From Verrucomicrobiota bacterium (GTDB lineage Bacteria > Verrucomicrobiota > Verrucomicrobiia > Opitutales > Opitutaceae): a DNA stretch of 64,000 nucleotides. A model generated the notes under the pieces. That model did no database searches, was not told the origin of the DNA, and was given only the letters and a program-made list of their open reading frames with translations. How positions within the stretch are numbered: position 1 is the first letter of the stretch; each line of letters opens with the position of its first letter. Positions 1 to 64,000 of the stretch are shown here, one piece after another. A program made the translations under genes and the position numbers. The stretch covers positions 39,949-103,948 of the forward strand of contig JBEHYR010000007.1 of assembly GCA_048498075.1 (NCBI GenBank), read 5' to 3'.

Positions 1-888
1 GACCTCGAGTCCGGCCGCATCTTCGATGACACCGTCGCTTACGGCGGCTGGCCGCTCGATCTCCATCCGCCCAGTGGCATCGATGCGATCGACGAGTGGC
101 CGTGCTCGCACACGCACCTCAAGCACCTCTACGGCATTCCGCTCCGTTCACTCTACTCGCGCAAGATCGGCAACCTCTTCCTCGCCGGCCGCAATATCAG
201 CGCCACGCACGTCGCGCTCGCCAGCACGCGCGTCATGGCGACCTGCGCCGTCCTCGGTCAGGCGATCGGCACCGCCGCTGCGCTCGCCGCGATTGCGGAC
301 GCACCGTCGATCAGTGCCCATTTTTCCGCGGAAAAAATTTCAGATCTCCAGCAACGCCTCCTCCGCGACGACGCGTTCCTCCCCAGCCTCCGCAACTCCG
401 ATCCCGCCGACCTCGCCCGCGCCGCCCGCATCGTCGCTTCCTCCGAATCGCCGCGCGGCAGCGCCGCGCAAATCGCCGATGGCATCACGCGCGCGCTCCT
501 CCCCACCTTCGGCCCTTGGTCCGACGATGCCACTCACCGTTGGGAATCCGCCACGCTTCCCGCGACAATCGAACTCGCCTGGTCCACGCCTCAATCCATC
601 GCGGAAATTCACCTCACGTTCGACTCCGGCTTCGAGCGCGAATTGACCCTCAGCGCCAGCGACGCCGCCTGCCGCAAAATGATCCGCGGCCCCCAGCCTG
701 AACTCGTGCGCGACTACGAACTCCTCCTCGATGACCGTGTCGTCGTGACCATGTCCGACAACATCCTCCGCAAACGTCTCCACCGGCTGCCCACTCCCGT
801 TCGCGCCACTCGTCTCCGTCTGGTCGTGAAATCCACCCATGGCGTGCCCGAGGCGCGCGTCTTTGAAATCCGTGCCTATGGCGCCTAG
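1..888 (+). CDS. FAD-dependent oxidoreductase (FAD_oxidored-like), C-terminal part with a discoidin-like tail; 5'-truncated by the window edge
   Basis: Frame 1 is open from base 1: DDTVAYGGWPLDLHPPSG...YGIPLRSLYSRKIGNLFLAGRNISATHVALASTRVMATCAVLGQAIGTAAA, a motif run typical of this family. Confidence 0.85.
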   Translation, partial: DLESGRIFDDTVAYGGWPLDLHPPSGIDAIDEWPCSHTHLKHLYGIPLRSLYSRKIGNLFLAGRNISATHVALASTRVMATCAVLGQAIGTAAALAAIADAPSISAHFSAEKISDLQQRLLRDDAFLPSLRNSDPADLARAARIVASSESPRGSAAQIADGITRALLPTFGPWSDDATHRWESATLPATIELAWSTPQSIAEIHLTFDSGFERELTLSASDAACRKMIRGPQPELVRDYELLLDDRVVVTMSDNILRKRLHRLPTPVRATRLRLVVKSTHGVPEARVFEIRAYGA

Positions 889-2209
889 TTCTTCGCTGTT
901 CATTCTTCGCCGGGTCGTCGTCTTCGCGCTGCTCTTTCCTCTGCACGCCGCCGCCGCCGAACCCGAACTCCACGTCCGCTCGGGTCTCCCCCATCTCGCC
1001 GCGCTCGCGCGCGATTCCTCCGCGACCGGCGAACTCCGCGTGGCCTATCTCGGCGGCAGCATCACCGCCGCCGCCGACGGCTGGCGTTCGCTCACGACCG
1101 AACACCTCCAGAAACTCTTTCCCAAACTCACGCTCATCGAAATTCCCGCGGGCCTGCCCGGCACCGGCTCCAACCTCGGCGCCTGTCGCGTCGGATACGA
1201 TGTCCTGCGCCACCGCCCCGATCTCCTCTTCGTCGAGTTCGCCGTCAACGACACCGGTGTCTCCGCCGACCGCATCGAGCGCACGATCGAAGGCATCGTC
1301 CGTCAAACCCGCCGCGCGAATCCGCAGACCGACCTCTGCTTCATCTACACCGTTTCCGCCCCCGGCCTTCCCGAACTCGAAGCGGGAAATTTCCCTCCCG
1401 CCGCGCGCGCCATGGAAACGGTGGCCGCCCACTACGGCATTCCTTCGCTCCACCTGGGAGTCGAGATCGCGCGCCGTGTTTCCGCCCACGCGCTCGATTT
1501 CAAAAACCCCTCCGCTCCCGCGTCCTCGCGCACCTTTTCCCTCGACGGAGTGCATCCCACCGCCGCCGGCCATCGGATCTACGCGGAAGTGATCGCGCGT
1601 TCGCTTCCCGCCCTCCTCGCTCCTCGTAGCGGAACGCGCGGGCGTTTCGTCCGGGTAGCCGAAGCGCCCACGCGTTCCGCCACACCGGATCGGTCTCCCG
1701 CGCTCCCGCCGCCGCTGCACGCCGACAATTGGGAAACCGCCACGCTGATCCTGCTCGATCACGCCGTTCGCACCGGCGACTGGACGCCCGTCGCACCCGA
1801 TGACCCCAATCTCCGCGGCGCCACCAAACACCTCCTCCCGCCCGCCTGGCGCGCCGCCACGCCGGGCGCCGCGATCGAGTTTACTTTCACCGGCCGGCAC
1901 TTCGGCCTCCTCGGCATCGCCGCGCCCGACAGCGGAAATTTCGCTGTCACGATCGACGATCTCCCGTCCGTCACGGCGACGTTCTTCGACGCCTACGCGA
2001 CTCCGACCTTCTGCCGCCAGCGCGAATGGTTTTTCCCCACCGCACTCGCCGCCGGCTCGCACCGCGCGCGTATCGAGCTTCTGGCCACACCCGTCGACAA
2101 AGCCGCCGTCAAGGCCGCCGTCGGGAAATCGCTGACTGATCCCGAGCCCTTCGCCGCGCAGCGCCTCACGCTCTGCGGAGCGCTCGTGGTCGGCTCCACG
2201 TCGCCGTGA
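878..2209 (+). CDS. Secreted SGNH/GDSL hydrolase (esterase)
   Basis: Signal peptide, then blocks VAYLGGSIT, GTGS, VEFAVND and DGVHP. ATG at 878 overlaps the upstream stop. Confidence 0.85.
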   Translation: MAPSSSLFILRRVVVFALLFPLHAAAAEPELHVRSGLPHLAALARDSSATGELRVAYLGGSITAAADGWRSLTTEHLQKLFPKLTLIEIPAGLPGTGSNLGACRVGYDVLRHRPDLLFVEFAVNDTGVSADRIERTIEGIVRQTRRANPQTDLCFIYTVSAPGLPELEAGNFPPAARAMETVAAHYGIPSLHLGVEIARRVSAHALDFKNPSAPASSRTFSLDGVHPTAAGHRIYAEVIARSLPALLAPRSGTRGRFVRVAEAPTRSATPDRSPALPPPLHADNWETATLILLDHAVRTGDWTPVAPDDPNLRGATKHLLPPAWRAATPGAAIEFTFTGRHFGLLGIAAPDSGNFAVTIDDLPSVTATFFDAYATPTFCRQREWFFPTALAAGSHRARIELLATPVDKAAVKAAVGKSLTDPEPFAAQRLTLCGALVVGSTSP

Positions 2210-2271
2210 CCGCCGCCCTTCGCACCTCGTCATTGCGCCGGCCGCGCCAGTCGACTGAAATCGTTCAGTCG

Positions 2272-3309
2272 ATGAGCACACCTCCCCGCTGCACGATCAA
2301 GGACATCGCCGCAAAGGCGGGCGTCGCCGTCTCGACCGTTTCCTACGCGCTGCGCAAGCACCCGAGCATCCCGCCCGAAACCTGTGCCCGCATCCGCGCC
2401 GTCGCCGACAAGCTCGGCTACCGCCCCGATCCGCAAATCTCCGCGTTGATGGCGCACATCGGCCGCGGCCGCGCCGTGCCCTCCGCCGGTCGCATCGCGC
2501 TCGTGTGGATGCAAGGCCGGCGCACCCTCACGCGCACCGAGGACTTCTTCGTGCAAATGCGCGAGGGCGCCGCGGCTCGCGCCCAACTGCGCGGTTATCA
2601 CCTCGAGGAATTCTGGCCCGCCGAGGACCGCCTCAGCGCCGCGCGGCTCTCCGCCATCCTGCGGGCCCGCGGAATCAGCAGCGTGATTTTCTCGCCCAAC
2701 ATCGAGGGAGTCACCGCCGACTACCCGCTCGCGTGGGAACACTTCGCCTGCGTCGTTCTCGGTCACGCACGCTGGCCCGTCGAGTTGCACCGCGTCGCGC
2801 ACGATCACTACCACGCCGTCTGCGAGTGCCTCCAACGCATGACCGCCGCCGGCTCGGAGCGGCCCGCGATCGTCCTCACCGAGGAAATCAATCAGCGCAC
2901 CGACAGCGCGGTGAAAGCCGCCTTCATGACGCACCATCCTAACGAGGCGAAAGCCCGCGGGCTCATCTACGCGCTCGATCAACGCGGCGCACGCGAGTTC
3001 CCCGCCTGGCTGCGCGCCCACGAACCCGACGGCGTGCTCCTGCTCCGGCGCGAGATGTGGAACGATCTTTCCTCGCCTCGCCTCGAAAAACTCCGCGCCG
3101 CCGGCCGCCTCTGGTGCGCCAACTGGCAGGCCGGCGATCCGCTCGCGCTGCCCGGCTTGCAACAACGCTATGATCTCGCCGCGCGCGCCGCCGTCGACCT
3201 CGTTACCGGGCTCGAGCAGAGCCGCAGCTTCGGTCTGCCGGACCATCCGCAATGCGTCCAGATTCGCGGCGACTGGCGCGAGCACCTGCCGCTCGCCCCC
3301 TCGCGCTGA
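2272..3309 (+). CDS. LacI-family transcriptional regulator
   Basis: N-terminal HTH TIKDIAAKAGVAVSTVSYALR...LGYRPDP. Alternative GTG start at 2206. Confidence 0.9.
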   Translation: MSTPPRCTIKDIAAKAGVAVSTVSYALRKHPSIPPETCARIRAVADKLGYRPDPQISALMAHIGRGRAVPSAGRIALVWMQGRRTLTRTEDFFVQMREGAAARAQLRGYHLEEFWPAEDRLSAARLSAILRARGISSVIFSPNIEGVTADYPLAWEHFACVVLGHARWPVELHRVAHDHYHAVCECLQRMTAAGSERPAIVLTEEINQRTDSAVKAAFMTHHPNEAKARGLIYALDQRGAREFPAWLRAHEPDGVLLLRREMWNDLSSPRLEKLRAAGRLWCANWQAGDPLALPGLQQRYDLAARAAVDLVTGLEQSRSFGLPDHPQCVQIRGDWREHLPLAPSR

Positions 3310-3383
3310 ACGTTTTCAGCGAGCTCCGGATTCGGGCCCGCTGCCGTTCGCGCTTTGCTTCTCCCGTTCCGCCCCACCCTCGC

Positions 3384-4589
3384 ATGACTCTTCCCCGTCG
3401 CAGCTGGTTCCTGCTCGCTCTGCTCTTCGGCATCGGGCTGCTCAACTACCTCGACCGCCAGACGCTCTCGATTCTCAAGGCCACGCTCAAGACGGAGCTG
3501 GCGCTGACCGACACGCATTACTCGTGGCTGGTGACGGCGTTCATGGCGCCTTACATTCTCTTCTACATCATCAGCGGTCGCCTCGTGGACCGCTTCGGCA
3601 CGCGCGCCAGCCTCGCCGCGTTCACCGCCGTGTGGTCGCTGGCCAATCTCCTCTCTGGCGTCGCGCAAAATTTCGCCGGACTCGCCGGCGCGCGCGCTCT
3701 GCTCGGGGCGGCGGAGCCCGGCGCGTTTCCCGCCATCCAGCGCGTGATGATGACGTGGTTTCCGAAAGAGCGTCGCGCCTTCGCCTGGAGTTTGCTCAGC
3801 CCGTGCACGACGGTGGGCGCGATCATTGCGCCGCCGCTCGTCGCGGCGCTCACCGGCTGGTGGAATTGGCATCTGGCTTTCGTGCTGCCCGGCATCGTCG
3901 GTCTCGGGCTCGCCGTCTCGTGGTGGTGTGCCGATCGCAACCCGCCCGATTTCCCGAGCGAAACGGAAGCCACGCTCGCCCCGCCGCCGCTGCGCGCCAT
4001 TCTCGAGGACCGGCGGGTCTGGCTGCTGCTGGTGGCGCGCGCCCTCACCGATCCGGTGTGGTATTTCCATCTGTTCTGGCTTCCCGGATACCTCCAGGAG
4101 CGGCTCGGCGTGTCGCTCACGCAGCTCGGCTGGATCGGATGGATTCCGTCGTTCGTGGCCTCGGCCGCGGTGATGGCGACCGGTCGCACCACGGACTATT
4201 TCGTCGCCCGTGGCCGGTCGCCGGTGAACGTGCGCGTCACGATGTTTGCCCTCGCCGCTGCGTTTGCGCCTTTGGGCGCGCTGACGACTTTCGCGCCGTC
4301 GATCGCCGTCGCGCTCCTGCTGATTTCCCTCGTGGCGATCGTTTGCCAGATCTGGTTTTTCGGCCAGGGCCTGCTCGTCGCGGATATTTTCCCCCGTCAC
4401 TCCGCCGCTACGATCGCCGGCCTGCTCGGCGCGGTCGGCGCGAGCGGCGGGTTGCTCATGAACCTGATCGCCGGTCCGCTCATCGAGCGCGCCGGCTACA
4501 TTCCGGTCTTCGCCACTCTCGCCTGTCTGCATCCGCTGGCGGCGGTGATGCTCTGGCGCGCGCGACCCCGTCTCATCCGCACCGCATGA
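3384..4589 (+). CDS. MFS transporter, ACS/ExuT (hexuronate-like) type
   Basis: LNYLDRQTLS, GRLVDRFGTR and GAAEPGAFP motifs; about 12 hydrophobic segments. Confidence 0.88.
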   Translation: MTLPRRSWFLLALLFGIGLLNYLDRQTLSILKATLKTELALTDTHYSWLVTAFMAPYILFYIISGRLVDRFGTRASLAAFTAVWSLANLLSGVAQNFAGLAGARALLGAAEPGAFPAIQRVMMTWFPKERRAFAWSLLSPCTTVGAIIAPPLVAALTGWWNWHLAFVLPGIVGLGLAVSWWCADRNPPDFPSETEATLAPPPLRAILEDRRVWLLLVARALTDPVWYFHLFWLPGYLQERLGVSLTQLGWIGWIPSFVASAAVMATGRTTDYFVARGRSPVNVRVTMFALAAAFAPLGALTTFAPSIAVALLLISLVAIVCQIWFFGQGLLVADIFPRHSAATIAGLLGAVGASGGLLMNLIAGPLIERAGYIPVFATLACLHPLAAVMLWRARPRLIRTA

Positions 4590-6859
4590 AACGCCTTTTC
4601 ACTCTGCTCTCCCTCGCCGCGGCGCTCTGCTCCGCCGCCGAGCCGAGTTGGCACGTGGCGCCGGCGCCGCTCGGCTCCGATGCGAACGACGGCAGCGCAT
4701 CCGCACCCTTCGCGAGCGTCGATCGCGCACGACTGGCAGTGCGAGCCTGGCTCGGAACGCACAATCAGCGCGATGACCTCGTCGTCGAGTTGCACGCGGC
4801 CACCTACGAACTCGCCGCGCCGGTGCGATTCGACCCCGAAGATTCGGGAGAAAATGGTTTCGCGGTCATCTATCGCGCTGCCAGCGGCGCAAACGCGATC
4901 CTCTCCGGCGGACGCCGCGTCGCCGGTTGGACCCGCGAGTCCGAAGACACCTTCCGCACCGACGTCGGTCGCAACGTCGATTTCCGTCAGCTTTGGATCG
5001 ATGGCCGCCGCGGTATTCGTGCTCGGAAGCCGAACGTCGGACTCGCCTTCAAATTTTCCACGGAAAAACAGATCGACGGCTTCGATGTTCCGCGGGAGCT
5101 GCTCGCCGACGTCGCCATCCGCCCCGGCGAAATCGAGTTTTCCGTGCCCGTCGCATGGATGCACAAGCGTCTCCGGCTCGCCCGGCTCACCGATAGCCCC
5201 GATCCGGGCAGCGTGCGGGCCGTGATCGAGCCCACGGAATGGGATGCAGTCACAAAGCAGCCGCAGGGTGACCTCGTATATCTCGGCCGGGACTACTGGC
5301 TCGAAAACGCCCGTGAGTTTCTCGATGCGCCCGGCGAGTTCTTCCTCGATCGACACGAAGGCACGCTGCGTTACCGCCCGCATCCCGGCGAAGACACCGC
5401 GTCGGCGGTCTTCATTCGCCCCGAGTTGGAAAATCTGATCGTCCTCGACGGCCGACTCCAGGCGCCGGTGCATCATCTCCGTTTCGAAGGCCTCACATTC
5501 GCCCACACGGGCTGGACGCGACCGAATCGCTTCGGCTTTGTGGATGTGCAGGCAAACTCACTCGTGCCAGCCGATCCAGCCGCCGCAGTCGATCCGCGCT
5601 ATCGGCACAACCAGCGCAAAGACCGCATCCCCGCGGCATTTCAGGCGACGACGGCGGATCACATCGTCGTGCGGGGCTGTCGTTTCGAGCATCTCGGCGG
5701 CACAGGCGTGATGTTCACGCACGGCGGAGACGACAACGTGATCGAGGGAAATTCCTTTTTCGATCTGGCGGCCGGCGGCATCGAACTCGGCGAGGACGCC
5801 GCCCGGCCGGATACTCCGCGGCTCGTCCCGCGGCACAATCGCATCGCGAACAATTTCCTCAGCCACGTCGGCGAGGACTATTTCGGCTCGATCGCGATCC
5901 TCGGCTACTACACGGACGCGTCGCTCATCGTGCACAACGAAATCGCCGCGCTCCCCTACACCGCGATCAGCCAGGGTTGGGGCTGGGGCAATCCACCCGC
6001 ACCGCCCGAATCGCGCGCGAACCGGATCACGCACAATCGCATCTTCAACTTCATGCGCCGGGTCGATGACGGCGGCGGTATTTACACGACCGATCGCCAG
6101 CCCGGATCGGAAATTTCCTTCAACGTCATCGACGGCATGCGCACCCCCGATCCGCACACCAAGGCCGGTGGCGCGCTCTATCTCGATCAGTTCACGTCTG
6201 GTTTTCATGTGCACCACAACGTCGTCGCGGATTCCGTTCGCTGGCTCTATCTCTGGAACCCGAACATCCGCGACAACCGCGTGGACTCAAACTACGCGGA
6301 CACCGCCGCGCAGCGGAATGACGGCACCGACAACGTGGTCGAAGCCGTGCACGTCGTCGCGGATCGGCGCTGGCCGAAGGAGGCTCAGGCCATCGTCTCC
6401 GGCTCGGGGCTGGAGCCGGAATTCGCGCAAGCTCGCCGATTCGGCGATGAGCGGGAAATCATCGTTGAAAGCACGAGCGTCGATTTCCAGAGCCTCGCCG
6501 GTGAGTGGCACATCGTCGCCATGCCTCGGGGCGGCTATGGTGGAACCTGCCGTGAGTCGACCGACCCAGCCGCGACCGCGCGCTGGCTGCCGATTCTGCC
6601 CCGCACGGGCGTCTACGAAGTCGCAGTTTGGCTACCGAGCGGCTCCGCCGCCGCCGACTACACGATCCGGCATGCGGCCGGTGAAACGCACGTCGGCATT
6701 CCTTCGACGAAGGACGCCACAATCGCCGGCTGGCAATCGCTCGGACGGCACGCGTTGGCCGCAGGCTTCGGGTCGGAGGTTCGAATCGCCGCGCCTGCGC
6801 AAGCCACGGCACCGCTTCGCGCAGACGCGATCCGCTTCGTGAGCGTGGACGCGAATTAG
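4586..6859 (+). CDS. Secreted right-handed beta-helix protein (GH141-like) with a C-terminal golvesin/xanthan-lyase-type CBM-like domain
   Basis: Signal MKRLFTLLSLAAALCSA; GSDANDGSASAPFAS start; beta-helix repeats; DDGGGIYT; ARWLPILPRTGVYEVAVW tail. ATGA overlap with the MFS stop. Confidence 0.75.
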   Translation: MKRLFTLLSLAAALCSAAEPSWHVAPAPLGSDANDGSASAPFASVDRARLAVRAWLGTHNQRDDLVVELHAATYELAAPVRFDPEDSGENGFAVIYRAASGANAILSGGRRVAGWTRESEDTFRTDVGRNVDFRQLWIDGRRGIRARKPNVGLAFKFSTEKQIDGFDVPRELLADVAIRPGEIEFSVPVAWMHKRLRLARLTDSPDPGSVRAVIEPTEWDAVTKQPQGDLVYLGRDYWLENAREFLDAPGEFFLDRHEGTLRYRPHPGEDTASAVFIRPELENLIVLDGRLQAPVHHLRFEGLTFAHTGWTRPNRFGFVDVQANSLVPADPAAAVDPRYRHNQRKDRIPAAFQATTADHIVVRGCRFEHLGGTGVMFTHGGDDNVIEGNSFFDLAAGGIELGEDAARPDTPRLVPRHNRIANNFLSHVGEDYFGSIAILGYYTDASLIVHNEIAALPYTAISQGWGWGNPPAPPESRANRITHNRIFNFMRRVDDGGGIYTTDRQPGSEISFNVIDGMRTPDPHTKAGGALYLDQFTSGFHVHHNVVADSVRWLYLWNPNIRDNRVDSNYADTAAQRNDGTDNVVEAVHVVADRRWPKEAQAIVSGSGLEPEFAQARRFGDEREIIVESTSVDFQSLAGEWHIVAMPRGGYGGTCRESTDPAATARWLPILPRTGVYEVAVWLPSGSAAADYTIRHAAGETHVGIPSTKDATIAGWQSLGRHALAAGFGSEVRIAAPAQATAPLRADAIRFVSVDAN

Positions 6860-6864
6860 CCGCG

Positions 6865-6891
6865 AAAAAGGCCCGCGTTTGCACGCGGGCC
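6865..6891 (-). terminator. Intrinsic terminator of the metK-ahcY operon
   Basis: GGCCCGCGT-TTGC-ACGCGGGCC stem, followed by TTTTT on the minus strand. Confidence 0.75.
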
Positions 6892-6937
6892 CCGGGCTAC
6901 AGGAAGCGAGACGGCTGAGGTCAGCCGCGACTCGCGC

Positions 6938-8398
6938 TCAGTAGCGGTAATGCTCCGGCTTATACGGCCCGTCGACCGGCACGCCGAGATAGGCGGCCTG
7001 ATCCGAAGTGAGCTTCGTGAGCTTCGCGCCGATTTTATCGAGGTGAAGTCGGGCGACTTCCTCGTCGAGGTGTTTCGGCAGCCGATACACGCCGACCGCG
7101 TAGGTGTCCTTGTTTTTCCAGAGGTCGATCTGCGCGAGCGTCTGGTTCGTGAAGCTGTTCGACATGACGAACGAGGGATGGCCCGTCGCGCAGCCGAGGT
7201 TCACGAGGCGGCCCTCGGCGAGCATGTAGAGGCTGTTCCCCTTCGGAAACGTATACATGTCGTATTGCGGCTTGATGTTGATGCGCTTCGCGTCGGATTC
7301 GTTCAGCCGGCTGACCTGGATTTCGTTATCGAAGTGGCCGATGTTACAAACGATCGCCTGGTCCTTCATCTTCCGCATGTGCTCGAGCGTGATGATGTCC
7401 TTGTTGCCGGTCGTCGTGACGTAGATGTCGGCGGTGCCGAGCGTGGACTCGATCGTGTTGACCTCGAAACCCTCCATCGCCGCCTGCAGCGCGTTGATCG
7501 GATCGATCTCGGTGACGATGACGCGCGCGCCGAAACCTTTCAGCGAATGCGCCGAGCCCTTGCCCACGTCGCCGTATCCACAAACGCACGCGACCTTGCC
7601 GGCGATCATGACGTCGGTGGCGCGCTTGAGGCCGTCGGCGAGCGATTCGCGGCAGCCGTAGAGATTGTCGAATTTCGACTTCGTGACCGAGTCGTTGACG
7701 TTGATCGCGGGCACGCGGAGTTTGCCCTTCTCGAGCATCTGGTAGAGGCGGTGCACGCCGGTCGTCGTCTCCTCGGAAACGCCGCGCCACTCCTTCGCGA
7801 GGTTCGTCCAACGCTTCGGGTCTTCTTTGCGCACGCGCTTGAGGACGTTCTTGATGACCTGCTCCTCGTGCGAGCCGGAAGGCGTGTTGACCCAGTCGCT
7901 GCCCTCTTCGAGTTCGCAGCCCTTGTGAATGAGCAGCGTGACATCGCCGCCGTCGTCGACGACGAGTTGCGGGCCCTTGCCGCCGGGAAACGAAATCGCG
8001 CGCAGCGTGAGATCCCAGTATTCCTCGAGCGTCTCGCCCTTCCAGGCGAAGACCGGCGTGCCGGTCGCGGCGATCGCGGAAGCGGCGTGATCCTGCGTGG
8101 AGAAGATGTTGCACGAGGCCCAGCGCACGTCGGCGCCGAGTTCCTTCAGCGTCTCGATCAGCACCGCGGTCTGGATCGTCATGTGCAACGAGCCGGTGAT
8201 GCGGACGCCGGCGAGCGGTTTCTTCGGACCGAATTTTTTGCGGACGGCGAGGAGGCCGGGCATTTCGTGCTCGGCGACGGAGATCTCTTTGCGGCCCCAC
8301 TCGGCGAGAGAGATGTCTTTGACTTGGTAGTCGGGAGCGGCGGCGGTCTTCGCGGACACGCGCACGACTTTGGCAGGTTTAACCAGGAGAGTGCTCAT
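6938..8398 (-). CDS. ahcY: S-adenosylhomocysteine hydrolase
   Basis: [73 protein letters not shown]. Confidence 0.98.
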
Positions 8399-8416
8399 CG
8401 ATGAATTTAATCAGGC

Positions 8417-9598
8417 TCAGGCTTTGGCTTTGATGGCGTCGCGGAGTGCGGCGGCCTTGTTGGTTTTTTCCCACGGCAGACCCGCCTTGCCGAAGTGGCC
8501 GTAGTTCGTCGTCTGGCGATAGATCGGCCGGAGCAGGTCGAGCTGGGCAACGATGTCGGCGGGTTTGAAGCTGAAAACTTTCTGGACCGCGGCGGTGATT
8601 TGCTCGTCGGAAATGCCGAGCTTCGCCGTGCCGAAGGTCTCGACGCGCACCGAGACCGGCTGCGGGTGCCCGATGGCGTAGGCGAACTGGATCTCGGAGT
8701 GCGTGGCGAGGCCGGCGGCGATGATGTTCTTCGCGACCCAGCGGCCCATATAGGCGGCCGAGCGGTCGACCTTCGACGGATCCTTGCCCGAGAACGCGCC
8801 GCCGCCGTGGCGGCCCCAGCCACCGTAGGTATCGACAATGATCTTACGGCCGGTGAGCCCGGAGTCGCCCTGCGGCCCGCCCACGACGAAGCGGCCGGTG
8901 GGGTTGATGAGAAACTCGCTGCGCTTCGTGAGCATTTCCGCCGGGATCACCTTGCGGACGACGTTCTCGATGAGGAACGCCTCGATCTTCGCGTGCTCGA
9001 CGTCCGCCGTGTGCTGGGTGGAGATCACGACGTTCACGACCTCCACCGGTTTGTCGTTTTCGTAACGGATCGAGACTTGGGATTTCGCGTCGGGGCGAAG
9101 CCAGTTCACCTCGCCGCTTTTGCGGATTTTCGTGAGTTCACGACCGAGCCGGTGCGCGAAAATAATCGGCGTCGGCATCAACTCCGGCGTCTCGCTGCAC
9201 GCGTAGCCGAACATGATGCCCTGGTCGCCGGCGCCCTGCTCGGCGGTTTTCTTGCCCTTGGCTTTTTTCGCATCGACGCCCTGCGCGATGTCCGGCGACT
9301 GACGCGTGAGGTAGTTATTAATGAAGACCGTGTCGGCGTGGAAGACGTCGTCGCTGTTGACGTAGCCGATGTCGCGAATCGCGTCGCGCACCACGGCCTC
9401 GTAATTCAGCTTGGCCTTCGTGGTGATCTCGCCCGCGAGAATCACCATGTTGGATTTCACCATCGTCTCGCAGGCGACACGGCTGGTGCGATCCTGCGCG
9501 AGGCAGGCATCGAGAACGCTGTCGGAGATCAAGTCCGCGACCTTATCGGGATGCCCTTCGCCCACGGACTCGGAGGAAAACACGAATGAATTTGCCAT
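8417..9598 (-). CDS. metK: S-adenosylmethionine synthetase
   Basis: [58 protein letters not shown]. Confidence 0.98.
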
Positions 9599-9783
9599 AG
9601 AGGAGTGCCCGACAAAAGCGCGGCCAGTCCCGCACGCAAGCTGAATATCAACATATTCGCATTACCTGATGCATCAGCGAGGGGAACCACGACGGCGCGT
9701 ATCGAGCTTAACTGAACCCTTGCGTGCGCCGATAGCGGCTCCAAATGTTCGCCCTCGCCGCGGAGCCTGTTGCCGCAAACTTG

Positions 9784-10926
9784 ATGGAGCCTTCTTCCCA
9801 GACCCCCGCGCCCCAACTCACGGGTCGGAAAATTCTGATCGTCGACGATGATCGGCTGAATATCCGCATCTTGAGCGGAATCCTCAAAACCCAGGGCTAT
9901 ACCCTGGCTGAGGCCGATACGGGCGAAAAAGGCCTCGAGATCTACGCCGCCTTCAAACCCAATCTCGTTCTCCTCGATGTGATGATGCCCGGCATCAACG
10001 GTTTCGACACCTGCCGCGCGCTCAAGAAGATCTATGGCGACGACTGTGCGCCGGTTGTTTTTATCACGGCGAAGAACGAATCGGACGACGTGGTCGAGGG
10101 TCTCTCCGCGGGTGGCGTCGACTACCTGCCGAAGCCGTTTCGCACCAAGGAGGTCGTCGCCCGGATTCGCACCCATCTGCATAGCCAGATGCTGGCGGAG
10201 CAGCAAAAGAGCCTCGTCGAACAGTTGAGCAAGGCCGACGCCGCCAAAAACCGCTTCCTCGGCATGGCCGCGCACGATTTGCGCAACCCCCTCGCGTCGA
10301 TCCGCGGCCTCGCCGAATTCCTTCGCGACGGGGTCGTCGGCGAACTCACTCCCGACCAGCTCGACCTCATCAACACCATCCACACCGCCAGCCAGTCGAT
10401 GCTTCAGCTCGTCAACGAACTTCTCGACGTCGCCACGATCGAATCGGGAGAACTCAAGATTTCACCGGAGCCCCAGAACATCTCCGACTTGATCGAGAAG
10501 TGCGTCTATCTCGCCAACATCGACGCCGCAAAAAAGAACACGCGCGTGGTGTTCACGCCGCCGGCCATTCGGCCGCAACCCTCGATCGACGGCGCCAAAA
10601 TCCGCCAGGTCGTCGACAACCTCATCAGCAACGCCGCGAAATATTCGCCACCGGGCTCGACCATCACGATCGAGCTGCACGCCGACGACCAGTCCTGCAG
10701 CTTCGGTGTACAGGATCAGGGGCCGGGCATTCCGGAAAACGAGCGCGACAAGCTCTTCAAGGATTTCGGCCGCCTCTCCGTGAAACCCACCGCCGGCGAG
10801 AAAAGCACCGGCTTGGGCCTCGCCATCTGCCGCAAGATTGTCGAGGCTCACCGCGGTACCATCGTCGCGGAAAATCTCGCTGGTCGCGGCTGCGAATTTC
10901 GCGTCACACTCCCTCTCGCCCCATGA
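9784..10926 (+). CDS. Cytoplasmic hybrid kinase (REC-HisKA-HATPase)
   Basis: ILIVDDD...LLDVMMPGING receiver; AAHDLRNPL H-box; NLISNAAKYS, DQGPGIP, TGLGLAIC; no TM segment. Confidence 0.92.
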   Translation: MEPSSQTPAPQLTGRKILIVDDDRLNIRILSGILKTQGYTLAEADTGEKGLEIYAAFKPNLVLLDVMMPGINGFDTCRALKKIYGDDCAPVVFITAKNESDDVVEGLSAGGVDYLPKPFRTKEVVARIRTHLHSQMLAEQQKSLVEQLSKADAAKNRFLGMAAHDLRNPLASIRGLAEFLRDGVVGELTPDQLDLINTIHTASQSMLQLVNELLDVATIESGELKISPEPQNISDLIEKCVYLANIDAAKKNTRVVFTPPAIRPQPSIDGAKIRQVVDNLISNAAKYSPPGSTITIELHADDQSCSFGVQDQGPGIPENERDKLFKDFGRLSVKPTAGEKSTGLGLAICRKIVEAHRGTIVAENLAGRGCEFRVTLPLAP

Positions 10927-11321
10927 ATTTCCAAGGCACCGTCCTGCTCGTCGACGACGAGCCCCACATTCGAAAATACGTTGGTCTCATCCTCAAGCAG
11001 CTCGGCGTCCAGCAGACCTTCGAAGCCGGCAACGGCCAGGACGCGATTGCGACGTACCAGCGGGAGCAGCCCGACCTCGTGCTCCTCGACATCAGCATGC
11101 CGGTGATGGATGGACTCACGACGTTGAAGAATCTCATGGAGGTCGATTCCAACGCCGTCGTCATCATGCTCACCTCGATCGTCAACCGCCAGAGCATCGA
11201 CGAAGCGCTCGCCCTCGGCGCGGCGAACTACATCCGCAAGGACACGCCGAAGGAAGAGATCGCCGCCGCCCTCACCGAAACGATCGATACCTATTTCGAA
11301 ACCGAAGAACCCGGCGCATGA
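10923..11321 (+). CDS. Single-domain response regulator (CheY-like)
   Basis: VLLVDDE, LLDISMPVMDG, YIRK; ATGA overlap with the kinase stop. Confidence 0.92.
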   Translation: MNFQGTVLLVDDEPHIRKYVGLILKQLGVQQTFEAGNGQDAIATYQREQPDLVLLDISMPVMDGLTTLKNLMEVDSNAVVIMLTSIVNRQSIDEALALGAANYIRKDTPKEEIAAALTETIDTYFETEEPGA

Positions 11322-11521
11322 GCCACGTCGAAAAATCCGCTTCACCCCGCGATGACGCGCCGGCGATCGGCGAGGTCCGCTATTCACTCCCCCAGATGTT
11401 GCGGGAACTCGAAATCGAACGCGCCACCAGCTCGTTCGCCACCGAGAAACTCGACCAGGTCGAGATCGGAAAACTCTTCAAGAATCGCGCGCAGTCCCGC
11501 CGTGCTAAACCCAAAAAATAA
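11318..11521 (+). CDS. Small hypothetical protein (67 aa)
   Basis: ATGA-coupled to the response regulator; GC3-rich codons; MSHVEKS...YSLPQMLRELEIERATSSFATEKLDQVEIGKLF. Confidence 0.6.
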   Translation: MSHVEKSASPRDDAPAIGEVRYSLPQMLRELEIERATSSFATEKLDQVEIGKLFKNRAQSRRAKPKK

Positions 11522-13208
11522 CGACTTTCTCGACAGCATCCGGCGCCGTCCTCACTTCGACTACGCGCAGGAACTCTCAGCCCTCGTCGAACGCCACGGC
11601 GGCACCATCGAATTGGTGCACGCGATCATCGACGAAAAATGGCTCTCGAAGGACGAGACCTGCAAACTCTGGGCCGACTCCATGGGCGTCGCCTACGTCG
11701 ATCCCTTCGCCTCCGTCATCACCGACGAAGCGATCGAGCTGATCCCCGTCGAGATCGCGAAAAAAACCAAAGCCATCGGCCTCTACGTCATCAACGGCGT
11801 GCTCACCGTCGCCATGGCCGCGCCCGCCGATGGCGATCTGATCAAGCGCATCGGCCAGATCGCGCAGATGCCCGTCAGCCCCGTCTTCGCCCTGCCGCGC
11901 GAGATCGAGGACGCGATCTCGATCCACTACTGCACCGAGAAAAACCTCGAGGAGAGCCTCAACGAACTCGAGCACTCCAGCCTCTTCGACAAGCCCGACC
12001 TCGCCGCCGACAAACTCGCCGCTCTCGCCGAGAACAATTCCCTCACCCAAATCCTCGACGAGGTCATCTATTTCGGCCTCCGCGAGCGCGCCACCGATCT
12101 CCACATCGAGGCGCAGGAAATGCAGTGCCGGATCCGCTTCCGCATCGACGGCAATCTCCGCGAAATCCTCACCTACTCCCGCAAACTCCACCGCGCCCTC
12201 ATCTCGCGCCTGAAAATTCTCTGCGGCCTCAACATCTCCGAATCGCGTTTCCCGCAGGACGGCCGCTTCTCGATGCCCATCGGCACGCAGACCGCGAACT
12301 TCCGCGTCTCGACGATCCCGTCCGCCTACGGCGAGAAAGCCGTCATCCGCATCCTCGCGATGACCGGCAAGAAGACGATGCTGACGCTGGACAAGATGCT
12401 CATCTCGCAGACCGTCCTCCAGCCGTTCAAGCGCCTCATCCAGAATCCCAACGGCATCATCTTCGTCACCGGCCCGACCGGCTCCGGCAAGACCACCACG
12501 CTTTACGCCGCGCTCCACGAAATCAATACGCCCGGCGTCAACATCTCCACGATCGAGGATCCGATCGAAATCCAGCTCGCCGGCGTCACCCAGAGCCAGG
12601 TCAACAGCCACATCGACCTGAAGTTCTCCACCATCCTCCGCGCCCTCATGCGCCAGGATCCCGACGCGATTCTCATCGGCGAAATTCGCGATCTCGAGAC
12701 GGCGAAGATTGCCACCGAAGCCGCGCTCACCGGCCACATTGTTTTCGCCACGCTGCACACGAACACCGCCGCCCAAGCGATCGTCCGCCTCATCGAAATC
12801 GGCGTCGAACCCTACATGGTCGCGCCCTCCGTCATCGGCGTGCTCGCTCAGCGCCTCGCCGCGCGGATTTGCGACAACTGCAAAGTCGCCTACTACCCCT
12901 CGAAGGAAACGCTCGGCAAATATTTTCTCGATGACGGCCTCACCGAAGTCCCCTTCTACCGCGGCCGCGGCTGCAACGCCTGTCGCAACACCGGCTACAA
13001 GGGTCGTGTCGCCTTTCACGAACTCGTCCTCATCACCGAGGAGATCCGTTCGCTCATTTCCGAAGGCAAAAGCGCCCAGGAAATCACCAAGGCCGCCGCC
13101 AAAGTCGGCTTCAAACCGCTCCGCTACGACGGCCTGAAGAAAGTTCTCCTCGGCCTGACCACCATCGACGAAATCGACCAGAACACCTCTTTCGAGTGGT
13201 CCTCGTAA
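11502..13208 (+). CDS. GspE/PilB-family secretion/pilus ATPase
   Basis: Walker A GPTGSGKTTT, IEDPIE, DPDAILIGEIRD, ATLHTN, tetracysteine CDNC...CNAC. GTG start at 11502 is inferred. Confidence 0.93.
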   Translation: MLNPKNNDFLDSIRRRPHFDYAQELSALVERHGGTIELVHAIIDEKWLSKDETCKLWADSMGVAYVDPFASVITDEAIELIPVEIAKKTKAIGLYVINGVLTVAMAAPADGDLIKRIGQIAQMPVSPVFALPREIEDAISIHYCTEKNLEESLNELEHSSLFDKPDLAADKLAALAENNSLTQILDEVIYFGLRERATDLHIEAQEMQCRIRFRIDGNLREILTYSRKLHRALISRLKILCGLNISESRFPQDGRFSMPIGTQTANFRVSTIPSAYGEKAVIRILAMTGKKTMLTLDKMLISQTVLQPFKRLIQNPNGIIFVTGPTGSGKTTTLYAALHEINTPGVNISTIEDPIEIQLAGVTQSQVNSHIDLKFSTILRALMRQDPDAILIGEIRDLETAKIATEAALTGHIVFATLHTNTAAQAIVRLIEIGVEPYMVAPSVIGVLAQRLAARICDNCKVAYYPSKETLGKYFLDDGLTEVPFYRGRGCNACRNTGYKGRVAFHELVLITEEIRSLISEGKSAQEITKAAAKVGFKPLRYDGLKKVLLGLTTIDEIDQNTSFEWSS

Positions 13209-13247
13209 GAACAAACTCCGTTCAACTCCCGCCCAACTCTCCACCCT

Positions 13248-13610
13248 ATGGCCGACCTTCCGCTCATCGACCAGCAAGCGATCGAAAATCTTCGCGCCCT
13301 CAATCCCGGCGACAACGACGAATTCCTCCGGGAGATCGTCGCGATCTATCTCGAAGACACGCCCCAGCGCCTCGCCGAACTGGACCAAAGCCTCGCCGCC
13401 GGCGACGTCTCCAAATTCACCCGCGCCGCCCACAGCATCAAGGGCAGCTCCGCCAATCTCGGCGCCTCCACCGTCCGCGCCGCCGCCGAAAAACTCGAGC
13501 ACCAATCCGGCAAGCAAGGCCTCGCCGACGTCGCCGGCCTCATGGCCGAGGTGAAAGCCGAATTCGCCCGCGCGCACGCCGAACTCTCGAAACTCCTCGC
13601 GCCGCGCTAG
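13248..13610 (+). CDS. Hpt (histidine phosphotransfer) protein
   Basis: AAHSIKGSSANLGA signature. Confidence 0.92.
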   Translation: MADLPLIDQQAIENLRALNPGDNDEFLREIVAIYLEDTPQRLAELDQSLAAGDVSKFTRAAHSIKGSSANLGASTVRAAAEKLEHQSGKQGLADVAGLMAEVKAEFARAHAELSKLLAPR

Positions 13611-13616
13611 CGGTTT

Positions 13617-13667
13617 GGAGTGCGGTGGCTCGACCCCGCTTTTCGACCGCCGCGGCTCGACGCGGCG
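13617..13667. repeat. REP-like double-hairpin element (GGAGTGCGG...CCGCTTT family)
   Basis: Close relative at 35511-35558; both copies carry a second GGCTCGAC hairpin. Confidence 0.7.
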
Positions 13668-13820
13668 CATCTGCCAGGATCTTCGCCCACCAGGATCGCC
13701 TGCCCGCAGGCTTCTCCATCCGACCCGCCGCGCGGCTGCACTATTTTCCAACCCGCCCCAGAGGCTGTCAGGCACTTTGGAACGGTTTCAAAAGTAGTGT
13801 CGCCGTGTTTTGGATCGGAT

Positions 13821-13887
13821 GGAGGAGCCTGCTTGCAGGCGAGCCCGGCGGGCGAAAGTCCAACATCGCCTGCAAGCAGGCTCCTAC
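13821..13887. repeat. Inverted REP doublet, family A ((GT/GG)AGGAGCCTGCTTGCAGGCGA)
   Basis: 22-bp arms at 13821-13842 and 13866-13887. Confidence 0.9.
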
Positions 13888-13895
13888 ATCGGCTA

Positions 13896-14042
13896 TAGAG
13901 GCTGTCATGAACTTTCTGTCACAGCCCCAGAGGTAGGGCGGGCATTCCGCTGCCCGCCGGAAAGTCTTTTGTCATTCGCGGCGCTCACGGAATGAGCGCC
14001 CTGCCGGCGAAACCTTCGAACTAAAGTTCATGACAGCCTCTA
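13896..14042. mobile_element. MITE: 143 bp, perfect 18-bp terminal inverted repeats, TA duplication
   Basis: GAGGCTGTCATGAACTTT (13898-13915) and AAAGTTCATGACAGCCTC (14023-14040), with TA on both sides; internal GTAG hairpin at 13933-13958. Confidence 0.75.
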
Positions 14043-16193
14043 GCGATACAGCGCCGTCGTCGGCGCCGCCGTGAGCACATTGTATTGCCGCATCGCGAGC
14101 CGCCACCATTCCGCCAGCGACGCCGCCGGACAACTCCACAGCTCCCGGTGCAGCCAGATCATCGATTCCGCATCGAGGAGCAGCGCCATCTTTTCCTTCG
14201 TCGTGAAATTTTCCGGCCCCTCGTGCAACAGCCGGTGCCGCAGCTGCGCGAACCACTCGCGCGCCTCGTCGTTCGAACGGCGTTGCCGCAGCAGCGCGAC
14301 ATGCATCGCGTTCACATACGGATCGAGCACCGCCTGCAGCAGGCCGTAATCGGCGCGCAGCGGCCGGATCGGCTGCAAGTGCCGGTAGCACTCAGCCAGA
14401 TTTTGGCGCAGCCGCCGCAGTTCGTAGTTCGGCTGCGTCTCCTCCGGCGTGAGAAACAGCCCCACCTCCCGCGCGCGCCGGCCGAATCGGGCCTGGCTCA
14501 ACAAAATCGAAATCGGAATCGCGAACACCAACCCCGCCACCACCGGGCTCAGCCACCAGAAAAATGCCGGCAACAAAATCAACGCCGACAGTCCCCACAC
14601 GAGCCCGACCAGCGACTGCCCGACGTGCGTGATGATCGCCTCGCGCCAGTCGGTGCCGTCCTCGCCTTCCGCGGAACCCCGCTTCTGCGTCACCCACGAC
14701 ACGCCCTGACCGAGCAGCGTGAAGAGCACGAACTTCGAGTGAAACATCATGTTGATCGGCGCGAGCAGGGTCGAAATCGCCATCTCGCCCAGCGCGCTGA
14801 TCGCGAAGCGCACGCGCCCGCCGAATTGCTCCACTTCCTCGCGCCGGCCGAGCATCACGAAAATGCTCACCAGCTTCGGCAGGAAGAGCAGCAGCATCGT
14901 GAACAGGAACAGCGTCAGCGCTTCCGGCACCTCGATCTCATAGCCGAACAGCGACGTGTAGTCTTCCGGCCGCGCGCGGCCCGAGGCAGGCGAGGTCGCC
15001 AGATCGAGGGCGTTGATCGAGCTGAGAAACAAAAACAGCAGCCACAGCGGCGACGACAGATAAGCCATCACGCCCATGAAAAGATGGAAGCGATTCGCCG
15101 GCCGGAATCCGCGCGCCGTCAGCAGCCACGCGTGCTGCATGTTGCCCTGGCTCCAGCGCCGGTCGCGTTTCGCGCTCTCGATCAACGTCGGCGGGCCTTC
15201 CTCGTAGCTGCCGTCGATGTCGTGCGCGAGCCACACCGCCCAGCCCGCCCGCCGCATCAACGCCGCCTCGACGAAATCGTGCGATAATATCCGCCCGCCG
15301 AACGGCTCGCTCCCCGGCAAATCCGGCAGCGAGCAGTGCTCCATGAACGGCTGCACGCGGATGATCGCGTTGTGCCCCCAGTAATTTCCCTCGTGCTGCT
15401 GCCAGTAGTGCAGCCCCGCGAGAAAAAGCGGGCTGTACACGCGATTCGCGAACGACTGCAGCCGGGCGTAGAGCGTCTCGCCGTTCACGATCCGCGGCGC
15501 GGTCTGGATGATGCCCGCCTGCGGATTTTTTTCCATCAACGACACGAGTTGCACGAGCGCCCGGCCGGTCATGATCGAGTCCGCATCGAGCACGACCATG
15601 TAACGATAATTTTTTCCCCAGCGCCGCAAGAAGTCCGCGATGTTGCCGGCCTTCTTGTTGATTTGATTCAGCCGCTTCCGGTAAAAAATTTTTCCGAACC
15701 CGTCGACTTGCTTGCAGAGTTCCAGCCACGCCACCTCTTCCACGATCCATTGCGAGGGCTGGTTCGAATCGCTGAGCACGAAGAAGTCGAAGTGCTCCAG
15801 CTTCTTCGTCTCCTGCACGGAGCGAAACACCACGCGCAAGCCCTCGAACACGCGGCTCACGTCCTCGTTGAAGACCGGCATCACGATCGCGGTCGAAGCG
15901 AGCGGCACTTCCTCGCCCCGCGCCAGCGTCGCCATCACCCGGCTGCTGTCGCCGCCACGGTTGATCACGTAAAACCCCGCGAGCGCCGTGCAGAAGCCCA
16001 CCGCCACCTGTGAAAACAGCACCACGAACAGCAGCAGCAGCGTGAACTCCAACGCCGTGATACCGTCGCGCCAGAGCAAATCGGCCATGAACCACGTCGC
16101 GAGGCTCGTCAGGAAAAAGATCGACGAGAAAAACGAGAACCGCCGCCGGTTCAGCCGGGCGGAGGTCATGCGTTCGTTGAAAGCGTAGCGCAT
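14040..16193 (-). CDS. opgH: Osmoregulated periplasmic glucan glucosyltransferase OpgH/MdoH
   Basis: MPVFNED, KKAGNIADF, LDADS, YWGHNAIIR, ILSHDFVEAALM, RDRRWSQGN. Confidence 0.96.
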   Translation of the reverse strand: MRYAFNERMTSARLNRRRFSFFSSIFFLTSLATWFMADLLWRDGITALEFTLLLLFVVLFSQVAVGFCTALAGFYVINRGGDSSRVMATLARGEEVPLASTAIVMPVFNEDVSRVFEGLRVVFRSVQETKKLEHFDFFVLSDSNQPSQWIVEEVAWLELCKQVDGFGKIFYRKRLNQINKKAGNIADFLRRWGKNYRYMVVLDADSIMTGRALVQLVSLMEKNPQAGIIQTAPRIVNGETLYARLQSFANRVYSPLFLAGLHYWQQHEGNYWGHNAIIRVQPFMEHCSLPDLPGSEPFGGRILSHDFVEAALMRRAGWAVWLAHDIDGSYEEGPPTLIESAKRDRRWSQGNMQHAWLLTARGFRPANRFHLFMGVMAYLSSPLWLLFLFLSSINALDLATSPASGRARPEDYTSLFGYEIEVPEALTLFLFTMLLLFLPKLVSIFVMLGRREEVEQFGGRVRFAISALGEMAISTLLAPINMMFHSKFVLFTLLGQGVSWVTQKRGSAEGEDGTDWREAIITHVGQSLVGLVWGLSALILLPAFFWWLSPVVAGLVFAIPISILLSQARFGRRAREVGLFLTPEETQPNYELRRLRQNLAECYRHLQPIRPLRADYGLLQAVLDPYVNAMHVALLRQRRSNDEAREWFAQLRHRLLHEGPENFTTKEKMALLLDAESMIWLHRELWSCPAASLAEWWRLAMRQYNVLTAAPTTALYR

Positions 16194-16202
16194 GGGTTAG
16201 AG

Positions 16203-16280
16203 CCAGGGCGTGTCGTCCCCGACGCGCCGGATCGGTCCCACCGCGAGATCTCGCGGCGCGTTAAGGATCGCGCGCCCGGC
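16203..16280. repeat. Inverted REP-like doublet (GGCGCG...CGCGCC family)
   Basis: Hairpins at 16207-16228 and 16255-16276; relative at 39985-40010. Confidence 0.65.
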
Positions 16281-16290
16281 CTGCCTGACC

Positions 16291-16884
16291 TCACCGCGTC
16301 GCATAAAAAATCGCCGCGAGCACCCCGGCGAAAAGCAGCCACAAAAACAGCGTCCGCAGCAGCGGCAGTTTTTCGAATCGCTCGAGCGTCTCGCCCGCCG
16401 CCTCGGAAATCGGCCCGAGGTCGATCGGCCGTGGCACCATGCTCGACACTGCCATGTCCGGCCCGGCCGTCAGCGCGCCCGTCTGCATCGCCTTCACAAA
16501 TTCCTCGGGCATTTTGTTTTCCTCGAGAAACGCGTCCGACCACTTCTGCGGTCCATCGCACAGCAGCAGCGCCACGCGGCCGTCCACCGCGATCCGTTCG
16601 TGCGGCTGCTCGCGCACCCCGAGCGCGTGCGCGAACCACTGGTCCATCATCCGCTCCGTCTCCTCGGCCGCGAGGGTCGTCGGTTCGACCATCGGATCCG
16701 CCGCGTGACGCTGCGCCGCGCGCTCGAGGATTTTCAAAATCAGCCGGCTCGAGTGCAGCCGGTTGTGGATCCGGTGCGCGCGCAAGTAGTCCTCGACGCG
16801 CACATACGCGTCGTTCCACGCGTCCATCGAGCCCGTCGTCGGCCGAAACGCACCGGGCAACTCGATTGGCTGCACCTCGCTCAC
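16291..16884 (-). CDS. Hypothetical protein with a C-terminal TM anchor, between opgG and opgH
   Basis: GTGA overlap with the opgG stop; AWNDAYVRVEDYLRAH; C-terminal LFLWLLFAGVLAAIFY. Confidence 0.8.
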   Translation of the reverse strand: MSEVQPIELPGAFRPTTGSMDAWNDAYVRVEDYLRAHRIHNRLHSSRLILKILERAAQRHAADPMVEPTTLAAEETERMMDQWFAHALGVREQPHERIAVDGRVALLLCDGPQKWSDAFLEENKMPEEFVKAMQTGALTAGPDMAVSSMVPRPIDLGPISEAAGETLERFEKLPLLRTLFLWLLFAGVLAAIFYATR

Positions 16885-18389
16885 GGTTGCCAGAGATAAC
16901 TCCACGTCTCCGTGAGCACGTGCGGCGATTTTTTCAGGAAGCACCGCAACTCGACCGGCTGTTTCGAGCCGTCCGGCCGGATCGAGAACGCCACCCGCCA
17001 CGTGCCATTATGAGGATTCTTCAACACGACGGAATGCGTGAGCTTCGCACCGGTGCCGACGGTCACGACCGCTTCGATCGCCGGGTCCGCGCCTTGTTTC
17101 GCGAGATAGGGACTCGAAAAATCCACGAAGAAGCGTTCGAGGTCCGGCTCGTGGGTTTTCGTGCGACCGTGCCGCGTCGCCACGGCGTAGCCGCCCGGCG
17201 GCTTGATCTGATCGAGAAACCAGTGCAGCCGATACTCGTATTGCAGCGCCTCGCCCGGCGGCGGCAGTTTCTCCGGCACCCAGAATGCGACGATGTTGTC
17301 GTTCGTTTCGTCCGGCGTGGACAGCTCGACGAGGCGCACTGCACCGCGGCCCCATTTGCCGATCGGCTCGATCCAGACACTCGGCCGTTGATCGTAGGAG
17401 GCTTCGAGATCCTGATAATTTTCGAAATTCCGGTCGCGTTGAAACAACCCGAATCCGTGCGGGTTCTCGTCGCTGAACGCCGCCACGCGCATCGTCGCCG
17501 GATTCGTCAAGGGCCGCCACAGCCACTCGCCCGCGCCGGTCGCGAGCAAGAGACCGTCGGAGTCGTGCACCTCGGGGCGAAAATCATCCGTCACCGCATT
17601 CGTGTTCTCGCCGTGCCAGAACATGCTCGTGAGCGGGGCCAGCCCCACGGTCTTCACCGCCTTGCGGAAAAACAGCGCGGCTTTCACGTCCGCCACCGTG
17701 TCCGCACCCGGCGTGACGATAAAACGATACGCACCCGCCACGCTCGGGCTGTCGAGGAGCGCGTAAATCGTGATCGCCTTCGCATCCTGCGCCGGCCGCT
17801 CGATCCAGAATTCCGTGAACGTGGGAAACTCCTCGCCCCCCGGCTCCGCGGTGTTGAGCGCGAGCCCGCGCGCCGACAGCCCGTAGATCGCTTTCTGGCA
17901 GAGCAGCCGGAAATAGCTCGCGCCTTGGAACGCGCCGAGCTCGTCGCCCGGCTTGTTCAATGCGTAGAGCATGCGAAAACCCGCGAAGCCCATCGAACTC
18001 GGCAGCTCGCCCGTTTTCAGCCGGTCGTAGATGAAGAGTTTCGCGTCGAACGGAATCGGTTCCGCCTGACCGTGCTTGATCTCGGAAATCTGCACCGTGC
18101 GATTGAGCAGGAAGCCGGGATGGAAAAACTGCAGTTGAAACGGCAGGCCGTCGCGGCGCCACCACGCGCGTTCCGGATCGAAACGGATGAGACGGTGCTC
18201 GTCGTAAGTGAGCTTCGTCAGCCACTCGGGCACGCGGTTCGGCGGCGCGATGTAGGGCTTCTCGGCGAGTACTTTCGCGCGATAGCGCAGCGTTTCAAAA
18301 TCGAAATGGTCGTCGTCGGCGCGCGCCGCCGGACCGAGTGATGCGCCGAGGAGGAGCGCGACCAAAGCTGCCTGGGAAACGAGTTTCAT
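16881..18389 (-). CDS. opgG: Periplasmic glucan biosynthesis protein OpgG/MdoG
   Basis: Signal peptide; FQGASYFR, YGLSARGLA, EEFPTFTEFW, RPEVHDSDGL, DETNDNIVAFW, LTETWSYLW. Confidence 0.96.
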   Translation of the reverse strand: MKLVSQAALVALLLGASLGPAARADDDHFDFETLRYRAKVLAEKPYIAPPNRVPEWLTKLTYDEHRLIRFDPERAWWRRDGLPFQLQFFHPGFLLNRTVQISEIKHGQAEPIPFDAKLFIYDRLKTGELPSSMGFAGFRMLYALNKPGDELGAFQGASYFRLLCQKAIYGLSARGLALNTAEPGGEEFPTFTEFWIERPAQDAKAITIYALLDSPSVAGAYRFIVTPGADTVADVKAALFFRKAVKTVGLAPLTSMFWHGENTNAVTDDFRPEVHDSDGLLLATGAGEWLWRPLTNPATMRVAAFSDENPHGFGLFQRDRNFENYQDLEASYDQRPSVWIEPIGKWGRGAVRLVELSTPDETNDNIVAFWVPEKLPPPGEALQYEYRLHWFLDQIKPPGGYAVATRHGRTKTHEPDLERFFVDFSSPYLAKQGADPAIEAVVTVGTGAKLTHSVVLKNPHNGTWRVAFSIRPDGSKQPVELRCFLKKSPHVLTETWSYLWQP

Positions 18390-19324
18390 TTGTCCAAAAA
18401 ATATCCGCGTTGCTTCCCCGAAATCGGCAGCCCCGCCCGCTCCATCACTTTCAGCAAATCATCCCAAATCATCCGCTTCGAACGATTGGACTGGTTGCGC
18501 AGGATGTAACTCGGGTGATACGTCACCATCAGCGGCTTGCCGGCAAATTCGTGCCACTGCCCCCGCACGTCGCCCAGCGCCTTGAAGCTGCCCGCACCGA
18601 GCAGTCCCTGCGTCGCAGTCGAGCCGAGCGCGACGAGCAGGTCGGGATTCACGATCTCGATCTGCGCGCGCAGATACGGCAGGCAGTAGCGCATCTCGTC
18701 GTCGCCCGGCGGACGATTCCCGTATTGCACGCCGGCCGCGTTCACCGGCATTTCCGGCCGCCAGTTCATGATGTTCCCGATGTAGACGTCTTCGCGTTTG
18801 AGACCCATGGCTCCGATCATTTTTGTGAGCAACTGTCCCGCGGGACCGACGAACGGTTCCCCCTGGACCTCTTCTTCCGCCCCGGGCGCTTCCCCGACGA
18901 ACATGATTTTCGCATCGAGGCTCCCCACGCCGACGACCACCAATTTTCCCGGACGCACGTGCGCGCGGCAGACCGCGTCGCCCAGCACGCGTTCGCGCAA
19001 GGCCGCCATCCGCGTCGCCTTGTCGCCTTCCGGCAACGTAAACGCTACCGGCGCCGGAATCGCCGCGACACCCGCCGGCAGCCCGACCGGCTTGGCGACG
19101 ACCACCGCAGGCTCCGGCAGGTTCACCTCACGCTTCGCCGCCGTCGGCGCGGCCGCACTCGCAACCGTCACGGCGGCCGCCGCCGGTTCATGGCCGGCCG
19201 AGCGTTGGTTCGCCACCGCCTGCCGCAACGCCGCCACGCTCGTATCCAAAACAAGCACGGTCTTCACGCCCGTCGCTTTCAAGCGACGCAACTCGTCCGT
19301 GAGGGCGATCAGCGCGGATTTCAT
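18386..19324 (-). CDS. udg: Uracil-DNA glycosylase family 4
   Basis: MFVGEAPGAEEE..GEPFVGPAGQLL, TYHPSYILR. Confidence 0.92.
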   Translation of the reverse strand: MKSALIALTDELRRLKATGVKTVLVLDTSVAALRQAVANQRSAGHEPAAAAVTVASAAAPTAAKREVNLPEPAVVVAKPVGLPAGVAAIPAPVAFTLPEGDKATRMAALRERVLGDAVCRAHVRPGKLVVVGVGSLDAKIMFVGEAPGAEEEVQGEPFVGPAGQLLTKMIGAMGLKREDVYIGNIMNWRPEMPVNAAGVQYGNRPPGDDEMRYCLPYLRAQIEIVNPDLLVALGSTATQGLLGAGSFKALGDVRGQWHEFAGKPLMVTYHPSYILRNQSNRSKRMIWDDLLKVMERAGLPISGKQRGYFLDK

Positions 19325-19339
19325 GGGGAACAACAGAAG

Positions 19340-19936
19340 CTACAATTGCCGGGTGGCCAGTAACTTTTCGACATGTTTGCCGAGCAAATCGAATTCCAAA
19401 TTAACCCGCTCGCCCACGCGTCGCGAATGCAGATTCGTGGCGAGCATGGTATGCGGGATGAGCCACACCGCGAATTCGTCGTCCGTCACTTCCGCGATGG
19501 TCAGCGAGATGCCGTCGATCGCGATGCTGCCCTTGTGCACGATGTAGCGCGTCCAGCCGCCGGCCACGCGCACGCGCAGGTAGTGGTCCTTCCCGCGCGG
19601 CTCCAGCGCCACGATCTCGCCCGTCGTGTCGATGTGCCCGGTCACGAAATGCCCGCCGACCTTTCCGCCGAACCGCAGGCTGCGTTCGAGATTCACGAGC
19701 GAGCCCTCGCGAAACGCCCCGAAGTTCGTCAGCCGCTTCGTCTCCTCGAGCACGTCGAACCGCAGCGTCCCGTCGCCGACCTCGACGATCGTCAGGCAAC
19801 AGCCGTTGATGGCGACGCTGTCGCCGAGCGCCGCGTCCTGCCGCACGACGTCCGCGGCGACGATCAGCGCCCAGGCTTCCGCTTCGGCGCGAAACGACAC
19901 CACGCGCCCCGCTTCTTCAACAATTCCGGTGAACAT
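19340..19936 (-). CDS. ribE: Riboflavin synthase alpha chain
   Basis: MFTGIVEE, GDSVAINGCCLT, VNLER, GGHFVTGHID, KGSIAIDGISLT, VNLEFD. Confidence 0.96.
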   Translation of the reverse strand: MFTGIVEEAGRVVSFRAEAEAWALIVAADVVRQDAALGDSVAINGCCLTIVEVGDGTLRFDVLEETKRLTNFGAFREGSLVNLERSLRFGGKVGGHFVTGHIDTTGEIVALEPRGKDHYLRVRVAGGWTRYIVHKGSIAIDGISLTIAEVTDDEFAVWLIPHTMLATNLHSRRVGERVNLEFDLLGKHVEKLLATRQL

Positions 19937-20009
19937 GAGTTGATTCAAAAAGAGTTTTCCGCATTTGCGAGCGACTGCTCCGGGATGCATTCCATCCGAA
20001 ATCCGAAAT

Positions 20010-20076
20010 GGAGGAGCCTGCTGGCAGGCGATGATCCGCCTTCAACCACTGAAATCGCCTGCCAGCAGGCTCCTCC
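20010..20076. repeat. Inverted REP doublet, family A
   Basis: GGAGGAGCCTGCTGGCAGGCGA (20010-20031) and its reverse complement (20055-20076). Confidence 0.9.
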
Positions 20077-20103
20077 ATTTCGCATAAGGTTCACCGGCGG
20101 TTT

Positions 20104-21549
20104 CTAAAGTTTCAGCCGCAGCACGGCCGTCTGTCCCCCGCGGCCAACGAGCACGACGGCCTCCGTGCGCAGCTTGTCCGCCTCGATCGCCGCGAGCTGC
20201 GCGACCGCCGCCGCGAACGTCTTCACTTCCACGCCGTCGATCTCCTTGATCCAATCGTCCGCGCGCAACCCGGCCGTTGCCGCCGGACTGTTCGGCTTCA
20301 CGAAGTGCGCGATCACACCCGTCGCCTCGCTGACCTTCGCGCGCCGCGCCACCGCGTCGTCGTGCACGAATTCGCGCGCCGTGAATCCCAGCCGCTCGAA
20401 GTATTTCCGCTCCGCCTCGGCGAACAACTTCGGCTGTTCGCCGAGCACGATCTTCGCGTCCACCTTCGCGCCCGCTCTCAGCACGGTGAACGTCACCGCA
20501 TCGCCCGGCCGTCGCTTCTGGATCTCGCGATCGACATACGCGATCGCCACGCGATCCGGCCGCAACCGCGGCAAGGGCTGGCCGTCGATCGCGAGCAGGA
20601 TGTCGCGATCCTTCAATCCGCCCGCCGCCGCCGGACTGCCGTCGATCACCTCGCTGAGCACGAGCGCCGACTGCGAACCGAGTTTCAGATATTTCGCCAC
20701 TTCCGACTCGACTGGTTCCAGTCCGTAAGCGCCGAGCCATGGCAGCGGACGCCCGAACACGTTCTTCGGAATCCGGCCGAGATACGGCAGCACCTCGGGC
20801 GCGAGCAACGCCGCGCCGCTCTCCTCCACATTGACCATGATCACCGGCAAGCCGCCGCGATCCTCGCGCGAGAACTGCACGTAATTTTGCCCGAACGCGC
20901 TCGCCGCGATCCCGACGAACTCGCCGGCGCGATTGAACGCCGGCAATCCCGGCCCCGCGATTTCCTGCTGCGCGATCGCCGTGCGCTGCGGCAGCGACTG
21001 CACGAGGGCGACGCGGCTCATGAGCAGATAGGGAATGAAATCTTCCTCCTTGTTGCGCAGGCCGATGCCCCACAGCTCCTCGGCGACCGCGGGCTCCGAA
21101 AATTTTTCCGCGGCAAACGTCGTGATCGGCACCAGCGCCGCGCGCATCGATTCCGCGACGCGCACGAAATGCCAGCCCGTGAGCGCATCCTGTCCGAGAT
21201 ATTCCGCTGGCGCGCTCTCGGGATCGCCCGGCCGGTAGACCTTGAATTCCTTCAACTGCGACGGCGTGCTGCGTGCGTTCACCGCCGCCGAGGGCAGGAT
21301 GATCGTGCCGTCATGATCGATGACGGTCCCGTAGGCGATCGCCGGACGCCGGTCGGTCTCCGTCTCCATATAATACTCCACTGCGACGACGGTCTTGACG
21401 CGTTCCGCCCAGAGCGTCGCGAGATCCGCCGCGCGGACCGCTGAAACCGCGAGCAACGCGCAACACACGCCATGTAGGAGCCTGCTTGCAGGCGATTTCC
21501 CGGCGCGAACATCGCCTGCAAGCAGGCTCCTACCAAAAAACGTCATCAT
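20104..21549 (-). CDS. Trypsin-fold plus 2x PDZ protein, catalytically degenerate HtrA paralogue
   Basis: GTVIDHDGTII...GQDALTGWHFVRV...GLPAFNRAGEFVGI; PDZ motifs GSPAAAGGL and NSPAATAGL; no TNAHV or GNSGG. ATGA overlap with the upstream stop. Confidence 0.8.
   Translation of the reverse strand: MMTFFGRSLLAGDVRAGKSPASRLLHGVCCALLAVSAVRAADLATLWAERVKTVVAVEYYMETETDRRPAIAYGTVIDHDGTIILPSAAVNARSTPSQLKEFKVYRPGDPESAPAEYLGQDALTGWHFVRVAESMRAALVPITTFAAEKFSEPAVAEELWGIGLRNKEEDFIPYLLMSRVALVQSLPQRTAIAQQEIAGPGLPAFNRAGEFVGIAASAFGQNYVQFSREDRGGLPVIMVNVEESGAALLAPEVLPYLGRIPKNVFGRPLPWLGAYGLEPVESEVAKYLKLGSQSALVLSEVIDGSPAAAGGLKDRDILLAIDGQPLPRLRPDRVAIAYVDREIQKRRPGDAVTFTVLRAGAKVDAKIVLGEQPKLFAEAERKYFERLGFTAREFVHDDAVARRAKVSEATGVIAHFVKPNSPAATAGLRADDWIKEIDGVEVKTFAAAVAQLAAIEADKLRTEAVVLVGRGGQTAVLRLKL
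21474..21533. repeat. Inverted REP doublet, family A, inside the predicted CDS
   Basis: GTAGGAGCCTGCTTGCAGGCGA at 21474-21495 and its reverse complement at 21512-21533; exactly 60 bp. Confidence 0.9.
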
Positions 21550-22889
21550 GGTTTCAAAACGTAGAGCGAAATCTGCCGCGACCGCTCCACCTCGACAAGC
21601 ACCGGCTCGGGCTGCGCCTCATACGCCGCGTGTACTTTTTTGATGACGGCGAGCGAATCGATCGGCTGCTGGTTGATCTTCGTCACGACGTCGCCGCGGG
21701 ACAGTCCCGCCACGGCCGCCGGAAACCCCGGCTGGAGGCCGATCACCACGACGCCGTTCGCATCGGGCAATTGATTCTCGCGCGCATAGGTCCGGGAAAC
21801 GCGCCGCACGCTCAGTCCCCATTTTTCGAACGCCCACTCCTCGCCCACGCGGCTCTCGAGTTTCTCGGTGACCACCGCGTAGTCGCGGGTCTCCGCGCCG
21901 TGTTTCACGGTCAGCGTCAGCGTCGTGCCGACCGGCTGGCTCGCGATCAGATCCTGGATCGGCGGCAATTGCTCGGGAAACCGGCCGTCGACTTTCGTGC
22001 CGTTGATCGCGAGGAGAATATCTCCGCCGCGGATCCTCGCGCGCGCCGCGGGCGAGTCGCGGTCGACGTTGTTGATCAGCATGCCGGTGTTCGCCGACAG
22101 CGAGTAAAAGCTTTCGAAATCCTGCAGGTCGCGCGGCACGATCCCGATGTAGCTGCGCGTGACGGTGCCGTGCCGCACGAGTTCCGCGACGATGCGCTTC
22201 GCGATGTTCCCGGGGATCGCGAAGCCGAGATTGTCGGCGCCGGCGTAACCGCGTGAATTGATGCCCACGACGCGACCGTCCTCGGTCACGAGCGGGCCGC
22301 CGGAGTTGCCCGGATTGATGGCGGCGTCCGTCTGCAGCCAGGTGTTGAACGTGCCGGTCTCGTAGCCGTTCACGCCACGTTCGTCTTCGAAGTAGCGATT
22401 GTTGTTGGAAACGATTCCGCGCGTCGCCGTGCGGGTGAGACCAAACGGCGTGCCGACGGCGTAAACGGTTTCGCCGACGGTGATTTTCCGACTGTCTCCA
22501 AATTCTGCATGCGCGAACTTCAACCCGCGGCGTTTCACTTCGACGAGATCGAGGCGGAGCAACGCGAGATCGGTCCAGTGATCCCAGCCGACGAGCGTGG
22601 CGTTGACGCGCTCGAGACTCGCGAGCGTGACGGAAAGCTCGACCGCGCGCGGACTGGCGACGTGGGCGTTCGTGAGCACGAGGCCGTCGTCGGACAAAAT
22701 CACGCCGGAGCCGATGCTTGACTCGAAGCGGCGCGCGCCGGCCTCGAAGGCGAGTTCGCGCACGTCGATGCGCACGACGGCGTCGAGCACCCGGTTGAAC
22801 CCGCGACTCATCGCCGCGCGCACGGGTGCGGCGAAGGCCAGCGACGCGAGGACCAGCGCGAAGATTGACCGGGCAGGGAAAGGTTTCAC
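21546..22889 (-). CDS. HtrA/DegP-like serine protease with PDZ domains
   Basis: Signal peptide from GTG 22889; intact triad LTNAHV, DHWTDLAL, INPGNSGGPL. Confidence 0.92.
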   Translation of the reverse strand: MKPFPARSIFALVLASLAFAAPVRAAMSRGFNRVLDAVVRIDVRELAFEAGARRFESSIGSGVILSDDGLVLTNAHVASPRAVELSVTLASLERVNATLVGWDHWTDLALLRLDLVEVKRRGLKFAHAEFGDSRKITVGETVYAVGTPFGLTRTATRGIVSNNNRYFEDERGVNGYETGTFNTWLQTDAAINPGNSGGPLVTEDGRVVGINSRGYAGADNLGFAIPGNIAKRIVAELVRHGTVTRSYIGIVPRDLQDFESFYSLSANTGMLINNVDRDSPAARARIRGGDILLAINGTKVDGRFPEQLPPIQDLIASQPVGTTLTLTVKHGAETRDYAVVTEKLESRVGEEWAFEKWGLSVRRVSRTYARENQLPDANGVVVIGLQPGFPAAVAGLSRGDVVTKINQQPIDSLAVIKKVHAAYEAQPEPVLVEVERSRQISLYVLKP

Positions 22890-22907
22890 AGTGGCGAGTT
22901 CACGCGA

Positions 22908-25481
22908 ATGGCAACCAGCAGCAAAGAATACAACTTCCTCGAAATCGAGCCGCACTGGCAAACTTTCTGGGAGCAAAATCGCTCGTTCCGGGCGGACAAC
23001 GTGTCGTCCAAGCCGAAATACTACGTGCTCGACATGTTCCCCTACCCGTCGGGCGCGGGGCTGCACATCGGCCATCCGGAAGGCTACACGGCGACCGACA
23101 TCCTGGCCCGCTACAAGCGCGCCGCCGGCTTCAACGTCCTCCATCCGATCGGGTGGGACGCCTTCGGCCTGCCCGCCGAGCAGCACGCGGTGAAAACCGG
23201 CACGCATCCCGCCGCGAACACGCAGAACAACATCGCCAATTTCCGCCGCCAGATCAAAGCGCTCGGTTTCTCCTACGACTGGGAGCGCGAGATCGACACG
23301 ACCGACCCGAAATATTTCCGGTGGACGCAGTGGATTTTCCTCCAGCTCTTCAAGCGCGGCCTCGCCTATGTCGACGAGCGTCCCGTGTGGTGGTGCCCCG
23401 AACTGCGCACCGTGCTCGCGAACGAGGAGGTCGTCGACGGCAAGAGCGAGGTCGGCCACTTTCCCGTCGAGCGCCGCAATCTCCGCCAATGGGTGCTGCG
23501 CATCACCGCCTACGCGGACCGCCTGCTCGCGGACTTGAAGGACGTCGACTGGCCCGACTCCACGAAACGGATGCAGGAGGGCTGGATCGGCCGCAGCGAG
23601 GGCGCGGAGCTGTTGTTCGACTTGGAAAACAAGGCGCTCGGCCCGCTGAAAATTTTCACCACGCGGCCCGACACGCTCTTCGGCTGCACCTACATGGTGC
23701 TCGCGCCCGAGCACCCGCTCGTCGACGCGCTCACGACTGCGGAGCATCGCACCGCGGTCGATTCCTACCGCAAGAAAGCCGCGGCGAAAAGCGACCTCGA
23801 GCGCACCGACCTCGCGAAGGGCAAGTCCGGCGTGTTCAGCGGCAGCTACGCGATCAATCCCATCAACGGCGCGCGCGTCCCCATCTGGATCGCCGACTAC
23901 GTGCTGATGGGTTACGGCACCGGCGCGATCATGGCCGTGCCCGCGCACGACGAGCGCGATTTCGAGTTCGCCCAGCAATACGAGCTGCCGATCGTCCGCG
24001 TGATCGCGAACGACGACGGGCTCGAAAAACTTCCCTACACCGGCGACGGCCATCTCGTGAACTCGCCCGGCTACGACGGGATGAAATGGGCCGATGCGAA
24101 GAAAAAAATCGCCGCGGATCTCGCCGCCCGCGGCGTCGGTCGCGAAACGGTGAACTACAAACTTCGCGACTGGCTCTTCTCACGGCAGCGCTATTGGGGC
24201 GAACCGTTCCCGATCGTGTGGGTAAACGAGTCCGACTATCGTCGCGCCGCTGCCGCGCGACCGGCGGATTTTCCACCTCAGCCCGTCACCTTTTCATCCG
24301 GTGGCGAGAGGCACTGCGCGCTGCCGCTGCCCGCGAATGCGCTCCCGCTGGAGTTGCCCGAAGTGGAATCGTACCTGCCGGGCGGGAACGGCGAAAGTCC
24401 GCTCGCGAACGTCACACCGTGGCTCGAGATTTGGCTGAACTACGACGACGGCGAAAGCGTGCCCGCGACGCAGCCCCAGCCGGCGGGCGATACCTGGGTT
24501 CGCGCACGGCGCGAGACGAACACGATGCCGCAATGGGCCGGTTCGTGCTGGTATTATCTGCGTTTTCTCGATCCGAAAAATCCCGCGGCGATCGCGTCGC
24601 CCGAGGCGCTGCGCTACTGGGGCGTCCCCGATCTCTACGTCGGTGGCGCGGAGCACGCCGTGCTGCACCTGCTGTATGCACGTTTCTGGCACAAGGTGCT
24701 GTTCGACCTCGGCGTGGTCCCGCAAGCCGAGCCGTTTACGAAGCTGTTTCACCAAGGCATCATCCTCGGCGAGGACGGCGAGAAGATGTCGAAGAGCCGC
24801 GGCAACGTCGTCAGTCCCGACACCATCATCGCCTCGCACGGCGCCGACACGCTGCGACTCTACCTCATGTTCCTCGGGCCGCTCGAGGCGATGAAGCCGT
24901 GGAATCCCCGCGGCATCGAGGGCGTGCATCGTTTCCTGCAAAAAGTCTGGCGCGAATGCCTGACGATCGACGGCGCGCCGAATCCGAAAATCTCCCCGAC
25001 GGCAGCCGAGCCCGCCGAACTCACGAAGCTCCTTCACGAGACGATCAAAAAAGTCGGCGAAGACATCGGGGCATTGCGCTTCAACACCGCGATCTCGCAG
25101 ATGATGATTTTTACGAACGCGCTGCAAAAAGCGCCGCAGGTCTCGCGCGCCACCGTGCTCGCGTTTCTACAAGTCCTCGCGCCCTTTGCACCCCACCTCG
25201 CCGAAGAGTTGTGGTCTCGTCTCGGCGAGCCGCCGTCGATTCAAAATCAACCGTGGCCGAAATTCGATCCCGCGCGCCTTGTCGCCGACCGCACCAAGCT
25301 CGTGTTTCAAGTGAACGGCAAACATCGAGGCGATGCGCTCGCGCCCCTCGGCCTCTCGCAGGACGAGGCGCTCGCCTTCGCCCAACAGCACGAGAAAGTT
25401 GCTCCATTTCTCTCTGGAAAAACCATCAAGCGAATCATTTACGTTCCCGGGAAAATTCTGAACGTCGTGGTCGAGAATTAG
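22908..25481 (+). CDS. leuS: Leucyl-tRNA synthetase
   Basis: MFPYPSGAGLHIGH, FTTRPDT, GYGTGAIMAVPAHDERD, WLFSRQRYWGEP, KMSKS. Confidence 0.98.
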   Translation: MATSSKEYNFLEIEPHWQTFWEQNRSFRADNVSSKPKYYVLDMFPYPSGAGLHIGHPEGYTATDILARYKRAAGFNVLHPIGWDAFGLPAEQHAVKTGTHPAANTQNNIANFRRQIKALGFSYDWEREIDTTDPKYFRWTQWIFLQLFKRGLAYVDERPVWWCPELRTVLANEEVVDGKSEVGHFPVERRNLRQWVLRITAYADRLLADLKDVDWPDSTKRMQEGWIGRSEGAELLFDLENKALGPLKIFTTRPDTLFGCTYMVLAPEHPLVDALTTAEHRTAVDSYRKKAAAKSDLERTDLAKGKSGVFSGSYAINPINGARVPIWIADYVLMGYGTGAIMAVPAHDERDFEFAQQYELPIVRVIANDDGLEKLPYTGDGHLVNSPGYDGMKWADAKKKIAADLAARGVGRETVNYKLRDWLFSRQRYWGEPFPIVWVNESDYRRAAAARPADFPPQPVTFSSGGERHCALPLPANALPLELPEVESYLPGGNGESPLANVTPWLEIWLNYDDGESVPATQPQPAGDTWVRARRETNTMPQWAGSCWYYLRFLDPKNPAAIASPEALRYWGVPDLYVGGAEHAVLHLLYARFWHKVLFDLGVVPQAEPFTKLFHQGIILGEDGEKMSKSRGNVVSPDTIIASHGADTLRLYLMFLGPLEAMKPWNPRGIEGVHRFLQKVWRECLTIDGAPNPKISPTAAEPAELTKLLHETIKKVGEDIGALRFNTAISQMMIFTNALQKAPQVSRATVLAFLQVLAPFAPHLAEELWSRLGEPPSIQNQPWPKFDPARLVADRTKLVFQVNGKHRGDALAPLGLSQDEALAFAQQHEKVAPFLSGKTIKRIIYVPGKILNVVVEN

Positions 25482-25551
25482 GGTTGCATTCGAGAGGACG
25501 GATTCTAGGTATAAACCCCTAGAAATCCCATCCTCCATTTCCCAACCTCAA

Positions 25552-28500
25552 ATGAAAGCCATTCAGAAGCTCGTCGTTTTTGGATTACTCGCAGCGCTTT
25601 TGCCGCTCGTAGGCTACGGAACTCTGACCAGCCGGCAGAAAAACACCCTGCTCGGAAAATTTTACGTCAGCAGCGTCAAGGGGACTGTCAGGTGCGTCAG
25701 CGACGGAAGAATTTTTGAGCTGAAGAAAGGCGACGTGGTGCTCGCCCGGGGGACGACCGTCGAGACGGCGGCCGATTCCAACATCACGCTCGTGTTTTCC
25801 AACCAGACCGCGGTGTTCAGTGACGAGAAAACGCGCTTTCAAATCGAGAAATTCGACCAGGAATTTTTCGCACCGAATAATAATCTGCGCGTCGAGCCTT
25901 CCAATTCGGCCACCATCGTCAAATTCACGTCCGGTCGTCTCGTCATCAACACGCCGCGGCTCCTGAGCGGCACGTCGATGGTCTACGAGACCGAACACTC
26001 GGCGATTTATATAAAGGGCGAAAAAGTTCTCATCGAGGGCGACGACAAGCAGACGCACGTCGCGATGATCGCCGGCACCGCCTCCGTCAATGTGCGCGAC
26101 AAGGATGGCATTTTCGTTTCCATCGGCAAGCGCCTCACCACCGGTCAGGAAGCCTTCGTGAAGAAAACGCTGGCTGGCGGATCGGAGGAAAGCATCTCGA
26201 CGATCGATAAGCCGGCCGACGCCAAAAAGCCCGCCGCCGCCACCGTCGTCGCCGGCACTCCCGCCCCCGCCGGTCCGACGCCCGTGACGAAAGTCACGGA
26301 AGCCACCATCGTGCGAGCCACCGGCGTCGCCCACGTGAAATTGCCGGGCAGCACGAGCGAAGCCGCCATCGCCGAAAACATGAAGCTTCCAGTCGGTGCG
26401 CTCATCATCACGGAAGACGACGGAGAAGTGCTGCTCCAGCCGTTCATCGGCACGATCGCCACCATTCGCCCGAAATCGCGGCTCGCCATCGAGAAACTCT
26501 CCGTCACGACCGTCGCCGGCACCGTCAAGAAACAGACTGCGCTGCTGGAACTGAAGGCGGGCACCGTCGTTTCCACCATCGATCCCGAGAAAAAGGACAT
26601 CAACGACTACGGCGTTCGCACCCCGAAAGGCGTCGCCAACGCCCAAGGCACCTCGTTCTCCGTCTCCGTCGAGGACGATGGCTTCTCCGTCGCGGCGACC
26701 GCGGACACCGTGTCGTTCGTCACACCGACCGGCGTCACCTATTCGATCGCCGCTGGCAACGTCACGATCACGCCGCCGGGCGCTGAACCGCAGCCGCCCG
26801 TGTCGCTCGCGAGCGCCGTCGCTTCGAATCCCGCCTTTGTCGCCACGATGCACACGGCCCTTAACGCGGTGGCAAACGTGGTGCAGAATAATCTCGGCGG
26901 ACTCTCCGCCGATTCCGCAACCAATCTCGTCACGAAAGTCGCCAACACCGTCGCCGCCGCCCTGCCCGAGCAGGCGACCGCCGTCGCCTCACAGGTGATG
27001 ACCGCGATCAATTCCCCCTCCTCCGCCACCTCGACCACCGCCGCATCTTCGAGCGCCGCACTCATCAGCGCCGTCGTTGCCGCCGTTCCTGCTCAAGCTT
27101 CGCAAGTCGCTTCCGCCGCCGCCTCGACCACGCCCGCCCAAGCGGTCGTCGTCGCGGGCGCCGCCGCCAAAACATCCCCGGCGCAAGCCTCGCAGATTGC
27201 GACCTCCGTCACCCAGACCTTTATCCAGGTAAATGCCCAAGGCGGTGTCACCGATGCCAGCGTGCAAAACGCCGGCGCCGTCGCCGCTGCGATCACGTCC
27301 TCGGTTCCCGCCCAAGCCGCGCCCGTCGCCGCCGCAGTCATGCAGGCGCTCGCCCAAGCCGCGCCTCAAACCTCTCCGCAGGCGAACACGCAGAGCGCCT
27401 CGGTCATCGCGACCGCCGTGACCAACGCCGCCCCGACGCAAGCCGTGCCCGTCGCCGCCACGATGATGCGCACGTTGACGCAATCGCAGTCGTTCGCGGA
27501 CGCCACGCCGCAAGTCCTCGGCCAGACGGCCGCCACGCTGGCCGCCTCCGTGACCACGGTCGTCCCCCCGCAGGCGCAGGAAATCGCGACGGCCGTCATG
27601 CAGTTGCTCGTGCAATCCCAGCCGAAGGCCTCTTCAGAATCGATCTCCTCCTCCGCCGGCCTCATCGCCGCGGCCGTCACCCAGGCCGCACCCGAGTCGG
27701 CGAACGCAATCAACACCGGCGTCGCGAGCGCCTCGAATCAATCCACCGCCGCCGTCGCTGCTTCCGCTGCGCAATCGACCGCAGCGGCCACGGTGGTCAC
27801 GCAACAGGTCTCTTCGATCAGCCAAACCGCGACCGCCTCTACCCAGCAGACCAACAACGCCGCCGCCGCCGTAAACTCTGGTTCTCAACTCGCCTCCTCG
27901 ATCAACGCCGGTGGCTCCGGCGGCTCCAGTGGCTCCAGTGGCTCCAACGGTTCCAGTGGTTCCGGCGGCGCGGGCAGCTCCGGCGGCGCGGGCGGAACCG
28001 GCAGCAGTGGGGCCAGTGCAGGAGGTTCCGCGTCCAGCGGGTCCAGCGCTTCCGGCGCCGGCTCGTCGGGCACGGGAAATTCCGGAGGCTCCGGATCGTC
28101 GTCGAATTCCAACTCGGCCGTTGCCAACGGCACCGGTAACTCCGGAAATTCGGCTTCCAGCGGATCCGGCTCTGGCAGCACAGGCTCGGGTTCAGGCAGC
28201 TCGGGCGCGGGGAGCACGGGCGGCAACGGCAGCTCCGGAAATTCCGGCGGCGCCGGCCCATCCGGCGAAGGTGGCAGCTCGTCCACGGCGCAAAATTCCG
28301 GCTCGAGTCCAGGGTCCAGCGGTTCGAGTTCCGGTTCCGCCGGCTCGAGTTCCGGTTCCAGCGGTTCGGGCTCCGGCTCCTCGGGTTCCTCCGGCGAACT
28401 CGGCGGATCAGGCGCCGGTGGCTCAGGTGGCGGTGGAGCGGCCGATTCGGGCGCTGGTGCCGGCGGCAGCGGCACCGGTGGAGGCGCCGGCGGCAATGAC

Positions 28501-28722
28501 AACGGCGCGACCTCCATCATCATCACTCAATTCGATCCCAACTCACTCGGCGAGGTCTCCGCCCACCTCGACGCCGCTCAGACCGCGCAGGGTGGCGTTT
28601 CCTTCGACACTCAGACTGGCGGGGACGGACCCGTCGTCGTGCCGGTCCCCACCACCCCTTCGAACACGCCGGTTGAATTCGGGCAAAGCAACGCCAACCT
28701 CCCCGCCTCCTCCACCCAGTGA
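25552..28722 (+). CDS. Large secreted protein: two FecR-like domains, Ala/Gln/Thr helical repeats, about 200-aa Gly/Ser low-complexity tract
   Basis: Signal peptide; VETAADSNITLVFS and VRTPKGVANAQGTSFSV FecR-like segments; repeats visible in the translation. Confidence 0.8.
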   Translation: MKAIQKLVVFGLLAALLPLVGYGTLTSRQKNTLLGKFYVSSVKGTVRCVSDGRIFELKKGDVVLARGTTVETAADSNITLVFSNQTAVFSDEKTRFQIEKFDQEFFAPNNNLRVEPSNSATIVKFTSGRLVINTPRLLSGTSMVYETEHSAIYIKGEKVLIEGDDKQTHVAMIAGTASVNVRDKDGIFVSIGKRLTTGQEAFVKKTLAGGSEESISTIDKPADAKKPAAATVVAGTPAPAGPTPVTKVTEATIVRATGVAHVKLPGSTSEAAIAENMKLPVGALIITEDDGEVLLQPFIGTIATIRPKSRLAIEKLSVTTVAGTVKKQTALLELKAGTVVSTIDPEKKDINDYGVRTPKGVANAQGTSFSVSVEDDGFSVAATADTVSFVTPTGVTYSIAAGNVTITPPGAEPQPPVSLASAVASNPAFVATMHTALNAVANVVQNNLGGLSADSATNLVTKVANTVAAALPEQATAVASQVMTAINSPSSATSTTAASSSAALISAVVAAVPAQASQVASAAASTTPAQAVVVAGAAAKTSPAQASQIATSVTQTFIQVNAQGGVTDASVQNAGAVAAAITSSVPAQAAPVAAAVMQALAQAAPQTSPQANTQSASVIATAVTNAAPTQAVPVAATMMRTLTQSQSFADATPQVLGQTAATLAASVTTVVPPQAQEIATAVMQLLVQSQPKASSESISSSAGLIAAAVTQAAPESANAINTGVASASNQSTAAVAASAAQSTAAATVVTQQVSSISQTATASTQQTNNAAAAVNSGSQLASSINAGGSGGSSGSSGSNGSSGSGGAGSSGGAGGTGSSGASAGGSASSGSSASGAGSSGTGNSGGSGSSSNSNSAVANGTGNSGNSASSGSGSGSTGSGSGSSGAGSTGGNGSSGNSGGAGPSGEGGSSSTAQNSGSSPGSSGSSSGSAGSSSGSSGSGSGSSGSSGELGGSGAGGSGGGGAADSGAGAGGSGTGGGAGGNDNGATSIIITQFDPNSLGEVSAHLDAAQTAQGGVSFDTQTGGDGPVVVPVPTTPSNTPVEFGQSNANLPASSTQ

Positions 28723-28736
28723 TTCCGCCTGCTTCG

Positions 28737-29873
28737 ATGTCCCATTTCCGCCGCATCGGTCTCGGGCTTCTGCTCGCGGTGATGGGCGTGCCCCGGGCGG
28801 ATGCGTTGTTCAACTTCAACGACGGCACCGATCTCGTGTTCGTGAACGCCTCCTACACGATCGGCTTCGACTCGAACGTCTTCACCCGCAAGGTCGCCCA
28901 ACACTCCTTTACGCAGACCGTCACGGCCGGCGCCAATTATACCCGCCAGGCGGGACTGATCACTGTCGACGCCAGCGCCAGCGTCTCGGCCGGCGGATTC
29001 ACGAGCATTCGCGGACAGGATTTCACCGATCCGTCTTTCTCGCTCACTCTTCGCAAACGCTACGGCCGGACCACCGGCTCGTTCAATCTTGCCGCCCACC
29101 ACGACAGTCAGCCCGATCCCGATGCGCTACAGCGCACGAAGGCGTGGAATTTCAGCACCTCGCTCGATGCGCGCTATCCCGTGAACGACCGCTACTATCT
29201 CACGAACACGTTTCGCACCGGCTTCCGCTTCTACACCGACAAGGTCTCGTTCAGCGATATGAACAGCTACTCGGATTCCGTGGCGGTGAACTACATCCTC
29301 GATTCGAAGCTCGATCTGAACGCCGGCTACAGCCTCAATATCAGCGATACCTCGCATCACACGAACGCTTACGACCAAAGCCTGACGATCGGCGCCTCCG
29401 GCAGCAGCAGCCGGCTGCCGAAACTGAGTGGCTCCGTACACGTCGGCATCGTGCGCCGCGACAGCGATTCCTCCGTCGGCCATGAACGCTTCTACTCTTT
29501 CGCCTCCGGCACGACGGTCAAATGGCTCTACTCCCGGAAACTCTCGTTCACCGGCGATCTCAACGACGATTTTTCCACCACCTCGACCGACGTCTCTGTC
29601 AACCGCCTCTCCGGCGGCCTGCGCAGCACCGCCGCCTTCAGCAGCCGCTACATCCCATCCGCCGGTGTCACCTACACGATCAGCCGTTTCCTCGGCAAAG
29701 CCGGCGCGGGCCGACGGGACGACCTGCTGAACTTCGACGCCAGCATCGGCGTGGCCTTCACCACTCACATCCGCGCCAGCCTTTCCTACCTCTACATGAT
29801 CAACTGGTCCACGCTGTCGGGAGCCGACTTCGTCCGCCAGGGCCTCAGCCTCACTCTCATCGCCAACTACTGA
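28737..29873 (+). CDS. Outer-membrane beta-barrel protein associated with polysaccharide export
   Basis: Signal peptide, alternating amphipathic strands, C-terminal LSLTLIANY; sits directly upstream of the OPX and Wzc genes. Confidence 0.8.
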   Translation: MSHFRRIGLGLLLAVMGVPRADALFNFNDGTDLVFVNASYTIGFDSNVFTRKVAQHSFTQTVTAGANYTRQAGLITVDASASVSAGGFTSIRGQDFTDPSFSLTLRKRYGRTTGSFNLAAHHDSQPDPDALQRTKAWNFSTSLDARYPVNDRYYLTNTFRTGFRFYTDKVSFSDMNSYSDSVAVNYILDSKLDLNAGYSLNISDTSHHTNAYDQSLTIGASGSSSRLPKLSGSVHVGIVRRDSDSSVGHERFYSFASGTTVKWLYSRKLSFTGDLNDDFSTTSTDVSVNRLSGGLRSTAAFSSRYIPSAGVTYTISRFLGKAGAGRRDDLLNFDASIGVAFTTHIRASLSYLYMINWSTLSGADFVRQGLSLTLIANY

Positions 29874-29878
29874 TTGCC

Positions 29879-30538
29879 ATGCTCTCCGCCTTCCTCTCCC
29901 GCGTTCGTCTCCTCGTCACCGTTGGCCTCGCCGGTTTGTCTCTGGCCTCAGTCGCTGCCCCCACTGCCGCCGCCGCTGCTTCCGGATTCAAGGAAAATTC
30001 GAAGGCCGACAAACCCCAGTTCATCTACAAACTCACCGTCACGGACCGTATCCGCATCTCCATTTTCCAGGAGGACGATCTCAACGAAATCGTCCGCGTC
30101 GATGCCCGCGGCAACGTGAACCTCAAGCTCGTCGGCGATCTGCCCATCGCCGGCCTCACTGTGAACGACGCGCAACGCGCCATCGAGAAAGCGTACCGCG
30201 AGGGCCGCTTCCTCCGCAACCCGCAGGTCACGATCTCGATCGAGGACTACGCGCCTCGCGAAGTCACCATCCAGGGCCAGGTGAAGGCGCCCGGCCGCTA
30301 TCTCCTCCCCGTCGAATCCACCTTCTCCGTCATCGAACTCGTCACGAAATCCGGCGGTCTCACCGATATCGCCAAAGGCACGAACGTCGTCATCACGCGC
30401 ATCGCCGCCGATGGTAAAAAAATCACGGTCATCGTCGACGTCGACGCCGTGATCCGCGGCAAAAAAGGCGCAAATTCAGAAACCAATTACCTTCTCGAAC
30501 CGGGCGACATCGTCTACGTTCCCGAGCGCATCATCTGA
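29879..30538 (+). CDS. Short OPX (Wza-like) polysaccharide export protein
   Basis: YKLTVTDRIRISIF, VDARGNVNLKLVG, NPQVTI, GQVKAPGRY, LLEPGDIVYVPERII; no C-terminal OM helix. Confidence 0.88.
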   Translation: MLSAFLSRVRLLVTVGLAGLSLASVAAPTAAAAASGFKENSKADKPQFIYKLTVTDRIRISIFQEDDLNEIVRVDARGNVNLKLVGDLPIAGLTVNDAQRAIEKAYREGRFLRNPQVTISIEDYAPREVTIQGQVKAPGRYLLPVESTFSVIELVTKSGGLTDIAKGTNVVITRIAADGKKITVIVDVDAVIRGKKGANSETNYLLEPGDIVYVPERII

Positions 30539-30543
30539 CGCCC

Positions 30544-32709
30544 ATGCCGACCGCCGAAATGTCCCCCAAATCCCCGCCGCCGGCCAACGCCAGCCGGGAG
30601 GACGAGATCGTCGAGCGTCGCACGCTGCGCGATTACTACATCATTCTTCGCGAGCGACTCTGGATCGCGCTGCCGCTCGCCCTCCTCGTGGCCGTGCCGA
30701 TGGGCTATTTCAAAGCCCGCGAGACCCCCATGTACGCCTCGACGGCCACGATGCAGTTCGAGAAACCCGAGACCGTCGTCACCTCCCAACTCGTCGTCGA
30801 TCCCACCGTCCGCAGCGACCTCGAACTCAACACCAACATCCAGATCCTCAACAGTGCGCGCCTCCGCACGAAGGTCGTCGAGTCCTTCACCCCCGAGGAA
30901 GTGAAGATTCTCCAGCGTCCCTTCCTCAAATCGCTTCCGCCCGGCTCCGCTCCCCCGCCCGCCGGCCTCGCGATCGGCAGCGTCTCCATCGAGCCGGCCC
31001 GCAACAGCCTTCTCATCAGCGTCACCGCGCGACACCCCGATCCGCAGGCCGCCGCCCTCGTCGCCAACCGCTACGTCTCGCAGTTCATGCTCTACCTCTT
31101 CGAGCATGTCGGCGGCATCAACGAGTCCGCCGTCGAGTTCCTGAAGACCCGTCGCGACGAACTCCAGAAGGAATCCGAAGAGGCCGACGCCAAGCTGCAA
31201 AACTACATGCGGCTGCACAACCTCATCTCCCTCGACAAGAGCAAGGACATCGTGAGCGACCGCCTGAAGACGATCAGCGGCGCTCTCACCAGCGCCCGCC
31301 TCGCCACGCTGAATTTCGCCAACCAGTACGCTCTCGTCGAAGCCTTCAAAAAGGGCAACCGCAACCTCGTCGAAATCCAATACATCGCGACGCACGGCAC
31401 GATTCCCTCCCTCACCGCCCAGCTCGCCAACCTCCTTCAGCAGCAATCCGTCCTCGCCGAACGCTACCTCGAGCGTCACCCGAAGATGGTCGACCTCGCC
31501 AACAACATCGCCGTCGTCCAGGACCAGCTCGCCAAGGCGCTCGATCTTGCTGTCGCCGATCTCTCGACCCGCCTCAACGAGGCCCGCGACACCGAGAAGA
31601 CGCTCCAGGACGAATTCGCCAAGGCCGAGAAAGACTCGATGGTACTCGGCGACGTCGGCGTCGAATTCAAATCCTTCGCCGAACAAGCCGATGTCGCGAA
31701 GGCCAACTACCGCGCGATCCTCGACCGCCTCAACCAGACGCAGACCACCAAGAGCCTGGAAAAAATCCCCCTCCACCCGCTCGATCCCGCCGTGCCCTCC
31801 GGCGCGCCCTACGCACCGAACATCCGTGCGATCACGCGCAGCTGCATCGGCGTCGGTGTGCTCGTCTTCGTCGGCGTCGCCGTCGGCCTCAGCTTCATCG
31901 ACGACCGCATCAAAAGCGCCTGGGACGTCGAATCGTTCATCGGCGCCAACCTCCTCGGCATCATCCCCGACCTCGCCTCGCTGAAGGACGACGAGAAATA
32001 TTCGCTCCTCCTCAACAACAAGCAGGTGCCCGGCGTCGAAGCCTTCCTCAGCGTTTACAGCTCGGTCAAAATCCACTCGAAGCTCGATTTTCCGAAGTCC
32101 GTCCTCGTCACCTCCACGATCCCCGGCGAAGGCAAGACCCTCATCTCCTGCAATCTCGCCGGCAGCTTCGCCCGCCACGGGAAACGCACGCTCCTCATCG
32201 ACTGCGATCTCCGCCGCCCGATGCTGCACCGCCATTTCAAGCAGCAGAACAACGCCGGCCTCATCACCTGGTTCGAAAACGGCGCCCCGCTCGACAACAA
32301 CCTCGCCACCAGCCCCGCGCTCGGCGTCATCCAGATCGGCGAAAATCTCTCGCTCCTCTGCTCCGGCGGCCGCTCGAAAAGCCCGACGGAAATCCTCGAA
32401 AGCCCCGTCTTCGGCCAGCTCCTCGAGAAGTTGAAACACGAATACGACCTCGTGATGATCGACTCGCCGCCCCTCGGCGCCGTCACCGACAGCCTGCTCA
32501 TCGCCGAGCGCACGGACGAAGTCATCTACGTCTGCCGCTTCAACCGCGCCTACCGGAAACACATTCGCCTCTACATGAAAGCGCTCCGCGGCGGGAAAAA
32601 CGAAGTCCTCGGCGTCGTCCTGAACGGCCTCTCGCCGCGCCGCATCGAGTACTACTCGAACTACCGCTACTACCGCAGCTATAAGAAATATTACGGCTCG
32701 CAAAGCTGA
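30544..32709 (+). CDS. Wzc-like polysaccharide co-polymerase / BY-kinase
   Basis: Two TMs around a coiled coil; HPKM; STIPGEGKT; IDCDLRRP; IDSPP; C-terminal Tyr cluster YYSNYRYYRSYKKYY. Confidence 0.93.
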   Translation: MPTAEMSPKSPPPANASREDEIVERRTLRDYYIILRERLWIALPLALLVAVPMGYFKARETPMYASTATMQFEKPETVVTSQLVVDPTVRSDLELNTNIQILNSARLRTKVVESFTPEEVKILQRPFLKSLPPGSAPPPAGLAIGSVSIEPARNSLLISVTARHPDPQAAALVANRYVSQFMLYLFEHVGGINESAVEFLKTRRDELQKESEEADAKLQNYMRLHNLISLDKSKDIVSDRLKTISGALTSARLATLNFANQYALVEAFKKGNRNLVEIQYIATHGTIPSLTAQLANLLQQQSVLAERYLERHPKMVDLANNIAVVQDQLAKALDLAVADLSTRLNEARDTEKTLQDEFAKAEKDSMVLGDVGVEFKSFAEQADVAKANYRAILDRLNQTQTTKSLEKIPLHPLDPAVPSGAPYAPNIRAITRSCIGVGVLVFVGVAVGLSFIDDRIKSAWDVESFIGANLLGIIPDLASLKDDEKYSLLLNNKQVPGVEAFLSVYSSVKIHSKLDFPKSVLVTSTIPGEGKTLISCNLAGSFARHGKRTLLIDCDLRRPMLHRHFKQQNNAGLITWFENGAPLDNNLATSPALGVIQIGENLSLLCSGGRSKSPTEILESPVFGQLLEKLKHEYDLVMIDSPPLGAVTDSLLIAERTDEVIYVCRFNRAYRKHIRLYMKALRGGKNEVLGVVLNGLSPRRIEYYSNYRYYRSYKKYYGSQS

Positions 32710-32738
32710 CCGCCGCCCGGTCCGCGTCTCGCCCTCCC

Positions 32739-32769
32739 GGCCGCCTCGCCCAGGCGGCCTTCTTGTTTT
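32739..32769 (+). terminator. Probable intrinsic terminator after wzc
   Basis: GGCCGCCT-CGCCC-AGGCGGCC followed by TTCTTGTTTT. Confidence 0.55.
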
Positions 32770-32823
32770 CCAGCCGCGTTTTCAGCCTTCATTTTCCGCC
32801 GCTTCGCCGCTTCCATCTCCGCC

Positions 32824-33669
32824 GTGCCGCTTTCCGCGTTCCTCCCCTCCGGCTTCGATTCCCGCCGGCCCATCGCCCTCATCGCCGGCCAGGGAATTTA
32901 TCCGCAACTCGTCGCCGCCGCGATCCGCCGCGCCGGCATTCCCCTCGAGCTGATCGCCTTCGACGAGGAAACGCGCCCCGACCTCGTCGCCACGTTCGCC
33001 GAGTCCGATCGCCGCACGCTCCTCGTCGGCCAGCTCGGCCGCATGCTGAAAACACTCCGCGAATTCGACGCCGGCTACGCCCTCATGGCCGGCCAGATTT
33101 CGCCGCGCCGTCTCTTCAAAGGTCTGCACCCCGACCTGAAAGCCGTGCGCATCCTCGCCTCGCTCAAGCGCCGCAACGCCGAGACGATCTTCGGCGCCAT
33201 CGCCGCCGAGATCGAAAAAATAGGCGTCACGCTCCTCGACGCCCGCAGTTTCCTCGACGACCAGCTCGCCACCCCCGGTTGCATGACCGGCCGCTCCTTC
33301 CCGATCGAGCGCGATTACATCGACCACGGCGTGCACATCGCGCGCGAAAGCGCCCGCCTCGACATCGGCCAGGGCTGCGTCGTCCGTAAAGGCACCGTCC
33401 TCGCCGTCGAAGCCTACGAGGGCACCGACGAGATGCTCCGCCGCGCCGGCAGCTTCAAGACCGACGGCGCGCTCTTCGTGAAAACCGTGAAAGCCGCGCA
33501 GGATTATCGCTTCGACGTTCCCTGTTTCGGCCAGCGCACGCTCGAGGTGATGCGCGAAGCCGGCCTCACCGCCGCCGCCCTCGAGTCCGGTCGCGTCCTC
33601 ATCCTCGACCGCGCCGCCGTGCTCGCGCAGGCCCAGTCCTGGGGCATCAGTCTCCTCGGCTTCGAGTAA
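32824..33669 (+). CDS. lpxI: UDP-2,3-diacylglucosamine pyrophosphatase LpxI family
   Basis: LIAGQGIYP, DIGQGCVV, VLAVEAYEGTDEML, VKTVKAAQDYRFDVPCFG. Confidence 0.85.
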   Translation: MPLSAFLPSGFDSRRPIALIAGQGIYPQLVAAAIRRAGIPLELIAFDEETRPDLVATFAESDRRTLLVGQLGRMLKTLREFDAGYALMAGQISPRRLFKGLHPDLKAVRILASLKRRNAETIFGAIAAEIEKIGVTLLDARSFLDDQLATPGCMTGRSFPIERDYIDHGVHIARESARLDIGQGCVVRKGTVLAVEAYEGTDEMLRRAGSFKTDGALFVKTVKAAQDYRFDVPCFGQRTLEVMREAGLTAAALESGRVLILDRAAVLAQAQSWGISLLGFE

Positions 33670-33791
33670 CGCCCCGAAAAAATCCGCCTCGTCGCCGCGC
33701 CTTCGCGCGCGGCACTCACTCCATCCGCTGCCTCGCCTCACGCGCTCCCGCGCCGGCTTGCGCTTTCCCACCTTCACGCCATTTCTTTCGC

Positions 33792-34262
33792 ATGCCCACC
33801 GATGCCGTTTCCGCCACCGTAAAAGGCGTGATGCCCACCGCCAACGGCTGCGCCGTCTTCCTCGGCAACGACTCGAAAACCTTCGTGATTTACGTCGACC
33901 ATTCCGTCGGCAACGCGATCCAGATGACGTTGAACGGCGTGAAAAAAATGCGCCCGCTCACCCACGATCTCATCGGCAGCATCCTCCTCGGTCTCGGCGC
34001 GACGGTCGACCACGTGCTGATCAACGACGCCCGCGAAGGCACGTTTTTCGCCCGCATTCTTCTGCGCATGGAAAACGAACTCGGGAAAAAAATCATCGAG
34101 ATCGACGCCCGCCCCAGCGATTCGATCGTCCTCGCCCTCCAGCACAAGCGCCCCCTCTTGGTCGCTCGCGCCGTCATCGAGGGCGCCGAGGACATGACCG
34201 AAATTCTCGACCGCGTCCGCCAGCAGCAATCCGAGGAATCCGGCGAGGAAGAGCAGCCCTGA
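33792..34262 (+). CDS. Bifunctional nuclease family protein (DUF151)
   Basis: RPLTHDLI, GTFFARILL, IDARPSDSIVLAL. Confidence 0.9.
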   Translation: MPTDAVSATVKGVMPTANGCAVFLGNDSKTFVIYVDHSVGNAIQMTLNGVKKMRPLTHDLIGSILLGLGATVDHVLINDAREGTFFARILLRMENELGKKIIEIDARPSDSIVLALQHKRPLLVARAVIEGAEDMTEILDRVRQQQSEESGEEEQP

Positions 34263-34286
34263 TCGCGCCCGCGGGGCGCGAAAACA

Positions 34287-34383
34287 CCAAGCTCGAAGAT
34301 CCAAGCTCCAGGGAATTTCAAAAAAACAATTCTTCTCGGGCATTGGTGTTTCTCTGGAGCTTGGTGCTTGGATCTTGGAGCTT
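34287..34383. repeat. Inverted heptamer arrays (CCAAGCT)n ... (AGCTTGG)n
   Basis: Left arm CCAAGCT CGAAGAT CCAAGCT CCAGGGA; right arm TCTCTGG AGCTTGG TGCTTGG ATCTTGG AGCTT. Confidence 0.85.
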
Positions 34384-34393
34384 CCTTTCCTCA

Positions 34394-35500
34394 ATGCCCT
34401 CCGCCCTTCCCGCACCCCTCGTCCCCGGCCAGCCCCTCACCGCGCTCGCGCCGATGCAGGACGTCACCGACCTCGCCTTCATGCGCGTCATCGCGCACTA
34501 CGGCGCGCCGGACTATTTCTTTACCGAGTTCTTCCGCGTCCACGCGCAGTCGCGCCCCGAGAAACACATTCTCCGCTCGATCGACGAAAACACCACCGGC
34601 CGTCCCGTCTTCGCCCAGCTCATCGGCGAAGATCTCTTCCACCTCGCTCGCACCGCCGCGGAACTTCTCCGCCACCCCGTTGCCGGCATCGATCTCAATC
34701 TCGGCTGCCCCGCCCCGAAGGTTTACAAGAAAAACGTCGGCGGCGGCCTCCTCCGCGATCCCGCGCGCGTCGGTGAAATTCTCGCCACGCTCCGCGCCGC
34801 CACCCCCGGCCTGTTCACCGTGAAGATGCGCATCGGCTTTGACGATACGGCTCCGTTCGAGCGCGTCATGGAACTCGTCAACACCCACCACGTCGATCTC
34901 CTCAGCGTTCACGGCCGCACGGTGAAGGAGATGTATCGCAGCGACGTTCACTACGATTTCATCGCTCGCGCGGTCGCGCTCTCCCGCTGTCCCGTGCTGG
35001 CGAACGGCAACATCACCTCCGCCGCCCGCGCCGCCGCCGTCCTCGCCGACACCCGCGCCGCCGGTGTGATGATCGGCCGCCACGCCATCCGAAACCCGTG
35101 GATTTTTCGCCAGTGCCGCGAGCTTTTTGTAGGGCGGGGTCTCCCGACCCCGCCTCCGATTTTCCGTCCCACCCTCGCCGACGTCCGTGACTACATCGAC
35201 CGGCTCTATCGCGCCACGCAGTCTCCCGATTTCCCCGAACGCGCCCACGTGAACAAAATGAAGAAATACCTCAACTTCGTCGGCCAGGGCGTCGATCCCG
35301 ACGGCGCGTTCCTCCACGACATGCGACGCGCCGAAACCGAGCAGCAACTCTTCACGATCTGCGACCGCCACCTCGTCGCCGGTTCCGCCGCTTCGCGCGA
35401 ATTCTCTCTCGAGCCCTACCCCGGCGTGATCGCCCGCCCAAATTGCGAGACGCCCGACTCCACCGCCGACGGCTGCTCCCTGGAGTCCATCACGGCCTGA
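34394..35500 (+). CDS. dus: tRNA-dihydrouridine synthase family protein
   Basis: LAPMQDVTD, DLNLGCPAPKV, VKMRIG, VHGRT, ANGNI, MIGRHAIRNPWIF. Confidence 0.92.
   Translation: MPSALPAPLVPGQPLTALAPMQDVTDLAFMRVIAHYGAPDYFFTEFFRVHAQSRPEKHILRSIDENTTGRPVFAQLIGEDLFHLARTAAELLRHPVAGIDLNLGCPAPKVYKKNVGGGLLRDPARVGEILATLRAATPGLFTVKMRIGFDDTAPFERVMELVNTHHVDLLSVHGRTVKEMYRSDVHYDFIARAVALSRCPVLANGNITSAARAAAVLADTRAAGVMIGRHAIRNPWIFRQCRELFVGRGLPTPPPIFRPTLADVRDYIDRLYRATQSPDFPERAHVNKMKKYLNFVGQGVDPDGAFLHDMRRAETEQQLFTICDRHLVAGSAASREFSLEPYPGVIARPNCETPDSTADGCSLESITA
35129..35154 (+). repeat. GTAG REP hairpin inside the dus coding sequence
   Basis: GTAG-GGCGGGGTC-TCCC-GACCCCGCC; relatives at 13933-13958 and 56855-56877. 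Confidence 0.8.
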
Positions 35501-35510
35501 GCGGCGTTTT

Positions 35511-35558
35511 GCAGTGCGGCGGCTCCACGCCGCTTTCTCCGCGCCGGCTCGACGGCGC
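35511..35558. repeat. REP-like double-hairpin element between convergent dus and sufT
   Basis: GCAGTGCGGCGGCTCCACGCCGCTTT..., matching 13617-13667. Confidence 0.7.
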
Positions 35559-35563
35559 CCTTC

Positions 35564-36100
35564 TCACTCGAGCCCCAGCTTCAACCGTCCCTCCGGCGAA
35601 ATCATCTGCGGCGTCCATTGCGGATCCCACACGATGTGCACCTTCGCCGCCTCGACCTGCGGCAGCGCCGCGATCTTTTCGCGCGCGTCCTCCGCAATGA
35701 TCGGCCCCATGCCGCAGCCGGGCGCCGTCAGCGTCATCTTCACGTCGACGCGATAGCCGCCGGCTTCGGCCTTTTCCGAGACCAGATCGTAAACGAGCCC
35801 AAGATCGACGATGTTCACCGGAATTTCCGGGTCGAAGCAGGTTTTCAAAACATCCCATACCGCCTGCTCGCTGAACTCTCCTTCCGCGACCGCCTTCACC
35901 GCCTCGGCCGCCGGCGCATAACCTTCGATCGCGCTCGCGTCCGCGCTCGCGATCCGAAACAGCCCGCGATCCGTCCGCACCGTCGCGTTGCCGCCGAGGG
36001 TCTGCGTGATGTAAACCTCAGTCCCCGCCGGCAGCGTCACCGCATCGCCCGCCGGGATCGCCGTCGCCGCTGTGTCTCGATTCAAAAGATGATTGGACAT
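35564..36100 (-). CDS. sufT: Fe-S cluster assembly protein SufT (DUF59/PaaD-like)
   Basis: CFDPEIPVNIVDLGLVY, MTLTAPGCGMGP, VWDPQWTPQMIS. Confidence 0.9.
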   Translation of the reverse strand: MSNHLLNRDTAATAIPAGDAVTLPAGTEVYITQTLGGNATVRTDRGLFRIASADASAIEGYAPAAEAVKAVAEGEFSEQAVWDVLKTCFDPEIPVNIVDLGLVYDLVSEKAEAGGYRVDVKMTLTAPGCGMGPIIAEDAREKIAALPQVEAAKVHIVWDPQWTPQMISPEGRLKLGLE

Positions 36101-36148
36101 GATTTAATTTATTTCCTCTCCGAACTTATCTCCGCCGCTCTTCGGCTC

Positions 36149-38059
36149 TCACTCGATCCCGAGATTCAGCGGCAGTCGCGCATATAATCCCTGCGGATCG
36201 CTGAAACTCTTCAGCTCCCGCAACTCGGCTTCCATCCGCGCCTCCACCTGCCCGAGCACGCCGTGCGCGCGCGCATTGTTCGGCGCCATTTTCTCGATCA
36301 ATTCCTGCAACGCCTCGGCGAACTCTTTTTTCCGCGGATATTCCACGAGTCGATAGTTTCCACCCACACCCGCCTTCATCGCGGCGAACCGGATCGCCGA
36401 GTCGAGTCCGCCCATTTCGTCGACCAATCCGATCTTCTTCGCCTCTGCGCCCGACCAGACTCGTCCTTGCGCGATCTCCTCCACGAACTCGCGCTTCAAT
36501 TTCCGCCCTTCCGAAACTTTCGTGATGAACTGGTCGTAGCCCCAGTCGACCATCCGCTGAAAAACCGCCATCTCCTCCGGCGTCTTCGGCCGCGTGATCG
36601 TCAACGCATCCGCAAATTTCCCCGTCTTCACGCTGTCGAACGTGAAGCCGAAATCGTTCGCGAGCTTTTTCACGTCGAACTGGATTCCAAAAATTCCGAT
36701 CGAGCCCGTGATCGTCGTCGGCTCCGCAAAAATCCGGTCGCCGTACGCCGAGATCCAGTAGCCGCCCGACGCCGCATACGTGCCCATCGACACGATCACC
36801 GGCTTCACTTTTTTCGCGAGCCGCACTTCGCGCTGAATCGCCTCCGAGCCCGATGCCGAGCCGCCCGGGCTGTTCACCCGCAGCACGATCGCCTTCACGT
36901 CGTCGTCCAGCCGCAGCCGGCGCAGTTCGCGCGCGTAGCGCACGCCGCCGATTTCTCCCTGCTCGTCGCCTTCGCCGTCCACGATATCTCCCTCGGCATA
37001 GACGATCGCCACTTTCCCGCCGTGCCCCGTCGCCGGCGCGTCCGCGACTCCGCCCGCGCGGTTCTTCTCCTTCGTCTCCTTCGCGTCTTTCGTCTCCTTG
37101 GCCTCTTTCGCAGCTTTCGCCAATTTGACGTCTCTCTGTCTCGCCGGCTCCGGCGCGTCTTTGATCACCTTCGAATAATCCGCGATCGTCACCTGCTTGA
37201 AAGTCTCCCGCTCGCCCGCGCGCCCCGTGGCTTTTTTCAACTCGTCGATGATCTCGTCGCGATACGCGATCCGGTCGATGAGCTTCGCCGCCTTCGCCGC
37301 CTCCGGCCGGATCAACCCCTCCGCATCGACCGTCGTCTGGATCGCCTCCGGCTTGAGCTGCCGCGCCGTGGCGATGTCCGCCAGCAATCCGCCCCAGATA
37401 TCGCCGAGGAGTTTTTCCATCTGCTCGCGACTCTCCGGACTCATGTCTTTCCGCGTGAAGGGCTCGACGAAAGATTTGTATTTTCCCACGCGCGTCACCT
37501 GCACGCCGATGCCGTATTTCTCGAACGCCCCCGCCATGAACATCGGCTGCGTTGCGAGGCCGGGCATGATGATCAGCCCGTAAGGATCGAGCGCGAGGTC
37601 GGTCGCCGCCGACGCGAGATAATAGTTCTTCGTCGTCGCATAGGTTAGATATGCGCGCACCGGTTTCCCGGACGCCGCGAAATTCCTCAGCGCGCCCCGC
37701 ACTTCCTTCAACGTCGCATAACCCGGCCCATAACCCGCGAGCGCCGCGTCGCCTTTGATGAACACGCCCGCGATCCGGTCGTCCTTCGCCGCCGCCCGCA
37801 GTGTGCGCAACACCGTCCGCAATTGCAGTGTCCCCGCGCGATCCGCGCCCAGCGCCCGAAAATCCACCACCGGCGGCGCATCGGTGATCGCCGACGACAG
37901 GTCCAGCACCAGGTACGATCCGTGCTCCACGCTCACGCCCTTCTTCTCGCCCAGCGCCGCGATCGCGCCGATGCAGCCGATGAACAGCAACGTGCCGCCG
38001 AAGGTGAAGACAATCAGCGCGACCAGTGCGCCCAGCATCGACGTGAAGAAGTTTTTCAT
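36149..38059 (-). CDS. sppA: Signal peptide peptidase SppA (long form)
   Basis: GKYKSFVEPF, RVNSPGGSASGSE, SMGTYAASGGYWIS, TITGSIGIFG, QGRVWSG. Confidence 0.95.
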   Translation of the reverse strand: MKNFFTSMLGALVALIVFTFGGTLLFIGCIGAIAALGEKKGVSVEHGSYLVLDLSSAITDAPPVVDFRALGADRAGTLQLRTVLRTLRAAAKDDRIAGVFIKGDAALAGYGPGYATLKEVRGALRNFAASGKPVRAYLTYATTKNYYLASAATDLALDPYGLIIMPGLATQPMFMAGAFEKYGIGVQVTRVGKYKSFVEPFTRKDMSPESREQMEKLLGDIWGGLLADIATARQLKPEAIQTTVDAEGLIRPEAAKAAKLIDRIAYRDEIIDELKKATGRAGERETFKQVTIADYSKVIKDAPEPARQRDVKLAKAAKEAKETKDAKETKEKNRAGGVADAPATGHGGKVAIVYAEGDIVDGEGDEQGEIGGVRYARELRRLRLDDDVKAIVLRVNSPGGSASGSEAIQREVRLAKKVKPVIVSMGTYAASGGYWISAYGDRIFAEPTTITGSIGIFGIQFDVKKLANDFGFTFDSVKTGKFADALTITRPKTPEEMAVFQRMVDWGYDQFITKVSEGRKLKREFVEEIAQGRVWSGAEAKKIGLVDEMGGLDSAIRFAAMKAGVGGNYRLVEYPRKKEFAEALQELIEKMAPNNARAHGVLGQVEARMEAELRELKSFSDPQGLYARLPLNLGIE

Positions 38060-38145
38060 GGAAAGGCGCGCACGCTACCTGCTTTCCCCCGTTCCTCCAG
38101 TCGAATTCGGATCAGCGGTCGCAAAGCCGCGCCCAGTGGCTCCCG

Positions 38146-38240
38146 GGAGCGCGGGCGCCCCCGCCCGCACCATCGAGATTCGCGTATCGAGTTGAGAGTC
38201 GCACCCAAGTGCGCCTGTAGCCCGGCGCGGGAGCGCCGGG
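38146..38240. repeat. Two REP-like hairpins upstream of sppA
   Basis: GGAGC-GCGGGCG-CCCC-CGCCCGC (38146-38168) and GTAG-CCCGGCGC-GGGA-GCGCCGGG (38217-38240). Confidence 0.75.
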
Positions 38241-38309
38241 ATTCGCAGCCCGCCCCGCAGAACCCACGAACAGATTGCGTCGCGCCGACCCGCACCCATA
38301 TTCCCCACC

Positions 38310-39818
38310 ATGTCGCAGAGCGATCAGAAGACTCTCCTCACCACCAACCGCAAGGCCCTCACGATCAATCTCGACGAGCCGAAATACGGCACGTTCGCCG
38401 AGATCGGCGCCGGCCAGGAAGTCGCCCGCGTGTTCTTCCAAGCCGGCGGCGCCTCGGGCACGATCGCGAAAACGATCTCCGCCTACGACATGGCGTTCAG
38501 CGACGCCATCTACGGCAAGGCCCCGCGCTACGTCTCCCGCGAGCGCCTCAGCCTCATGCTCGAGCACGAGTACAACCTCCTCATCGAGCGCCTCGCCGCC
38601 TCGCGCGGCGACCGCACCACCTTCTTCGTTTTCGCCGACACCGTCGCGGCCCGAAATTACAAGGGCACCAACGAAGCCCACGGCTGGATGGGCGTTCGCT
38701 TCCAAACCGAACCCGGCGGCGTGCCCAACGAAATCGTCATCCACGTCCGCATGTGGGATAAGGAAAACGTCCTCCAGCAAGACGCCCTCGGCATCGTCGG
38801 CACCAACCTCATCTACGGCGCCTTCTACTATCGCGACGACCCGCGCAAGTTCACCGAGTCGCTCCTCGATAACCTCAGCGCCGACCGCATCGAGGTCGAC
38901 ATGCTCAAGTTCAGCGGCGCCGCATTCGGCCACGTCGACAACCGCCTGATGTCGCTCTATCTCGTCCAGTTCGGCCTCACGAACGCCGTCATGTTCGGCG
39001 CCAACGGCGAGGTTCTCCAGCCCTCGGAAATCCTCTACAAAAAAGCCATCCTCGTCGAACGCGGCAGCTTCCGCCCCGTCACCCACGTCAACGTCGACAT
39101 GCTCAACTGCGCCTCCGCGCAGTTCGTCCAGGAACCCCTCGTGAAAGGGAAGGACATCGTCGTGATCATGGAGATCACGATGAACAACCTTCTCGCCGCC
39201 GGCTCGCTCGACGCCCAGGACTTCCTCTCCCGCGTGGACCTCCTCGCCGAACTCGGTTTCACCGTCCTCATCTCGAACTACTCCGAGTATTTCCGCCTCA
39301 CGTCCTACTTCCGCCGTTACACGAAGGAGATGATCGGCGTCGCGATGGGCATCAACAACCTCCTCGAGATCTTCAACGAGAAATACTACGAGAACCTCGA
39401 AGGCGGCATCCTCGAATCCTTCGGCCGGCTCTTCCGCCACTCGGTGAAACTCTACGTCTACCCGATGCGCCAGGACGCCTACGGCCACTACCTCAACTCC
39501 GCCCCGACCGCGCCCGCGCCCACCGCCACCGCCGCGAATTCCTTCGCTGCCTCCGTCCTGATCAACGCGAAAAACGTCCAGGTCGTCGACCATCTACGCA
39601 ACCTCTACAATCACCTCCTCGAGAACCACTACATCGAGTGTATCGTCGGATTCGATTCGAGCATCCTGCACATCTTCTCCCGCGACGTCCTCCGCCGGAT
39701 CAAGGAACGCGATTCGACCTGGGAGCAAATGGTCCCCGAATCCGTCGTCAGCGCGATCAAGAAGCGCCACCTCTTCGGCTACAGCGAAACCGCCGCCGCC
39801 TCGACGCCCGCCGCCTGA
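38310..39818 (+). CDS. Conserved cytoplasmic protein with a degenerate nucleotidyltransferase-like C-terminal domain
   Basis: YGTFAEIGAGQEVAR, AKTISAYDM, GSFRPVTHVN; no signal peptide or beta-barrel pattern. Confidence 0.7.
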   Translation: MSQSDQKTLLTTNRKALTINLDEPKYGTFAEIGAGQEVARVFFQAGGASGTIAKTISAYDMAFSDAIYGKAPRYVSRERLSLMLEHEYNLLIERLAASRGDRTTFFVFADTVAARNYKGTNEAHGWMGVRFQTEPGGVPNEIVIHVRMWDKENVLQQDALGIVGTNLIYGAFYYRDDPRKFTESLLDNLSADRIEVDMLKFSGAAFGHVDNRLMSLYLVQFGLTNAVMFGANGEVLQPSEILYKKAILVERGSFRPVTHVNVDMLNCASAQFVQEPLVKGKDIVVIMEITMNNLLAAGSLDAQDFLSRVDLLAELGFTVLISNYSEYFRLTSYFRRYTKEMIGVAMGINNLLEIFNEKYYENLEGGILESFGRLFRHSVKLYVYPMRQDAYGHYLNSAPTAPAPTATAANSFAASVLINAKNVQVVDHLRNLYNHLLENHYIECIVGFDSSILHIFSRDVLRRIKERDSTWEQMVPESVVSAIKKRHLFGYSETAAASTPAA

Positions 39819-39846
39819 GAACCCATCCGGATATTCGGTGAACGAT

Positions 39847-39917
39847 GTAGCGGCGGTCCGTGACCGCCGGCTCGACCACGATTCTCCTCGAACCTGGTGG
39901 TCACGGACCGCCGCTAC
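39847..39917. repeat. Inverted REP doublet (GTAGCGGCGGTCCGTGACCGCCG family)
   Basis: Arms at 39847-39869 and 39895-39917; relative at 52534-52603. Confidence 0.85.
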
Positions 39918-39984
39918 CTTGTCGCTCCATCTCCGGATCGGTTCAGGCGTTTCAAAAAAATTCGTTGGCCACACCCTTTGCGAG

Positions 39985-40161
39985 GTCGGGCGCGTTATCC
40001 CGAACGCGCCGATCGGGTTGACGAATGCCCCCGGAGCGCAGGTCACGAACAACCCGCCTTCCTTCCGATTGCCGCCTAATTTTTAGCCACCCGCGTTTCG
40101 CCCCGCTGCCTCCCGCCTCGGAACGTAAATCGAGTCGATGTAGGAGCCTGCTTGCAGGCGA
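39985..40161. repeat. Single REP hairpins: GTCG-GGCGCGTT..AACGCGCC (39985-40010) and family A (40140-40161)
   Basis: Direct match to other copies in the window. Confidence 0.75.
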
Positions 40162-40280
40162 TGTTTGATCCTCGGGTTCCTGCGAAACGCGCAGCCGCCG
40201 TTCGTCAGCTGCGCAGGGAAGATTTCATTTTCCCGCTGCTCTGCCCGTTCTCCGCCGTTCAACGGCGGGATTCAGGTCCA

Positions 40281-40518
40281 TCACGGCAAAATCTCCAACG
40301 TCAGCCCGTAATCCCGATAGCCGACGCTTCTAACCCACCGGCTCGCGATCCGAAAAAACGACGGCCCGATATTCGCCCCGCAGCCAATTCCGCATGCGAT
40401 CAGCCAGCGCTTCGACCGTCATCGGATTCCGGTGGCCTTCGTCGCGAATCAGCTGGTGATTCCATTCGGCCACCAAATCGACGTCGGCCTCGGATGCCTC
40501 CCGCCAAATCGGTTTCAT
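40281..40518 (-). pseudogene. GNAT acetyltransferase with an internal deletion and frameshift
   Basis: MKPIWREASEADVDLVAEWNHQLIRDEGHRNPM...EPVG* is followed immediately, in another frame, by RSVGYRDYGLTLEILP*. Confidence 0.7.
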
Positions 40519-40575
40519 GTTTTCCACGCCGGAGCAGTTAGCGACGATGCACCGTGGGAAGCGGCCGCTTTTTCA

Positions 40576-41013
40576 TCAAGGCCGGATTGCCTCCTGTTTC
40601 TCCCGAAGCGCCTTTTCCTTTTCTCGCAACGCGCGCCGCGACGCGACGTCGTCCGCGATGGCTTGGAGTCGAGCCTCATTCGCCCCGGCGACCGCGATCA
40701 GGAAGGTGAGCTGTCCCCCCTTTTCTGCCTCAGCGGCAGCATCGCGACGCATCATTTGACACCGAATCGAATCCCCGACCGCGTAACGCTTCTGCAGAGG
40801 AATCGGCGTGGTGACCACCACCTCGTGGTCTTTCCATCGCACGAGATACGCGACATAGTCCGCGCCGTCCTCCCGAAAAGAGAGATCCTTGATGACTTTC
40901 GAGGTGAATGTCTCGCCCGCCCAGCCCGATTCCCGGACATAATCCTCTGCTGCGAAAGCAGCGATGGTTCCGCACGCCAAGAAAAGAGCGGCGGTGAATA
41001 GCTGTGTTTTCAT
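40576..41013 (-). CDS. Secreted hypothetical protein
   Basis: Signal peptide MKTQLFTAALFLACGTIAAFA; charged C-terminal helix. Confidence 0.7.
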   Translation of the reverse strand: MKTQLFTAALFLACGTIAAFAAEDYVRESGWAGETFTSKVIKDLSFREDGADYVAYLVRWKDHEVVVTTPIPLQKRYAVGDSIRCQMMRRDAAAEAEKGGQLTFLIAVAGANEARLQAIADDVASRRALREKEKALREKQEAIRP

Positions 41014-41177
41014 GTTGGAAAAATGTTACTCCGCTCAGTCGGAGATCGGTAACGACCGCTCCCGATCATTAGCACGGGCCCCTCATTTGGCGATAGTCAG
41101 ATTGTCGGCCCGACCCGTAGAGGTATCGACGTTGGCTCCGCTGGAACGCCCGCCCTTGTCCGCGATCGCCCAGATGC

Positions 41178-41828
41178 TCAGGGCGCCGCCGCTCCCGCGT
41201 CCATTCGCCCCGATGTGCCATCGGCCTTTTTTGTTTCGGATCGCACCTCGTAACCAAGCGCCACCATGCCGTTCTTGTAGCCTTTCACCTCGGTCAGGTG
41301 CAGGGCGACATCGCGGTCGAGTTGGTCGAAGAAGGAAATCCCGTCCCCGATCAACACCGGCAGAATCGAATAACGCAGCTCGTCCGCCAGCCCGAGACGA
41401 AGACACTCGCCGGCCACCGCACCTCCGCCGACGAACCAGATGTTGCGAAACGCGGGCCGCAATCGCCCGTTCACGAACTCCGCCAGATCGCCCGAGTAGA
41501 ACTCCACCGTCGGTCGCGTCCGCGACAGCGTGCGAGTCGTGAGCACCCAAACCGGTTTGTCGCCATACGCCCACCCGAAGCCCCGGGTTTCAAACCCCAC
41601 CGCGGTCTCATAGGTTTTTGAGCCCATCACATAACAATCGATCGATTTGAGAAAAGCCTCGACGACTCCCGGATCCAACGTCTCTCCGCCGACGAATTCG
41701 TCGCACGTCTCGAGCCAGTCGACGCGCCCATCCTTTCGCGCGATGAAGCCATCGAGGCTCGCGGCCATGTGAATCGTGACCCGGCCTCGGGCCGGCGACC
41801 GACGCAGCTCTTCAGTGACTGCTTCCAC
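41178..41828 (-). CDS. Dihydrofolate reductase / RibD C-terminal family protein
   Basis: HMAASLDGFIA, MGSKTYE, IWFVGGG, GLADEL, PVLIGDGISFF. Start codon uncertain. Confidence 0.88.
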   Translation of the reverse strand: MEAVTEELRRSPARGRVTIHMAASLDGFIARKDGRVDWLETCDEFVGGETLDPGVVEAFLKSIDCYVMGSKTYETAVGFETRGFGWAYGDKPVWVLTTRTLSRTRPTVEFYSGDLAEFVNGRLRPAFRNIWFVGGGAVAGECLRLGLADELRYSILPVLIGDGISFFDQLDRDVALHLTEVKGYKNGMVALGYEVRSETKKADGTSGRMDAGAAAP

Positions 41829-42090
41829 AGGAATGTCCCGAACTACAGGAGTGATGCGCTCCGCACGAGTGATGGCCGCTGCCGTCGGGCCCGCCGGGCC
41901 CGCCCTGATGATGCGAATCGCCGGGCGTCCCCGGGTCAGGCGCGTGGTGATGCGCCGAGGCGCCGTGTGAATCGAACAAGCCCGTGAACCACGCCACGAA
42001 AGAAGACGACTCGCCACTCGCGTCGGGCCCGGAAGAAACGTCGGGGCCGCCGGCAATCGCTCTCTTCGCATTTCGTTTTTTTGAAAACAT
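41812..42090 (-). CDS. Small His/Gly/Ser/Cys-rich protein (92 aa)
   Basis: GGAGG RBS 4 nt before the ATG; ends HHSCGAHHSCSSGHSCGSSH. Confidence 0.55.
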   Translation of the reverse strand: MFSKKRNAKRAIAGGPDVSSGPDASGESSSFVAWFTGLFDSHGASAHHHAPDPGTPGDSHHQGGPGGPDGSGHHSCGAHHSCSSGHSCGSSH

Positions 42091-42226
42091 GAAACCTCCG
42101 TTTTTTCCGCGAACGTTTCTATCGTCTCCTGCTCATCGAATCTTCGCCGTGCGTCCACACGAGCTACGACCCGGCCCAAGTGCAAGCCCGGGACGTAACC
42201 ACGACCCGCTCTCCGCTTGCGTCCCG

Positions 42227-42697
42227 TCAGGCTCTTTTGCGGCTGAGCACATATAAAATCGTCATCTTGCCCTCCTCCCAAACCTCGATCGAAAGCCCGT
42301 CCCCCGCCAACTCCAGCCGCAACAGCACCTCTTGTGGATTGTCATCGTCGGGAATCTGAAAATGTCGCGCCCGGATTTCCGCCACATCGTCTCTCGCGCT
42401 CGCATCGAGAATCTCGAAGCGCGGATTCAAGGCCCCGCCGCGGGCCACCAGCACCGAGTTGCTCACGTTGAGAAACGCCATCAACGGCTTTCCGTATCTC
42501 TTGTGCATGGGCGCGAGCGACGCGCCGATTTTGCGAAACCGCTCCCGCTGCTCCGCCGTTCTCGCTCGTCGGGGCCACTCGAGCGCGGTCGCTTTTTCGT
42601 CGAAAAACCAGCGCCCCAGAAACCGCGGCGGCAGCTCCCGGCCGAAACTGCCGCCAGCCATCCCCGCCATGAACAGCACGATGATCGACAACCTCAT
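42227..42697 (-). CDS. Secreted hypothetical protein
   Basis: Signal-like N-terminus MRLSIIVLFMAGMAGGSFG. Confidence 0.6.
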   Translation of the reverse strand: MRLSIIVLFMAGMAGGSFGRELPPRFLGRWFFDEKATALEWPRRARTAEQRERFRKIGASLAPMHKRYGKPLMAFLNVSNSVLVARGGALNPRFEILDASARDDVAEIRARHFQIPDDDNPQEVLLRLELAGDGLSIEVWEEGKMTILYVLSRKRA

Positions 42698-42900
42698 GAT
42701 TTTTGCCCGGGAGACACCTTCGACTCACAGCTCTGCTCTCTGCGGTTGGCAAGGTTTCATCGCGAACGCTCACCGGCCTTCTCCCGCGCGTCGTCGCGAA
42801 TCGATCCCGCATCGATCGCGCGCAGCCGTGTCATTCTGCCGCGAAATTTTTTCCGTGTATTCCATGGTTTCCGTCGGCAATTTCTCGCCTCCACGTCCCC

Positions 42901-43764
42901 ATGCGCTTCCACAAATACCACGCCCTCGGCAACGACTACATCGTCCTCGATCCGCGCGACTTTCCCGCCTGGACGCCCGCGCCGAGCGTCGAGCAGATTC
43001 GCGTGATCTGCCACCGCAATTTCGGCGTCGGCTCCGACGGCATTCTCTGGGGCCCGCTCCCGTCGACGACGAGCGACTTCGGCCTGCGCATCTTCAACCC
43101 CGACGGCTCCGAAGCCGAAAAATCCGGCAACGGCCTGCGCATCTTCTCCCGTTATCTCTGGGACCAGTCGCTCGCTAAAAACCCTTCCTTCACCGTCGAG
43201 ACTCCCGGCGGCCACGTCCAATCCGTCATCAAGGAAAACGGCCGCCTCATCACCGTCGCGATGGGCAGCGTGAGTTTCGCCTCGGACAAAATTCCCGTCG
43301 ACCTCCCCGGCGCCCCGCGCGAAGCGATCAACGGAAAAGTCGCCGTCCTCGACCGCGAGTTCACCTTCTGCGCCGCCACGATCGGCAACCCGCACTGCGT
43401 CATACCGGTCGGCGACGAACTCTCCCCCGCGCTCGCGCATCGCTACGGCCCGCCCCTCGAGACGCACCCGCTCTTCCCGCGGAAGACCAATGTCCAGTTC
43501 CTCCGCGTCCTCGACCGCGCCAACATCCAGATCGAGATCTGGGAGCGCGGCGCCGGCTACACCCTCGCCTCCGGCAGCAGTTCCAGCGCCGCCGCCGCCG
43601 TCGCCCACCGCCTCGGCCTCGTCGATCGCAACGTCACCGTGCACATGCCCGGCGGCCAGATCGGCATCGAGATCGGCGACGGCTTTTCGATCATGATGAC
43701 CGGCACCGTCAACAAAGTCGCCACCGGCGCGATGCACCCCGAACTCTTCGCGGTGAAAGTCTGA
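42901..43764 (+). CDS. Diaminopimelate epimerase-like protein (both catalytic Cys replaced by Ser)
   Basis: KYHALGNDY, GVGSDG, NPDGSEAEKSGNG, GNPHCV, WERGAGYTLASGS. Confidence 0.85.
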   Translation: MRFHKYHALGNDYIVLDPRDFPAWTPAPSVEQIRVICHRNFGVGSDGILWGPLPSTTSDFGLRIFNPDGSEAEKSGNGLRIFSRYLWDQSLAKNPSFTVETPGGHVQSVIKENGRLITVAMGSVSFASDKIPVDLPGAPREAINGKVAVLDREFTFCAATIGNPHCVIPVGDELSPALAHRYGPPLETHPLFPRKTNVQFLRVLDRANIQIEIWERGAGYTLASGSSSSAAAAVAHRLGLVDRNVTVHMPGGQIGIEIGDGFSIMMTGTVNKVATGAMHPELFAVKV

Positions 43765-43950
43765 GCGCCGCCCGTCCGCGCTCATCGCCCGTCATCTTGC
43801 TGCATTGTCCGTCTCCTCTGCTCTCGAGGCGTGGCGCGCTACGCCCCAAGTGCACGATCCCGCCGACAACCCTGCGAAATCTCCCGTCATTCTGAGACCC
43901 GAATCGACGCCGAGCCGTTGGTGGCATCCGCCGATGAACTCTCACATGCC

Positions 43951-44046
43951 TGTCATTCTGAGCGCAGCGAAGAAGCCATTTGGACGTTCGCACGCGTGTC
44001 GTGCCACGCAGCGCGCACTGGATTCTTCACTTCGTTCAGAATGACA
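43951..44046. mobile_element. 96-bp non-autonomous palindromic element (TGTCATTCTGA...TCAGAATGACA)
   Basis: 27-bp imperfect inverted arms plus a 42-bp spacer; reverse-complement copy at 52678-52773; extra partial arm at 44066-44086. Confidence 0.75.
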
Positions 44047-44238
44047 AACCGGGCGGTTCGTCAGCAGCGCAGCGAAGAAGCCATTTCGACTCCCGCTCGG
44101 TAACAATCGCCCGACCTCTCAATGGCCCCATCGCCATGCAGGAGCCTGCTGGCAGTCGATTCCGCGCCCGGTCGTCTTCATCGCTCCCCCGCGAATTCGG
44201 TTTGCCCGCCCCTCCGTGCACCCTAGCCTCGGCCCTCT

Positions 44239-45756
44239 GTGATTGGCCGCCTCGCCGACCTCTTCCGCCTCGCGTGGGGCCTCCTCTATTGGAATACCCG
44301 CAAATCCTGGTTTCGCCTCCGCCGCGGCCGGGTGCGCTGTCCGTGCCAGAGCCCCAGTGATTCCGGCCGCGCGTTCGAGACCATCTGCGAAGCCTCGCTG
44401 AGTTGGAATAACCAAGCCGCCTTCCACCGCGTTTGCCCGCTTCTCGTCTCCACGCCCGATGGCCTCCGCTGCTCGGTGGATACCGCCGACGTTCGCCCGT
44501 TCTGGCGTCGCGCCATCGCCTACTATGGCGTCACCGCACTCGCGCTCTATCTCGCCGCCGCCGTCGCGCTTTTCGTTTTCCTGCGCACGGTCGGCTATCC
44601 GATCAGCATCGTCCACCTCGTCTGGCCCGGATCCTGGCATCACGTCGGCGAGGTGCGCGGTTGGTTCTTCCTCGATCGGTCGAACCGCGCCTTCGCCGCC
44701 GGCCGCCCCGCCGAGGGCATGCTCTATCTCGCCAACGCCTACGAGTTCAACCCGACCGACTACCGCGTCGCCGCCACGCTCGCCCAAAAACTCCAGCTCA
44801 ACAATCCCCACCGCTCCGACGCGATCTATCAACGCCTCCTCCGCGAACATCCCGCCGAGCGCGCCGCCACCGCGCAAACCTGGTTTCGCGCGCTCCTCGC
44901 CCGCGGCGATTTTCCCGCGATCGAGCAACTCGCCTCCGCCGAACTCCTCGCCGATCCCAATCATGCGGCCGTGTGGCTGCGCGCTTTCATTTTCGCGAAT
45001 CGCCAAACCGCCGCCCTCGGCCCCCTCGACGAACTCATCGGCTCCCCAGCGCCCCAAGCCAGATCCTGGAATCCGCTCCTTTCGATCGAACGAGACCTCC
45101 GTACCGGCCACGTCTCCCGCGCCCTCGCCGCCCTGAAACGCCCCTGGTCGAAAGCGCCGCCCTACGCCCTCTTTTATCAAATCGGCGAACTCATCGCACA
45201 CGACCAAGCCCTCCTCGCCGTCGACCTCGTGGGCAGCTACCAGAGCCGCCTCGACGACACCGCGCGCGCCACGCTCCTCCTCGACGCCTACGCCGCGCTC
45301 GACGCCGACCGCACGCGCGAACAGCTCGTCGACTCGCTCCTCGCGCCGCCCCTCAACCTTCCCACGATCAACCTCCTCGCCGCGCACCTCATCCGCCACC
45401 CCGACCCGACGCTCCTCGACCACCTCTTCGCGAAGTTCACCCGCGAGAAACCGCCCGTGGTCGACGACACGCTCGAAACCTACCTCGCGCTCTTCTGCGC
45501 CGCCGGCGCCAGCGGCGACTGGCACAAACTGCACCTCATCTCCGGCGCGCTCCGGCGCGACGGCGGCGGCAACTCGCTGACCCTCGGCCTCGCCGAGAGT
45601 TTTTTCCGCGGCCTCACCCCGCAGACGCGCATCGCCGGCCTCCTCTCTGCTCTCCCCACCACGCTGGAGATCCACTACGCGCTGCTCGAACGTTATCCCG
45701 GCAATGCCCGCGGCTCCGCCAACCAGCCCGCCGCCGTTCCCGCGCGCAAGCCATGA
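44239..45756 (+). CDS. Exosortase-linked membrane-anchored helical-repeat (TPR-like) protein with a Cys-rich N-terminus
   Basis: RCPCQSPSD..C..C..C, one TM, then alpha-helical repeats; ATGA-coupled to the exosortase. Confidence 0.65.
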   Translation: MIGRLADLFRLAWGLLYWNTRKSWFRLRRGRVRCPCQSPSDSGRAFETICEASLSWNNQAAFHRVCPLLVSTPDGLRCSVDTADVRPFWRRAIAYYGVTALALYLAAAVALFVFLRTVGYPISIVHLVWPGSWHHVGEVRGWFFLDRSNRAFAAGRPAEGMLYLANAYEFNPTDYRVAATLAQKLQLNNPHRSDAIYQRLLREHPAERAATAQTWFRALLARGDFPAIEQLASAELLADPNHAAVWLRAFIFANRQTAALGPLDELIGSPAPQARSWNPLLSIERDLRTGHVSRALAALKRPWSKAPPYALFYQIGELIAHDQALLAVDLVGSYQSRLDDTARATLLLDAYAALDADRTREQLVDSLLAPPLNLPTINLLAAHLIRHPDPTLLDHLFAKFTREKPPVVDDTLETYLALFCAAGASGDWHKLHLISGALRRDGGGNSLTLGLAESFFRGLTPQTRIAGLLSALPTTLEIHYALLERYPGNARGSANQPAAVPARKP

Positions 45757-47387
45757 GCGCCACCGCCGCCACACCGCCCGCCGCCGCGCTCATCGCATCG
45801 CCCTTCCGCGCCCTCCCGTGGCTCGCCCGGTGCAACCTCCTCGCCGTCGCCCTCCTCGCCGCCGCACTCACCGCCCTGCTCTGGCCGCACTGGCGCGACA
45901 ACGCCGATCTCTCCCACGCCTTCTTCATGCCGGCGATTTTTCTCTATCTGCTGCACGAGGCGCGCACCGGCACGCCGCGCTTCATTTCGTCTTCCCGCAC
46001 GGTCACGCTCGGCGCGAGCGCGCTGCTGCTGCTCGCCCTCCTCGCCCTCATCGCCAGCGGCCTCTACGCCGCCGCGCTCGACTGGACGCACTCGCTCGTC
46101 GCCTGCACGCTCACCATCGCCTTCGCCGGCCTGCTCGCCGCAAGCCTCGTCGTGTTCGCCTCCGCCCGCGTGCGCTTTCTCCCGCTGAACTGGCCGGCCT
46201 GCGCCGCCGTCGGCCTCTGGTTGCTCAGCACGCCGATCCCGCCCGGCACCTACACGCAGCTCACGCTTCGCCTGCAATTGATGGTCACGGAAAACGTCCT
46301 CCGCGCGCTCCACCTCCTCGGCATCGCCGCCAGCCGCTCGGGTAACGTCATCGATCTCGCCACCACGTCGGTCGGCGTCGAAGAAGCCTGCAGCGGCATT
46401 CGCAGCCTCGTCTCGTGCCTCTTCGCCGGGATTCTTTTTTCCGCCACGCTCGTCCGCCGCCCGTGGGCGCGCGCCCTCCTCATCGCGCTCGCCGGCCCGC
46501 TCGCCATCGCGATGAATTTCTTCCGTTCGCTCACGCTGACGCTCCTCGCGAACGCCGGTATCGACATCTCCGGCACGTGGCACGACGTCACCGGCTTCGC
46601 CGTCCTCGGCCTCACCGCTCTCCTCCTCGGCGCCCTCGCCCTCCTCCTCGCCCGCGGCGAAACGTCCTTCGCCCAAACTCAAAACTCAAAACCCGCACCC
46701 GCCGCACCCGCCGCGCCCTCGACGGCGGCTCACCGCCTCCTCGCCGCCGGCCTCGCCGTCGCCGTCGCGCTCGCGATTTTTTTCTACGCCAACACCCGTC
46801 CCTCGCTCCGCCAGAGTCTCCCCGTCCCGAATCTCGCCGCCATCCTGCCGACTCACGCCGACGGCTGGCACGTCGAGACCGCGCGCGACCTTTACCAATT
46901 CAGCGCGACGCTCCACACCGACCACCTCGCGCAACGCACCTATCTTCGCTCCACGCCGCACGGCGTCGAGCAGCTCACCGTTTATCTCGCCTACTGGCGC
47001 CCGGGCCAGGCGCCCGTGAGTCTCGTGGCTTCGCACACCCCCGACGCCTGCTGGCCGGGCAGCGGCTGGACGCCCGCCGTCCCCGAGCAGACGCGCGCAG
47101 CGCTCCCGATTTCCGGATACACGCTGCCCGAGGCCGAAGCGCGGCTCTTCAAAAGCGGCGACTTCCCCCAATACGTCTGGTTCTGGCATCTCTACGACGG
47201 CCGTCCCATCGCGTTTCGCGATCCCTACTCGGCGCGCGCGCTCCTCGCGATCGCGTGGCACTACGGTTTCACCCACGACGGCGATCAGCTCTTCGTCCGC
47301 GTGTCCAGCAACCGTCCCTGGTCCGCGTTCGCCCAGGAACCGCTGCTCCGCGAAATCTTTTCCCGCCTCCAACCTCTCGGCCTCTGA
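45753..47387 (+). CDS. Exosortase fused to an EpsI-like C-terminal domain
   Basis: VEEACSGIRSL, MNFFRSL, WHDVTG; SHTPDACWPGSGW in the C-terminal domain. Confidence 0.88.
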   Translation: MSATAATPPAAALIASPFRALPWLARCNLLAVALLAAALTALLWPHWRDNADLSHAFFMPAIFLYLLHEARTGTPRFISSSRTVTLGASALLLLALLALIASGLYAAALDWTHSLVACTLTIAFAGLLAASLVVFASARVRFLPLNWPACAAVGLWLLSTPIPPGTYTQLTLRLQLMVTENVLRALHLLGIAASRSGNVIDLATTSVGVEEACSGIRSLVSCLFAGILFSATLVRRPWARALLIALAGPLAIAMNFFRSLTLTLLANAGIDISGTWHDVTGFAVLGLTALLLGALALLLARGETSFAQTQNSKPAPAAPAAPSTAAHRLLAAGLAVAVALAIFFYANTRPSLRQSLPVPNLAAILPTHADGWHVETARDLYQFSATLHTDHLAQRTYLRSTPHGVEQLTVYLAYWRPGQAPVSLVASHTPDACWPGSGWTPAVPEQTRAALPISGYTLPEAEARLFKSGDFPQYVWFWHLYDGRPIAFRDPYSARALLAIAWHYGFTHDGDQLFVRVSSNRPWSAFAQEPLLREIFSRLQPLGL

Positions 47388-47425
47388 TCTGCTCCGTCCT
47401 GCGCACCCGCTCTCCGAAAATTGCG

Positions 47426-47518
47426 ATGCCGCTCCCGCTCACCCGTCTCGAACGCCGGATTCTCGGCATCCTCGCCGCCCTGATCGTGCTCGGCCTCATC
47501 GGCCTCGCCGTGCTGTGA
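47426..47518 (+). CDS. 30-aa single-TM small protein
   Basis: MPLPLTRLERRILGILAALIVLGLIGLAVL*; GC3-rich codons. Confidence 0.5.
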   Translation: MPLPLTRLERRILGILAALIVLGLIGLAVL

Positions 47519-47790
47519 TCCTCGATGGGAGCGGAAAAAATCTCACCAGCCTCTCGGCCGGTTGCAGCAGCGATGCCGCGCTCGTCGGCGGTAAACCTCG
47601 CGAAATCCCGCGCGCCAGCGCCGGGCGCCGCCTGTGATTTTTTGTCGTCGCCAACCTCACCCCCGCGCGCAACTTTCCGCCCACCCGTGCGAATCATCGC
47701 TGGCAGCCTCTCACTTTTTCCTGCACCGCCGGCCCGCTTGCGTTGCCGACGGTCGTGCCCGAACGGCTGCGGTTACGTGGAAACCGCCGC

Positions 47791-48582
47791 ATGAGTTTGC
47801 CCCTCGCCACTCCCCCGCCGGATGCCCGCCCGCCCGCCCCGCTTTCCTTCCGCGTCCTGATTCCCTGGGCGATTGTCGCAGGCCTCGCCGTCGGCGGCGC
47901 CTGGCTCGGCCAGCTCTATTTCGCCGCCCGCGCCGAGATCGCGTTGCTCCACGATCAGGAGGCGCTCTCGAACCTCGCCGTCATCGGCGCCCGCCAGCAG
48001 GCCGAAGCCGAGCGCATCCTCTCGAACCGCCAGCTCGCCGAGGACAAACGACACCTCGTGCAGCTCGATCAGCAGATCGCCCAGTCGACGCACCAGATCG
48101 CCGACGCCCGCCGCGAGATCGTCGAGATCAGCGCCCGCCTCGTCACCAGTCGCATCGAACTTCACCAGCTCCGCGAACGACTCGCCTCCGTTACCGATGA
48201 CGCCTCCACGTTGAGGGAGCGCCTGAAAACCGAAACCGATCTCGCGCAATTCCAGCTCGTCGCGCTCGCCTCCCCCGCCGCCGGCTCCTCCTCGCCCAAC
48301 GCCCTCGTGGTCTGGAACCCCATCGCGCAGGCAGGCCTCCTCCGCATCGAGAAACTTCCCGCGGCCGCGAGCGACCGGGATTACCAGCTCTGGATCGGTG
48401 ACCCTGCGTATCCGGAACCCGTCGACGCCGGCGTTTTCACCGTCGACGCCGCCACCGGTGCAGCGCGCATCACCTTCAAACCGCGTCAACCCGTCACGAA
48501 CCCCACGCAGTTCTCCGTCCGCCTCGAACGCAAAGGCGGCGCTCCGAAAGCCGCGGGGCCTGTCCTGCTCGTCGGCGAGTGA
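47791..48582 (+). CDS. Anti-sigma-K factor RskA-like protein (TM, coiled coil, RskA C-terminal domain)
   Basis: DYQLW, PVDAGVF, FSVRLERKGGAPKAAGPVLL. Confidence 0.75.
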   Translation: MSLPLATPPPDARPPAPLSFRVLIPWAIVAGLAVGGAWLGQLYFAARAEIALLHDQEALSNLAVIGARQQAEAERILSNRQLAEDKRHLVQLDQQIAQSTHQIADARREIVEISARLVTSRIELHQLRERLASVTDDASTLRERLKTETDLAQFQLVALASPAAGSSSPNALVVWNPIAQAGLLRIEKLPAAASDRDYQLWIGDPAYPEPVDAGVFTVDAATGAARITFKPRQPVTNPTQFSVRLERKGGAPKAAGPVLLVGE

Positions 48583-48609
48583 CGCCGACCGCTTCATCGA
48601 CGCCAGCCC

Positions 48610-48720
48610 GGAGTTCCGAGTTCCCGTGTACCCCGCCCCGTAGCCCTGCGCGGGAGCGTAGGGACCGAAACGAGGAATTCCAACCTCGAACTCGAAACCC
48701 AGAACTCCAAACCTCGAGTC
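48610..48720. repeat. Composite repeat: heptamer arm, GTAG/GGGA hairpin, inverted heptamer arm
   Basis: GGAGTTC CGAGTTC; GTAGCCCTGCGCGGGAGCGTAGGG (48640-48663); AACTCGA-like units. Confidence 0.75.
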
Positions 48721-48786
48721 CGGCCGCCCGACAGCGCCCGAACTTGAGCTTGTCACCCGCCATCCCCCTGCGAAATTCGGCGGCTT

Positions 48787-49971
48787 ATGATTATCAAGCC
48801 CCGCGTCCGCGGTTTCGTCTGCGTCACTTCCCATCCGCTTGGTTGTGCCGCCCACGTCCAGGAGTGGATCGATCACGTGAAGTCGAAGGGCGCCATCAAG
48901 GACGGCCCGAAGAAGGTGCTCGTGCTCGGCGCATCCACCGGCTACGGCCTCGCGTCACGCGTGACCGCCGCCTTCGGCTCCGGCGCGGCGACGCTCGGCG
49001 TCTTCTTCGAACGCCCCTCCGAAGAGGGCCGCCCCGCCACGCCCGGCTGGTATAACACCATCGGTTTCACCCAAGCCGCGCGCGCCGCCGGCCTCTACGC
49101 CAAAAATATCAACGGCGACGCGTTCTCCGACGACATCAAGCGCCAGACGCTCGACCTCATCCGCGCCGACCTCGGCCAGGTCGACCTCGTGGTCTACTCC
49201 CTCGCCTCGCCCCGCCGCGTGCATCCGAAAACCGGAGTCGTTCACAAATCCGTCCTCAAACCCGTCGGCTCGTCCTACACCAACAAAACCGTCGATACCG
49301 ACAAAGGCATCGTCAGCGACATCACCATCGAGCCCGCCACCGAAGCCGAGATCGCGGACACCATCACCGTCATGGGCGGCGAAGATTGGGAGCTGTGGAT
49401 CGACGCCCTCAAATCCGCCAACCTCCTCGCGCCCGCCGCCCAGACCGTCGCCTACTCCTACATCGGGCCCGACGTCACCTGGCCGATCTACAAAAACGGC
49501 ACCATCGGCCTCGCGAAAAATGACCTCGAGCGCGCCGCCCGCGCCCTCGATGCACTCCTCAAACCCACCGGCGGACGCGCCTTCATCTCCGTCAACAAAG
49601 CGCTCGTCACGCAGGCCAGCTCCGCGATTCCCGTCGTGCCGCTCTACATTTCGATCCTCTACAAGATCATGAAGGCGCAGGGCACGCACGAGGGCTGCAT
49701 CGAGCAAATGCAGCGCCTCTTCGCGACCCACATGTACAACGGCCACACGCCGAAGTTCGACGAAGACGGCCGCGTCCGCGTCGACGACCTCGAGATGCGC
49801 TCCGAAGTCCAGGCCGCCGTCCGCGAGATCTGGCCCACGGTCACGACCGCCAATCTCGTCGAGAAAACCGACATCGCCGGCTACCGCTCCGAATTCCTGA
49901 AACTCTTCGGCTTCGGCCTCGACGCCGTGAACTACGAAACCGACGTCGAGCCGCACCTCCCGATGCTCTGA
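48787..49971 (+). CDS. fabV: Enoyl-ACP reductase FabV
   Basis: MIIKPRVRGF...HPLGC, GASTGYGLASR, YSLASPRR, TVMGGEDW, YSYIGP, TQASSAIP. Confidence 0.96.
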   Translation: MIIKPRVRGFVCVTSHPLGCAAHVQEWIDHVKSKGAIKDGPKKVLVLGASTGYGLASRVTAAFGSGAATLGVFFERPSEEGRPATPGWYNTIGFTQAARAAGLYAKNINGDAFSDDIKRQTLDLIRADLGQVDLVVYSLASPRRVHPKTGVVHKSVLKPVGSSYTNKTVDTDKGIVSDITIEPATEAEIADTITVMGGEDWELWIDALKSANLLAPAAQTVAYSYIGPDVTWPIYKNGTIGLAKNDLERAARALDALLKPTGGRAFISVNKALVTQASSAIPVVPLYISILYKIMKAQGTHEGCIEQMQRLFATHMYNGHTPKFDEDGRVRVDDLEMRSEVQAAVREIWPTVTTANLVEKTDIAGYRSEFLKLFGFGLDAVNYETDVEPHLPML

Positions 49972-49990
49972 CGCGCCCACGTCAGCGCTC

Positions 49991-50084
49991 CGAGTTTCGG
50001 GTTCAGTGTTCCGAGTTTCAAACCGCTCCGCCTCGTAGCCCTGCGCGGGAGCGCAGGGATCATCCACCCCAAAACCCGAAACTC
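49991..50084. repeat. Composite repeat: heptamer arm, GTAG/GGGA hairpin, inverted heptamer arm
   Basis: CGAGTTT CGGGTTC..; GTAGCCCTGCGCGGGAGCGCAGGG (50035-50058); AACCCGAAACTC is a perfect inverse of 49992-50003. Confidence 0.75.
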
Positions 50085-50122
50085 CCCCCGAAAAATCCGC
50101 GGCCTCACGCCGCACTCTTTCC

Positions 50123-52375
50123 ATGGCCGCCTTCGACCCCACTCGCCGCCGTTTTCTGAAATCGTCCGTCATCGCCGGCGCCGCCGTCACCCTCGGCGAA
50201 TTCTCGTTGCGCTCGTCGCCCGCCGAACTCCCCGCCGCGAGGAACGCCACCGGCTCCTCCGCCTCGTCCTTTTCTCCCTCCTGGGTCGACCGGCCGATGC
50301 GCTGGGCCCAACTCGCCCTCGTCGACGACGATCCCGCGCCCGGCAAAATCGATGTTTCCTTCTGGCTCGATTACTTTGCGCGGACGCACGCCGACGGCGT
50401 CTGCCTCAGCGGCGGCGGCTGCACCGCGTTTTATCCGACGCAGATTCCCTTTCACCACCGCAGCGCCTGGCTCGGCAATCGCGATCTCTTCGGCGAACTC
50501 GTCGCCGGCTGCCGCCAGCTCGGCATGATCGTGATCGCGCGCACCGATCCGCACGGCACCTACGACGACGCCCAGGCCGCGCACCCCGACTGGATCGCCG
50601 TCACCGAGGATGGAAAACCCCGCCGCCACTGGGCCTCGCCCGAGATGTGGGTCACCTGCGGGCTCGGGCCCTACAACTTCGATTTCATGACCGAAGTGAA
50701 GCGCGAGATCATGTCGCGCTACCACGTCGACGGGATTTTCATCAACCGCTGGGAAGGCCACGGCCTTTGTTATTGCGAGCATTGCCGCACGAATTTCAAA
50801 ACCGCCACCGGCCACGATCTTCCTTCCGGCAAAACCACCCTGCAGGATCCTGCACGCCGCGCCTATTTTTTCTGGCGCCAGCAACGGCTCTTCGACCTCT
50901 GGCAGCATTGGGACTCCGCCGTGCGCGCGATCAATCCCGACTCCTGCGTGATCCCGAACACCGGCGGCGGCGCGAACAGCTCGCTCGCCATGAAACGCGT
51001 CGGCGAACTCGCGCCCATGCTCGCCGCCGATCGCCAGGCCCGCCGCGGACTCGCGCCGATTTGGAGCGCCGGCAAAAACGGCAAGGAATACCGCGCCACG
51101 CTCGGCCGGAAACCCGTCGTCGGCATCTTCAGCGTCGGCCTCGAAGAACCTTATCGTTGGAAAGATTCCGTGCAGGCGCCTCACGAAATCCGCCTCTGGG
51201 CGATCGACAGCATCGCGAACGGCATGCGCCCGTGGTTCACCAAATTCGCCGGCGCGATCAACGATCCCCGCTGGCTCCAGCCCGTCGAAGATCTCTACGT
51301 CTGGTGCCACGGCGCCGAGCGCTATCTTCGCAACGAGCGCCCGCTCGCCCGCGTCGCGATCGTCTACTCGCAGCACACCGCATGGTTCTACGAGAACGCC
51401 GACCACGGCGCCCGCGACAGCGTCGAAGACGCCGGCCTCGGCTGGTATCAAGCTCTCGTCGAGGCCCGCGTGCCCTTCGAAATGGTGCACGATCAATTCC
51501 TCGACGCCGACCACCTCACGCCGTTCCAAACGCTCATCCTCCCCAACCTCGCCGCGCTCTCCGCTGCGCAATGCGACCAGCTCCGCGCCTTCGTCGCCCG
51601 CGGCGGCGGTCTCATCGCGACGCACGAAACCTCGCTCTACGACGAAGCCGGCGCGCCGCGGAAAAATTTCGGCCTAGCCGATCTTTTCGGCGCCAGCTTC
51701 GCCGGCCGCATCGAAGGGCCGATGCACAATGCCTACCTCCGCCTCGAGCATGACCGCGCGCCCGGCCATCCGTTGCTCCGCGGACTCGAAAACGCGCCGC
51801 GCACCGTCCACGGCGTGTGGCGCGTCGAGGTGACCGCGACGGAAAAACTCCCGCCGCCACCGCTCACCCTGATTCCGAGTTATCCCGATCTGCCGATGGA
51901 AAAAGTCTTCACGCGTCAGCCGAAGACCGACATCGCGCAGGTTTTTCTGCGCGAACTTCCCGGCGGCGGTCGCGTCGTTTATTTTCCCTGGGACATCGAT
52001 CGCACCTTCTGGGAAGTGCTCGACGTCGACCACGGCCAGCTGCTGCGCAACGCGCTCGCGTGGGCGACGAACGAGCCCCCGCCGGTTTCGGTCGTCGGCC
52101 CCGGTGTCCTCGACGTCACGTTCTGGCAGCAGAAAAATTCCGTCACCGTCCACCTCGTGAACCTCACGAATCCGATGATGATGAAAGGCCCGATTCGCGA
52201 ACTGTTCGCCGTCGGCGAGCAGAAAGTCCGCGTCCGTCTCCCTGACCGTCGTCAGGCCAAAAGCGCCCGCCTGCTCGTCGCCGCCACCGACGTCGCCTTT
52301 CAGCAGACCGGCGAGTGGGTGGAAGTCGCCGTGCCGTCGATTCTCGCCCACGAAGTGATCGCCTTCGACGTCTGA
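50123..52375 (+). CDS. Tat-exported glycoside hydrolase-like protein with a beta-galactosidase trimerisation-type domain
   Basis: TRRRFLK Tat motif; CYCEHC; GWYQALVEARVPFE; TLILPNLAALS; LIATHETSLYD. Confidence 0.7.
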   Translation: MAAFDPTRRRFLKSSVIAGAAVTLGEFSLRSSPAELPAARNATGSSASSFSPSWVDRPMRWAQLALVDDDPAPGKIDVSFWLDYFARTHADGVCLSGGGCTAFYPTQIPFHHRSAWLGNRDLFGELVAGCRQLGMIVIARTDPHGTYDDAQAAHPDWIAVTEDGKPRRHWASPEMWVTCGLGPYNFDFMTEVKREIMSRYHVDGIFINRWEGHGLCYCEHCRTNFKTATGHDLPSGKTTLQDPARRAYFFWRQQRLFDLWQHWDSAVRAINPDSCVIPNTGGGANSSLAMKRVGELAPMLAADRQARRGLAPIWSAGKNGKEYRATLGRKPVVGIFSVGLEEPYRWKDSVQAPHEIRLWAIDSIANGMRPWFTKFAGAINDPRWLQPVEDLYVWCHGAERYLRNERPLARVAIVYSQHTAWFYENADHGARDSVEDAGLGWYQALVEARVPFEMVHDQFLDADHLTPFQTLILPNLAALSAAQCDQLRAFVARGGGLIATHETSLYDEAGAPRKNFGLADLFGASFAGRIEGPMHNAYLRLEHDRAPGHPLLRGLENAPRTVHGVWRVEVTATEKLPPPPLTLIPSYPDLPMEKVFTRQPKTDIAQVFLRELPGGGRVVYFPWDIDRTFWEVLDVDHGQLLRNALAWATNEPPPVSVVGPGVLDVTFWQQKNSVTVHLVNLTNPMMMKGPIRELFAVGEQKVRVRLPDRRQAKSARLLVAATDVAFQQTGEWVEVAVPSILAHEVIAFDV

Positions 52376-52393
52376 CGCGCTTGGCTGCTCGGC

Positions 52394-52507
52394 ATGCGCG
52401 CCGTCGTCCAACGCGTCTCCTCCGCCAGCGTCACGATCGAGGGCGTCGTCGGCGGCGCGATCGATCGGGGCCTGCTCATCCTCCTCGGCGTGCAGGCTGA
52501 CGAGTAA
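52394..52507 (+). pseudogene. dtd: D-aminoacyl-tRNA deacylase 5' remnant (37 aa)
   Basis: [37 protein letters not shown] is the canonical Dtd N-terminus; the SQFTL/GRRP/GPVT core is absent. Confidence 0.8.
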
Positions 52508-52533
52508 GTCCCGTGCGGCTATCGGTCGACCAT

Positions 52534-52603
52534 GGAGCGGCGGTCTATGACCGCCAAGTTCGGAAAATTCACAGTCAACCCGGCCGTCACAGACCGCCGC
52601 TCC
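52534..52603. repeat. Inverted REP doublet (GGAGCGGCGGTCT..GACCGCC)
   Basis: Arms at 52534-52555 and 52582-52603; same family as 39847-39917. Confidence 0.8.
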
Positions 52604-52677
52604 ACGCCGACTGATTATTCGGACATGCTCTGCGCCAACCCGGACGCATCACACTTCGAAGCAAACCATCCGCGGAG

Positions 52678-52773
52678 TGTCATTCTGAACGCTGTGCAGA
52701 ATCCAGTGCGCGCTTCGTGGCACGACGCGCGTGCGAAAGTCCAAATGGATTCGTCGCTGCGCTCAGAACGACA
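52678..52773. mobile_element. Second copy of the 96-bp palindromic element
   Basis: 9 mismatches in 96 bp by hand count against the reverse complement of 43951-44046. Confidence 0.75.
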
Positions 52774-52814
52774 AAAAGTGTAATGAATCCGCGCTCAGCC
52801 CCACTGCACCCCTC

Positions 52815-52838
52815 GTAGCCCGCTGCGGGAGCAGCGGG
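52815..52838 (+). repeat. GTAG REP hairpin with a GGGA loop
   Basis: GTAG-CCCGCTGC-GGGA-GCAGCGGG. Confidence 0.8.
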
Positions 52839-52876
52839 ATTCCCGCGACCTCGCTCTTCCGCCTCGCCCCTCCCCT

Positions 52877-53923
52877 TTACCGCTGCCGATCCGCCAGCGC
52901 CCTCGCCAGATCCCGCGCGAAAAACGCCCCGCGATAAATCATCCCCGTATAAATCTGCACGAGCGCCGCGCCCGCATCGAGCTTCTCCGCCGCGCTCGTC
53001 ACATCCTCGATTCCACCCACGCCGATGATCGGCAGCCGCCTGCTCGTCGCGCGCGCGATGTAGTTGATGATCTCCGTCGACCGCCGCCGCAACGGCCGTC
53101 CGCTCAGCCCGCCCGCCTGATTCACCGCCCCAAAGATCCCCGGTCGCGCCAGCGTCGTGTTCGTCGCGATGATCCCGTCGAGCCCGAACTCCGCGATCGT
53201 CGCGAGCACCGTGTCGATCTGCCGAAAACTCAGATCGGGTGCGATCTTCAGCAGCACCGGCACGCGCCGCGCCCGCGCGCGATTCGCCGCCGTCACCGCG
53301 CCGAGCAGCTCCCGCAGCCGGTCCTCGTCCTGGAGTTTCCGCAGGTCAGGCGTGTTCGGGCTGCTCACGTTCAACACCACGTAGTCCGCAAAATCCGCCA
53401 GCGCCGCGAAACTCTTCAAGTAGTCCTCCGTCGCCCGCCCGATCTCCGTCACCTTCGATTTGCCGAAATTGATCCCGAGCGGTATCCGCCGCTGCCCCAC
53501 GCCCGGTTGTTGCGCCAGCCGTCGCGCCACCGCCTCGCAGCCCGCGTTGTTGAAACCCATCCGGTTGATCACCGCGCCCTCCTTCGGGAAACGAAATACC
53601 CGCGGCCGCTCGTTTCCCGGCTGCGCCAGCGCCGTGATCGTGCCGATCTCCACGTGCCCGAAACCCAGCGCCGCCGCCGCCGGCCACGCGCTGCCGTTCT
53701 TGTCGAAACCCGCCGCCAGTCCCACCGCATTCGGAAATTTCAGCCCGAACGCCTCGACCGGCTGCGTCCGCCCCGCCGGCAATCGCGCCGCACCCTCTAG
53801 CAATCGGCACAACGGCGGCAGGCGCGCCAGCGTCGCCATCGCCGTGACCGCCAGCTCGTGCGCATGCTCGGGATCGAGCCGGAAGAGACCCGGCCGGAGA
53901 ATTTCTTCGTAGAACCACCCCAT
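52877..53923 (-). CDS. pyrD: Quinone-dependent dihydroorotate dehydrogenase
   Basis: LDPEHAH, GLAAGFDKN, NRMGFNN, NVSSPNTP, KIAPDL, GGLSG, GVGG, QIYTG. Confidence 0.96.
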   Translation of the reverse strand: MGWFYEEILRPGLFRLDPEHAHELAVTAMATLARLPPLCRLLEGAARLPAGRTQPVEAFGLKFPNAVGLAAGFDKNGSAWPAAAALGFGHVEIGTITALAQPGNERPRVFRFPKEGAVINRMGFNNAGCEAVARRLAQQPGVGQRRIPLGINFGKSKVTEIGRATEDYLKSFAALADFADYVVLNVSSPNTPDLRKLQDEDRLRELLGAVTAANRARARRVPVLLKIAPDLSFRQIDTVLATIAEFGLDGIIATNTTLARPGIFGAVNQAGGLSGRPLRRRSTEIINYIARATSRRLPIIGVGGIEDVTSAAEKLDAGAALVQIYTGMIYRGAFFARDLARALADRQR

Positions 53924-54112
53924 GATCGCACCAGCGTGAAATCGGCCCCACAAAATGCAAGTGCCCCCAATTCGGTAAACCCGCTCGCGCGAGGGATTTT
54001 TACTTCGGCGCGAAGTTCGCGCGCGCGATGCAGAAAAGCTGCCTTTTTCTGCTTGTTTTTTTGACCTCCCCTCGCACGCTGCGCCAAAAATCACCCCTTT
54101 CCTTTTTTTCTA

Positions 54113-54913
54113 ATGCCCAAAGCAACTTCCACTCTCGACTGGTGCATCGTCCGCCTTGGCGAGGATCATAACTGGTGGGTAAACGAAACCAGCGATCCCG
54201 TTCGATGGGATGTCGATGGTCTCAGCATCATCGACCCACGCCAGCTCTCGCACCTCGTCGACCTCGTCGACCCACTGCGCGATTACGGCTTCGATCAGGA
54301 TATCATGGAGCGCGCCTTCATTCTCTTCCGCATCGAGAAAGACCTCGGCAACGCCAAGGTCCGCCTCAAGCGCACGAAGGAATCGCTCTTCGAGTCCGAC
54401 GAAAAACTCTTCGCCCTCGCCGACACCCTCGACGAGGAAAACGGCCCCTACGCCGACCTCCTCGACCACCTCACGCGCTGCCGCGTGAAAATGCTCAACG
54501 ACCTCTTCGAATTCGAATCCAAGCTCACGGTCGACGAAGTCGAAGACGAACTGCGCGAGGACCAGAACAGCCATTTCATCGAGGGCAAAGCCCTTCACTC
54601 CTTCGAAGAACTCACCGCCATCCTCGACTTCATGCCCGCCGGTTACGAGACCGACGAGGAGCAGCCCGCCAAGAGCCTCGACGACGAAGGCGACGCCGAC
54701 GATCTCCCCGAACTCGACGAAGCTGAAGAGGAGAAACTCAAGAACGACGAGTCGCTCAAGTGGGACGAAGACGACGACGAGAAGGACGACGACGACGACA
54801 AAGAAAAAGACGAGGACGAAGACGACGACGACGAGAAAGACGAGGACGAGAAGTCCGAATCCGGCGACGACGAAGACGAGAAGCCCAAGAAAAAATCCAA
54901 AGGCAAACGCTGA
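54113..54913 (+). CDS. Hypothetical protein with a long Asp/Glu tail and a Lys-rich end
   Basis: Strong codon bias, own terminator; WCIVRLGEDHNWWV N-terminus; DEDDDEKDDDDD...KPKKKSKGKR. Confidence 0.85.
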   Translation: MPKATSTLDWCIVRLGEDHNWWVNETSDPVRWDVDGLSIIDPRQLSHLVDLVDPLRDYGFDQDIMERAFILFRIEKDLGNAKVRLKRTKESLFESDEKLFALADTLDEENGPYADLLDHLTRCRVKMLNDLFEFESKLTVDEVEDELREDQNSHFIEGKALHSFEELTAILDFMPAGYETDEEQPAKSLDDEGDADDLPELDEAEEEKLKNDESLKWDEDDDEKDDDDDKEKDEDEDDDDEKDEDEKSESGDDEDEKPKKKSKGKR

Positions 54914-54932
54914 GCTAATCTGTTCCCTCTCT

Positions 54933-54961
54933 GGGCGGCCCTCACCGGCCGCCCTTTTTTT
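54933..54961 (+). terminator. Intrinsic terminator
   Basis: GGGCGGCC-CTCACC-GGCCGCCC-TTTTTTT. Confidence 0.85.
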
Positions 54962-54972
54962 GTGCCTCCTAT

Positions 54973-54996
54973 GTAGCCCGCTGCGGAAGCAGCGGG
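54973..54996 (+). repeat. GTAG REP hairpin with a GGAA loop
   Basis: GTAG-CCCGCTGC-GGAA-GCAGCGGG. Confidence 0.8.
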
Positions 54997-55108
54997 ACCA
55001 ACGCCTCCCTCGCTCCAGCTGCTTGCCTCCTCCGCGCACCACCTCCGCCAGCGGCTCATCCCCACGTCACCATTGCCATTCCCGCTGCCCTCCGCCAAAT
55101 CTGCCCCA

Positions 55109-55705
55109 ATGGATTTTCGCCGCGCGCTGCTCCCGCTTTTCCTGCTCCTCTCGCTCGCCGCCCTCGCCGGCTGCAACGCCGCCGGCCCCGCTTCCGCCGG
55201 CGCGAATCCCGCCGTCCCGGCCGTCGCCTCGTCCGCCCAACTCCGCAACGGCGACAGCCTCACGGTCTCCCTCCAGGGCGTGCCCGATCCGAGTGTGAAC
55301 ACCGTCCAGATCGACGACCGCGGCACGATCAGCCTCCCCTTCATCGGCGCCGTCGCCGCGTCCGGCCTGAACACCGGCGAACTCGGCGAACGCGTCCGCC
55401 AAACCTATCTCGCAAAAAAAATCTACAACACCGTCGACGTCTCCGTCACCGTCACCGAGCGCTATGTCTACGTCGGCGGCGAGGTGGTGAAACCGGGCCG
55501 CATCATCTGGACGCCCGATCTCACCGCCGCGAAAGCGATCCAGTCTGCCGGCGGCTTCACGCTCTACGCGAAGGAAAGCCGCGTCGCCCTCGTGCGCGAC
55601 CAGAAGACCTACGACCTCGACATCAAGCTCGCGCAAAAAAATCCGTCACAGGATCCGCCCCTCGTCCCCGGCGACTCCCTCCAAGTCCCCCGCTCGCCGT
55701 TTTAG
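55109..55705 (+). CDS. Short OPX (Wza-like) polysaccharide export lipoprotein
   Basis: Lipobox LAGC; GDSLTV, IDDRGTISLPFIG, YVGGEVVKPG, PGDSLQVPRS. Confidence 0.88.
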   Translation: MDFRRALLPLFLLLSLAALAGCNAAGPASAGANPAVPAVASSAQLRNGDSLTVSLQGVPDPSVNTVQIDDRGTISLPFIGAVAASGLNTGELGERVRQTYLAKKIYNTVDVSVTVTERYVYVGGEVVKPGRIIWTPDLTAAKAIQSAGGFTLYAKESRVALVRDQKTYDLDIKLAQKNPSQDPPLVPGDSLQVPRSPF

Positions 55706-55730
55706 GTGGAGCCCGACGTCCCGTCGGGCT
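55705..55730 (+). repeat. REP-like hairpin GGTGGAGCCCGACGTCCCGTCGGGCT
   Basis: Near-identical copy at 63215-63241. Confidence 0.8.
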
Positions 55731-55752
55731 CGTTCCCCTCGCCTCGGCCGCC

Positions 55753-56772
55753 TCAGCCGCCCCGCAGCGCCACCGCCATGTCCTTCGCGAAATACGTCAG
55801 GATCATGTCCGCTCCCGCGCGCTTGATCGCCAGCAACGACTCGTGCCGCGTCCGCTCCAGATCGAGCCAGCCCATCCTCGCCGCCGCGTGCAGTTGCGCG
55901 TATTCTCCGGAAACCTGATACGCCGCGATCGGCTTCTTCGACGCGTTGCGCACATCCCGGATGATGTCGAGATACGGCCCCGCCGGTTTCACCATCACGA
56001 TGTCCGCGCCCTCGAGTGTATCGAGCGTCACTTCGCCGAAGATCGAACGCCGGTTCGCCGGATCGAGCTGATACGTCGCCTTGCTCAGCAAATGCGTCCC
56101 CGCGGCCGACGCGCTGCCCACCGCATCGCGAAACGGCCCGTAATACGCCGACGCGAACTTCACCGTGTAAGCCATGATGCCCGTCCCGGTGAAGCCCGCG
56201 AGATCGAGCGCCTTCCGAATCGCGCCGATCCGCCCGTCCATCATGTCGCTCGGCGCCACCAGATCGACGCCCGCCCGCGCGTGCAGCACCGCCATCTTGC
56301 AGAGAATCGCGACCGTGCGGTCGTTGTCCACGTCATCGCGCGCCGCGGTCAACACGCCGTCGTGGCCGTGCGTCGTATAGGGATCGAGCGCGATGTCCGT
56401 CATCACCGTCAGCTCGGGCACGGCTTTTTTCACCGCGCGCACCGCCCGCAAAATCAACGCATCCTCATGCAGCGCCGCCGTGCCCTCCTCATCCTTCAGC
56501 TTCGCGTCCAGTTTCGGAAACAGCGCCACCGCCGGCACGCCGAGCTTCGCCAGCGCGCGACACTCCTTCACGAGATCGTTCAAATTGAAGCGCATCACGC
56601 CCGGCATCGATGCGATCGCCTGCGGCGCGCTCTTGCCGTCGATCACGAAAAGCGGCGCGATGAAATCCTGCGGCCGCAGCACCGTGTCCGCCGTCAACGC
56701 GCGCAAGCTCGCCGTCCGGCGCAGCCGGCGCGGACGATGAGTGAGTTCCAGTTTGAAAGGAGATTCAGCCAT
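55753..56772 (-). CDS. hemB: Porphobilinogen synthase (Asp-rich, non-zinc type)
   Basis: RPRRLRR, DIALDPYTTHGHDG, APSDMMDGRI, YGPFRDAV, MVKPA, AYQVSGEY. Confidence 0.97.
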   Translation of the reverse strand: MAESPFKLELTHRPRRLRRTASLRALTADTVLRPQDFIAPLFVIDGKSAPQAIASMPGVMRFNLNDLVKECRALAKLGVPAVALFPKLDAKLKDEEGTAALHEDALILRAVRAVKKAVPELTVMTDIALDPYTTHGHDGVLTAARDDVDNDRTVAILCKMAVLHARAGVDLVAPSDMMDGRIGAIRKALDLAGFTGTGIMAYTVKFASAYYGPFRDAVGSASAAGTHLLSKATYQLDPANRRSIFGEVTLDTLEGADIVMVKPAGPYLDIIRDVRNASKKPIAAYQVSGEYAQLHAAARMGWLDLERTRHESLLAIKRAGADMILTYFAKDMAVALRGG

Positions 56773-56854
56773 GGTGCCGCCACGCTACCACACGCCGCGC
56801 GCCCCGCGCCACCCGTTTCTCCGCGCACCCGTTGCGGTTCTCCGCTCGCCTGAT

Positions 56855-56965
56855 GTCGGGCGGGTTTCCCACCCGCCGTCTGTAATTTTGTGATAACTTT
56901 TCCCTACCCGCTTGTCCCCTCCCTCATTTCCGATCTCTCAACTCTCAGCTCTCAACTCTCAACTC
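56855..56965. repeat. GTCG REP hairpin (56855-56877) and NCTCTCA heptamer run (56934-56965)
   Basis: GTCG-GGCGGGT-TTCCC-ACCCGCC; TCTCTCA ACTCTCA GCTCTCA ACTCTCA ACTC. Confidence 0.75.
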
Positions 56966-56968
56966 CTC

Positions 56969-59005
56969 CTATTCATCCGCCAACGCCCGCGCTCCCGTCC
57001 CATGACACTCTGGACATTCCTTCGTGATGAGGATCCGTCCACCTGTGCACTCGCGACACGCCTCGCGTCCATGCGAACACGCCGTGCAGTCCTTCTTGAT
57101 CACGCTGCCCCTTCCTTTCCCCGTCCCGCCGCACGCCGAACACGCCACGGCTTTTCCGTCCTGCTCCATCGTCCCCGAGCCTCCGCACGTCGTGCACGGT
57201 GGCGTGCCCGGCACCAAATTATATCCGCGCCCATCGCACACATGACACAGCACCGTGCCTTTTCCGCCGCACGTCGCACACGGGATCGAACTCTGGATTC
57301 TTCCGCTTCCTCCACACGCCTCGCACGGATGCGCCGTCGTCAATTCCTTCCGCCGACTCACCACCGTCGCATCGCGGCTGCCCGATTGCGCATACAACCG
57401 CGCCGCCTGCGCGAAATTCCCCTTCCGGTCGAAATAGCGCGCCAGCTCCATTTTTAACGTCGCCATTCCCGCCGTCCCGATGCGCGTATCCTCGAACCCC
57501 GCCGGCGCCGCCACCGTCTCCTGCTCGATCATCGCCTGCACCCGCTTCGCCACGCGCTCCGGCGCCTCTTTCATCAACTCGATCAGGAGCGCGACCGCCT
57601 TCTCCCGCTCGCCCGCCGCATATGCGCGACACGCCCAGTCGCCCGCCGCTTCCAAATCCGCCGGCGCGCCCGCGCCCCGGCGCTCGCATCGCGCCATCTC
57701 CAGCATCGCCTCTGCCGATCCCTTATCCGTCGCCCGCCGATAATTCGCCCGCGCCTCCGCCGCCGATTTCGCGATCCCCTCCCCTTCCTCGTAGAGCCGC
57801 GCGAGCAACAGCGACGCGAGCGCCGGCGCATCCAGCCGCGTCACGATCCTCCGCAATTCCCCCGCTTCGCGCGCCAAGTCCCGCGGCAGCGCCTCGCGCG
57901 TCATCGCATACAGCGCCACCAACTGTTCCCCCGCGCTCGTTTCGCCATCCGCCGACGCCGCCTCGCTCCACGCCAACGCGCGCGCATATCTTTTTTGCCG
58001 GAAATCCTCCCCCGCCACCGCCGCGCGCGCCTCGCGATCGCCCGCCTTCGCCGCCTCTTCCAAAAACGGATACGCCGCGCCCGCCTGATCCGGGTGCGCT
58101 TTGAAAATCGCTTTCCCATACGCCGCGCGAAACGGCAGCCGCGTCCGCACCTTCGTGCGATCGATCGCCTGCATCTCCGCCGCCGCGGTTTGCCAATCAC
58201 CCGCTCTCGAAGCCGTCTGCGCCTTTCTCCAGCGCGCCAGCGTCGCCGCATCCGGCTGCTCGAAAAAATCCTCCGCCGAAGCCACGGCCGCCCAATCCGC
58301 CAGCACCGGATCGTCCCCCGGCGCCACTGCGCTGAGCAGTTCGAATTTCATCATCGCCTGCGGCGTCACCGCTTCTCCCGCTGCGCCGCTCAGTTCTGCG
58401 CGCAACTTCGCCAGGTCTTCCGCTGCGATATCCGGCTCCGCTTTCTGCAACGCCCGGTAGTTCGCCGGGTTCTCGCGACTCAACGCCAGCAGCGGCCTCG
58501 CGTAGATTTCTCCGCGCCACTTTCCCAATTCGCCCGCCGGCGGAAATTTCACCACCGGCAGCCGCTGCAATTTTTCTCGCGCCGCCTTCACCTCGCCGCG
58601 CGCGCACAACTCGCCGATCTCCGCCTGCAACGCTTCGAACTTCCGCGCGTCCTCCTCTCGATCGACCTTCGCCACGAACGCCTCGAACAGCCGCGCCCGT
58701 TCCCGTGACCACGACCGGATTCCTGCGCTTTTTTCGTCCGCTGCCGCCTCGCGGATTTTCTCCGCCTGCCAGTGCAACATCCGAAACCGCGCCTGATATT
58801 CCAACATCTCCGCCTGCGCCGCGGCCAGCTCCGCCCGAATCGTCCGCACCCCCGCGGCTTGCTCCGCACTGGCTCGTCGCGACCACCATCCGCCTGTCGT
58901 CACCGCCGCCCCGAGCCCGATCACGCCGACGACCAGCGGCAGCCGCGGAATCCGCCAACCCCACGCTTTTGCGCCGCCCGCGCCCGCACCGTTTTCCTGG
59001 GGCAT
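56969..59005 (-). CDS. Membrane-anchored Sel1/TPR-like repeat protein with a C-terminal DnaJ-type zinc-finger region (8 CxxC)
   Basis: N-terminal TM; LARLYEEGEGIAKSAAEARANYRRA Sel1-like repeat; CEACGGSG, CATCGGKG, etc. Confidence 0.75.
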   Translation of the reverse strand: MPQENGAGAGGAKAWGWRIPRLPLVVGVIGLGAAVTTGGWWSRRASAEQAAGVRTIRAELAAAQAEMLEYQARFRMLHWQAEKIREAAADEKSAGIRSWSRERARLFEAFVAKVDREEDARKFEALQAEIGELCARGEVKAAREKLQRLPVVKFPPAGELGKWRGEIYARPLLALSRENPANYRALQKAEPDIAAEDLAKLRAELSGAAGEAVTPQAMMKFELLSAVAPGDDPVLADWAAVASAEDFFEQPDAATLARWRKAQTASRAGDWQTAAAEMQAIDRTKVRTRLPFRAAYGKAIFKAHPDQAGAAYPFLEEAAKAGDREARAAVAGEDFRQKRYARALAWSEAASADGETSAGEQLVALYAMTREALPRDLAREAGELRRIVTRLDAPALASLLLARLYEEGEGIAKSAAEARANYRRATDKGSAEAMLEMARCERRGAGAPADLEAAGDWACRAYAAGEREKAVALLIELMKEAPERVAKRVQAMIEQETVAAPAGFEDTRIGTAGMATLKMELARYFDRKGNFAQAARLYAQSGSRDATVVSRRKELTTAHPCEACGGSGRIQSSIPCATCGGKGTVLCHVCDGRGYNLVPGTPPCTTCGGSGTMEQDGKAVACSACGGTGKGRGSVIKKDCTACSHGREACRECTGGRILITKECPECHGTGARALADE

Positions 59006-59243
59006 GGTTGGGGCGGGACGTTCCATCGCGTTCGACTGTCCTCTATCGGCGCAAACATGCCCGCACTGGAGTCTATCGTCGGTTGCCGCCGCGCCTATTT
59101 CTTTCCGGCCTCTGCAGCAAAAAAATCTGTCCCACCCTCCGCCTCTGCATCCGTGTCATCCGCGGGAAAATCCCGCGCCGCTCGTCCGCAAACAAGCTCG
59201 CCCGTCTCGCGCTTTTTCCCAAAGTTCGCTCCCTTTCCTTTTC

Positions 59244-60626
<1,383 letters not shown>

Positions 60627-60707
60627 TTGGGCTTCATCCTCCACTCTAGACGCGCCCTCGCCGGCCTCGACGCCTGCTCGCGCGTTTTGAAATTTTCCGT
60701 CGCCGAT

Positions 60708-60729
60708 GGAGGAGCCTGCTTGCAGGCGA
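60708..60729 (+). repeat. Single family A REP
   Basis: GGAGGAGCCTGCTTGCAGGCGA. Confidence 0.85.
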
Positions 60730-60908
60730 TTGCCGGATCTTCACCCGCCAATATCGCCTTCCACCAAGCTTCCCCCTTCGACCGCGCCCGGTCGCCGCGC
60801 GCGCCATCCGGGTGATTCTCCAATGCAAAAATTCGTAGCGCGCCCCATGGCCCGCCCCGCGTATTCGCCGCACCGGTCTCTTTTCTGGCGGTCCATGCGC
60901 GTCTTCCT

Positions 60909-61262
60909 ATGCCCACTAAAACTGCCAAAAAAAATGCGCGCCGTGCCGCGCGCTCCGGAAAAAAACCCTCCACCCAGGCCGGCGCTTATGTGCGTGAAGA
61001 GATGCACAAGCTGAAATCCGGCAGCGGCAACGTCCGCTCGCGGAAGCAGGCGGTCGCGATCGGCCTCTCCGAGGCGCGCCGCGAAGGCGTGAAACTCGGC
61101 ACCCCCTCGCGAAAAAAATCCTCCGCCGCCACCCGCAAGAAAGCCCGCCGCGATTCCGCCGTCGGCTCCGGCCGCAAGAAAGTCTCTCCCACGCGTTCGC
61201 GCGGCGCCAAGCAAGCCGCCCGCACGCGCAACCGCCGCTATCGTCGCGCCGCCGCGAAATGA
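60909..61262 (+). CDS. Small basic protein, DUF6496-like
   Basis: VREEMHKLKSG...SRKQAVAIGLSEARREG, Lys/Arg-rich tail. Confidence 0.8.
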   Translation: MPTKTAKKNARRAARSGKKPSTQAGAYVREEMHKLKSGSGNVRSRKQAVAIGLSEARREGVKLGTPSRKKSSAATRKKARRDSAVGSGRKKVSPTRSRGAKQAARTRNRRYRRAAAK

Positions 61263-61269
61263 TCCGCTC

Positions 61270-62223
61270 ATGCTCGCGCGTCCGCTTCGGCCCATCCGCC
61301 GCTCCGCCGCGCGCCCGCGCTCGTCCGCCTCGGTAACCGTGACGTCGCCCCGCGCGCTTCACCGCTTCGGCCTCCTTGCGTGGCTCACGGTGCGCGTCTG
61401 CATCAGCGACAAGATCCCGCGCTTCGGCGCGGCGCTCGCCTTCTACACCACGGTCGCGGTTTCGCCGCTGCTCGTCCTCGCCGTCGCGGTCGCGCAGTTT
61501 TTTTTCAAGGACGACAGCGCGCGCCGCCGCATCCTCGGCGAGATCGACCAACTCGTCGGCTCGTCCGCGACGCAGGCCTTGAACAGCGTGCAATCGCCGC
61601 CCGCCGGCGGCCACTCCGCCACGTTCGCCGCCTGGATCGGCTCCGTCACGCTCATCATCGGCGGCCTCGGCGTTTTCGTGCACTTGCAGGACGCCCTGAA
61701 TTCGATCTGGCGCGCGCCCGCCCACACGAACGAAACCTGGCCGCAGATGATCAAGCGGCGGCTCTTCTCCTTCGGCACCGTGCTCGCGACGGGCTTCGTC
61801 ATGCTCGTGTCGCTCACCTTGAGCGCCGTGATTTCGTGGTTCGGGGAAAACGCGAGCCGTTGGGCCCGCCTTCCTGCCGCCGCGTGGGAAATCGCCAATT
61901 TCACCTTCTCGTTCGCCGTCATCCTGCTGCTCTTCGCCGTGCTCTTCAAACTTCTGCCCGATGTGAAAATCCGCTGGCGCGACGTCTGGACCGGCGCCGC
62001 CGTCACCGCGCTGCTCTTCGTCGCCGGCAAGACGCTCCTCGGCATCTATCTCGCCCACTCGAGCGTCACCTCCGCGTTCGGTGCGGCCGGCTCGGTCATC
62101 GCGCTGCTGCTCTGGTGCTACTACGCCGGCCAGATTCTCTTCATCGGCGCCGAGTTCACCCGCGTGCACGCCCGCACCCACGGCGGCCGCAATCCCCTCC
62201 CGCCCGAATCGCCGCTGCCCTAG
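61270..62223 (+). CDS. YihY/virulence factor BrkB family membrane protein
   Basis: GAALAFYT, LQDALNSIW, FKLLPDVKIRWRDVW, FGAAGSVIALLLWCYY. Confidence 0.92.
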   Translation: MLARPLRPIRRSAARPRSSASVTVTSPRALHRFGLLAWLTVRVCISDKIPRFGAALAFYTTVAVSPLLVLAVAVAQFFFKDDSARRRILGEIDQLVGSSATQALNSVQSPPAGGHSATFAAWIGSVTLIIGGLGVFVHLQDALNSIWRAPAHTNETWPQMIKRRLFSFGTVLATGFVMLVSLTLSAVISWFGENASRWARLPAAAWEIANFTFSFAVILLLFAVLFKLLPDVKIRWRDVWTGAAVTALLFVAGKTLLGIYLAHSSVTSAFGAAGSVIALLLWCYYAGQILFIGAEFTRVHARTHGGRNPLPPESPLP

Positions 62224-62310
62224 CTCCGCCGTGAACGCCGATTTCGCCGCGACGCACTCTTCCGCGTAGCCGCCCCGCTTACGGCGCGGTTCTTCTCATC
62301 CGCTCCGCTC

Positions 62311-62835
62311 ATGTCCACTGCCTTCGACTCGTTGACCGCGAACCTGCTCGGCCTCCACGTGGCGCCGGCAGAACTTCACTTCAGCCACATGGCGTGGCGC
62401 GCTCTCGTCGTCGTCGTGTGGTCGCTCGTGCTGCTCAACCTTTCGCACAAACGTTTCCTCGGGCGAAACTCCGGCAGCGACATCATGCTCGCCGTCCTCC
62501 TCGGCTCCGTCCTGAGCCGCGCCATCAACGGCCAGGCCGCTTTTTTTCCCACGCTCGGCGTCTGCGCCGTGCTCGTCCTGCTGCACCGCGCGCTCATGGC
62601 CGCCGCGTATCGCTGGCACTGGGTTTCGCTCCTCGCGAAAGGCCGCGACTACGTGCTCGTGCGCCGCGGTCAGATCGACTGGCGTGAAATGCGCCGCTCG
62701 AAAATCACCGAGGACGACCTCCTCGAAAATCTCCGCACCAACGGCAATCTCGGCCGCGTCGCCGACGTTCCCGAAGCCCGCCTGGAACGCAGCGGCGAAA
62801 TCAGCGTGGTAAAAAATCCTCCCAACCCCAAGTAG
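62311..62835 (+). CDS. DUF421 (YetF-like) membrane protein
   Basis: KRFLG...DIMLAVLLGSVLSRAING, ITEDDLLENLR, ARLERSGEISV. Confidence 0.88.
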   Translation: MSTAFDSLTANLLGLHVAPAELHFSHMAWRALVVVVWSLVLLNLSHKRFLGRNSGSDIMLAVLLGSVLSRAINGQAAFFPTLGVCAVLVLLHRALMAAAYRWHWVSLLAKGRDYVLVRRGQIDWREMRRSKITEDDLLENLRTNGNLGRVADVPEARLERSGEISVVKNPPNPK

Positions 62836-62848
62836 CCAAAGTAGGGCA

Positions 62849-62927
62849 GTAGGCGGGCTTCAGCCCGCCTTCTTCAAACGAGTCTTCTGCTCCAGCAGAA
62901 ACCCGAGCGGGCTGAAGCCCGCCCCAC
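62849..62927. repeat. Inverted REP doublet (GTAG/GTGG-GGCGGGCTTCAGCCCGC)
   Basis: Arms at 62849-62869 and 62907-62927. Confidence 0.85.
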
Positions 62928-62931
62928 TCCC

Positions 62932-63147
62932 TCACGCCGGCGGCGTCCGCCGCTCGGCCTGATCCGCCTGCCCCTGCGACGCGACACGCGAAGCCGCAGG
63001 ATTCGCTTCCTCCGCCGCCGGTTTTTTATACGTCACGTCGTCGCCCGGCGCCGCACGCCCCACCGCGCGTTTTTTTCCGCCGGCCAGCGCTGCGAGAATC
63101 ACCACGACCACCGCGACCCCGAGAACGAGCAGAAGAATGTAGCCCAT
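62932..63147 (-). CDS. Small single-TM hypothetical protein (71 aa)
   Basis: MGYILLLVLGVAVVVVILAALAGGKKR followed by a polar tail. Confidence 0.6.
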   Translation of the reverse strand: MGYILLLVLGVAVVVVILAALAGGKKRAVGRAAPGDDVTYKKPAAEEANPAASRVASQGQADQAERRTPPA

Positions 63148-63214
63148 GCCGCCAATCTACCCCGCGCCACGCCCGCCGCCATCGGCCAATCACCCGTCCG
63201 AAGCCTAGGTGACA

Positions 63215-63241
63215 GGTGGAGCCCGACGTCCCCGTCGGGCT
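63215..63241 (+). repeat. REP-like hairpin, copy of 55705-55730
   Basis: GGTGGAGCCCGACGTCCCCGTCGGGCT. Confidence 0.8.
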
Positions 63242-63307
63242 GGCTTGAAGAAGAACGTTTCAATCCCGACACAGACACCCGACGCCACCTCGCACTCGCC
63301 CCGCCCA

Positions 63308-64000
63308 CTATTCCGCCGCCGGATAATGCGGCTCGATATCCACCGGCACGCCATCCTTCAATTTTTCCAGCACGCGCGCGACCTCCGGCCGCACCACCAC
63401 CATCTTCGCCAGCAGCGTCTTCGCCGCCGCATAATCGCCATGCGCCTGGATCGTCATGATCTCGTGCACCAGCGACTCCACCGCCGGTTTCACCTTCGCG
63501 AAATCCACCGCGAACGTTCCGTCCGCGCCCACCACGAAGCCGCCGCGGTCCATCAGCCAGTTCAGTTGCAGCGCCATGCCTTTCGCGTGCGCCTCCGTCA
63601 GCCCGAAGCGCAACGTCCGAAACGTCGACGCGAGAAACGTCGTGTAGAGCGCCCGCTCCTGCGCCTTGTCCAGCCCGCCGTGATCCATCAGATATTGCAG
63701 CGCCCACAGCCCCGAGATGTCCGCCTTCGCCTCCTCGAGCGTGCCGTTCAATTCTTTCAACTCGTGCCGCACCGTCGTCGCGCGTCCGCTCACCGTGATC
63801 GTCTGCGGCCCGAGCCCGTGCATCAACTCGTGCATCAGGATGTGCGTGAAGAACGGCTCGAACGCCACTCGCGCCTGATCCTCCTTCGCCAGCGCGCGAC
63901 TCGCGATCGGCACCAGCACCTTTGCAAATTTCGCCTCCTGCACGTTTTTCAACATCACGCGCTTCGACCCTTTCGCCGCCACCACGCGCTCGTCGTTCGG
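63308..64000 (-). CDS. Peptidase M49 (dipeptidyl-peptidase III)-like zinc hydrolase, 5'-truncated by the window edge
   Basis: PNDERV..KGSKRVMLKNVQEAKF, HELMHGLG, LEEAKAD, FRTLRFG. Confidence 0.8.
   Translation of the reverse strand, partial: PNDERVVAAKGSKRVMLKNVQEAKFAKVLVPIASRALAKEDQARVAFEPFFTHILMHELMHGLGPQTITVSGRATTVRHELKELNGTLEEAKADISGLWALQYLMDHGGLDKAQERALYTTFLASTFRTLRFGLTEAHAKGMALQLNWLMDRGGFVVGADGTFAVDFAKVKPAVESLVHEIMTIQAHGDYAAAKTLLAKMVVVRPEVARVLEKLKDGVPVDIEPHYPAAE

Follow-up and report, generated by a model that had tools for sequence, protein, structure and literature searches.

The stretch of DNA analysed here (the window; 64,000 nucleotides) carries in many of its intergenic gaps short G+C-rich hairpins that belong to several distinct families (Table 1). 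A sequence-only reading had listed 26 hairpin sites, 24 of which fall in families that are repeated genome-wide. All nine of its family A sites were correct, and a tenth, degenerate copy was found on the minus strand at 13695. Its D and F sites belong to real families, although the sites are actually inverted doublets (39847/39896, 52534/52582 and 62849/62906). A family made of 16203 and 39985 stands only in part, since 39985 is a true H unit but 16203 is just the degenerate partner of the H unit on the minus strand at 16255. The grouping of 13933, 35129 and 56855 into one family did not hold: these are a B2 unit in a 147-bp element, a B1 unit in the dihydrouridine synthase (Dus) gene and a unique variant, which fell outside every repeated family in the genome scan. 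The impression that nearly every intergenic gap holds such a hairpin was overstated, because a repeat was present in about 16 of the 26 gaps beyond 13.2 kb, roughly two-thirds, and in none of the four before it; these gap counts are approximate, as genes were called with a crude GC3-based caller.

Table 1. Repeat units in the window and transposase genes elsewhere in the genome (contig:positions)
Feature	Position	Strand	Remarks
Family G unit, TTTGGAGTGCGGYGGCTCGACSCCGCTTT	13617..13639	+	foot GGAG in family consensus
Family A unit, degenerate	13695-13717	-	tenth A copy
Family A inverted doublet (REPIN)	13821-13843, 13865-13887	+, -	feet outward; spans 13821..13887
147-bp element	13896..14042	+	20-nt terminal inverted repeats
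Family B2 unit	13933-13958	+	in 147-bp element
Family L unit	13980-14004	-	in 147-bp element
Family H, degenerate partner	16203-16228	+	
Family H unit	16255-16280	-	
Family A inverted doublet	20010-20032, 20054-20076	+, -	spans 20010..20076
Family A perfect inverted doublet	21474..21533	+, -	units at 21474 (+) and 21511 (-)
Family B1 unit	35129..35154	+	
Family G, second copy	35511-35533	+	
Family I unit, GGAGCGCGGGCGCCCCCGCCCGC	38146..38168	+	weak family
Family C units	38217..38240, 48640-48663, 50035-50058, 52815-52838, 54973-54996	all +	
Family D inverted doublet	39847-39868, 39896-39917	+, -	spans 39847..39917
Family H unit	39985..40010	+	
Family A single copy	40140..40162	+	
Family A single copy, degenerate	44138..44160	+	GCAG foot, 3 mismatches
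Family D, second inverted doublet	52534-52555, 52582-52603	+, -	
Family E units	55705..55730, 63215-63241	both +	GTGG foot
GTCG-footed unique hairpin	56855..56877	+	1-2 genomic copies at <=4 mismatches
Family A single copy	60708..60730	+	GGAG foot variant
Family F inverted doublet	62849-62869, 62906-62927	+, -	spans 62849..62927
Family A RAYT	C47:42268-42885		flanking inverted A copies
Family B1 RAYT	C46:5957-6622		flanking inverted B1 copies
Family C RAYT	C36:39183-39758		flanking inverted C copies
Family F RAYT	C10:15487-16080		flanking inverted F copies; gene frameshifted
Family G RAYT	C115:2195-2749		flanking G doublets
Family J RAYT	C21:66577-67071		flanking inverted J copies
I-like family RAYT	C24:17110-17724		flanking inverted I-like copies
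Family M RAYT (family not listed earlier)	C9:90037-90642		flanking inverted M copies

Annotators should be warned that the repeats enter coding regions in frame. The B1 unit lies in frame within the Dus gene, where it encodes VGRGLPTPP, and the perfect family A doublet sits at the 5' end of a PDZ-domain gene on the minus strand. The family C stems occur as variants C1, C2 and C3 that differ by compensatory changes, and the family I unit is related to the repeats around the transposase gene on C24.

Copies were counted by a Hamming scan of the 6.04-Mb genome allowing up to three mismatches, with reversed or shuffled patterns as controls. About 1,680 units in 15 families were detected, and the spread was 27-464 copies per family over 19-91 contigs: 464 of A, 348 of C (C1 and C2 merged), 199 of B1, 104 of D, 82 of F, 53 of G, 46 of H, 30 each of B2 and I, and 27 of E. 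Families J (221 copies), K (35), L (32) and M (9) had been absent from the earlier list. The control patterns gave 0-3 matches, and perfect hairpins of at least 7 bp with GTAG immediately 5' (n=759) were 32-fold over expectation. The consensus foot is GTAG in 12 of the 15 families, GTGG in E and GGAG in G and I; among the feet in the window, GGAG, GCAG and GTCG represent minority variants. These numbers refute the idea that the families are an eye-made grouping of chance G+C-rich palindromes in a genome of 65% G+C, except in part for family I and two unique hairpins. Family I is the weakest, being very G+C-rich, with 47% of its matches outside called ORFs and controls of up to 3; the two unique hairpins are those at 56855 and 16203. 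As an explanation of the hairpins at large, chance is left with a negligible probability.

Each unit folds into a 4-nt unpaired foot followed by a hairpin, and a doublet folds into one long hairpin (z about -10). The foot-plus-hairpin architecture of REPs and REPINs, often as inverted doublets, had been recognized already in the sequence-only reading. The proportion of units in inverted pairs within 150 nt was 68% in A, 61% in C, 57% in G, 51% in F, 38% in D, 32% in J and 30% in B1, and 0-17% in B2, E, H, K and L. Outside the crude ORF calls lay 72-100% of the units (47% for family I), compared to 24% of the genome; such intergenic statistics are conservative because the caller assigns no more than about 75% of the genome to coding sequence. 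With a length of 20-40 nt, an unpaired 5' GT[AG]G foot before a G+C-rich hairpin, a high copy number, a dispersed and mostly extragenic distribution and doublets, the units belong with the GTAG superfamily of REPs and REPINs.

Profile searches with PF01797 and NF047646 found 9-10 Y1 genes in the genome and no Y1 or RAYT match on the contig of the window, in agreement with the absence of a RAYT transposase that had been noted for the window itself. The prediction that several RAYT lineages exist elsewhere was also supported. Eight RAYT-type genes with HUH and Tyr motifs have inverted copies of one specific family within 600 bp, so that each forms a REPtron flanked by its own, genome-dispersed REP family (A, B1, C, F, G, J, I-like and M). 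The families are repeated outside the window and flank HUH genes. For family A there is one intact gene and a second, broken tandem copy. Pairwise identity among the eight proteins is 18-29%, and the HUH histidines, the catalytic Tyr and an Asn are the sole invariant columns of their alignment; they align with H59, H61, Y115 and N119 of E. coli TnpA-REP (numbering of PMC3479197). This same protein is also the best-matching solved structure (4ER8, E 2e-11), and its HUH and Y115/N119 positions line up in that match. Scores on NF047646 (REP-associated tyrosine transposase; cut-off 80 bits) were 109 for C46, 101 for C21, 100 for C24 and a borderline 81 for C64; five genes fell under the cut-off, with 79 for C115, 65 for C47, 63 for C10, 49.5 for C36 and 48.6 for C9, a point against the RAYT reading. 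We identify the proteins as RAYT-type from their NCBIfam and PDB matches taken together with the REPs beside them.

Two Y1 sequences, a 348-aa gene on C64 and a fragment on C25, both at contig ends, had no flanking REPs. In this they resemble Y1 subclass 2.1/TIRYT, described as long proteins that end in an HTH or DnaA_C-like domain and lack neighboring REPs (PMC6006769), and they are candidate members of that subclass. For families D (despite its 104 copies), E, K, B2 and L no RAYT was found in this assembly, and a family H RAYT was present only in the same-genus relative G008. D, E, H and K are therefore orphans in this assembly, with the RAYT lost or unassembled.

The 147-bp element carries B2 and L as an inverted pair of differing REPs, has about 25 near-full copies in the genome, and is the vehicle in which these two families travel jointly. 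An unrelated 95-nt inverted-repeat element is present in about 230 copies. Because of these two elements, MITE-type mobilization does exist in this genome, and one might suppose that some or all families are MITEs or remnants of insertion sequences, either IS200/IS605 or elements bounded by terminal inverted repeats, and that classical transposases move them. B2 and L, always together between 20-nt terminal inverted repeats and neither with a RAYT, favor this idea. However, apart from the REP itself, the other families lack terminal inverted repeats. On the IS200/IS605 TnpA model (NF033573; cut-off 55 bits) the Y1 proteins reach 17-30 bits, against far higher scores on the model for REP transposases, and each Y1 gene is essentially single-copy, in contrast to the multi-copy behavior of an insertion sequence. 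Copies of IS200/IS605 were accordingly rejected, and the supposition as a whole is hardly credible.

The copy numbers of family A differ among the relatives. More than 50 copies were found only in G004, G003 and G011, all of which keep a RAYT 61-64% identical to that of family A; G002 and G006, which lack an ortholog of this RAYT, have 25-38 copies, and in G008 the family is absent. The doublet 20010..20076 is missing from the orthologous spacer of 6-43 nt in five same-genus relatives. At the site orthologous to 21474..21533, one relative has a doublet, three have a single REP and five have no A unit. The empty and occupied sites could reflect insertion or deletion.

Single copies are overrepresented between convergent genes (32% versus a background of 16%) and depleted between divergent genes (7% versus 15%). 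They favor the 3' sides of genes, and in tandem contexts 72% of them are co-oriented with the transcript. Together with the TTT run after family G and the documented host roles of REPs (PMC3733652), this would suit hairpins that are host-selected elements, such as 3' mRNA stabilizers, terminators or protein-binding sites, copied by recombination and only incidentally close to RAYT genes. However, in most families the hairpin is not followed by a T-run, and the Rfam gathering scan of the window gave no match. Intrinsic terminators were rejected, as family G with its TTT is the only one whose consensus 3' flank contains a run of T. Host function alone also leaves unexplained the hundreds of near-identical copies, the family-specific pairing with RAYTs, the copy number lost without a RAYT and the insertion-like differences among relatives. 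Although very unlikely as the whole explanation, host function and RAYT activity are not mutually exclusive.

We therefore suggest, with a probability of about 0.9, that the hairpins are GTAG-tagged REPs and REPINs of at least 13-15 coexisting families, each major family being served by its own RAYT. By homology with E. coli TnpA-REP, each major family would be recognized as single-stranded DNA by its RAYT, a monomeric HUH/Y1 nuclease-transposase whose gene is placed elsewhere in a REPtron, amid copies of the family that it serves. The 5' GTAG foot and the hairpin would be bound base-specifically, the HUH motif would hold the metal and the Tyr would attack a nearby site. Single-strand cleavage and strand transfer may then spread, amplify or remove REPINs. 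The main result is thus one of annotation, in that it accounts for many intergenic hairpins in the window and the genome.

The system is known biology. The earlier remark that most study of such systems has been in Gammaproteobacteria is fair, but a high enrichment in several GTAG families with repeat-specific REPtrons has been described explicitly for Opitutus terrae (Di Nocera, De Gregorio and Rocco 2013, PMC3733652). O. terrae PB90-1 (families GTAG-17 to GTAG-20) is in the same taxonomic family and apparently shares the GTDB genus, with G008 as its probable counterpart among the relatives. In G008 a REP encodes VGPALAAG, the peptide given for O. terrae GTAG-18 (supplement, PMC3733652). Both genomes have a GTAG or sometimes GTGG foot, stems of 6-10 bp, coexisting families, dimers, compensatory stem subfamilies, many in-frame intragenic copies and repeat-specific RAYT genes. 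The families themselves differ, and the present genome adds a rich case to the same genus, with more families (about 15) and 8-9 RAYT-type genes.

E. coli TnpA-REP (YafM; PDB 4ER8; PMC3333891, PMC3479197), which requires the 5' GTAG foot for binding and cleavage, shares the HUH-Y1 core and a gene flanked by inverted REPs, despite low sequence identity. A single RAYT and long REPs with bulges are found in E. coli, compared to eight diverged RAYTs and stems that are mostly short and perfect in the present genome. In Pseudomonas fluorescens SBW25 (Bertels and Rainey 2011, PMC3116915), as here, inverted doublets dominate, each REP group has one RAYT of its own and decay is more advanced in single copies, but that bacterium is of another phylum and has three groups compared to about 15 families. 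Family A, GTAGGAGCCTGCTTGCAGGCGAT, resembles the Xanthomonas REP GTAGGAGCGCGCTCGCGCGCGA in foot and tail (Nunvar 2010, PMC2817692). IS200/IS605 elements (IS608, ISDra2) likewise use a Y1 HUH transposase, single-stranded hairpins and a 5' guide tetranucleotide, but the genes in our genome fail the IS200 model, are single-copy and do not move with the hairpins.

A less familiar feature is the polarity of single REPs. The GTAG strand coincides with the C-rich strand in 619 of 717 copies (86%) drawn from all RAYT-linked families, regardless of the direction of the flanking genes and contrary to the genome-wide distribution of GTAG tetramers and base composition; the unrelated 95-nt repeat lacks this polarity. 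Because no rRNA was found in the assembly with rRNA primer motifs, the leading strand was inferred from core genes. Nine of 11 motif matches (RpoB, RpoC, EF-Tu, IF2, S12, SecY, GroEL, DnaK) were on the G-rich strand, as was ribosomal protein L2, located separately. The C-rich strand would then have the sequence of the lagging strand, i.e. be the leading-strand template. The dnaA gene was rejected as an origin marker, since its surroundings have uniformly negative skew here and it is distant from the skew switches in G008.

The polarity suggests that RAYTs act mainly at replication forks. It is possible, though we hold this tentatively and at somewhat less than even odds, that it is a genomic footprint of RAYT action on the lagging-strand template in living cells. 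RAYTs might act with a preference against REPs that expose the GTAG strand on that template, removing or eroding them, or they might insert REPs in a single orientation. A polarity common to many families and independent of transcription is a direct handle for tying RAYT action to the replication fork; it is computable in any closed REP-rich genome and could matter more widely than the annotation result. No report of it was found in the REP/RAYT literature searched, and replication-strand polarity is not among the features reported for O. terrae by Di Nocera 2013 (PMC3733652). IS200/IS605 elements are also biased in orientation relative to replication (PMC3971601), with a sign opposite to that of single REPs. 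If the GTAG strand is the active one on the lagging-strand template, the observed polarity runs counter to the IS200/IS605 analogy, a point against the proposed mechanism. In G004 the REP polarity is block-wise with a sharp flip near 116 kb, and the GC skew is too weak for calibration. In G008 the sign of the bias was only moderately reproduced, with 19 of 26 exact copies in a hand count against 20-kb skew samples.

The sequence-only reading had proposed at least nine REP-like families (GTAG-footed hairpin repeats) in the window, and this observation was confirmed. A repeat scan of the window directly recovered families A and C together with the doublets of D, and all but two of the sites that had been listed (16203 and 56855) are members of repeated families. 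Over the whole genome, the commonest 16- and 21-mers belong to family A (about 300-340 copies) and several other GTAG hairpins come next. In 759 cases GTAG lies immediately 5' of a perfect hairpin (7 bp or longer), which is 32-fold above the expectation from tetranucleotide frequencies, and clustering of all GTAG-plus-hairpin sites gave at least 10 families with at least 20 members. The families were counted genome-wide by consensus patterns with up to 3 mismatches (see table), for which reversed or shuffled control patterns gave 0-3 matches; 1,680 REP units were present after merging. Single units fold into a free 4-nt foot and a hairpin, and the inverted pairs (doublets, or REPINs) into long hairpins. 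Two details of the first description did not hold. The supposed single family B consists of three different sites (13933 is B2, 35129 is B1 and 56855 is unique), and the placing of a hairpin in nearly every intergenic gap was overstated, as about 16 of 26 crude gaps past 13.2 kb and none of the four before it had one. Single copies were commoner between convergent genes and rarer between divergent genes, a placement reported for REPs in general (PMC3733652).

Several lineages of RAYT, the REP-associated HUH/Y1 tyrosine transposase, had been expected elsewhere in the genome, and this was borne out. Profile searches with PF01797 and NCBIfam NF047646 (REP-associated tyrosine transposase) identified 9-10 Y1 genes, none of them anywhere on the contig of the window, in line with the claim that the window is RAYT-free. 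For each of eight of these RAYT-type genes, the flanks (up to 600 bp) hold inverted copies of a single REP family of its own, which supports the REP/RAYT interpretation. Three genes scored 100-109 bits with NF047646, for which the curated cut-off is 80 bits, and the remainder 49-81 bits; with the IS200 model all genes stayed far under the cut-off, and the best-matching solved structure was E. coli TnpA-REP (4ER8). The eight proteins share only 18-29% identity, and the sole invariant columns of their alignment are the two HUH histidines, a Tyr and an Asn, corresponding to H59, H61, Y115 and N119 in the E. coli enzyme. The nearest relatives of one RAYT protein are found in 'Opitutus sp.' and 'Opitutaceae bacterium' genomes (62-65% identity), which places the organism in the Opitutaceae (Verrucomicrobiota). 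The frameshifted family F RAYT and the second family A RAYT are either pseudogenes or assembly errors. Two long Y1 forms, a gene on contig C64 and a fragment on C25, had no REP flanks, a trait of the REP-less subclass 2.1/TIRYT of Quentin et al., to which they may belong.

For families D, E, K, B2 and L, no RAYT was found in the assembly. Exact copies of family H (GTAGGGCGCGTTATCCTTAACGCGCC) flank a RAYT in the same-genus relative G008 (G008:C1:5903630-5904170, locus L043), but an H-flanked RAYT was not detected in the genome under study despite its 46 H units. Inverted doublets make up 30-68% of the units in the RAYT-linked families, against 0-17% in most of the RAYT-less ones. The latter could be orphans or could have their genes within gaps of the assembly (6.04 Mb in 130 contigs, 65% G+C), in which the RAYT loci tend toward contig ends.

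REP families with their RAYT genes (contig coordinates of the assembly) and individual sites (window coordinates)
Feature	Copies genome-wide	RAYT gene or site	Remarks
Family A	464	C47:42268-42885	
Second family A RAYT		C47:42897-43460 into C92:1-145	Tandem, 89% identical to the first, two frameshifts
Family C (C1 and C2 merged)	348	C36:39183-39758	
Family J	221	C21:66577-67071	
Family B1	199	C46:5957-6622	
Family D	104		
Family F	82	C10:15487-16080	RAYT split by one frameshift
Family G	53	C115:2195-2749	
Family H	46		
Family K	35		
Family L	32		
Family B2	30		
Family I	30		
I-like family (GTGGGAGCGCGGGC...)		C24:17110-17724	
Family E	27		
Family M (GTAGCGGAAGCCGTGAGGCTTTCG)	9	C9:90037-90642	Family missing from the first list
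Degenerate H partner		16203	Pairs with 16255-, a true H unit
Unique variant hairpin		56855	Outside the repeated families
147-bp element		13896-14042	20-nt terminal inverted repeats (TAGAGGCTGTCATGAACTTT ... AAAGTTCATGACAGCCTCTA)
B1 REP in dihydrouridine synthase (Dus) gene		35129-35154	In frame; encodes VGRGLPTPP near the Dus domain end
Perfect family A doublet		21474-21533	At a PDZ-domain gene (- strand), between the long-ORF ATG and an in-frame GTG start
~95-nt element		43951-44046 and 52678-52773	Imperfect terminal inverted repeats (GTCATTCTGAGCGCAGCGAAGAATCC ... GGATTCTTCACTTCGTTCAGAATGAC)

The interpretation of these repeats is textbook REP/RAYT biology throughout: a GTAG foot with a hairpin, REPINs, one RAYT per family and several families per genome. 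High enrichment of several GTAG families in O. terrae, along with repeat-specific REPtrons (RAYT genes flanked by their own REP family) and many intragenic copies, had been described before (Di Nocera et al. 2013, PMC3733652), and the genome under study is therefore a rather rich new example of a known system, not a new system. A REP of G008 encodes VGPALAAG, the peptide listed for O. terrae GTAG-18 in that study (PMC3733652). Of the B1 copies in the present genome, only 72% fall outside crudely called ORFs; copies within genes, like that in the Dus gene, may thus be common, as they are reported to be in O. terrae. Either translation of the PDZ-domain gene reads through the doublet, as part of the N-terminal region, or the doublet has displaced its start codon. 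The core of the 147-bp element consists of B2 (13933) and L (13980-), two different GTAG REPs in inverted orientation to each other. Near-full copies of the element number about 25 across the genome, and no cognate RAYT was found. The ~95-nt element has about 230 BLAST matches genome-wide and is without a GTAG foot.

Comparison with relatives, like the doublet shares above, suggests that these REPs are mobile and dependent on their RAYTs. Across the clade RAYT-type genes are widespread: 30 of the 41 relatives have them, and a single genome can hold as many as 10. Family A was present in 7 of 15 same-genus genomes and was essentially absent outside the genus. It exceeded 50 copies only in G004, G003 and G011, each of which retains a RAYT with 61-64% identity to that of family A, and in G003 family A units flank this gene; G002 and G006, with 25-38 copies, lack one. 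At the site of the 20010 doublet, the orthologous spacer is 6-43 nt long and REP-free in five relatives. In place of the family A doublet of the genome under study, the loci orthologous to window 19991-20103 in G006, G003 and G002 (L018, L020 and L021) hold an insert of another kind, 110-160 nt long and composed of CATCCGTG / CATTCGTG-type motifs; this is probably another repeat family. At the site of the 21474 doublet, one relative has a doublet, three have a single family A REP and five have unrelated, signal-peptide-like sequence.

What adds somewhat to this otherwise known biology is a polarity of the REPs with respect to the replication strands. The GC skew of the genome is unusually strong strand-wide, with contig means from -0.2 to +0.2 and values of up to 0.5 at third codon positions, and its sign is identical in + genes, - genes and intergenic DNA; contig C7, which carries the window at 39949-103948, has a mean of -0.14 and the window itself -0.11 to -0.21. 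It is much weaker in the same-genus relatives G004 and G008. Since 9 of 11 core-gene motif matches (RpoB, RpoC, EF-Tu, IF2, S12, SecY, GroEL, DnaK) and the gene for ribosomal protein L2 are on the G-rich strand, the leading strand is most likely the G-rich one, as it usually is.

Among the 717 REPs outside inverted pairs in the whole genome, 619 (86%, binomial p 2e-93) had the GTAG strand on the C-rich strand, and in the window the single (unpaired) copies all lie on the + strand (e.g. 40140, 44138, 48640, 50035, 54973, 55705 and 60708). The ratio of C-rich to G-rich was similar across families (A 104:13, B1 100:4, C 105:12, D 44:7, F 30:3, J 110:15). The polarity is independent of the direction of the flanking genes, being 143:14 between convergent genes, 33:6 between divergent genes, and 195:19 along and 72:11 against the transcript between tandem genes. 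A family-free scan for GTAG next to perfect hairpins (7 bp or longer) gave 439:122, whereas GTAG tetramers overall lean the opposite way (63% on the G-rich strand), and the unrelated 95-nt repeat had no strand bias (83:72). Of the two halves of an inverted doublet, the one whose GTAG is on the C-rich strand was nearer to the consensus, with 0.84 mismatches compared with 1.21 in the other; it was the better half in 128 pairs and the worse in 83 (p 0.002).

Because the G-rich strand is most likely leading, the GTAG strand of single REPs most likely lies on the leading-strand template, an orientation opposite in sign to that of IS200/IS605 elements (PMC3971601). The polarity would be compatible with two processes. 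There may be preferential cleavage and loss of REPs that expose their GTAG strand on the template of the lagging strand, or the insertion of REPs may itself be oriented. In the REP/RAYT papers that we searched, no such bias was reported, and the lagging-strand template was named as no more than a possibility. In closed relatives the polarity was present but weaker: G004 had long stretches of uniformly oriented REPs and an abrupt switch near 116 kb, and in G008, a closed chromosome of 5,957,605 bp, the local skew sign was matched by 19 of the 26 exact copies counted for one family.

The dnaA gene (G000:C2:128155-128634 in the genome under study) showed no switch of GC skew, which was uniformly negative for more than 100 kb on either side, and dnaA of G008 (G008:C1:410-889) is likewise away from a switch. 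It is thus possible that the replication origin in this genus lies far from dnaA.

Follow-up and report, generated by a model that had tools for sequence, protein, structure and literature searches.

The REPINs of the REPIN/RAYT systems have reportedly been described, by Bertels and Rainey in 2011 and by Nunvar in 2010, as essentially extragenic elements. The survey of Di Nocera, De Gregorio and Rocco (2013; BMC Genomics 14:522; PMC3733652) dealt with the GTAG and CGTC superfamilies of REPs and placed the usual REP shortly past the end of a gene. The same survey recorded intragenic REPs, those of the GTAG type being most numerous in Opitutus terrae; many intragenic REPs lay at the N-termini of ORFs, and there the authors suspected misannotated starts. 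Among the cases in its supplement is the periplasmic protein PFL_1387 of Pseudomonas fluorescens, whose residues 10–31 derive from a REP dimer that encodes SPASRLLQ. Palindromic inserts of another kind are known from Rickettsia: as cited in PMC3733652, Ogata et al. (2000, 2002) found RPEs in frame within still-functional genes, some of them at the N-terminus, and RPE-4 and RPE-6 of R. conorii are characterised there as CGTC-tagged. In E. coli, REPs located within 15 nt of a stop codon stall ribosomes (Liang, Rudd and Deutscher 2015, Mol Cell 58:431, as summarised in PMC12306157).

The locus considered here belongs to a genome of the genus Opitutus (G000; 6.04 Mb, 65% G+C, 130 contigs) and lies in a 64-kb stretch of contig C7 (C7:39949-103948), referred to as a whole below as the window. 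In it, a REPIN occupies the first codons of a two-PDZ, HtrA-like gene, and ribosomes quite probably start at the ATG at position 21549 and read through this element, which would make the repeat part of a signal peptide. The intragenic REPs of the 2013 survey resemble it most closely, as they are GTAG-headed palindromes, occur singly or as inverted dimers, encode 20–30 residues within ORFs, come from the same genus and include the same SPASRLLQ peptide. The present case differs from them in that its start is anchored by 20 orthologous loci and in that a frame filter is seen in REPIN lengths that are multiples of three. Moreover, the REP family concerned, called family A below, is itself absent from O. 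terrae, the genome richest in intragenic GTAG REPs in that survey (PMC3733652). In-gene GTAG REPs are already documented, and the locus is a well-supported example of them, with no new phenomenon or mechanism. What it adds is a comparatively anchored case of an N-terminal intragenic REP that appears to be truly coding, a question left open by the 2013 survey.

The element shares several features with REPIN/RAYT systems, to the extent that these are presented in PMC8049555: its REP doublets are inverted and form long hairpins, copies run into the hundreds, spacers vary, and REPs of the same family flank a Y1/HUH transposase. Unlike in those systems, this copy appears to be coding, and the RAYT candidate is a tandem pair that scores below the NCBIfam cut-off (65 vs 80 bits). 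An earlier sequence-only reading of the window had likened the insert to the Rickettsia RPEs. The likeness holds for the in-frame insertion of a palindrome into an intact, conserved gene, but the closest precedent is found in the intragenic GTAG REPs of O. terrae and Pseudomonas (PMC3733652). By their published description, RPEs resemble the insert in behaviour only, since the tag is CGTC there and GTAG here and the sequence families are unrelated; as described, they also usually end up as surface-exposed parts of the mature protein, in contrast to this insert, which lies in a predicted cleaved signal peptide. With the stalling REPs of E. coli, as these are summarised in PMC12306157, it shares a position starting 12 nt past a stop codon; those repeats are untranslated, whereas the hairpin here doubles as the 5' coding region of the overlapping next gene.

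A REPIN in the first codons of a PDZ gene

The PDZ gene lies directly behind a gene for a serine protease, and the features of the locus, in coordinates of the window, are these.

21546..22889, minus strand: upstream HtrA/DegP-type serine protease gene (htrA), with Trypsin_2 and two PDZ domains; presumed GTG start at 22889
20104..21549, minus strand: two-PDZ, HtrA-like gene of 481 aa, which starts ATGATG
21546..21549, minus strand: ATGA overlap, reading ccATGA, of the PDZ gene ATG (21549-21547) with the htrA stop TGA (21548-21546)
21430..21549, minus strand: predicted 40-residue signal peptide, from inspection and orthologue alignment; n-region of residues 1-26, 21 of them repeat-encoded
21474..21533, minus strand: 60-bp REPIN of two inverted GTAG-headed REPs and a 14-nt spacer, read from codon 6 base 2 to codon 26 base 1
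21511..21533, minus strand: 5' arm of the REPIN, GTAGGAGCCTGCTTGCAGGCGAT in gene sense, matching the family consensus exactly and encoding (G)RSLLAGD
21497..21510, minus strand: spacer of the REPIN in gene sense, GTTCGCGCCGGGAA, 14 nt
21474..21496, minus strand: 3' arm of the REPIN, ATCGCCTGCAAGCAGGCTCCTAC in gene sense, matching the family consensus exactly and encoding (K)SPASRLL(H)
21466..21468, minus strand: in-frame GTG at codon 28, a rival start, 5 nt past the foot of the hairpin
20010..20076, strand not assigned: second family-A REPIN, 27 nt 3' of the PDZ gene stop

Each arm has the structure GTAG-GA-GCCTGC-TT-GCAGGC-GAT, that is, a short GTAG-headed palindrome or REP. The two copies of GTAGGAGCCTGCTTGCAGGCGAT, at 21474-21496 on the plus strand and at 21511-21533 on the minus strand, are 23 nt each, 100% complementary and 14 nt apart. 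The REPIN starts 16 nt into the PDZ gene, so that the hairpin runs from +17, and 12 nt past the htrA stop codon. Folded as RNA, the 60-mer reaches -50.9 kcal/mol with a perfect 23-bp stem, and its 141-nt context has a folding z-score of -6.1 against shuffles; a single REP folds as a 5-bp stem. A hairpin of this energy at such a position should hinder initiation and early elongation, which counts against read-through. An intrinsic terminator was considered and rejected, as neither strand has a U-run after the stem: in gene sense TTTTTT stands before the stem and CATGGCGTG after it, and on the opposite strand an A-run comes after the stem. Of the six reading frames of a REP, a stop occurs in only one (G|TAG). 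With up to 3 mismatches allowed, the window contains nine copies of the arm, where shuffled sequence leads one to expect 0; among them are further family-A doublets at 13821/13865 and 20010/20054, the latter placed just 3' of the PDZ gene, which is thereby bracketed by REPINs.

These data agree with the sequence-only reading on the overlap of the PDZ gene ATG with the upstream stop, on an exact 60-bp doublet of family A beginning within the first six codons, on the residues encoded by it and by the core that follows, on the recurrence of this doublet family at 13821 and 20010, and on a strong hairpin just after the start codon. Two further claims of that reading, that the insert keeps the frame and that it supplies every Arg and Lys of the n-region, are likewise borne out: the 481-aa ORF is intact, with the repeat in frame also in the nine other REP-bearing orthologues discussed below, and all Arg/Lys residues before the hydrophobic core (R7, R15, K18 and R23) are repeat-encoded.

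Sec signal peptides have a positively charged n-region, an h-region of 7–15 residues and small residues at positions -3 and -1. The N-terminus of the PDZ protein reads MMTFF-GRSLLAGDVRAGKSPASRLLH-GVCCALLAVSAVRA|ADL, with GRSLLAGDVRAGKSPASRLLH as residues 6–26. By inspection it has all the features of a Sec (SPase I) signal peptide, with GVCCALLAVSAV as the h-region and VRA as the c-region, and it predicts export with cleavage at VRA|ADL; the xRA|AD boundary is common to the aligned orthologues. Its n-region of 26 residues is unusually long. Over the mature part the protein is 54–77% identical to its orthologues. Its two PDZ domains align with those of the upstream protease at 26% identity, while no trypsin domain is detected by sequence in residues 41–255, a 215-residue N-terminal part without any match. 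As only the PDZ domains match HtrA/DegP, the label 'pseudoprotease' for the 481-aa protein is plausible.

We propose that the insertion reflects the compact arrangement of the two genes. With no gap between htrA and the PDZ gene, a REPIN landing just past the gene end would fall within the opening codons of the neighbouring gene. Such a copy could persist there because its length is a multiple of three (the 60-bp subfamily), because the reading frame used avoids the stop-containing frame of the REP (G|TAG), and because the n-region of a cleaved Sec signal peptide may tolerate nearly any sequence. No Shine-Dalgarno-like sequence is present upstream of the ATG at 21549, and initiation there thus rests on presumed coupling: it would probably be coupled to termination of htrA translation, with ribosomes then traversing the repeat. 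The product would be a 40-residue signal peptide with repeat-encoded positive charges, removed at VRA|ADL. A stem of -51 kcal/mol at +17 would, moreover, be expected to tie PDZ gene expression to ribosomes coming from htrA. The locus offers a natural system both for the effect of a hairpin of about -51 kcal/mol at +17 on coupled translation and for how much sequence the n-region of a signal peptide can absorb.

Family A in the genome and its candidate transposase

Allowing up to 4 mismatches, family A has 480 arms in the genome, 276 of which are exact; together the arms make up about 270 elements on many contigs. Hairpin doublets number 178 and their spacers vary widely in sequence; the modal spacer is 21 nt long (113/178 doublets) and the modal REPIN 67 bp, and doublet length is divisible by 3 in only 30 of the 178 (17%). 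A 14-nt spacer, as found at the PDZ gene, occurs in only four doublets, and since these four spacers are related in sequence they point to a small 60-bp subfamily. An origin of the 60-bp form by an in-place 7-nt deletion from a 67-bp REPIN is unlikely, given the three other related copies with 14-nt spacers elsewhere in the genome (C42:927, C50:1427 and C9:8905). The outward flanks of the arms follow the consensus A-T-(C/T)-(C/G)-G. Among the genomes compared, family-A arms number 429 here, 278 in G011, 258 in G004 and 6–56 in four others, with none in O. terrae or the remaining genomes.

Six matches to the Y1-transposase domain (PF01797) were detected in the genome, two of them adjacent on contig C47, just downstream of a secA-like gene. 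These two tandem Y1_Tnp ORFs (C47:42269-43460) each have a perfect family-A REPIN before them, and one of the two matches the NCBIfam model NF047646, REP_Tyr_transpos, with an E value of 5.6e-18 and 65.2 bits, which is below the cut-off of 80. The pair would represent RAYT-like transposases in the expected REPtron arrangement, and mobilisation of family A by them is putative. Considering the palindrome, the high and dispersed copy number, the inverted doublets and the REP-flanked candidate RAYT, the element qualifies as a REPIN, its REPs belonging to a GTAG-headed family.

Most family-A copies are extragenic, as judged by a GC3/ORF heuristic together with inspection. Applied genome-wide, this heuristic, a crude one, gave one strict case of a REP internal to a coding sequence, to which several were added by eye; a genome-wide scan for in-frame REPs had been proposed as a check by the sequence-only reading. 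Two of the copies lie within conserved domains, an SDR domain (C74:2676) and a Ham1/RdgB domain (C56:21526), and in both the Pfam match spans the insert; another is inside a DUF255 protein (C47:12479). Three more export signals also contain family-A REPs. In the clearest of them, C88:14283, which concerns a GFO/IDH/MocA oxidoreductase, the reading frame offers a single ATG, with GGAGAGGAAGG before it, and the REP separates this ATG from the SRREFLK twin-arginine motif, so that a Tat signal is possible only if the REP is translated. The distance of REPs to the upstream stop codon has a median of 49 nt, with 15% of them within 15 nt, a distribution that weakly backs a '3'-end niche' for REPs.

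Start codon and reading frame at orthologous loci

The orthologous locus was read at the DNA level in 27 related genomes, which were not selected via called proteins, and start codons were compared at the 20 family loci with an adjacent htrA-PDZ pair. All 20 of these loci have an ATG that overlaps or abuts the htrA stop and shares the reading frame of the mature protein; the junction is a ccATGA overlap in 19 and TAATG in one. The comparison of orthologue N-termini, which the sequence-only reading had pointed to as a check, thus upholds the overlapping ATG. The distance from this ATG to a conserved anchor takes 13 distinct values between 57 and 198 nt, every one of them a multiple of 3 and without stops. 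Had the stretch been non-coding, each independent length change would have left the ATG in frame with a chance of about one-third, and its being in frame at 13 lengths supports a coding stretch. In several orthologues a plain signal peptide of 19–23 residues, such as MKRPLLLLALLLAAFPLRA|AD or MNIFARKSLPLLIGLATVASLRA|TD, runs from the overlapping ATG. This indicates that the overlapping ATG is the ancestral start and that the stretch from there to the hydrophobic core is translated and free in length.

A REP or REPIN is found at the same spot in nine other orthologues, in frame in each; eight of these repeats belong to family A and one (in G010) to a different GTAG family. In G011 the repeat is a family-A REPIN whose arms are perfect and whose spacer is 32 nt long; in G002, G003 and G006 it is a single REP that encodes KSPASRLLQ. 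The remaining four are metagenomic orthologues with REPINs (spacers of 14, 26, 26 and 23 nt), which were obtained by protein search and confirmed on the DNA, their origin in called proteins biasing them towards in-frame cases. With this copy included, the six family-A REPINs at the site measure 60, 60, 69, 72, 72 and 78 bp. All six lengths are divisible by 3, which is the pattern that a reading-frame filter would be expected to leave, and the site would make this filter visible in that only REPIN length variants divisible by three survive there.

An apparently empty site, ACG TTT AAA TCT TTT GGC GTG, is present in G009. Comparison with it suggests that this lineage acquired a net insertion of 63 nt (21 codons) and that its n-region carried no positive charge beforehand. 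In the orthologue L037 one arm of the REPIN has decayed (5/23 mismatches) and the frame has been kept. A hand count over the decayed arms in orthologues gave about 5 synonymous changes among 9 events, a proportion that is suggestive of protein-level constraint and comes from very few events.

Origin of the repeat, selection and rival starts

The REP-bearing lineages are scattered on the gene tree, one of them grouping with other genera, and the nearest relatives, G007 and O. terrae (G008), are without the repeat. This points to several independent gains at a repeatedly hit site, which is the simplest reading. A single ancient insertion at +16 that passed to many Opitutus lineages, with later decay or loss in others, seems somewhat unlikely. 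Such an insertion would account for the same 5' boundary (+16 from the ATG) in G000, L037, L038 and L040, for the similar 3' junction (CTAC-A-GG) in G000, L038, L040 and the G002 clade, and for the rare 14-nt spacer length common to G000 and L037; the long unrecognisable N-terminal regions in G007, G008 and G013 could then be decayed copies. It has to contend, besides the scatter on the tree, with spacers that differ completely in sequence and length (14, 23, 26 and 32 nt), with arms that are perfect although the proteins differ by 25–38%, and with the apparently empty site of G009, which falls within the singlet-bearing clade. The 5' junctions, compared between orthologues, show no common target sequence.

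Two observations fit poorly with independent gains, namely the +16 boundary in four lineages and the arms of L038 and L040, which are far more alike than the rest of the gene. Taken together, they imply either targeted insertion or arms that are kept or refreshed at the DNA level within a coding region.

The repeat itself is best seen as a passenger that a permissive n-region tolerates, and the site, directly past the htrA stop, as one that has been hit repeatedly. The sequence-only reading had spoken of its recruitment into a Sec signal. The presence of a REP doublet in frame in the signal-peptide region is supported by the comparative data, but adaptive recruitment does not follow from them, as tolerance explains the data equally well. 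We regard it as unlikely that the repeat is translated and in addition kept by selection, whether because the hairpin sets the expression ratio of HtrA to its PDZ partner or because the Arg/Lys residues became the working n-region. The hairpin could set this ratio by protection of the htrA 3' end, by stalling of terminating ribosomes or by throttled coupled re-initiation, and the repeat starts inside the 15-nt range past a stop in which E. coli REPs stall ribosomes (Liang et al. 2015, as summarised in PMC12306157). Selection would also fit an n-region that minus the repeat would hold no positive charge, the several gains made likely by the scatter of occupied lineages on the gene tree, and the occupancy of the site in two of the three genomes with at least 250 family-A arms, though G000 has only about 270 elements genome-wide. 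In the sister pair L038/L040 the arms are identical at 44/46 positions; the corresponding values are 80% for the remainder of the gene, 63.5% for third codon positions and 14/26 for the spacer. On the other hand, a REP is missing here from most orthologues, the nearest ones (G007 and that of O. terrae, G008) among them, and one arm was allowed to decay in L037 while the frame was kept. Genomes so densely packed with REPs do not make chance occupancy rare, and near-perfect arms equally fit recent independent insertions.

A more elaborate proposal, which we hold to be quite unlikely, regards the first codons of the PDZ gene as a long-lived REPIN docking site. The arms would be kept identical to the genomic master copy, either through RAYT-dependent targeting or homogenisation or through selection on the stem (as RNA or DNA), the stem would act as a valve on HtrA-PDZ translational coupling, and the encoded peptide would be a by-product.

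It is very unlikely that the functional start moved downstream after the insertion, to the GTG at 21468 or the TTG at 21456, which are in frame at codons 28 and 32, leaving the REPIN as an untranslated intercistronic hairpin and its open frame as a by-product of high G+C. Open frames through a REP do come easily, five of its six frames being without stops, and most N-terminal intragenic REPs were suspected by Di Nocera et al. (PMC3733652) of reflecting misannotated starts. However, initiation at the GTG would leave MCCALLAVSAVRA alone as export signal, 13 residues with no charged n-region, and this codon, only 5 nt past the stem foot, has no accessible ribosome-binding region outside the 23-bp stem. 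The comparative data, too, speak against any true start 3' of 21474, the outcome that the sequence-only reading had named as its refutation, as the overlapping ATG is in frame at 20/20 loci, and none of the nine other REP-bearing orthologues departs from the frame or from a length that is a multiple of 3.

A start at the overlapping ATG, with read-through of the REPIN, is also the form found in public annotation, where the exact 481-aa protein is recorded but no 454-aa form, a gene caller's choice only. For annotation in general, the locus cautions that a REP downstream of a start is no ground for trimming that start. In all REPIN-bearing orthologues, initiation at a downstream GTG or TTG would leave peptides of 10–13 residues without an n-region, and with any downstream start G011 and three of the metagenomic orthologues would retain a hydrophobic core of only 10–12 residues.

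Family-A repeats in export signals

In the Opitutus genome (G000; C-numbers denote its contigs), family A, a family of GTAG-headed REPs, places single arms (singlets) or inverted doublets (REPINs) in other export signals besides that of the two-PDZ, HtrA-like gene:

C88:14247-14330 (+), outside the window, stretch of a GFO/IDH/MocA oxidoreductase gene with a REP singlet encoding EIACKQAPT
C13:88349-88371 (-), repeat in the n-region of the putative export signal of a Peripla_BP_2 binding protein (…EKSPASRLLH-GAVLWVCAATICLAGA)
C22:81765-81832 (-), REPIN ahead of AAILLASACLFSTGC, in the n-region of the putative export signal of an alpha/beta-hydrolase lipoprotein

In the oxidoreductase, the sole in-frame ATG, whose ribosome-binding site is GGAGAGGAAGG, is followed by the singlet and then by the twin-arginine motif SRREFLK, so that a Tat signal is possible only if the REP is translated. 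The C13 and C22 export signals are defined by starts as read in this genome alone.

Family-A singlets also lie in frame within protein domains, and in the SDR and Ham1/RdgB cases the Pfam match spans the insert:

C74:2676-2698, singlet within an SDR domain
C56:21526-21548, singlet within a Ham1/RdgB domain
C47:12479-12501, singlet within a DUF255 thioredoxin-like protein

The signal-peptide site in orthologues

Two orthologues of the PDZ gene from a metagenomic sister pair (L038 and L040) and the orthologue in a related genome (G004) are described here:

L038 and L040, positions 1517-1588, REPINs
G004:C1:764514-765894 (loci L034-L036), orthologue with its reading apparently broken across several frames

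Between L038 and L040, 44 of 46 REPIN arm positions are identical, against 14 of 26 in the spacer, 80% in the remaining gene and 63.5% at third codon positions. The arms are conserved beyond what coding constraint explains. The N-terminus of the G004 orthologue is without a REP, yet that genome holds 258 family-A arms. Its frame breaks are probably assembly indels rather than marks of a pseudogene; the assembly is a single contig, 87% complete.

A REPIN from another GTAG family was observed in the orthologue of a further genome (L015 in G010), in frame and approximately 40-100 nt past the ATG. Its arms (GTAGCGCAGGCATCCTGCCTGC) are separated by a 17-nt spacer, the REPIN has a folding energy of -53.8 kcal/mol, and its position within the signal peptide is that of the G000 REPIN.

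Surroundings of the PDZ gene

Window 20010-20076, another REPIN of family A, with a 21-nt spacer and 2 mismatches in each arm

As this element begins 27 nt past the PDZ-gene stop, about 20 nt ahead of a riboflavin-synthase-like gene, the PDZ gene has a REPIN at either end. Upstream, only 18 nt separate the candidate GTG start of htrA (22889) from the ATG of the divergently transcribed leuS (22908). This leaves uncommonly little room for a divergent promoter region (window 22889-22908), unless htrA starts further in, at ATG 22811.

Candidate transposase and likeness to Pseudomonas REPs

C47:42269-43460, outside the window, two RAYT-like Y1 transposase genes in tandem, directly downstream of a secA-like gene

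A perfect family-A REPIN precedes each gene, the second of which is incomplete and extends past the contig end; the pair is likely the mobilising enzyme of family A. For the GTAG-1 elements of Pseudomonas fluorescens Pf-5, SPASRLLQ is given as the REP-encoded peptide (PMC3733652, Additional file 3). Compared at the peptide level, it is common to these elements and Opitutus family A (window 21474-21496). This points to a REP core that hardly differs between a gammaproteobacterium and a verrucomicrobium.

Follow-up and report, generated by a model that had tools for sequence, protein, structure and literature searches.

Cofactor-independent amino acid epimerases are the textbook example of two-base catalysis by a thiol/thiolate pair, and diaminopimelate (DAP) epimerase (DapF) is an antibiotic target that has been studied with cysteine-directed inhibitors. 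The 64,000-nucleotide stretch of Verrucomicrobiota DNA analyzed here (“the window”) encodes a DapF homolog with serine at both of the catalytic positions. A preliminary description of the locus took this paired substitution as the sign of a distinct subfamily, and considered a new activity plausible. Is the protein still a DAP epimerase, or something else built on the same fold? Very probably it is the former: the housekeeping LL-DAP/meso-DAP epimerase (EC 5.1.1.7) of its genome, belonging to a natural Ser/Ser class and present as the sole DapF. The sequence features, the fold, the clade to which the protein belongs, its status as sole copy, the pathway around it, and the gene fusions are shown below; the catalytic competence of this particular protein is inferred.

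The gene is an uninterrupted frame of 287 codons, without internal stops. A mechanical list of open reading frames begins it farther upstream, at a TTG at 42703, but the 120 closest homologs are mostly 284–288 amino acids long and share the N-terminus M-[RK]-F-x-K-Y-H-A-L-G-N-D-Y (MRF/MKF..YHALGNDY); since both length and N-terminus agree with it, the start is placed at the ATG at 42901. The gene and the codons that matter most for the argument are as follows:

42901..43764, + strand: dapF, probable Ser/Ser-type diaminopimelate epimerase, 287 amino acids plus stop (PF01678, TIGR00652, alignment to solved DapFs)
42931..42933, + strand: Asn11 codon (GNDY), equivalent to Anabaena Asn13; invariant in the Ser/Ser and Cys/Cys groups
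43123..43125, + strand: Ser75 codon, TCC, in the motif EKSGNG; opposite catalytic Cys75 of Anabaena DapF (Cys73 in Haemophilus influenzae)
43543..43548, + strand: Glu215-Arg216 codons (ERG); invariant in the Ser/Ser and Cys/Cys groups
43570..43572, + strand: Ser224 codon, TCC, in the motif LASGSS; opposite catalytic Cys224 of Anabaena DapF (Cys217 in H. influenzae)

That the protein belongs to the DapF family is clear from several directions. It contains two copies of the Pfam domain PF01678 (DAP_epimerase; 183.7 bits against a cut-off of 34.7, E = 1.4e-54) and scores 228.2 bits against the NCBIfam equivalog model for DapF, TIGR00652 (cut-off 114.65); no Pfam family other than PF01678 is found in it, Pro_racemase included. 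With phmmer it aligns end to end with solved DapFs, including PDB 9mro (Anabaena, 3.6e-54), 8qzy (Pseudomonas aeruginosa), and 3ejx (Arabidopsis), with E-values from 1e-52; among PDB sequences, O-ureidoserine racemase (7vdy) scores 135 bits in the same search. In these alignments “aeKSgng” faces “peMCgng” and “tlaSgss” faces “tlaCgtg”, so that translation and alignment together bear out the earlier reading of TCC at 43123 and at 43570 as replacements of both catalytic cysteines. The substrate motifs GNDY (N11), GNPH (N163, H165), and ERG (E215, R216), likewise described beforehand as intact in an undecayed frame, are all retained. By the textbook definition of the thiol subclass (Cys/Cys) the protein falls outside it, because Ser75 and Ser224 hold both positions. 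Annotation with models of the TIGR00652 type gives such proteins the name DapF, and the differing catalytic pair goes unflagged.

The serine pair is not peculiar to this assembly. The preliminary description had allowed for a sequencing error, in which case homologs should all retain cysteine; instead EKSGNG and ERGAGYTLASGSS are found in 120 of the 120 closest homologs (82–100% identity), the Opitutus terrae protein among them. When 1.84 billion cluster representatives at 50% identity were searched exhaustively with HMMER, about 140 of the best 150 proved to be Ser/Ser, down to about 40% identity, with a fully canonical Cys/Cys protein first turning up at rank 144. Within a 34-sequence alignment of the subfamily, Ser75 is invariant and Ser224 is kept in at least 90%. 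Both serine codon families are used at both sites: among 180 distinct genes, Ser75 is encoded by AGC in 96, AGT in 45, and TCN in 39, and Ser224 by TCN in 155 and AGY in 25. Serine has therefore been maintained through switches of codon family, which together with its occurrence in hundreds of assemblies excludes error and recent drift. A sequencing error or pseudogene was considered as an explanation for the window gene and is ruled out on the same two grounds.

At the structural level, an AlphaFold2 model built on the 34-sequence alignment (pLDDT 96.4, pTM 0.92) has the predicted two-domain, pseudo-symmetric DapF fold, with the catalytic positions at the N-termini of two central helices: in the model Ser75 directly precedes helix 76–88, and Ser224 directly precedes helix 225–237. 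Cys75 and Cys224 of Anabaena DapF have the same helix-N-terminus geometry (PMC12039745). The best Foldseek matches (TM 0.89–0.92) are to the closed form of this enzyme, 9mro, and the top 26 chains are all DapF except for those ranked 14 and 20, which belong to O-ureidoserine racemase (7vdy). More broadly, canonical Cys/Cys DapFs (9MRO, 8QZY, 3EJX, H. influenzae 1GQZ/2GKE, Escherichia coli 4IJZ) have the same length, domain order, and fold as the modeled protein, with TM 0.83–0.92 and about 35–39% identity over the structural alignments, and share its DAP-contacting residues and two capped helices. No natural Ser/Ser DapF is among the solved structures in the PDB entries searched with phmmer and Foldseek.

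The substrate pocket can be compared residue by residue with that of Anabaena DapF, in which aziDAP is contacted by Asn13, Asn66, Gly76, Asn77, Asn164, Asn197, Glu215, Arg216, Gly225, and Thr226; Asn13 touches the alpha-amine of the reacting center, and Glu215-Arg216 recognize the distal L-center of DAP (PMC12039745). The window equivalents are N11, N66, G76, N77, N163, N197, E215, R216, G225, and S226, the last with its hydroxyl kept, and all ten positions vary little or not at all within the subfamily and are common to the canonical set. What does set the Ser/Ser group apart, besides the catalytic pair, is a group of positions conserved within it and different in 33 canonical sequences: Y6, I81, F126, Q199, S227, M249, P250, and V270. 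Tyr6 replaces a canonical Met or Trp, Ile81 the third conserved cysteine of the canonical GNGxRC, Ser227 a Gly, and Val270 an Ala. In Anabaena DapF the Gly227 amide donates a hydrogen bond to the Cys224 sulfur. None of the Ser/Ser-specific positions, as defined against these 33 sequences, is an obvious helper general base.

At the level of the genome, the reaction is needed. The assembly is 6.04 Mb and 100% complete, and PF01678 matches the window gene alone; a canonical dapF elsewhere, which the preliminary description suggested looking for, was not found. LL-DAP is made, by DapL (570 bits), and meso-DAP is used, by LysA (449 bits) and by MurE (525 bits), which has the DNPR motif that marks meso-DAP-adding ligases. 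No meso-DAP dehydrogenase (Ddh) bypass was found in the complete genome. The window protein is thus the only candidate for the epimerase between these steps.

Gene fusions provide a further link to the pathway. Elsewhere the Ser/Ser domain is joined to LysA (P0135 and P0141; TIGR01048, 360 and 410 bits, over the cut-off), to MurE (P0161; TIGR01085, 451 bits, over the cut-off), and to alanine racemase (Alr; P0160, P0201). A search restricted to long proteins, with the DapF part of P0141 as query, returned 244 matches. Among the best 120 of these, 98 are at least 600 amino acids long, almost all of them with Pfam domains for both LysA and DapF. In at least 113 of the 120 the first site reads xSGNG, and in nearly all the second reads SG[ST]S, while CGNG is found in none. 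Some of the contigs carrying LysA-DapF fusions are as long as 1.3 Mb, and several of the fusions are named Chloroflexota. The joining of a Ser/Ser domain to a meso-DAP-consuming enzyme argues strongly, through guilt by association, that the domain functions as a DAP epimerase. Other partners were seen as well: a gamma-glutamyl cyclotransferase-like (GGACT) domain, GNAT acetyltransferases (in several clusters, one of them named Planctomycetota), and a SAM methyltransferase. Representatives of Ser/Ser fusions are P0160, P0201, P0161, P0149, P0171, P0198, and P0368/P0375/P0382/P0384.

Genome scans place the Ser/Ser clade in more than 10 phyla: Verrucomicrobiota, Planctomycetota (Pirellulales, Phycisphaerales, Brocadiaceae), Cyanobacteriota (Aphanothece and many Nostocales), Chloroflexota, Thermodesulfobacteriota, Myxococcota, Armatimonadota, Spirochaetota, SAR324, Bdellovibrionota, Actinomycetota, and Pseudomonadota. 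In a maximum-likelihood tree it is parted from the Cys/Cys copies by a branch with 100/98 support, and the window protein lies inside it, within a four-member Opitutaceae group (also 100/98). The distinct subfamily proposed in the preliminary description therefore stands: it is old, conserved, set off by a well-supported branch, and marked by co-varying positions (I81, S227, V270, and others). Among the Nostocales relatives compared, second DapF copies of the Ser/Ser type from Anabaena minutissima, Trichormus, Nostoc, and Fischerella fall in the same large clade; the closest cyanobacterial copy, from Aphanothece, is about 60% identical to the window protein.

How the two types are apportioned among genomes was surveyed at two scales. 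Within the phylum, 101 high-quality genomes were searched with a Ser/Ser profile. Each of the 20 that belong to the window's order, Opitutales (at least 99% complete), has exactly one DapF, of the Ser/Ser type (357–407 bits), and the complete genome of Verrucomicrobia bacterium IMCC26134 also has this type only. Outside the order, 25 of the 29 inspected genomes have a single Cys/Cys DapF, and the other four, one from family f24 and three from family f32, carry the Ser/Ser type. Since f24 holds genomes of both kinds, the distribution is patchy. There, G110 (L206) has a Ser/Ser DapF alone and G065 (L246) a Cys/Cys DapF alone, a contrast that suggests lateral replacement rather than vertical descent. 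Among 30 phylogenetically diverse genomes that carry the Ser/Ser gene, it is the sole DapF in 20, and a canonical MCGNG/ACGTG copy stands alongside it in 10; five Nostocales genomes each have both types. For genomes with both, a somewhat different role of the Ser/Ser copy would also fit.

DapFs with two catalytic serines and the same fold are already in the literature (Lamer et al., J Mol Biol 437:169375, 2025; PMID 40774471), as cited in a 2026 paper in Proteins on P. aeruginosa DapF (PMC13728532), the one paper citing that work that a literature search found. As summarized there, Anabaena sp. YBS01 encodes one Cys/Cys and one Ser/Ser DapF, and changing Ser to Cys in the latter inactivates it (PMC13728532, citing Lamer et al., 2025). 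The window protein resembles the Anabaena enzyme, as far as that account describes it, in its DapF fold and in carrying serine at each of the two catalytic positions, but the Anabaena enzyme is a second copy beside a Cys/Cys one, and the window protein is the only copy in its genome and in its sampled order. The same paper treats disulfide-based inactivation of thiol DapFs (PMC13728532), which is impossible in a Ser/Ser enzyme. A natural Ser/Ser DapF means that epimerase chemistry can run on hydroxyls, a point that by this account has been in print since 2025. The phenomenon is thus already published and biochemically supported, and the window protein, judged by its clade, is probably a further member. 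No enzymology was found in the literature for it or for any member from the Verrucomicrobiota.

Ser75 and Ser224 lie at the helix N-termini, on opposite faces of the reacting C-alpha. If the protein does work as a DAP epimerase, one serine would act as base and the other as acid in a two-base 1,1-proton transfer, a mechanism suggested by the fold and by published work on the class. Their hydroxyls would presumably be activated in some way. By nature the hydroxyl of serine is far less acidic than a thiol, which counts against a housekeeping epimerase. In H. influenzae DapF, single Cys-to-Ser mutants are said to be strongly impaired. Structures of these engineered proteins, C73S and C217S (2Q9H, 2Q9J), are among the top Foldseek matches to the window protein, with which they share serine at one catalytic position; they are however single artificial changes in a thiol-tuned scaffold, whereas the natural clade has both serines and co-evolved positions (by comparison with canonical DapFs, Cys75 and Cys224 to Ser, the third Cys to Ile81, Gly227 to Ser, Ala270 to Val, and Met/Trp to Tyr6). 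The Ser/Ser form would have replaced the Cys/Cys form as the only DapF of this genome and its order, and would supply meso-DAP to LysA for lysine and to MurE for peptidoglycan.

Other readings of the protein can be set against this one. Loss of both thiols might have left a dead pseudo-enzyme acting purely in binding (for example as an RppH-type partner), much as the structures 2q9h and 2q9j exist for engineered single Cys-to-Ser mutants, or the substitutions might be artefacts of sequencing or assembly. Either is barely credible given the Ser/Ser pair in hundreds of independent assemblies with both codon families, the strong constraint on the active-site pocket, and the lack of any other DapF in the genome; in the published system, moreover, the serines are described as catalytic, with reversion to Cys inactivating the enzyme (PMC13728532, citing Lamer et al., 2025). 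A chlamydial-type bifunctional DapF/glutamate racemase, providing D-Glu as well as meso-DAP, comes to mind for a bacterium of the PVC group, many members of which are proposed to lack MurI and to rely on a promiscuous DapF (PMC5885031). This genome has its own MurI (173 bits, cut-off 146.65), and the window protein scores 59.4 bits against the model for bifunctional DapF, NF038284, where the cut-off is 350; the bifunctional reading, extremely improbable on these figures, was therefore dropped.

The new activity raised in the preliminary description would make this a neofunctionalized enzyme of the DapF fold, carrying out dehydration of a beta-hydroxy amino acid, as the Cys/Thr and Ser/Thr proline-racemase-like dehydratases do, or some other epimerization. 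DapF-fold relatives with other substrates do exist, namely histidine racemase (PMC11602996) and the O-ureidoserine racemase 7vdy; a third of the 30 diverse genomes have a canonical DapF to spare; and the fusions to GNAT, GGACT, or methyltransferase domains could be taken in the same sense. The trans-3-hydroxy-L-proline dehydratases (4K7G, 6R76) share the double-domain fold and offer a precedent for replacing Cys with a hydroxyl residue, but at 13–16% identity and TM 0.70–0.73, with a different substrate pocket and a reaction that is dehydration rather than epimerization; proline-racemase-family structures as a whole match only at TM 0.6–0.78 and 13–18% identity. Against a change of substrate are the invariance of residues contacting both ends of DAP, the sole-copy status in a genome where the reaction is needed and in a whole sampled order with the Ser/Ser form only, and the recurrent fusions to LysA, with MurE and Alr fusions also present. 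Published Ser/Ser proteins are, in addition, described as DapF enzymes (PMC13728532). Neofunctionalization accordingly appears quite improbable for the window protein, and this part of the early proposal is not supported.

On the reading of the window protein as a housekeeping epimerase, what is added to the published picture concerns its place in the cell and its spread. With no other DapF in this bacterium or its order, lysine and murein synthesis would depend entirely on the serine enzyme, and, if this is true, an oxygen-based catalytic pair is fully sufficient for growth. For Anabaena, a stress-proof spare copy has been suggested. There is perhaps an even chance that the Ser/Ser enzyme has gone beyond this, displacing the thiol DapF as sole essential epimerase in all Opitutales, spreading patchily through more than 10 phyla, with patchiness down to the level of a single family, and becoming joined to LysA in Chloroflexota, with this lateral spread and displacement perhaps undescribed. 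Three points may still be new: displacement of the thiol enzyme throughout the order, patchy occurrence over many phyla, and fusion to LysA.

The local gene neighborhood is uninformative as to function, both in the window and across loci. In the window its neighbors are a RibD_C protein, two proteins of unknown function, an exosortase, an RskA-like protein, and FabV, none of them connected with the synthesis of lysine or murein. Surrounding features, in order, are:

36149-38059, - strand: SppA-type signal peptide peptidase (Peptidase_S49); ordinary housekeeping
38310-39818, + strand: 502-amino-acid ORF, no Pfam family at E <= 0.001; long, with gene-like composition
40576-41013, - strand: 145-amino-acid ORF, no Pfam family at E <= 0.001
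42227-42697, - strand: 156-amino-acid ORF, no Pfam family at E <= 0.001
44239-45756, + strand: 505-amino-acid protein without a Pfam match, directly downstream of dapF
about 45757-47387, + strand: exosortase (Exosortase_EpsH) fused to a DUF3485/EpsI-like domain, after the 505-amino-acid protein
47743-48582: RskA-like anti-sigma protein
48787-49971, + strand: FabV-type trans-2-enoyl reductase (Enoyl_reductase, E = 6e-114); ordinary housekeeping

Neither DapL nor LysA adjoins a Ser/Ser dapF in any of 80 loci, and in 23 non-Verrucomicrobiota loci, which gave 76 flanking proteins, no neighbor family recurs more than twice, DHDPS being found twice.

Some smaller observations concern other sequences in the comparison. 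Mixed catalytic pairs are found in five long-branched proteins, of which four attach basally to the Ser/Ser clade: P0174 is Thr/Cys (EITGNG/LACGSG), P0192 Ser/Cys (EKSGNG/LACGSG), P0153 Ser/Thr (YSSGNG/LSTGTG), and P0260, placed inside the clade, Ala/Ser (ERAGNG/LASGTC); the fifth is P0199. Such proteins may represent intermediate stages in evolution, or they may have activities of another kind. In the phylum survey, the Ser/Ser profile matched no DapF at E <= 1e-20 in 12 of the 101 genomes, six of them from genus g34; examples are G045, G081, G049, G055, and G064 (94–99% complete). These twelve may have very divergent DapFs, or the gene may be absent. Finally, by an open-frame estimate, some Cys/Cys dapF matches in other families contain one or two in-frame TGA, TAA, or TAG codons (for example G070:C11:45544-46383, G032:C2:16697-17533, G073:C48:1407-2192, and G093:C1:2389034-2389849), which may be read-through artefacts at gene ends or real features.
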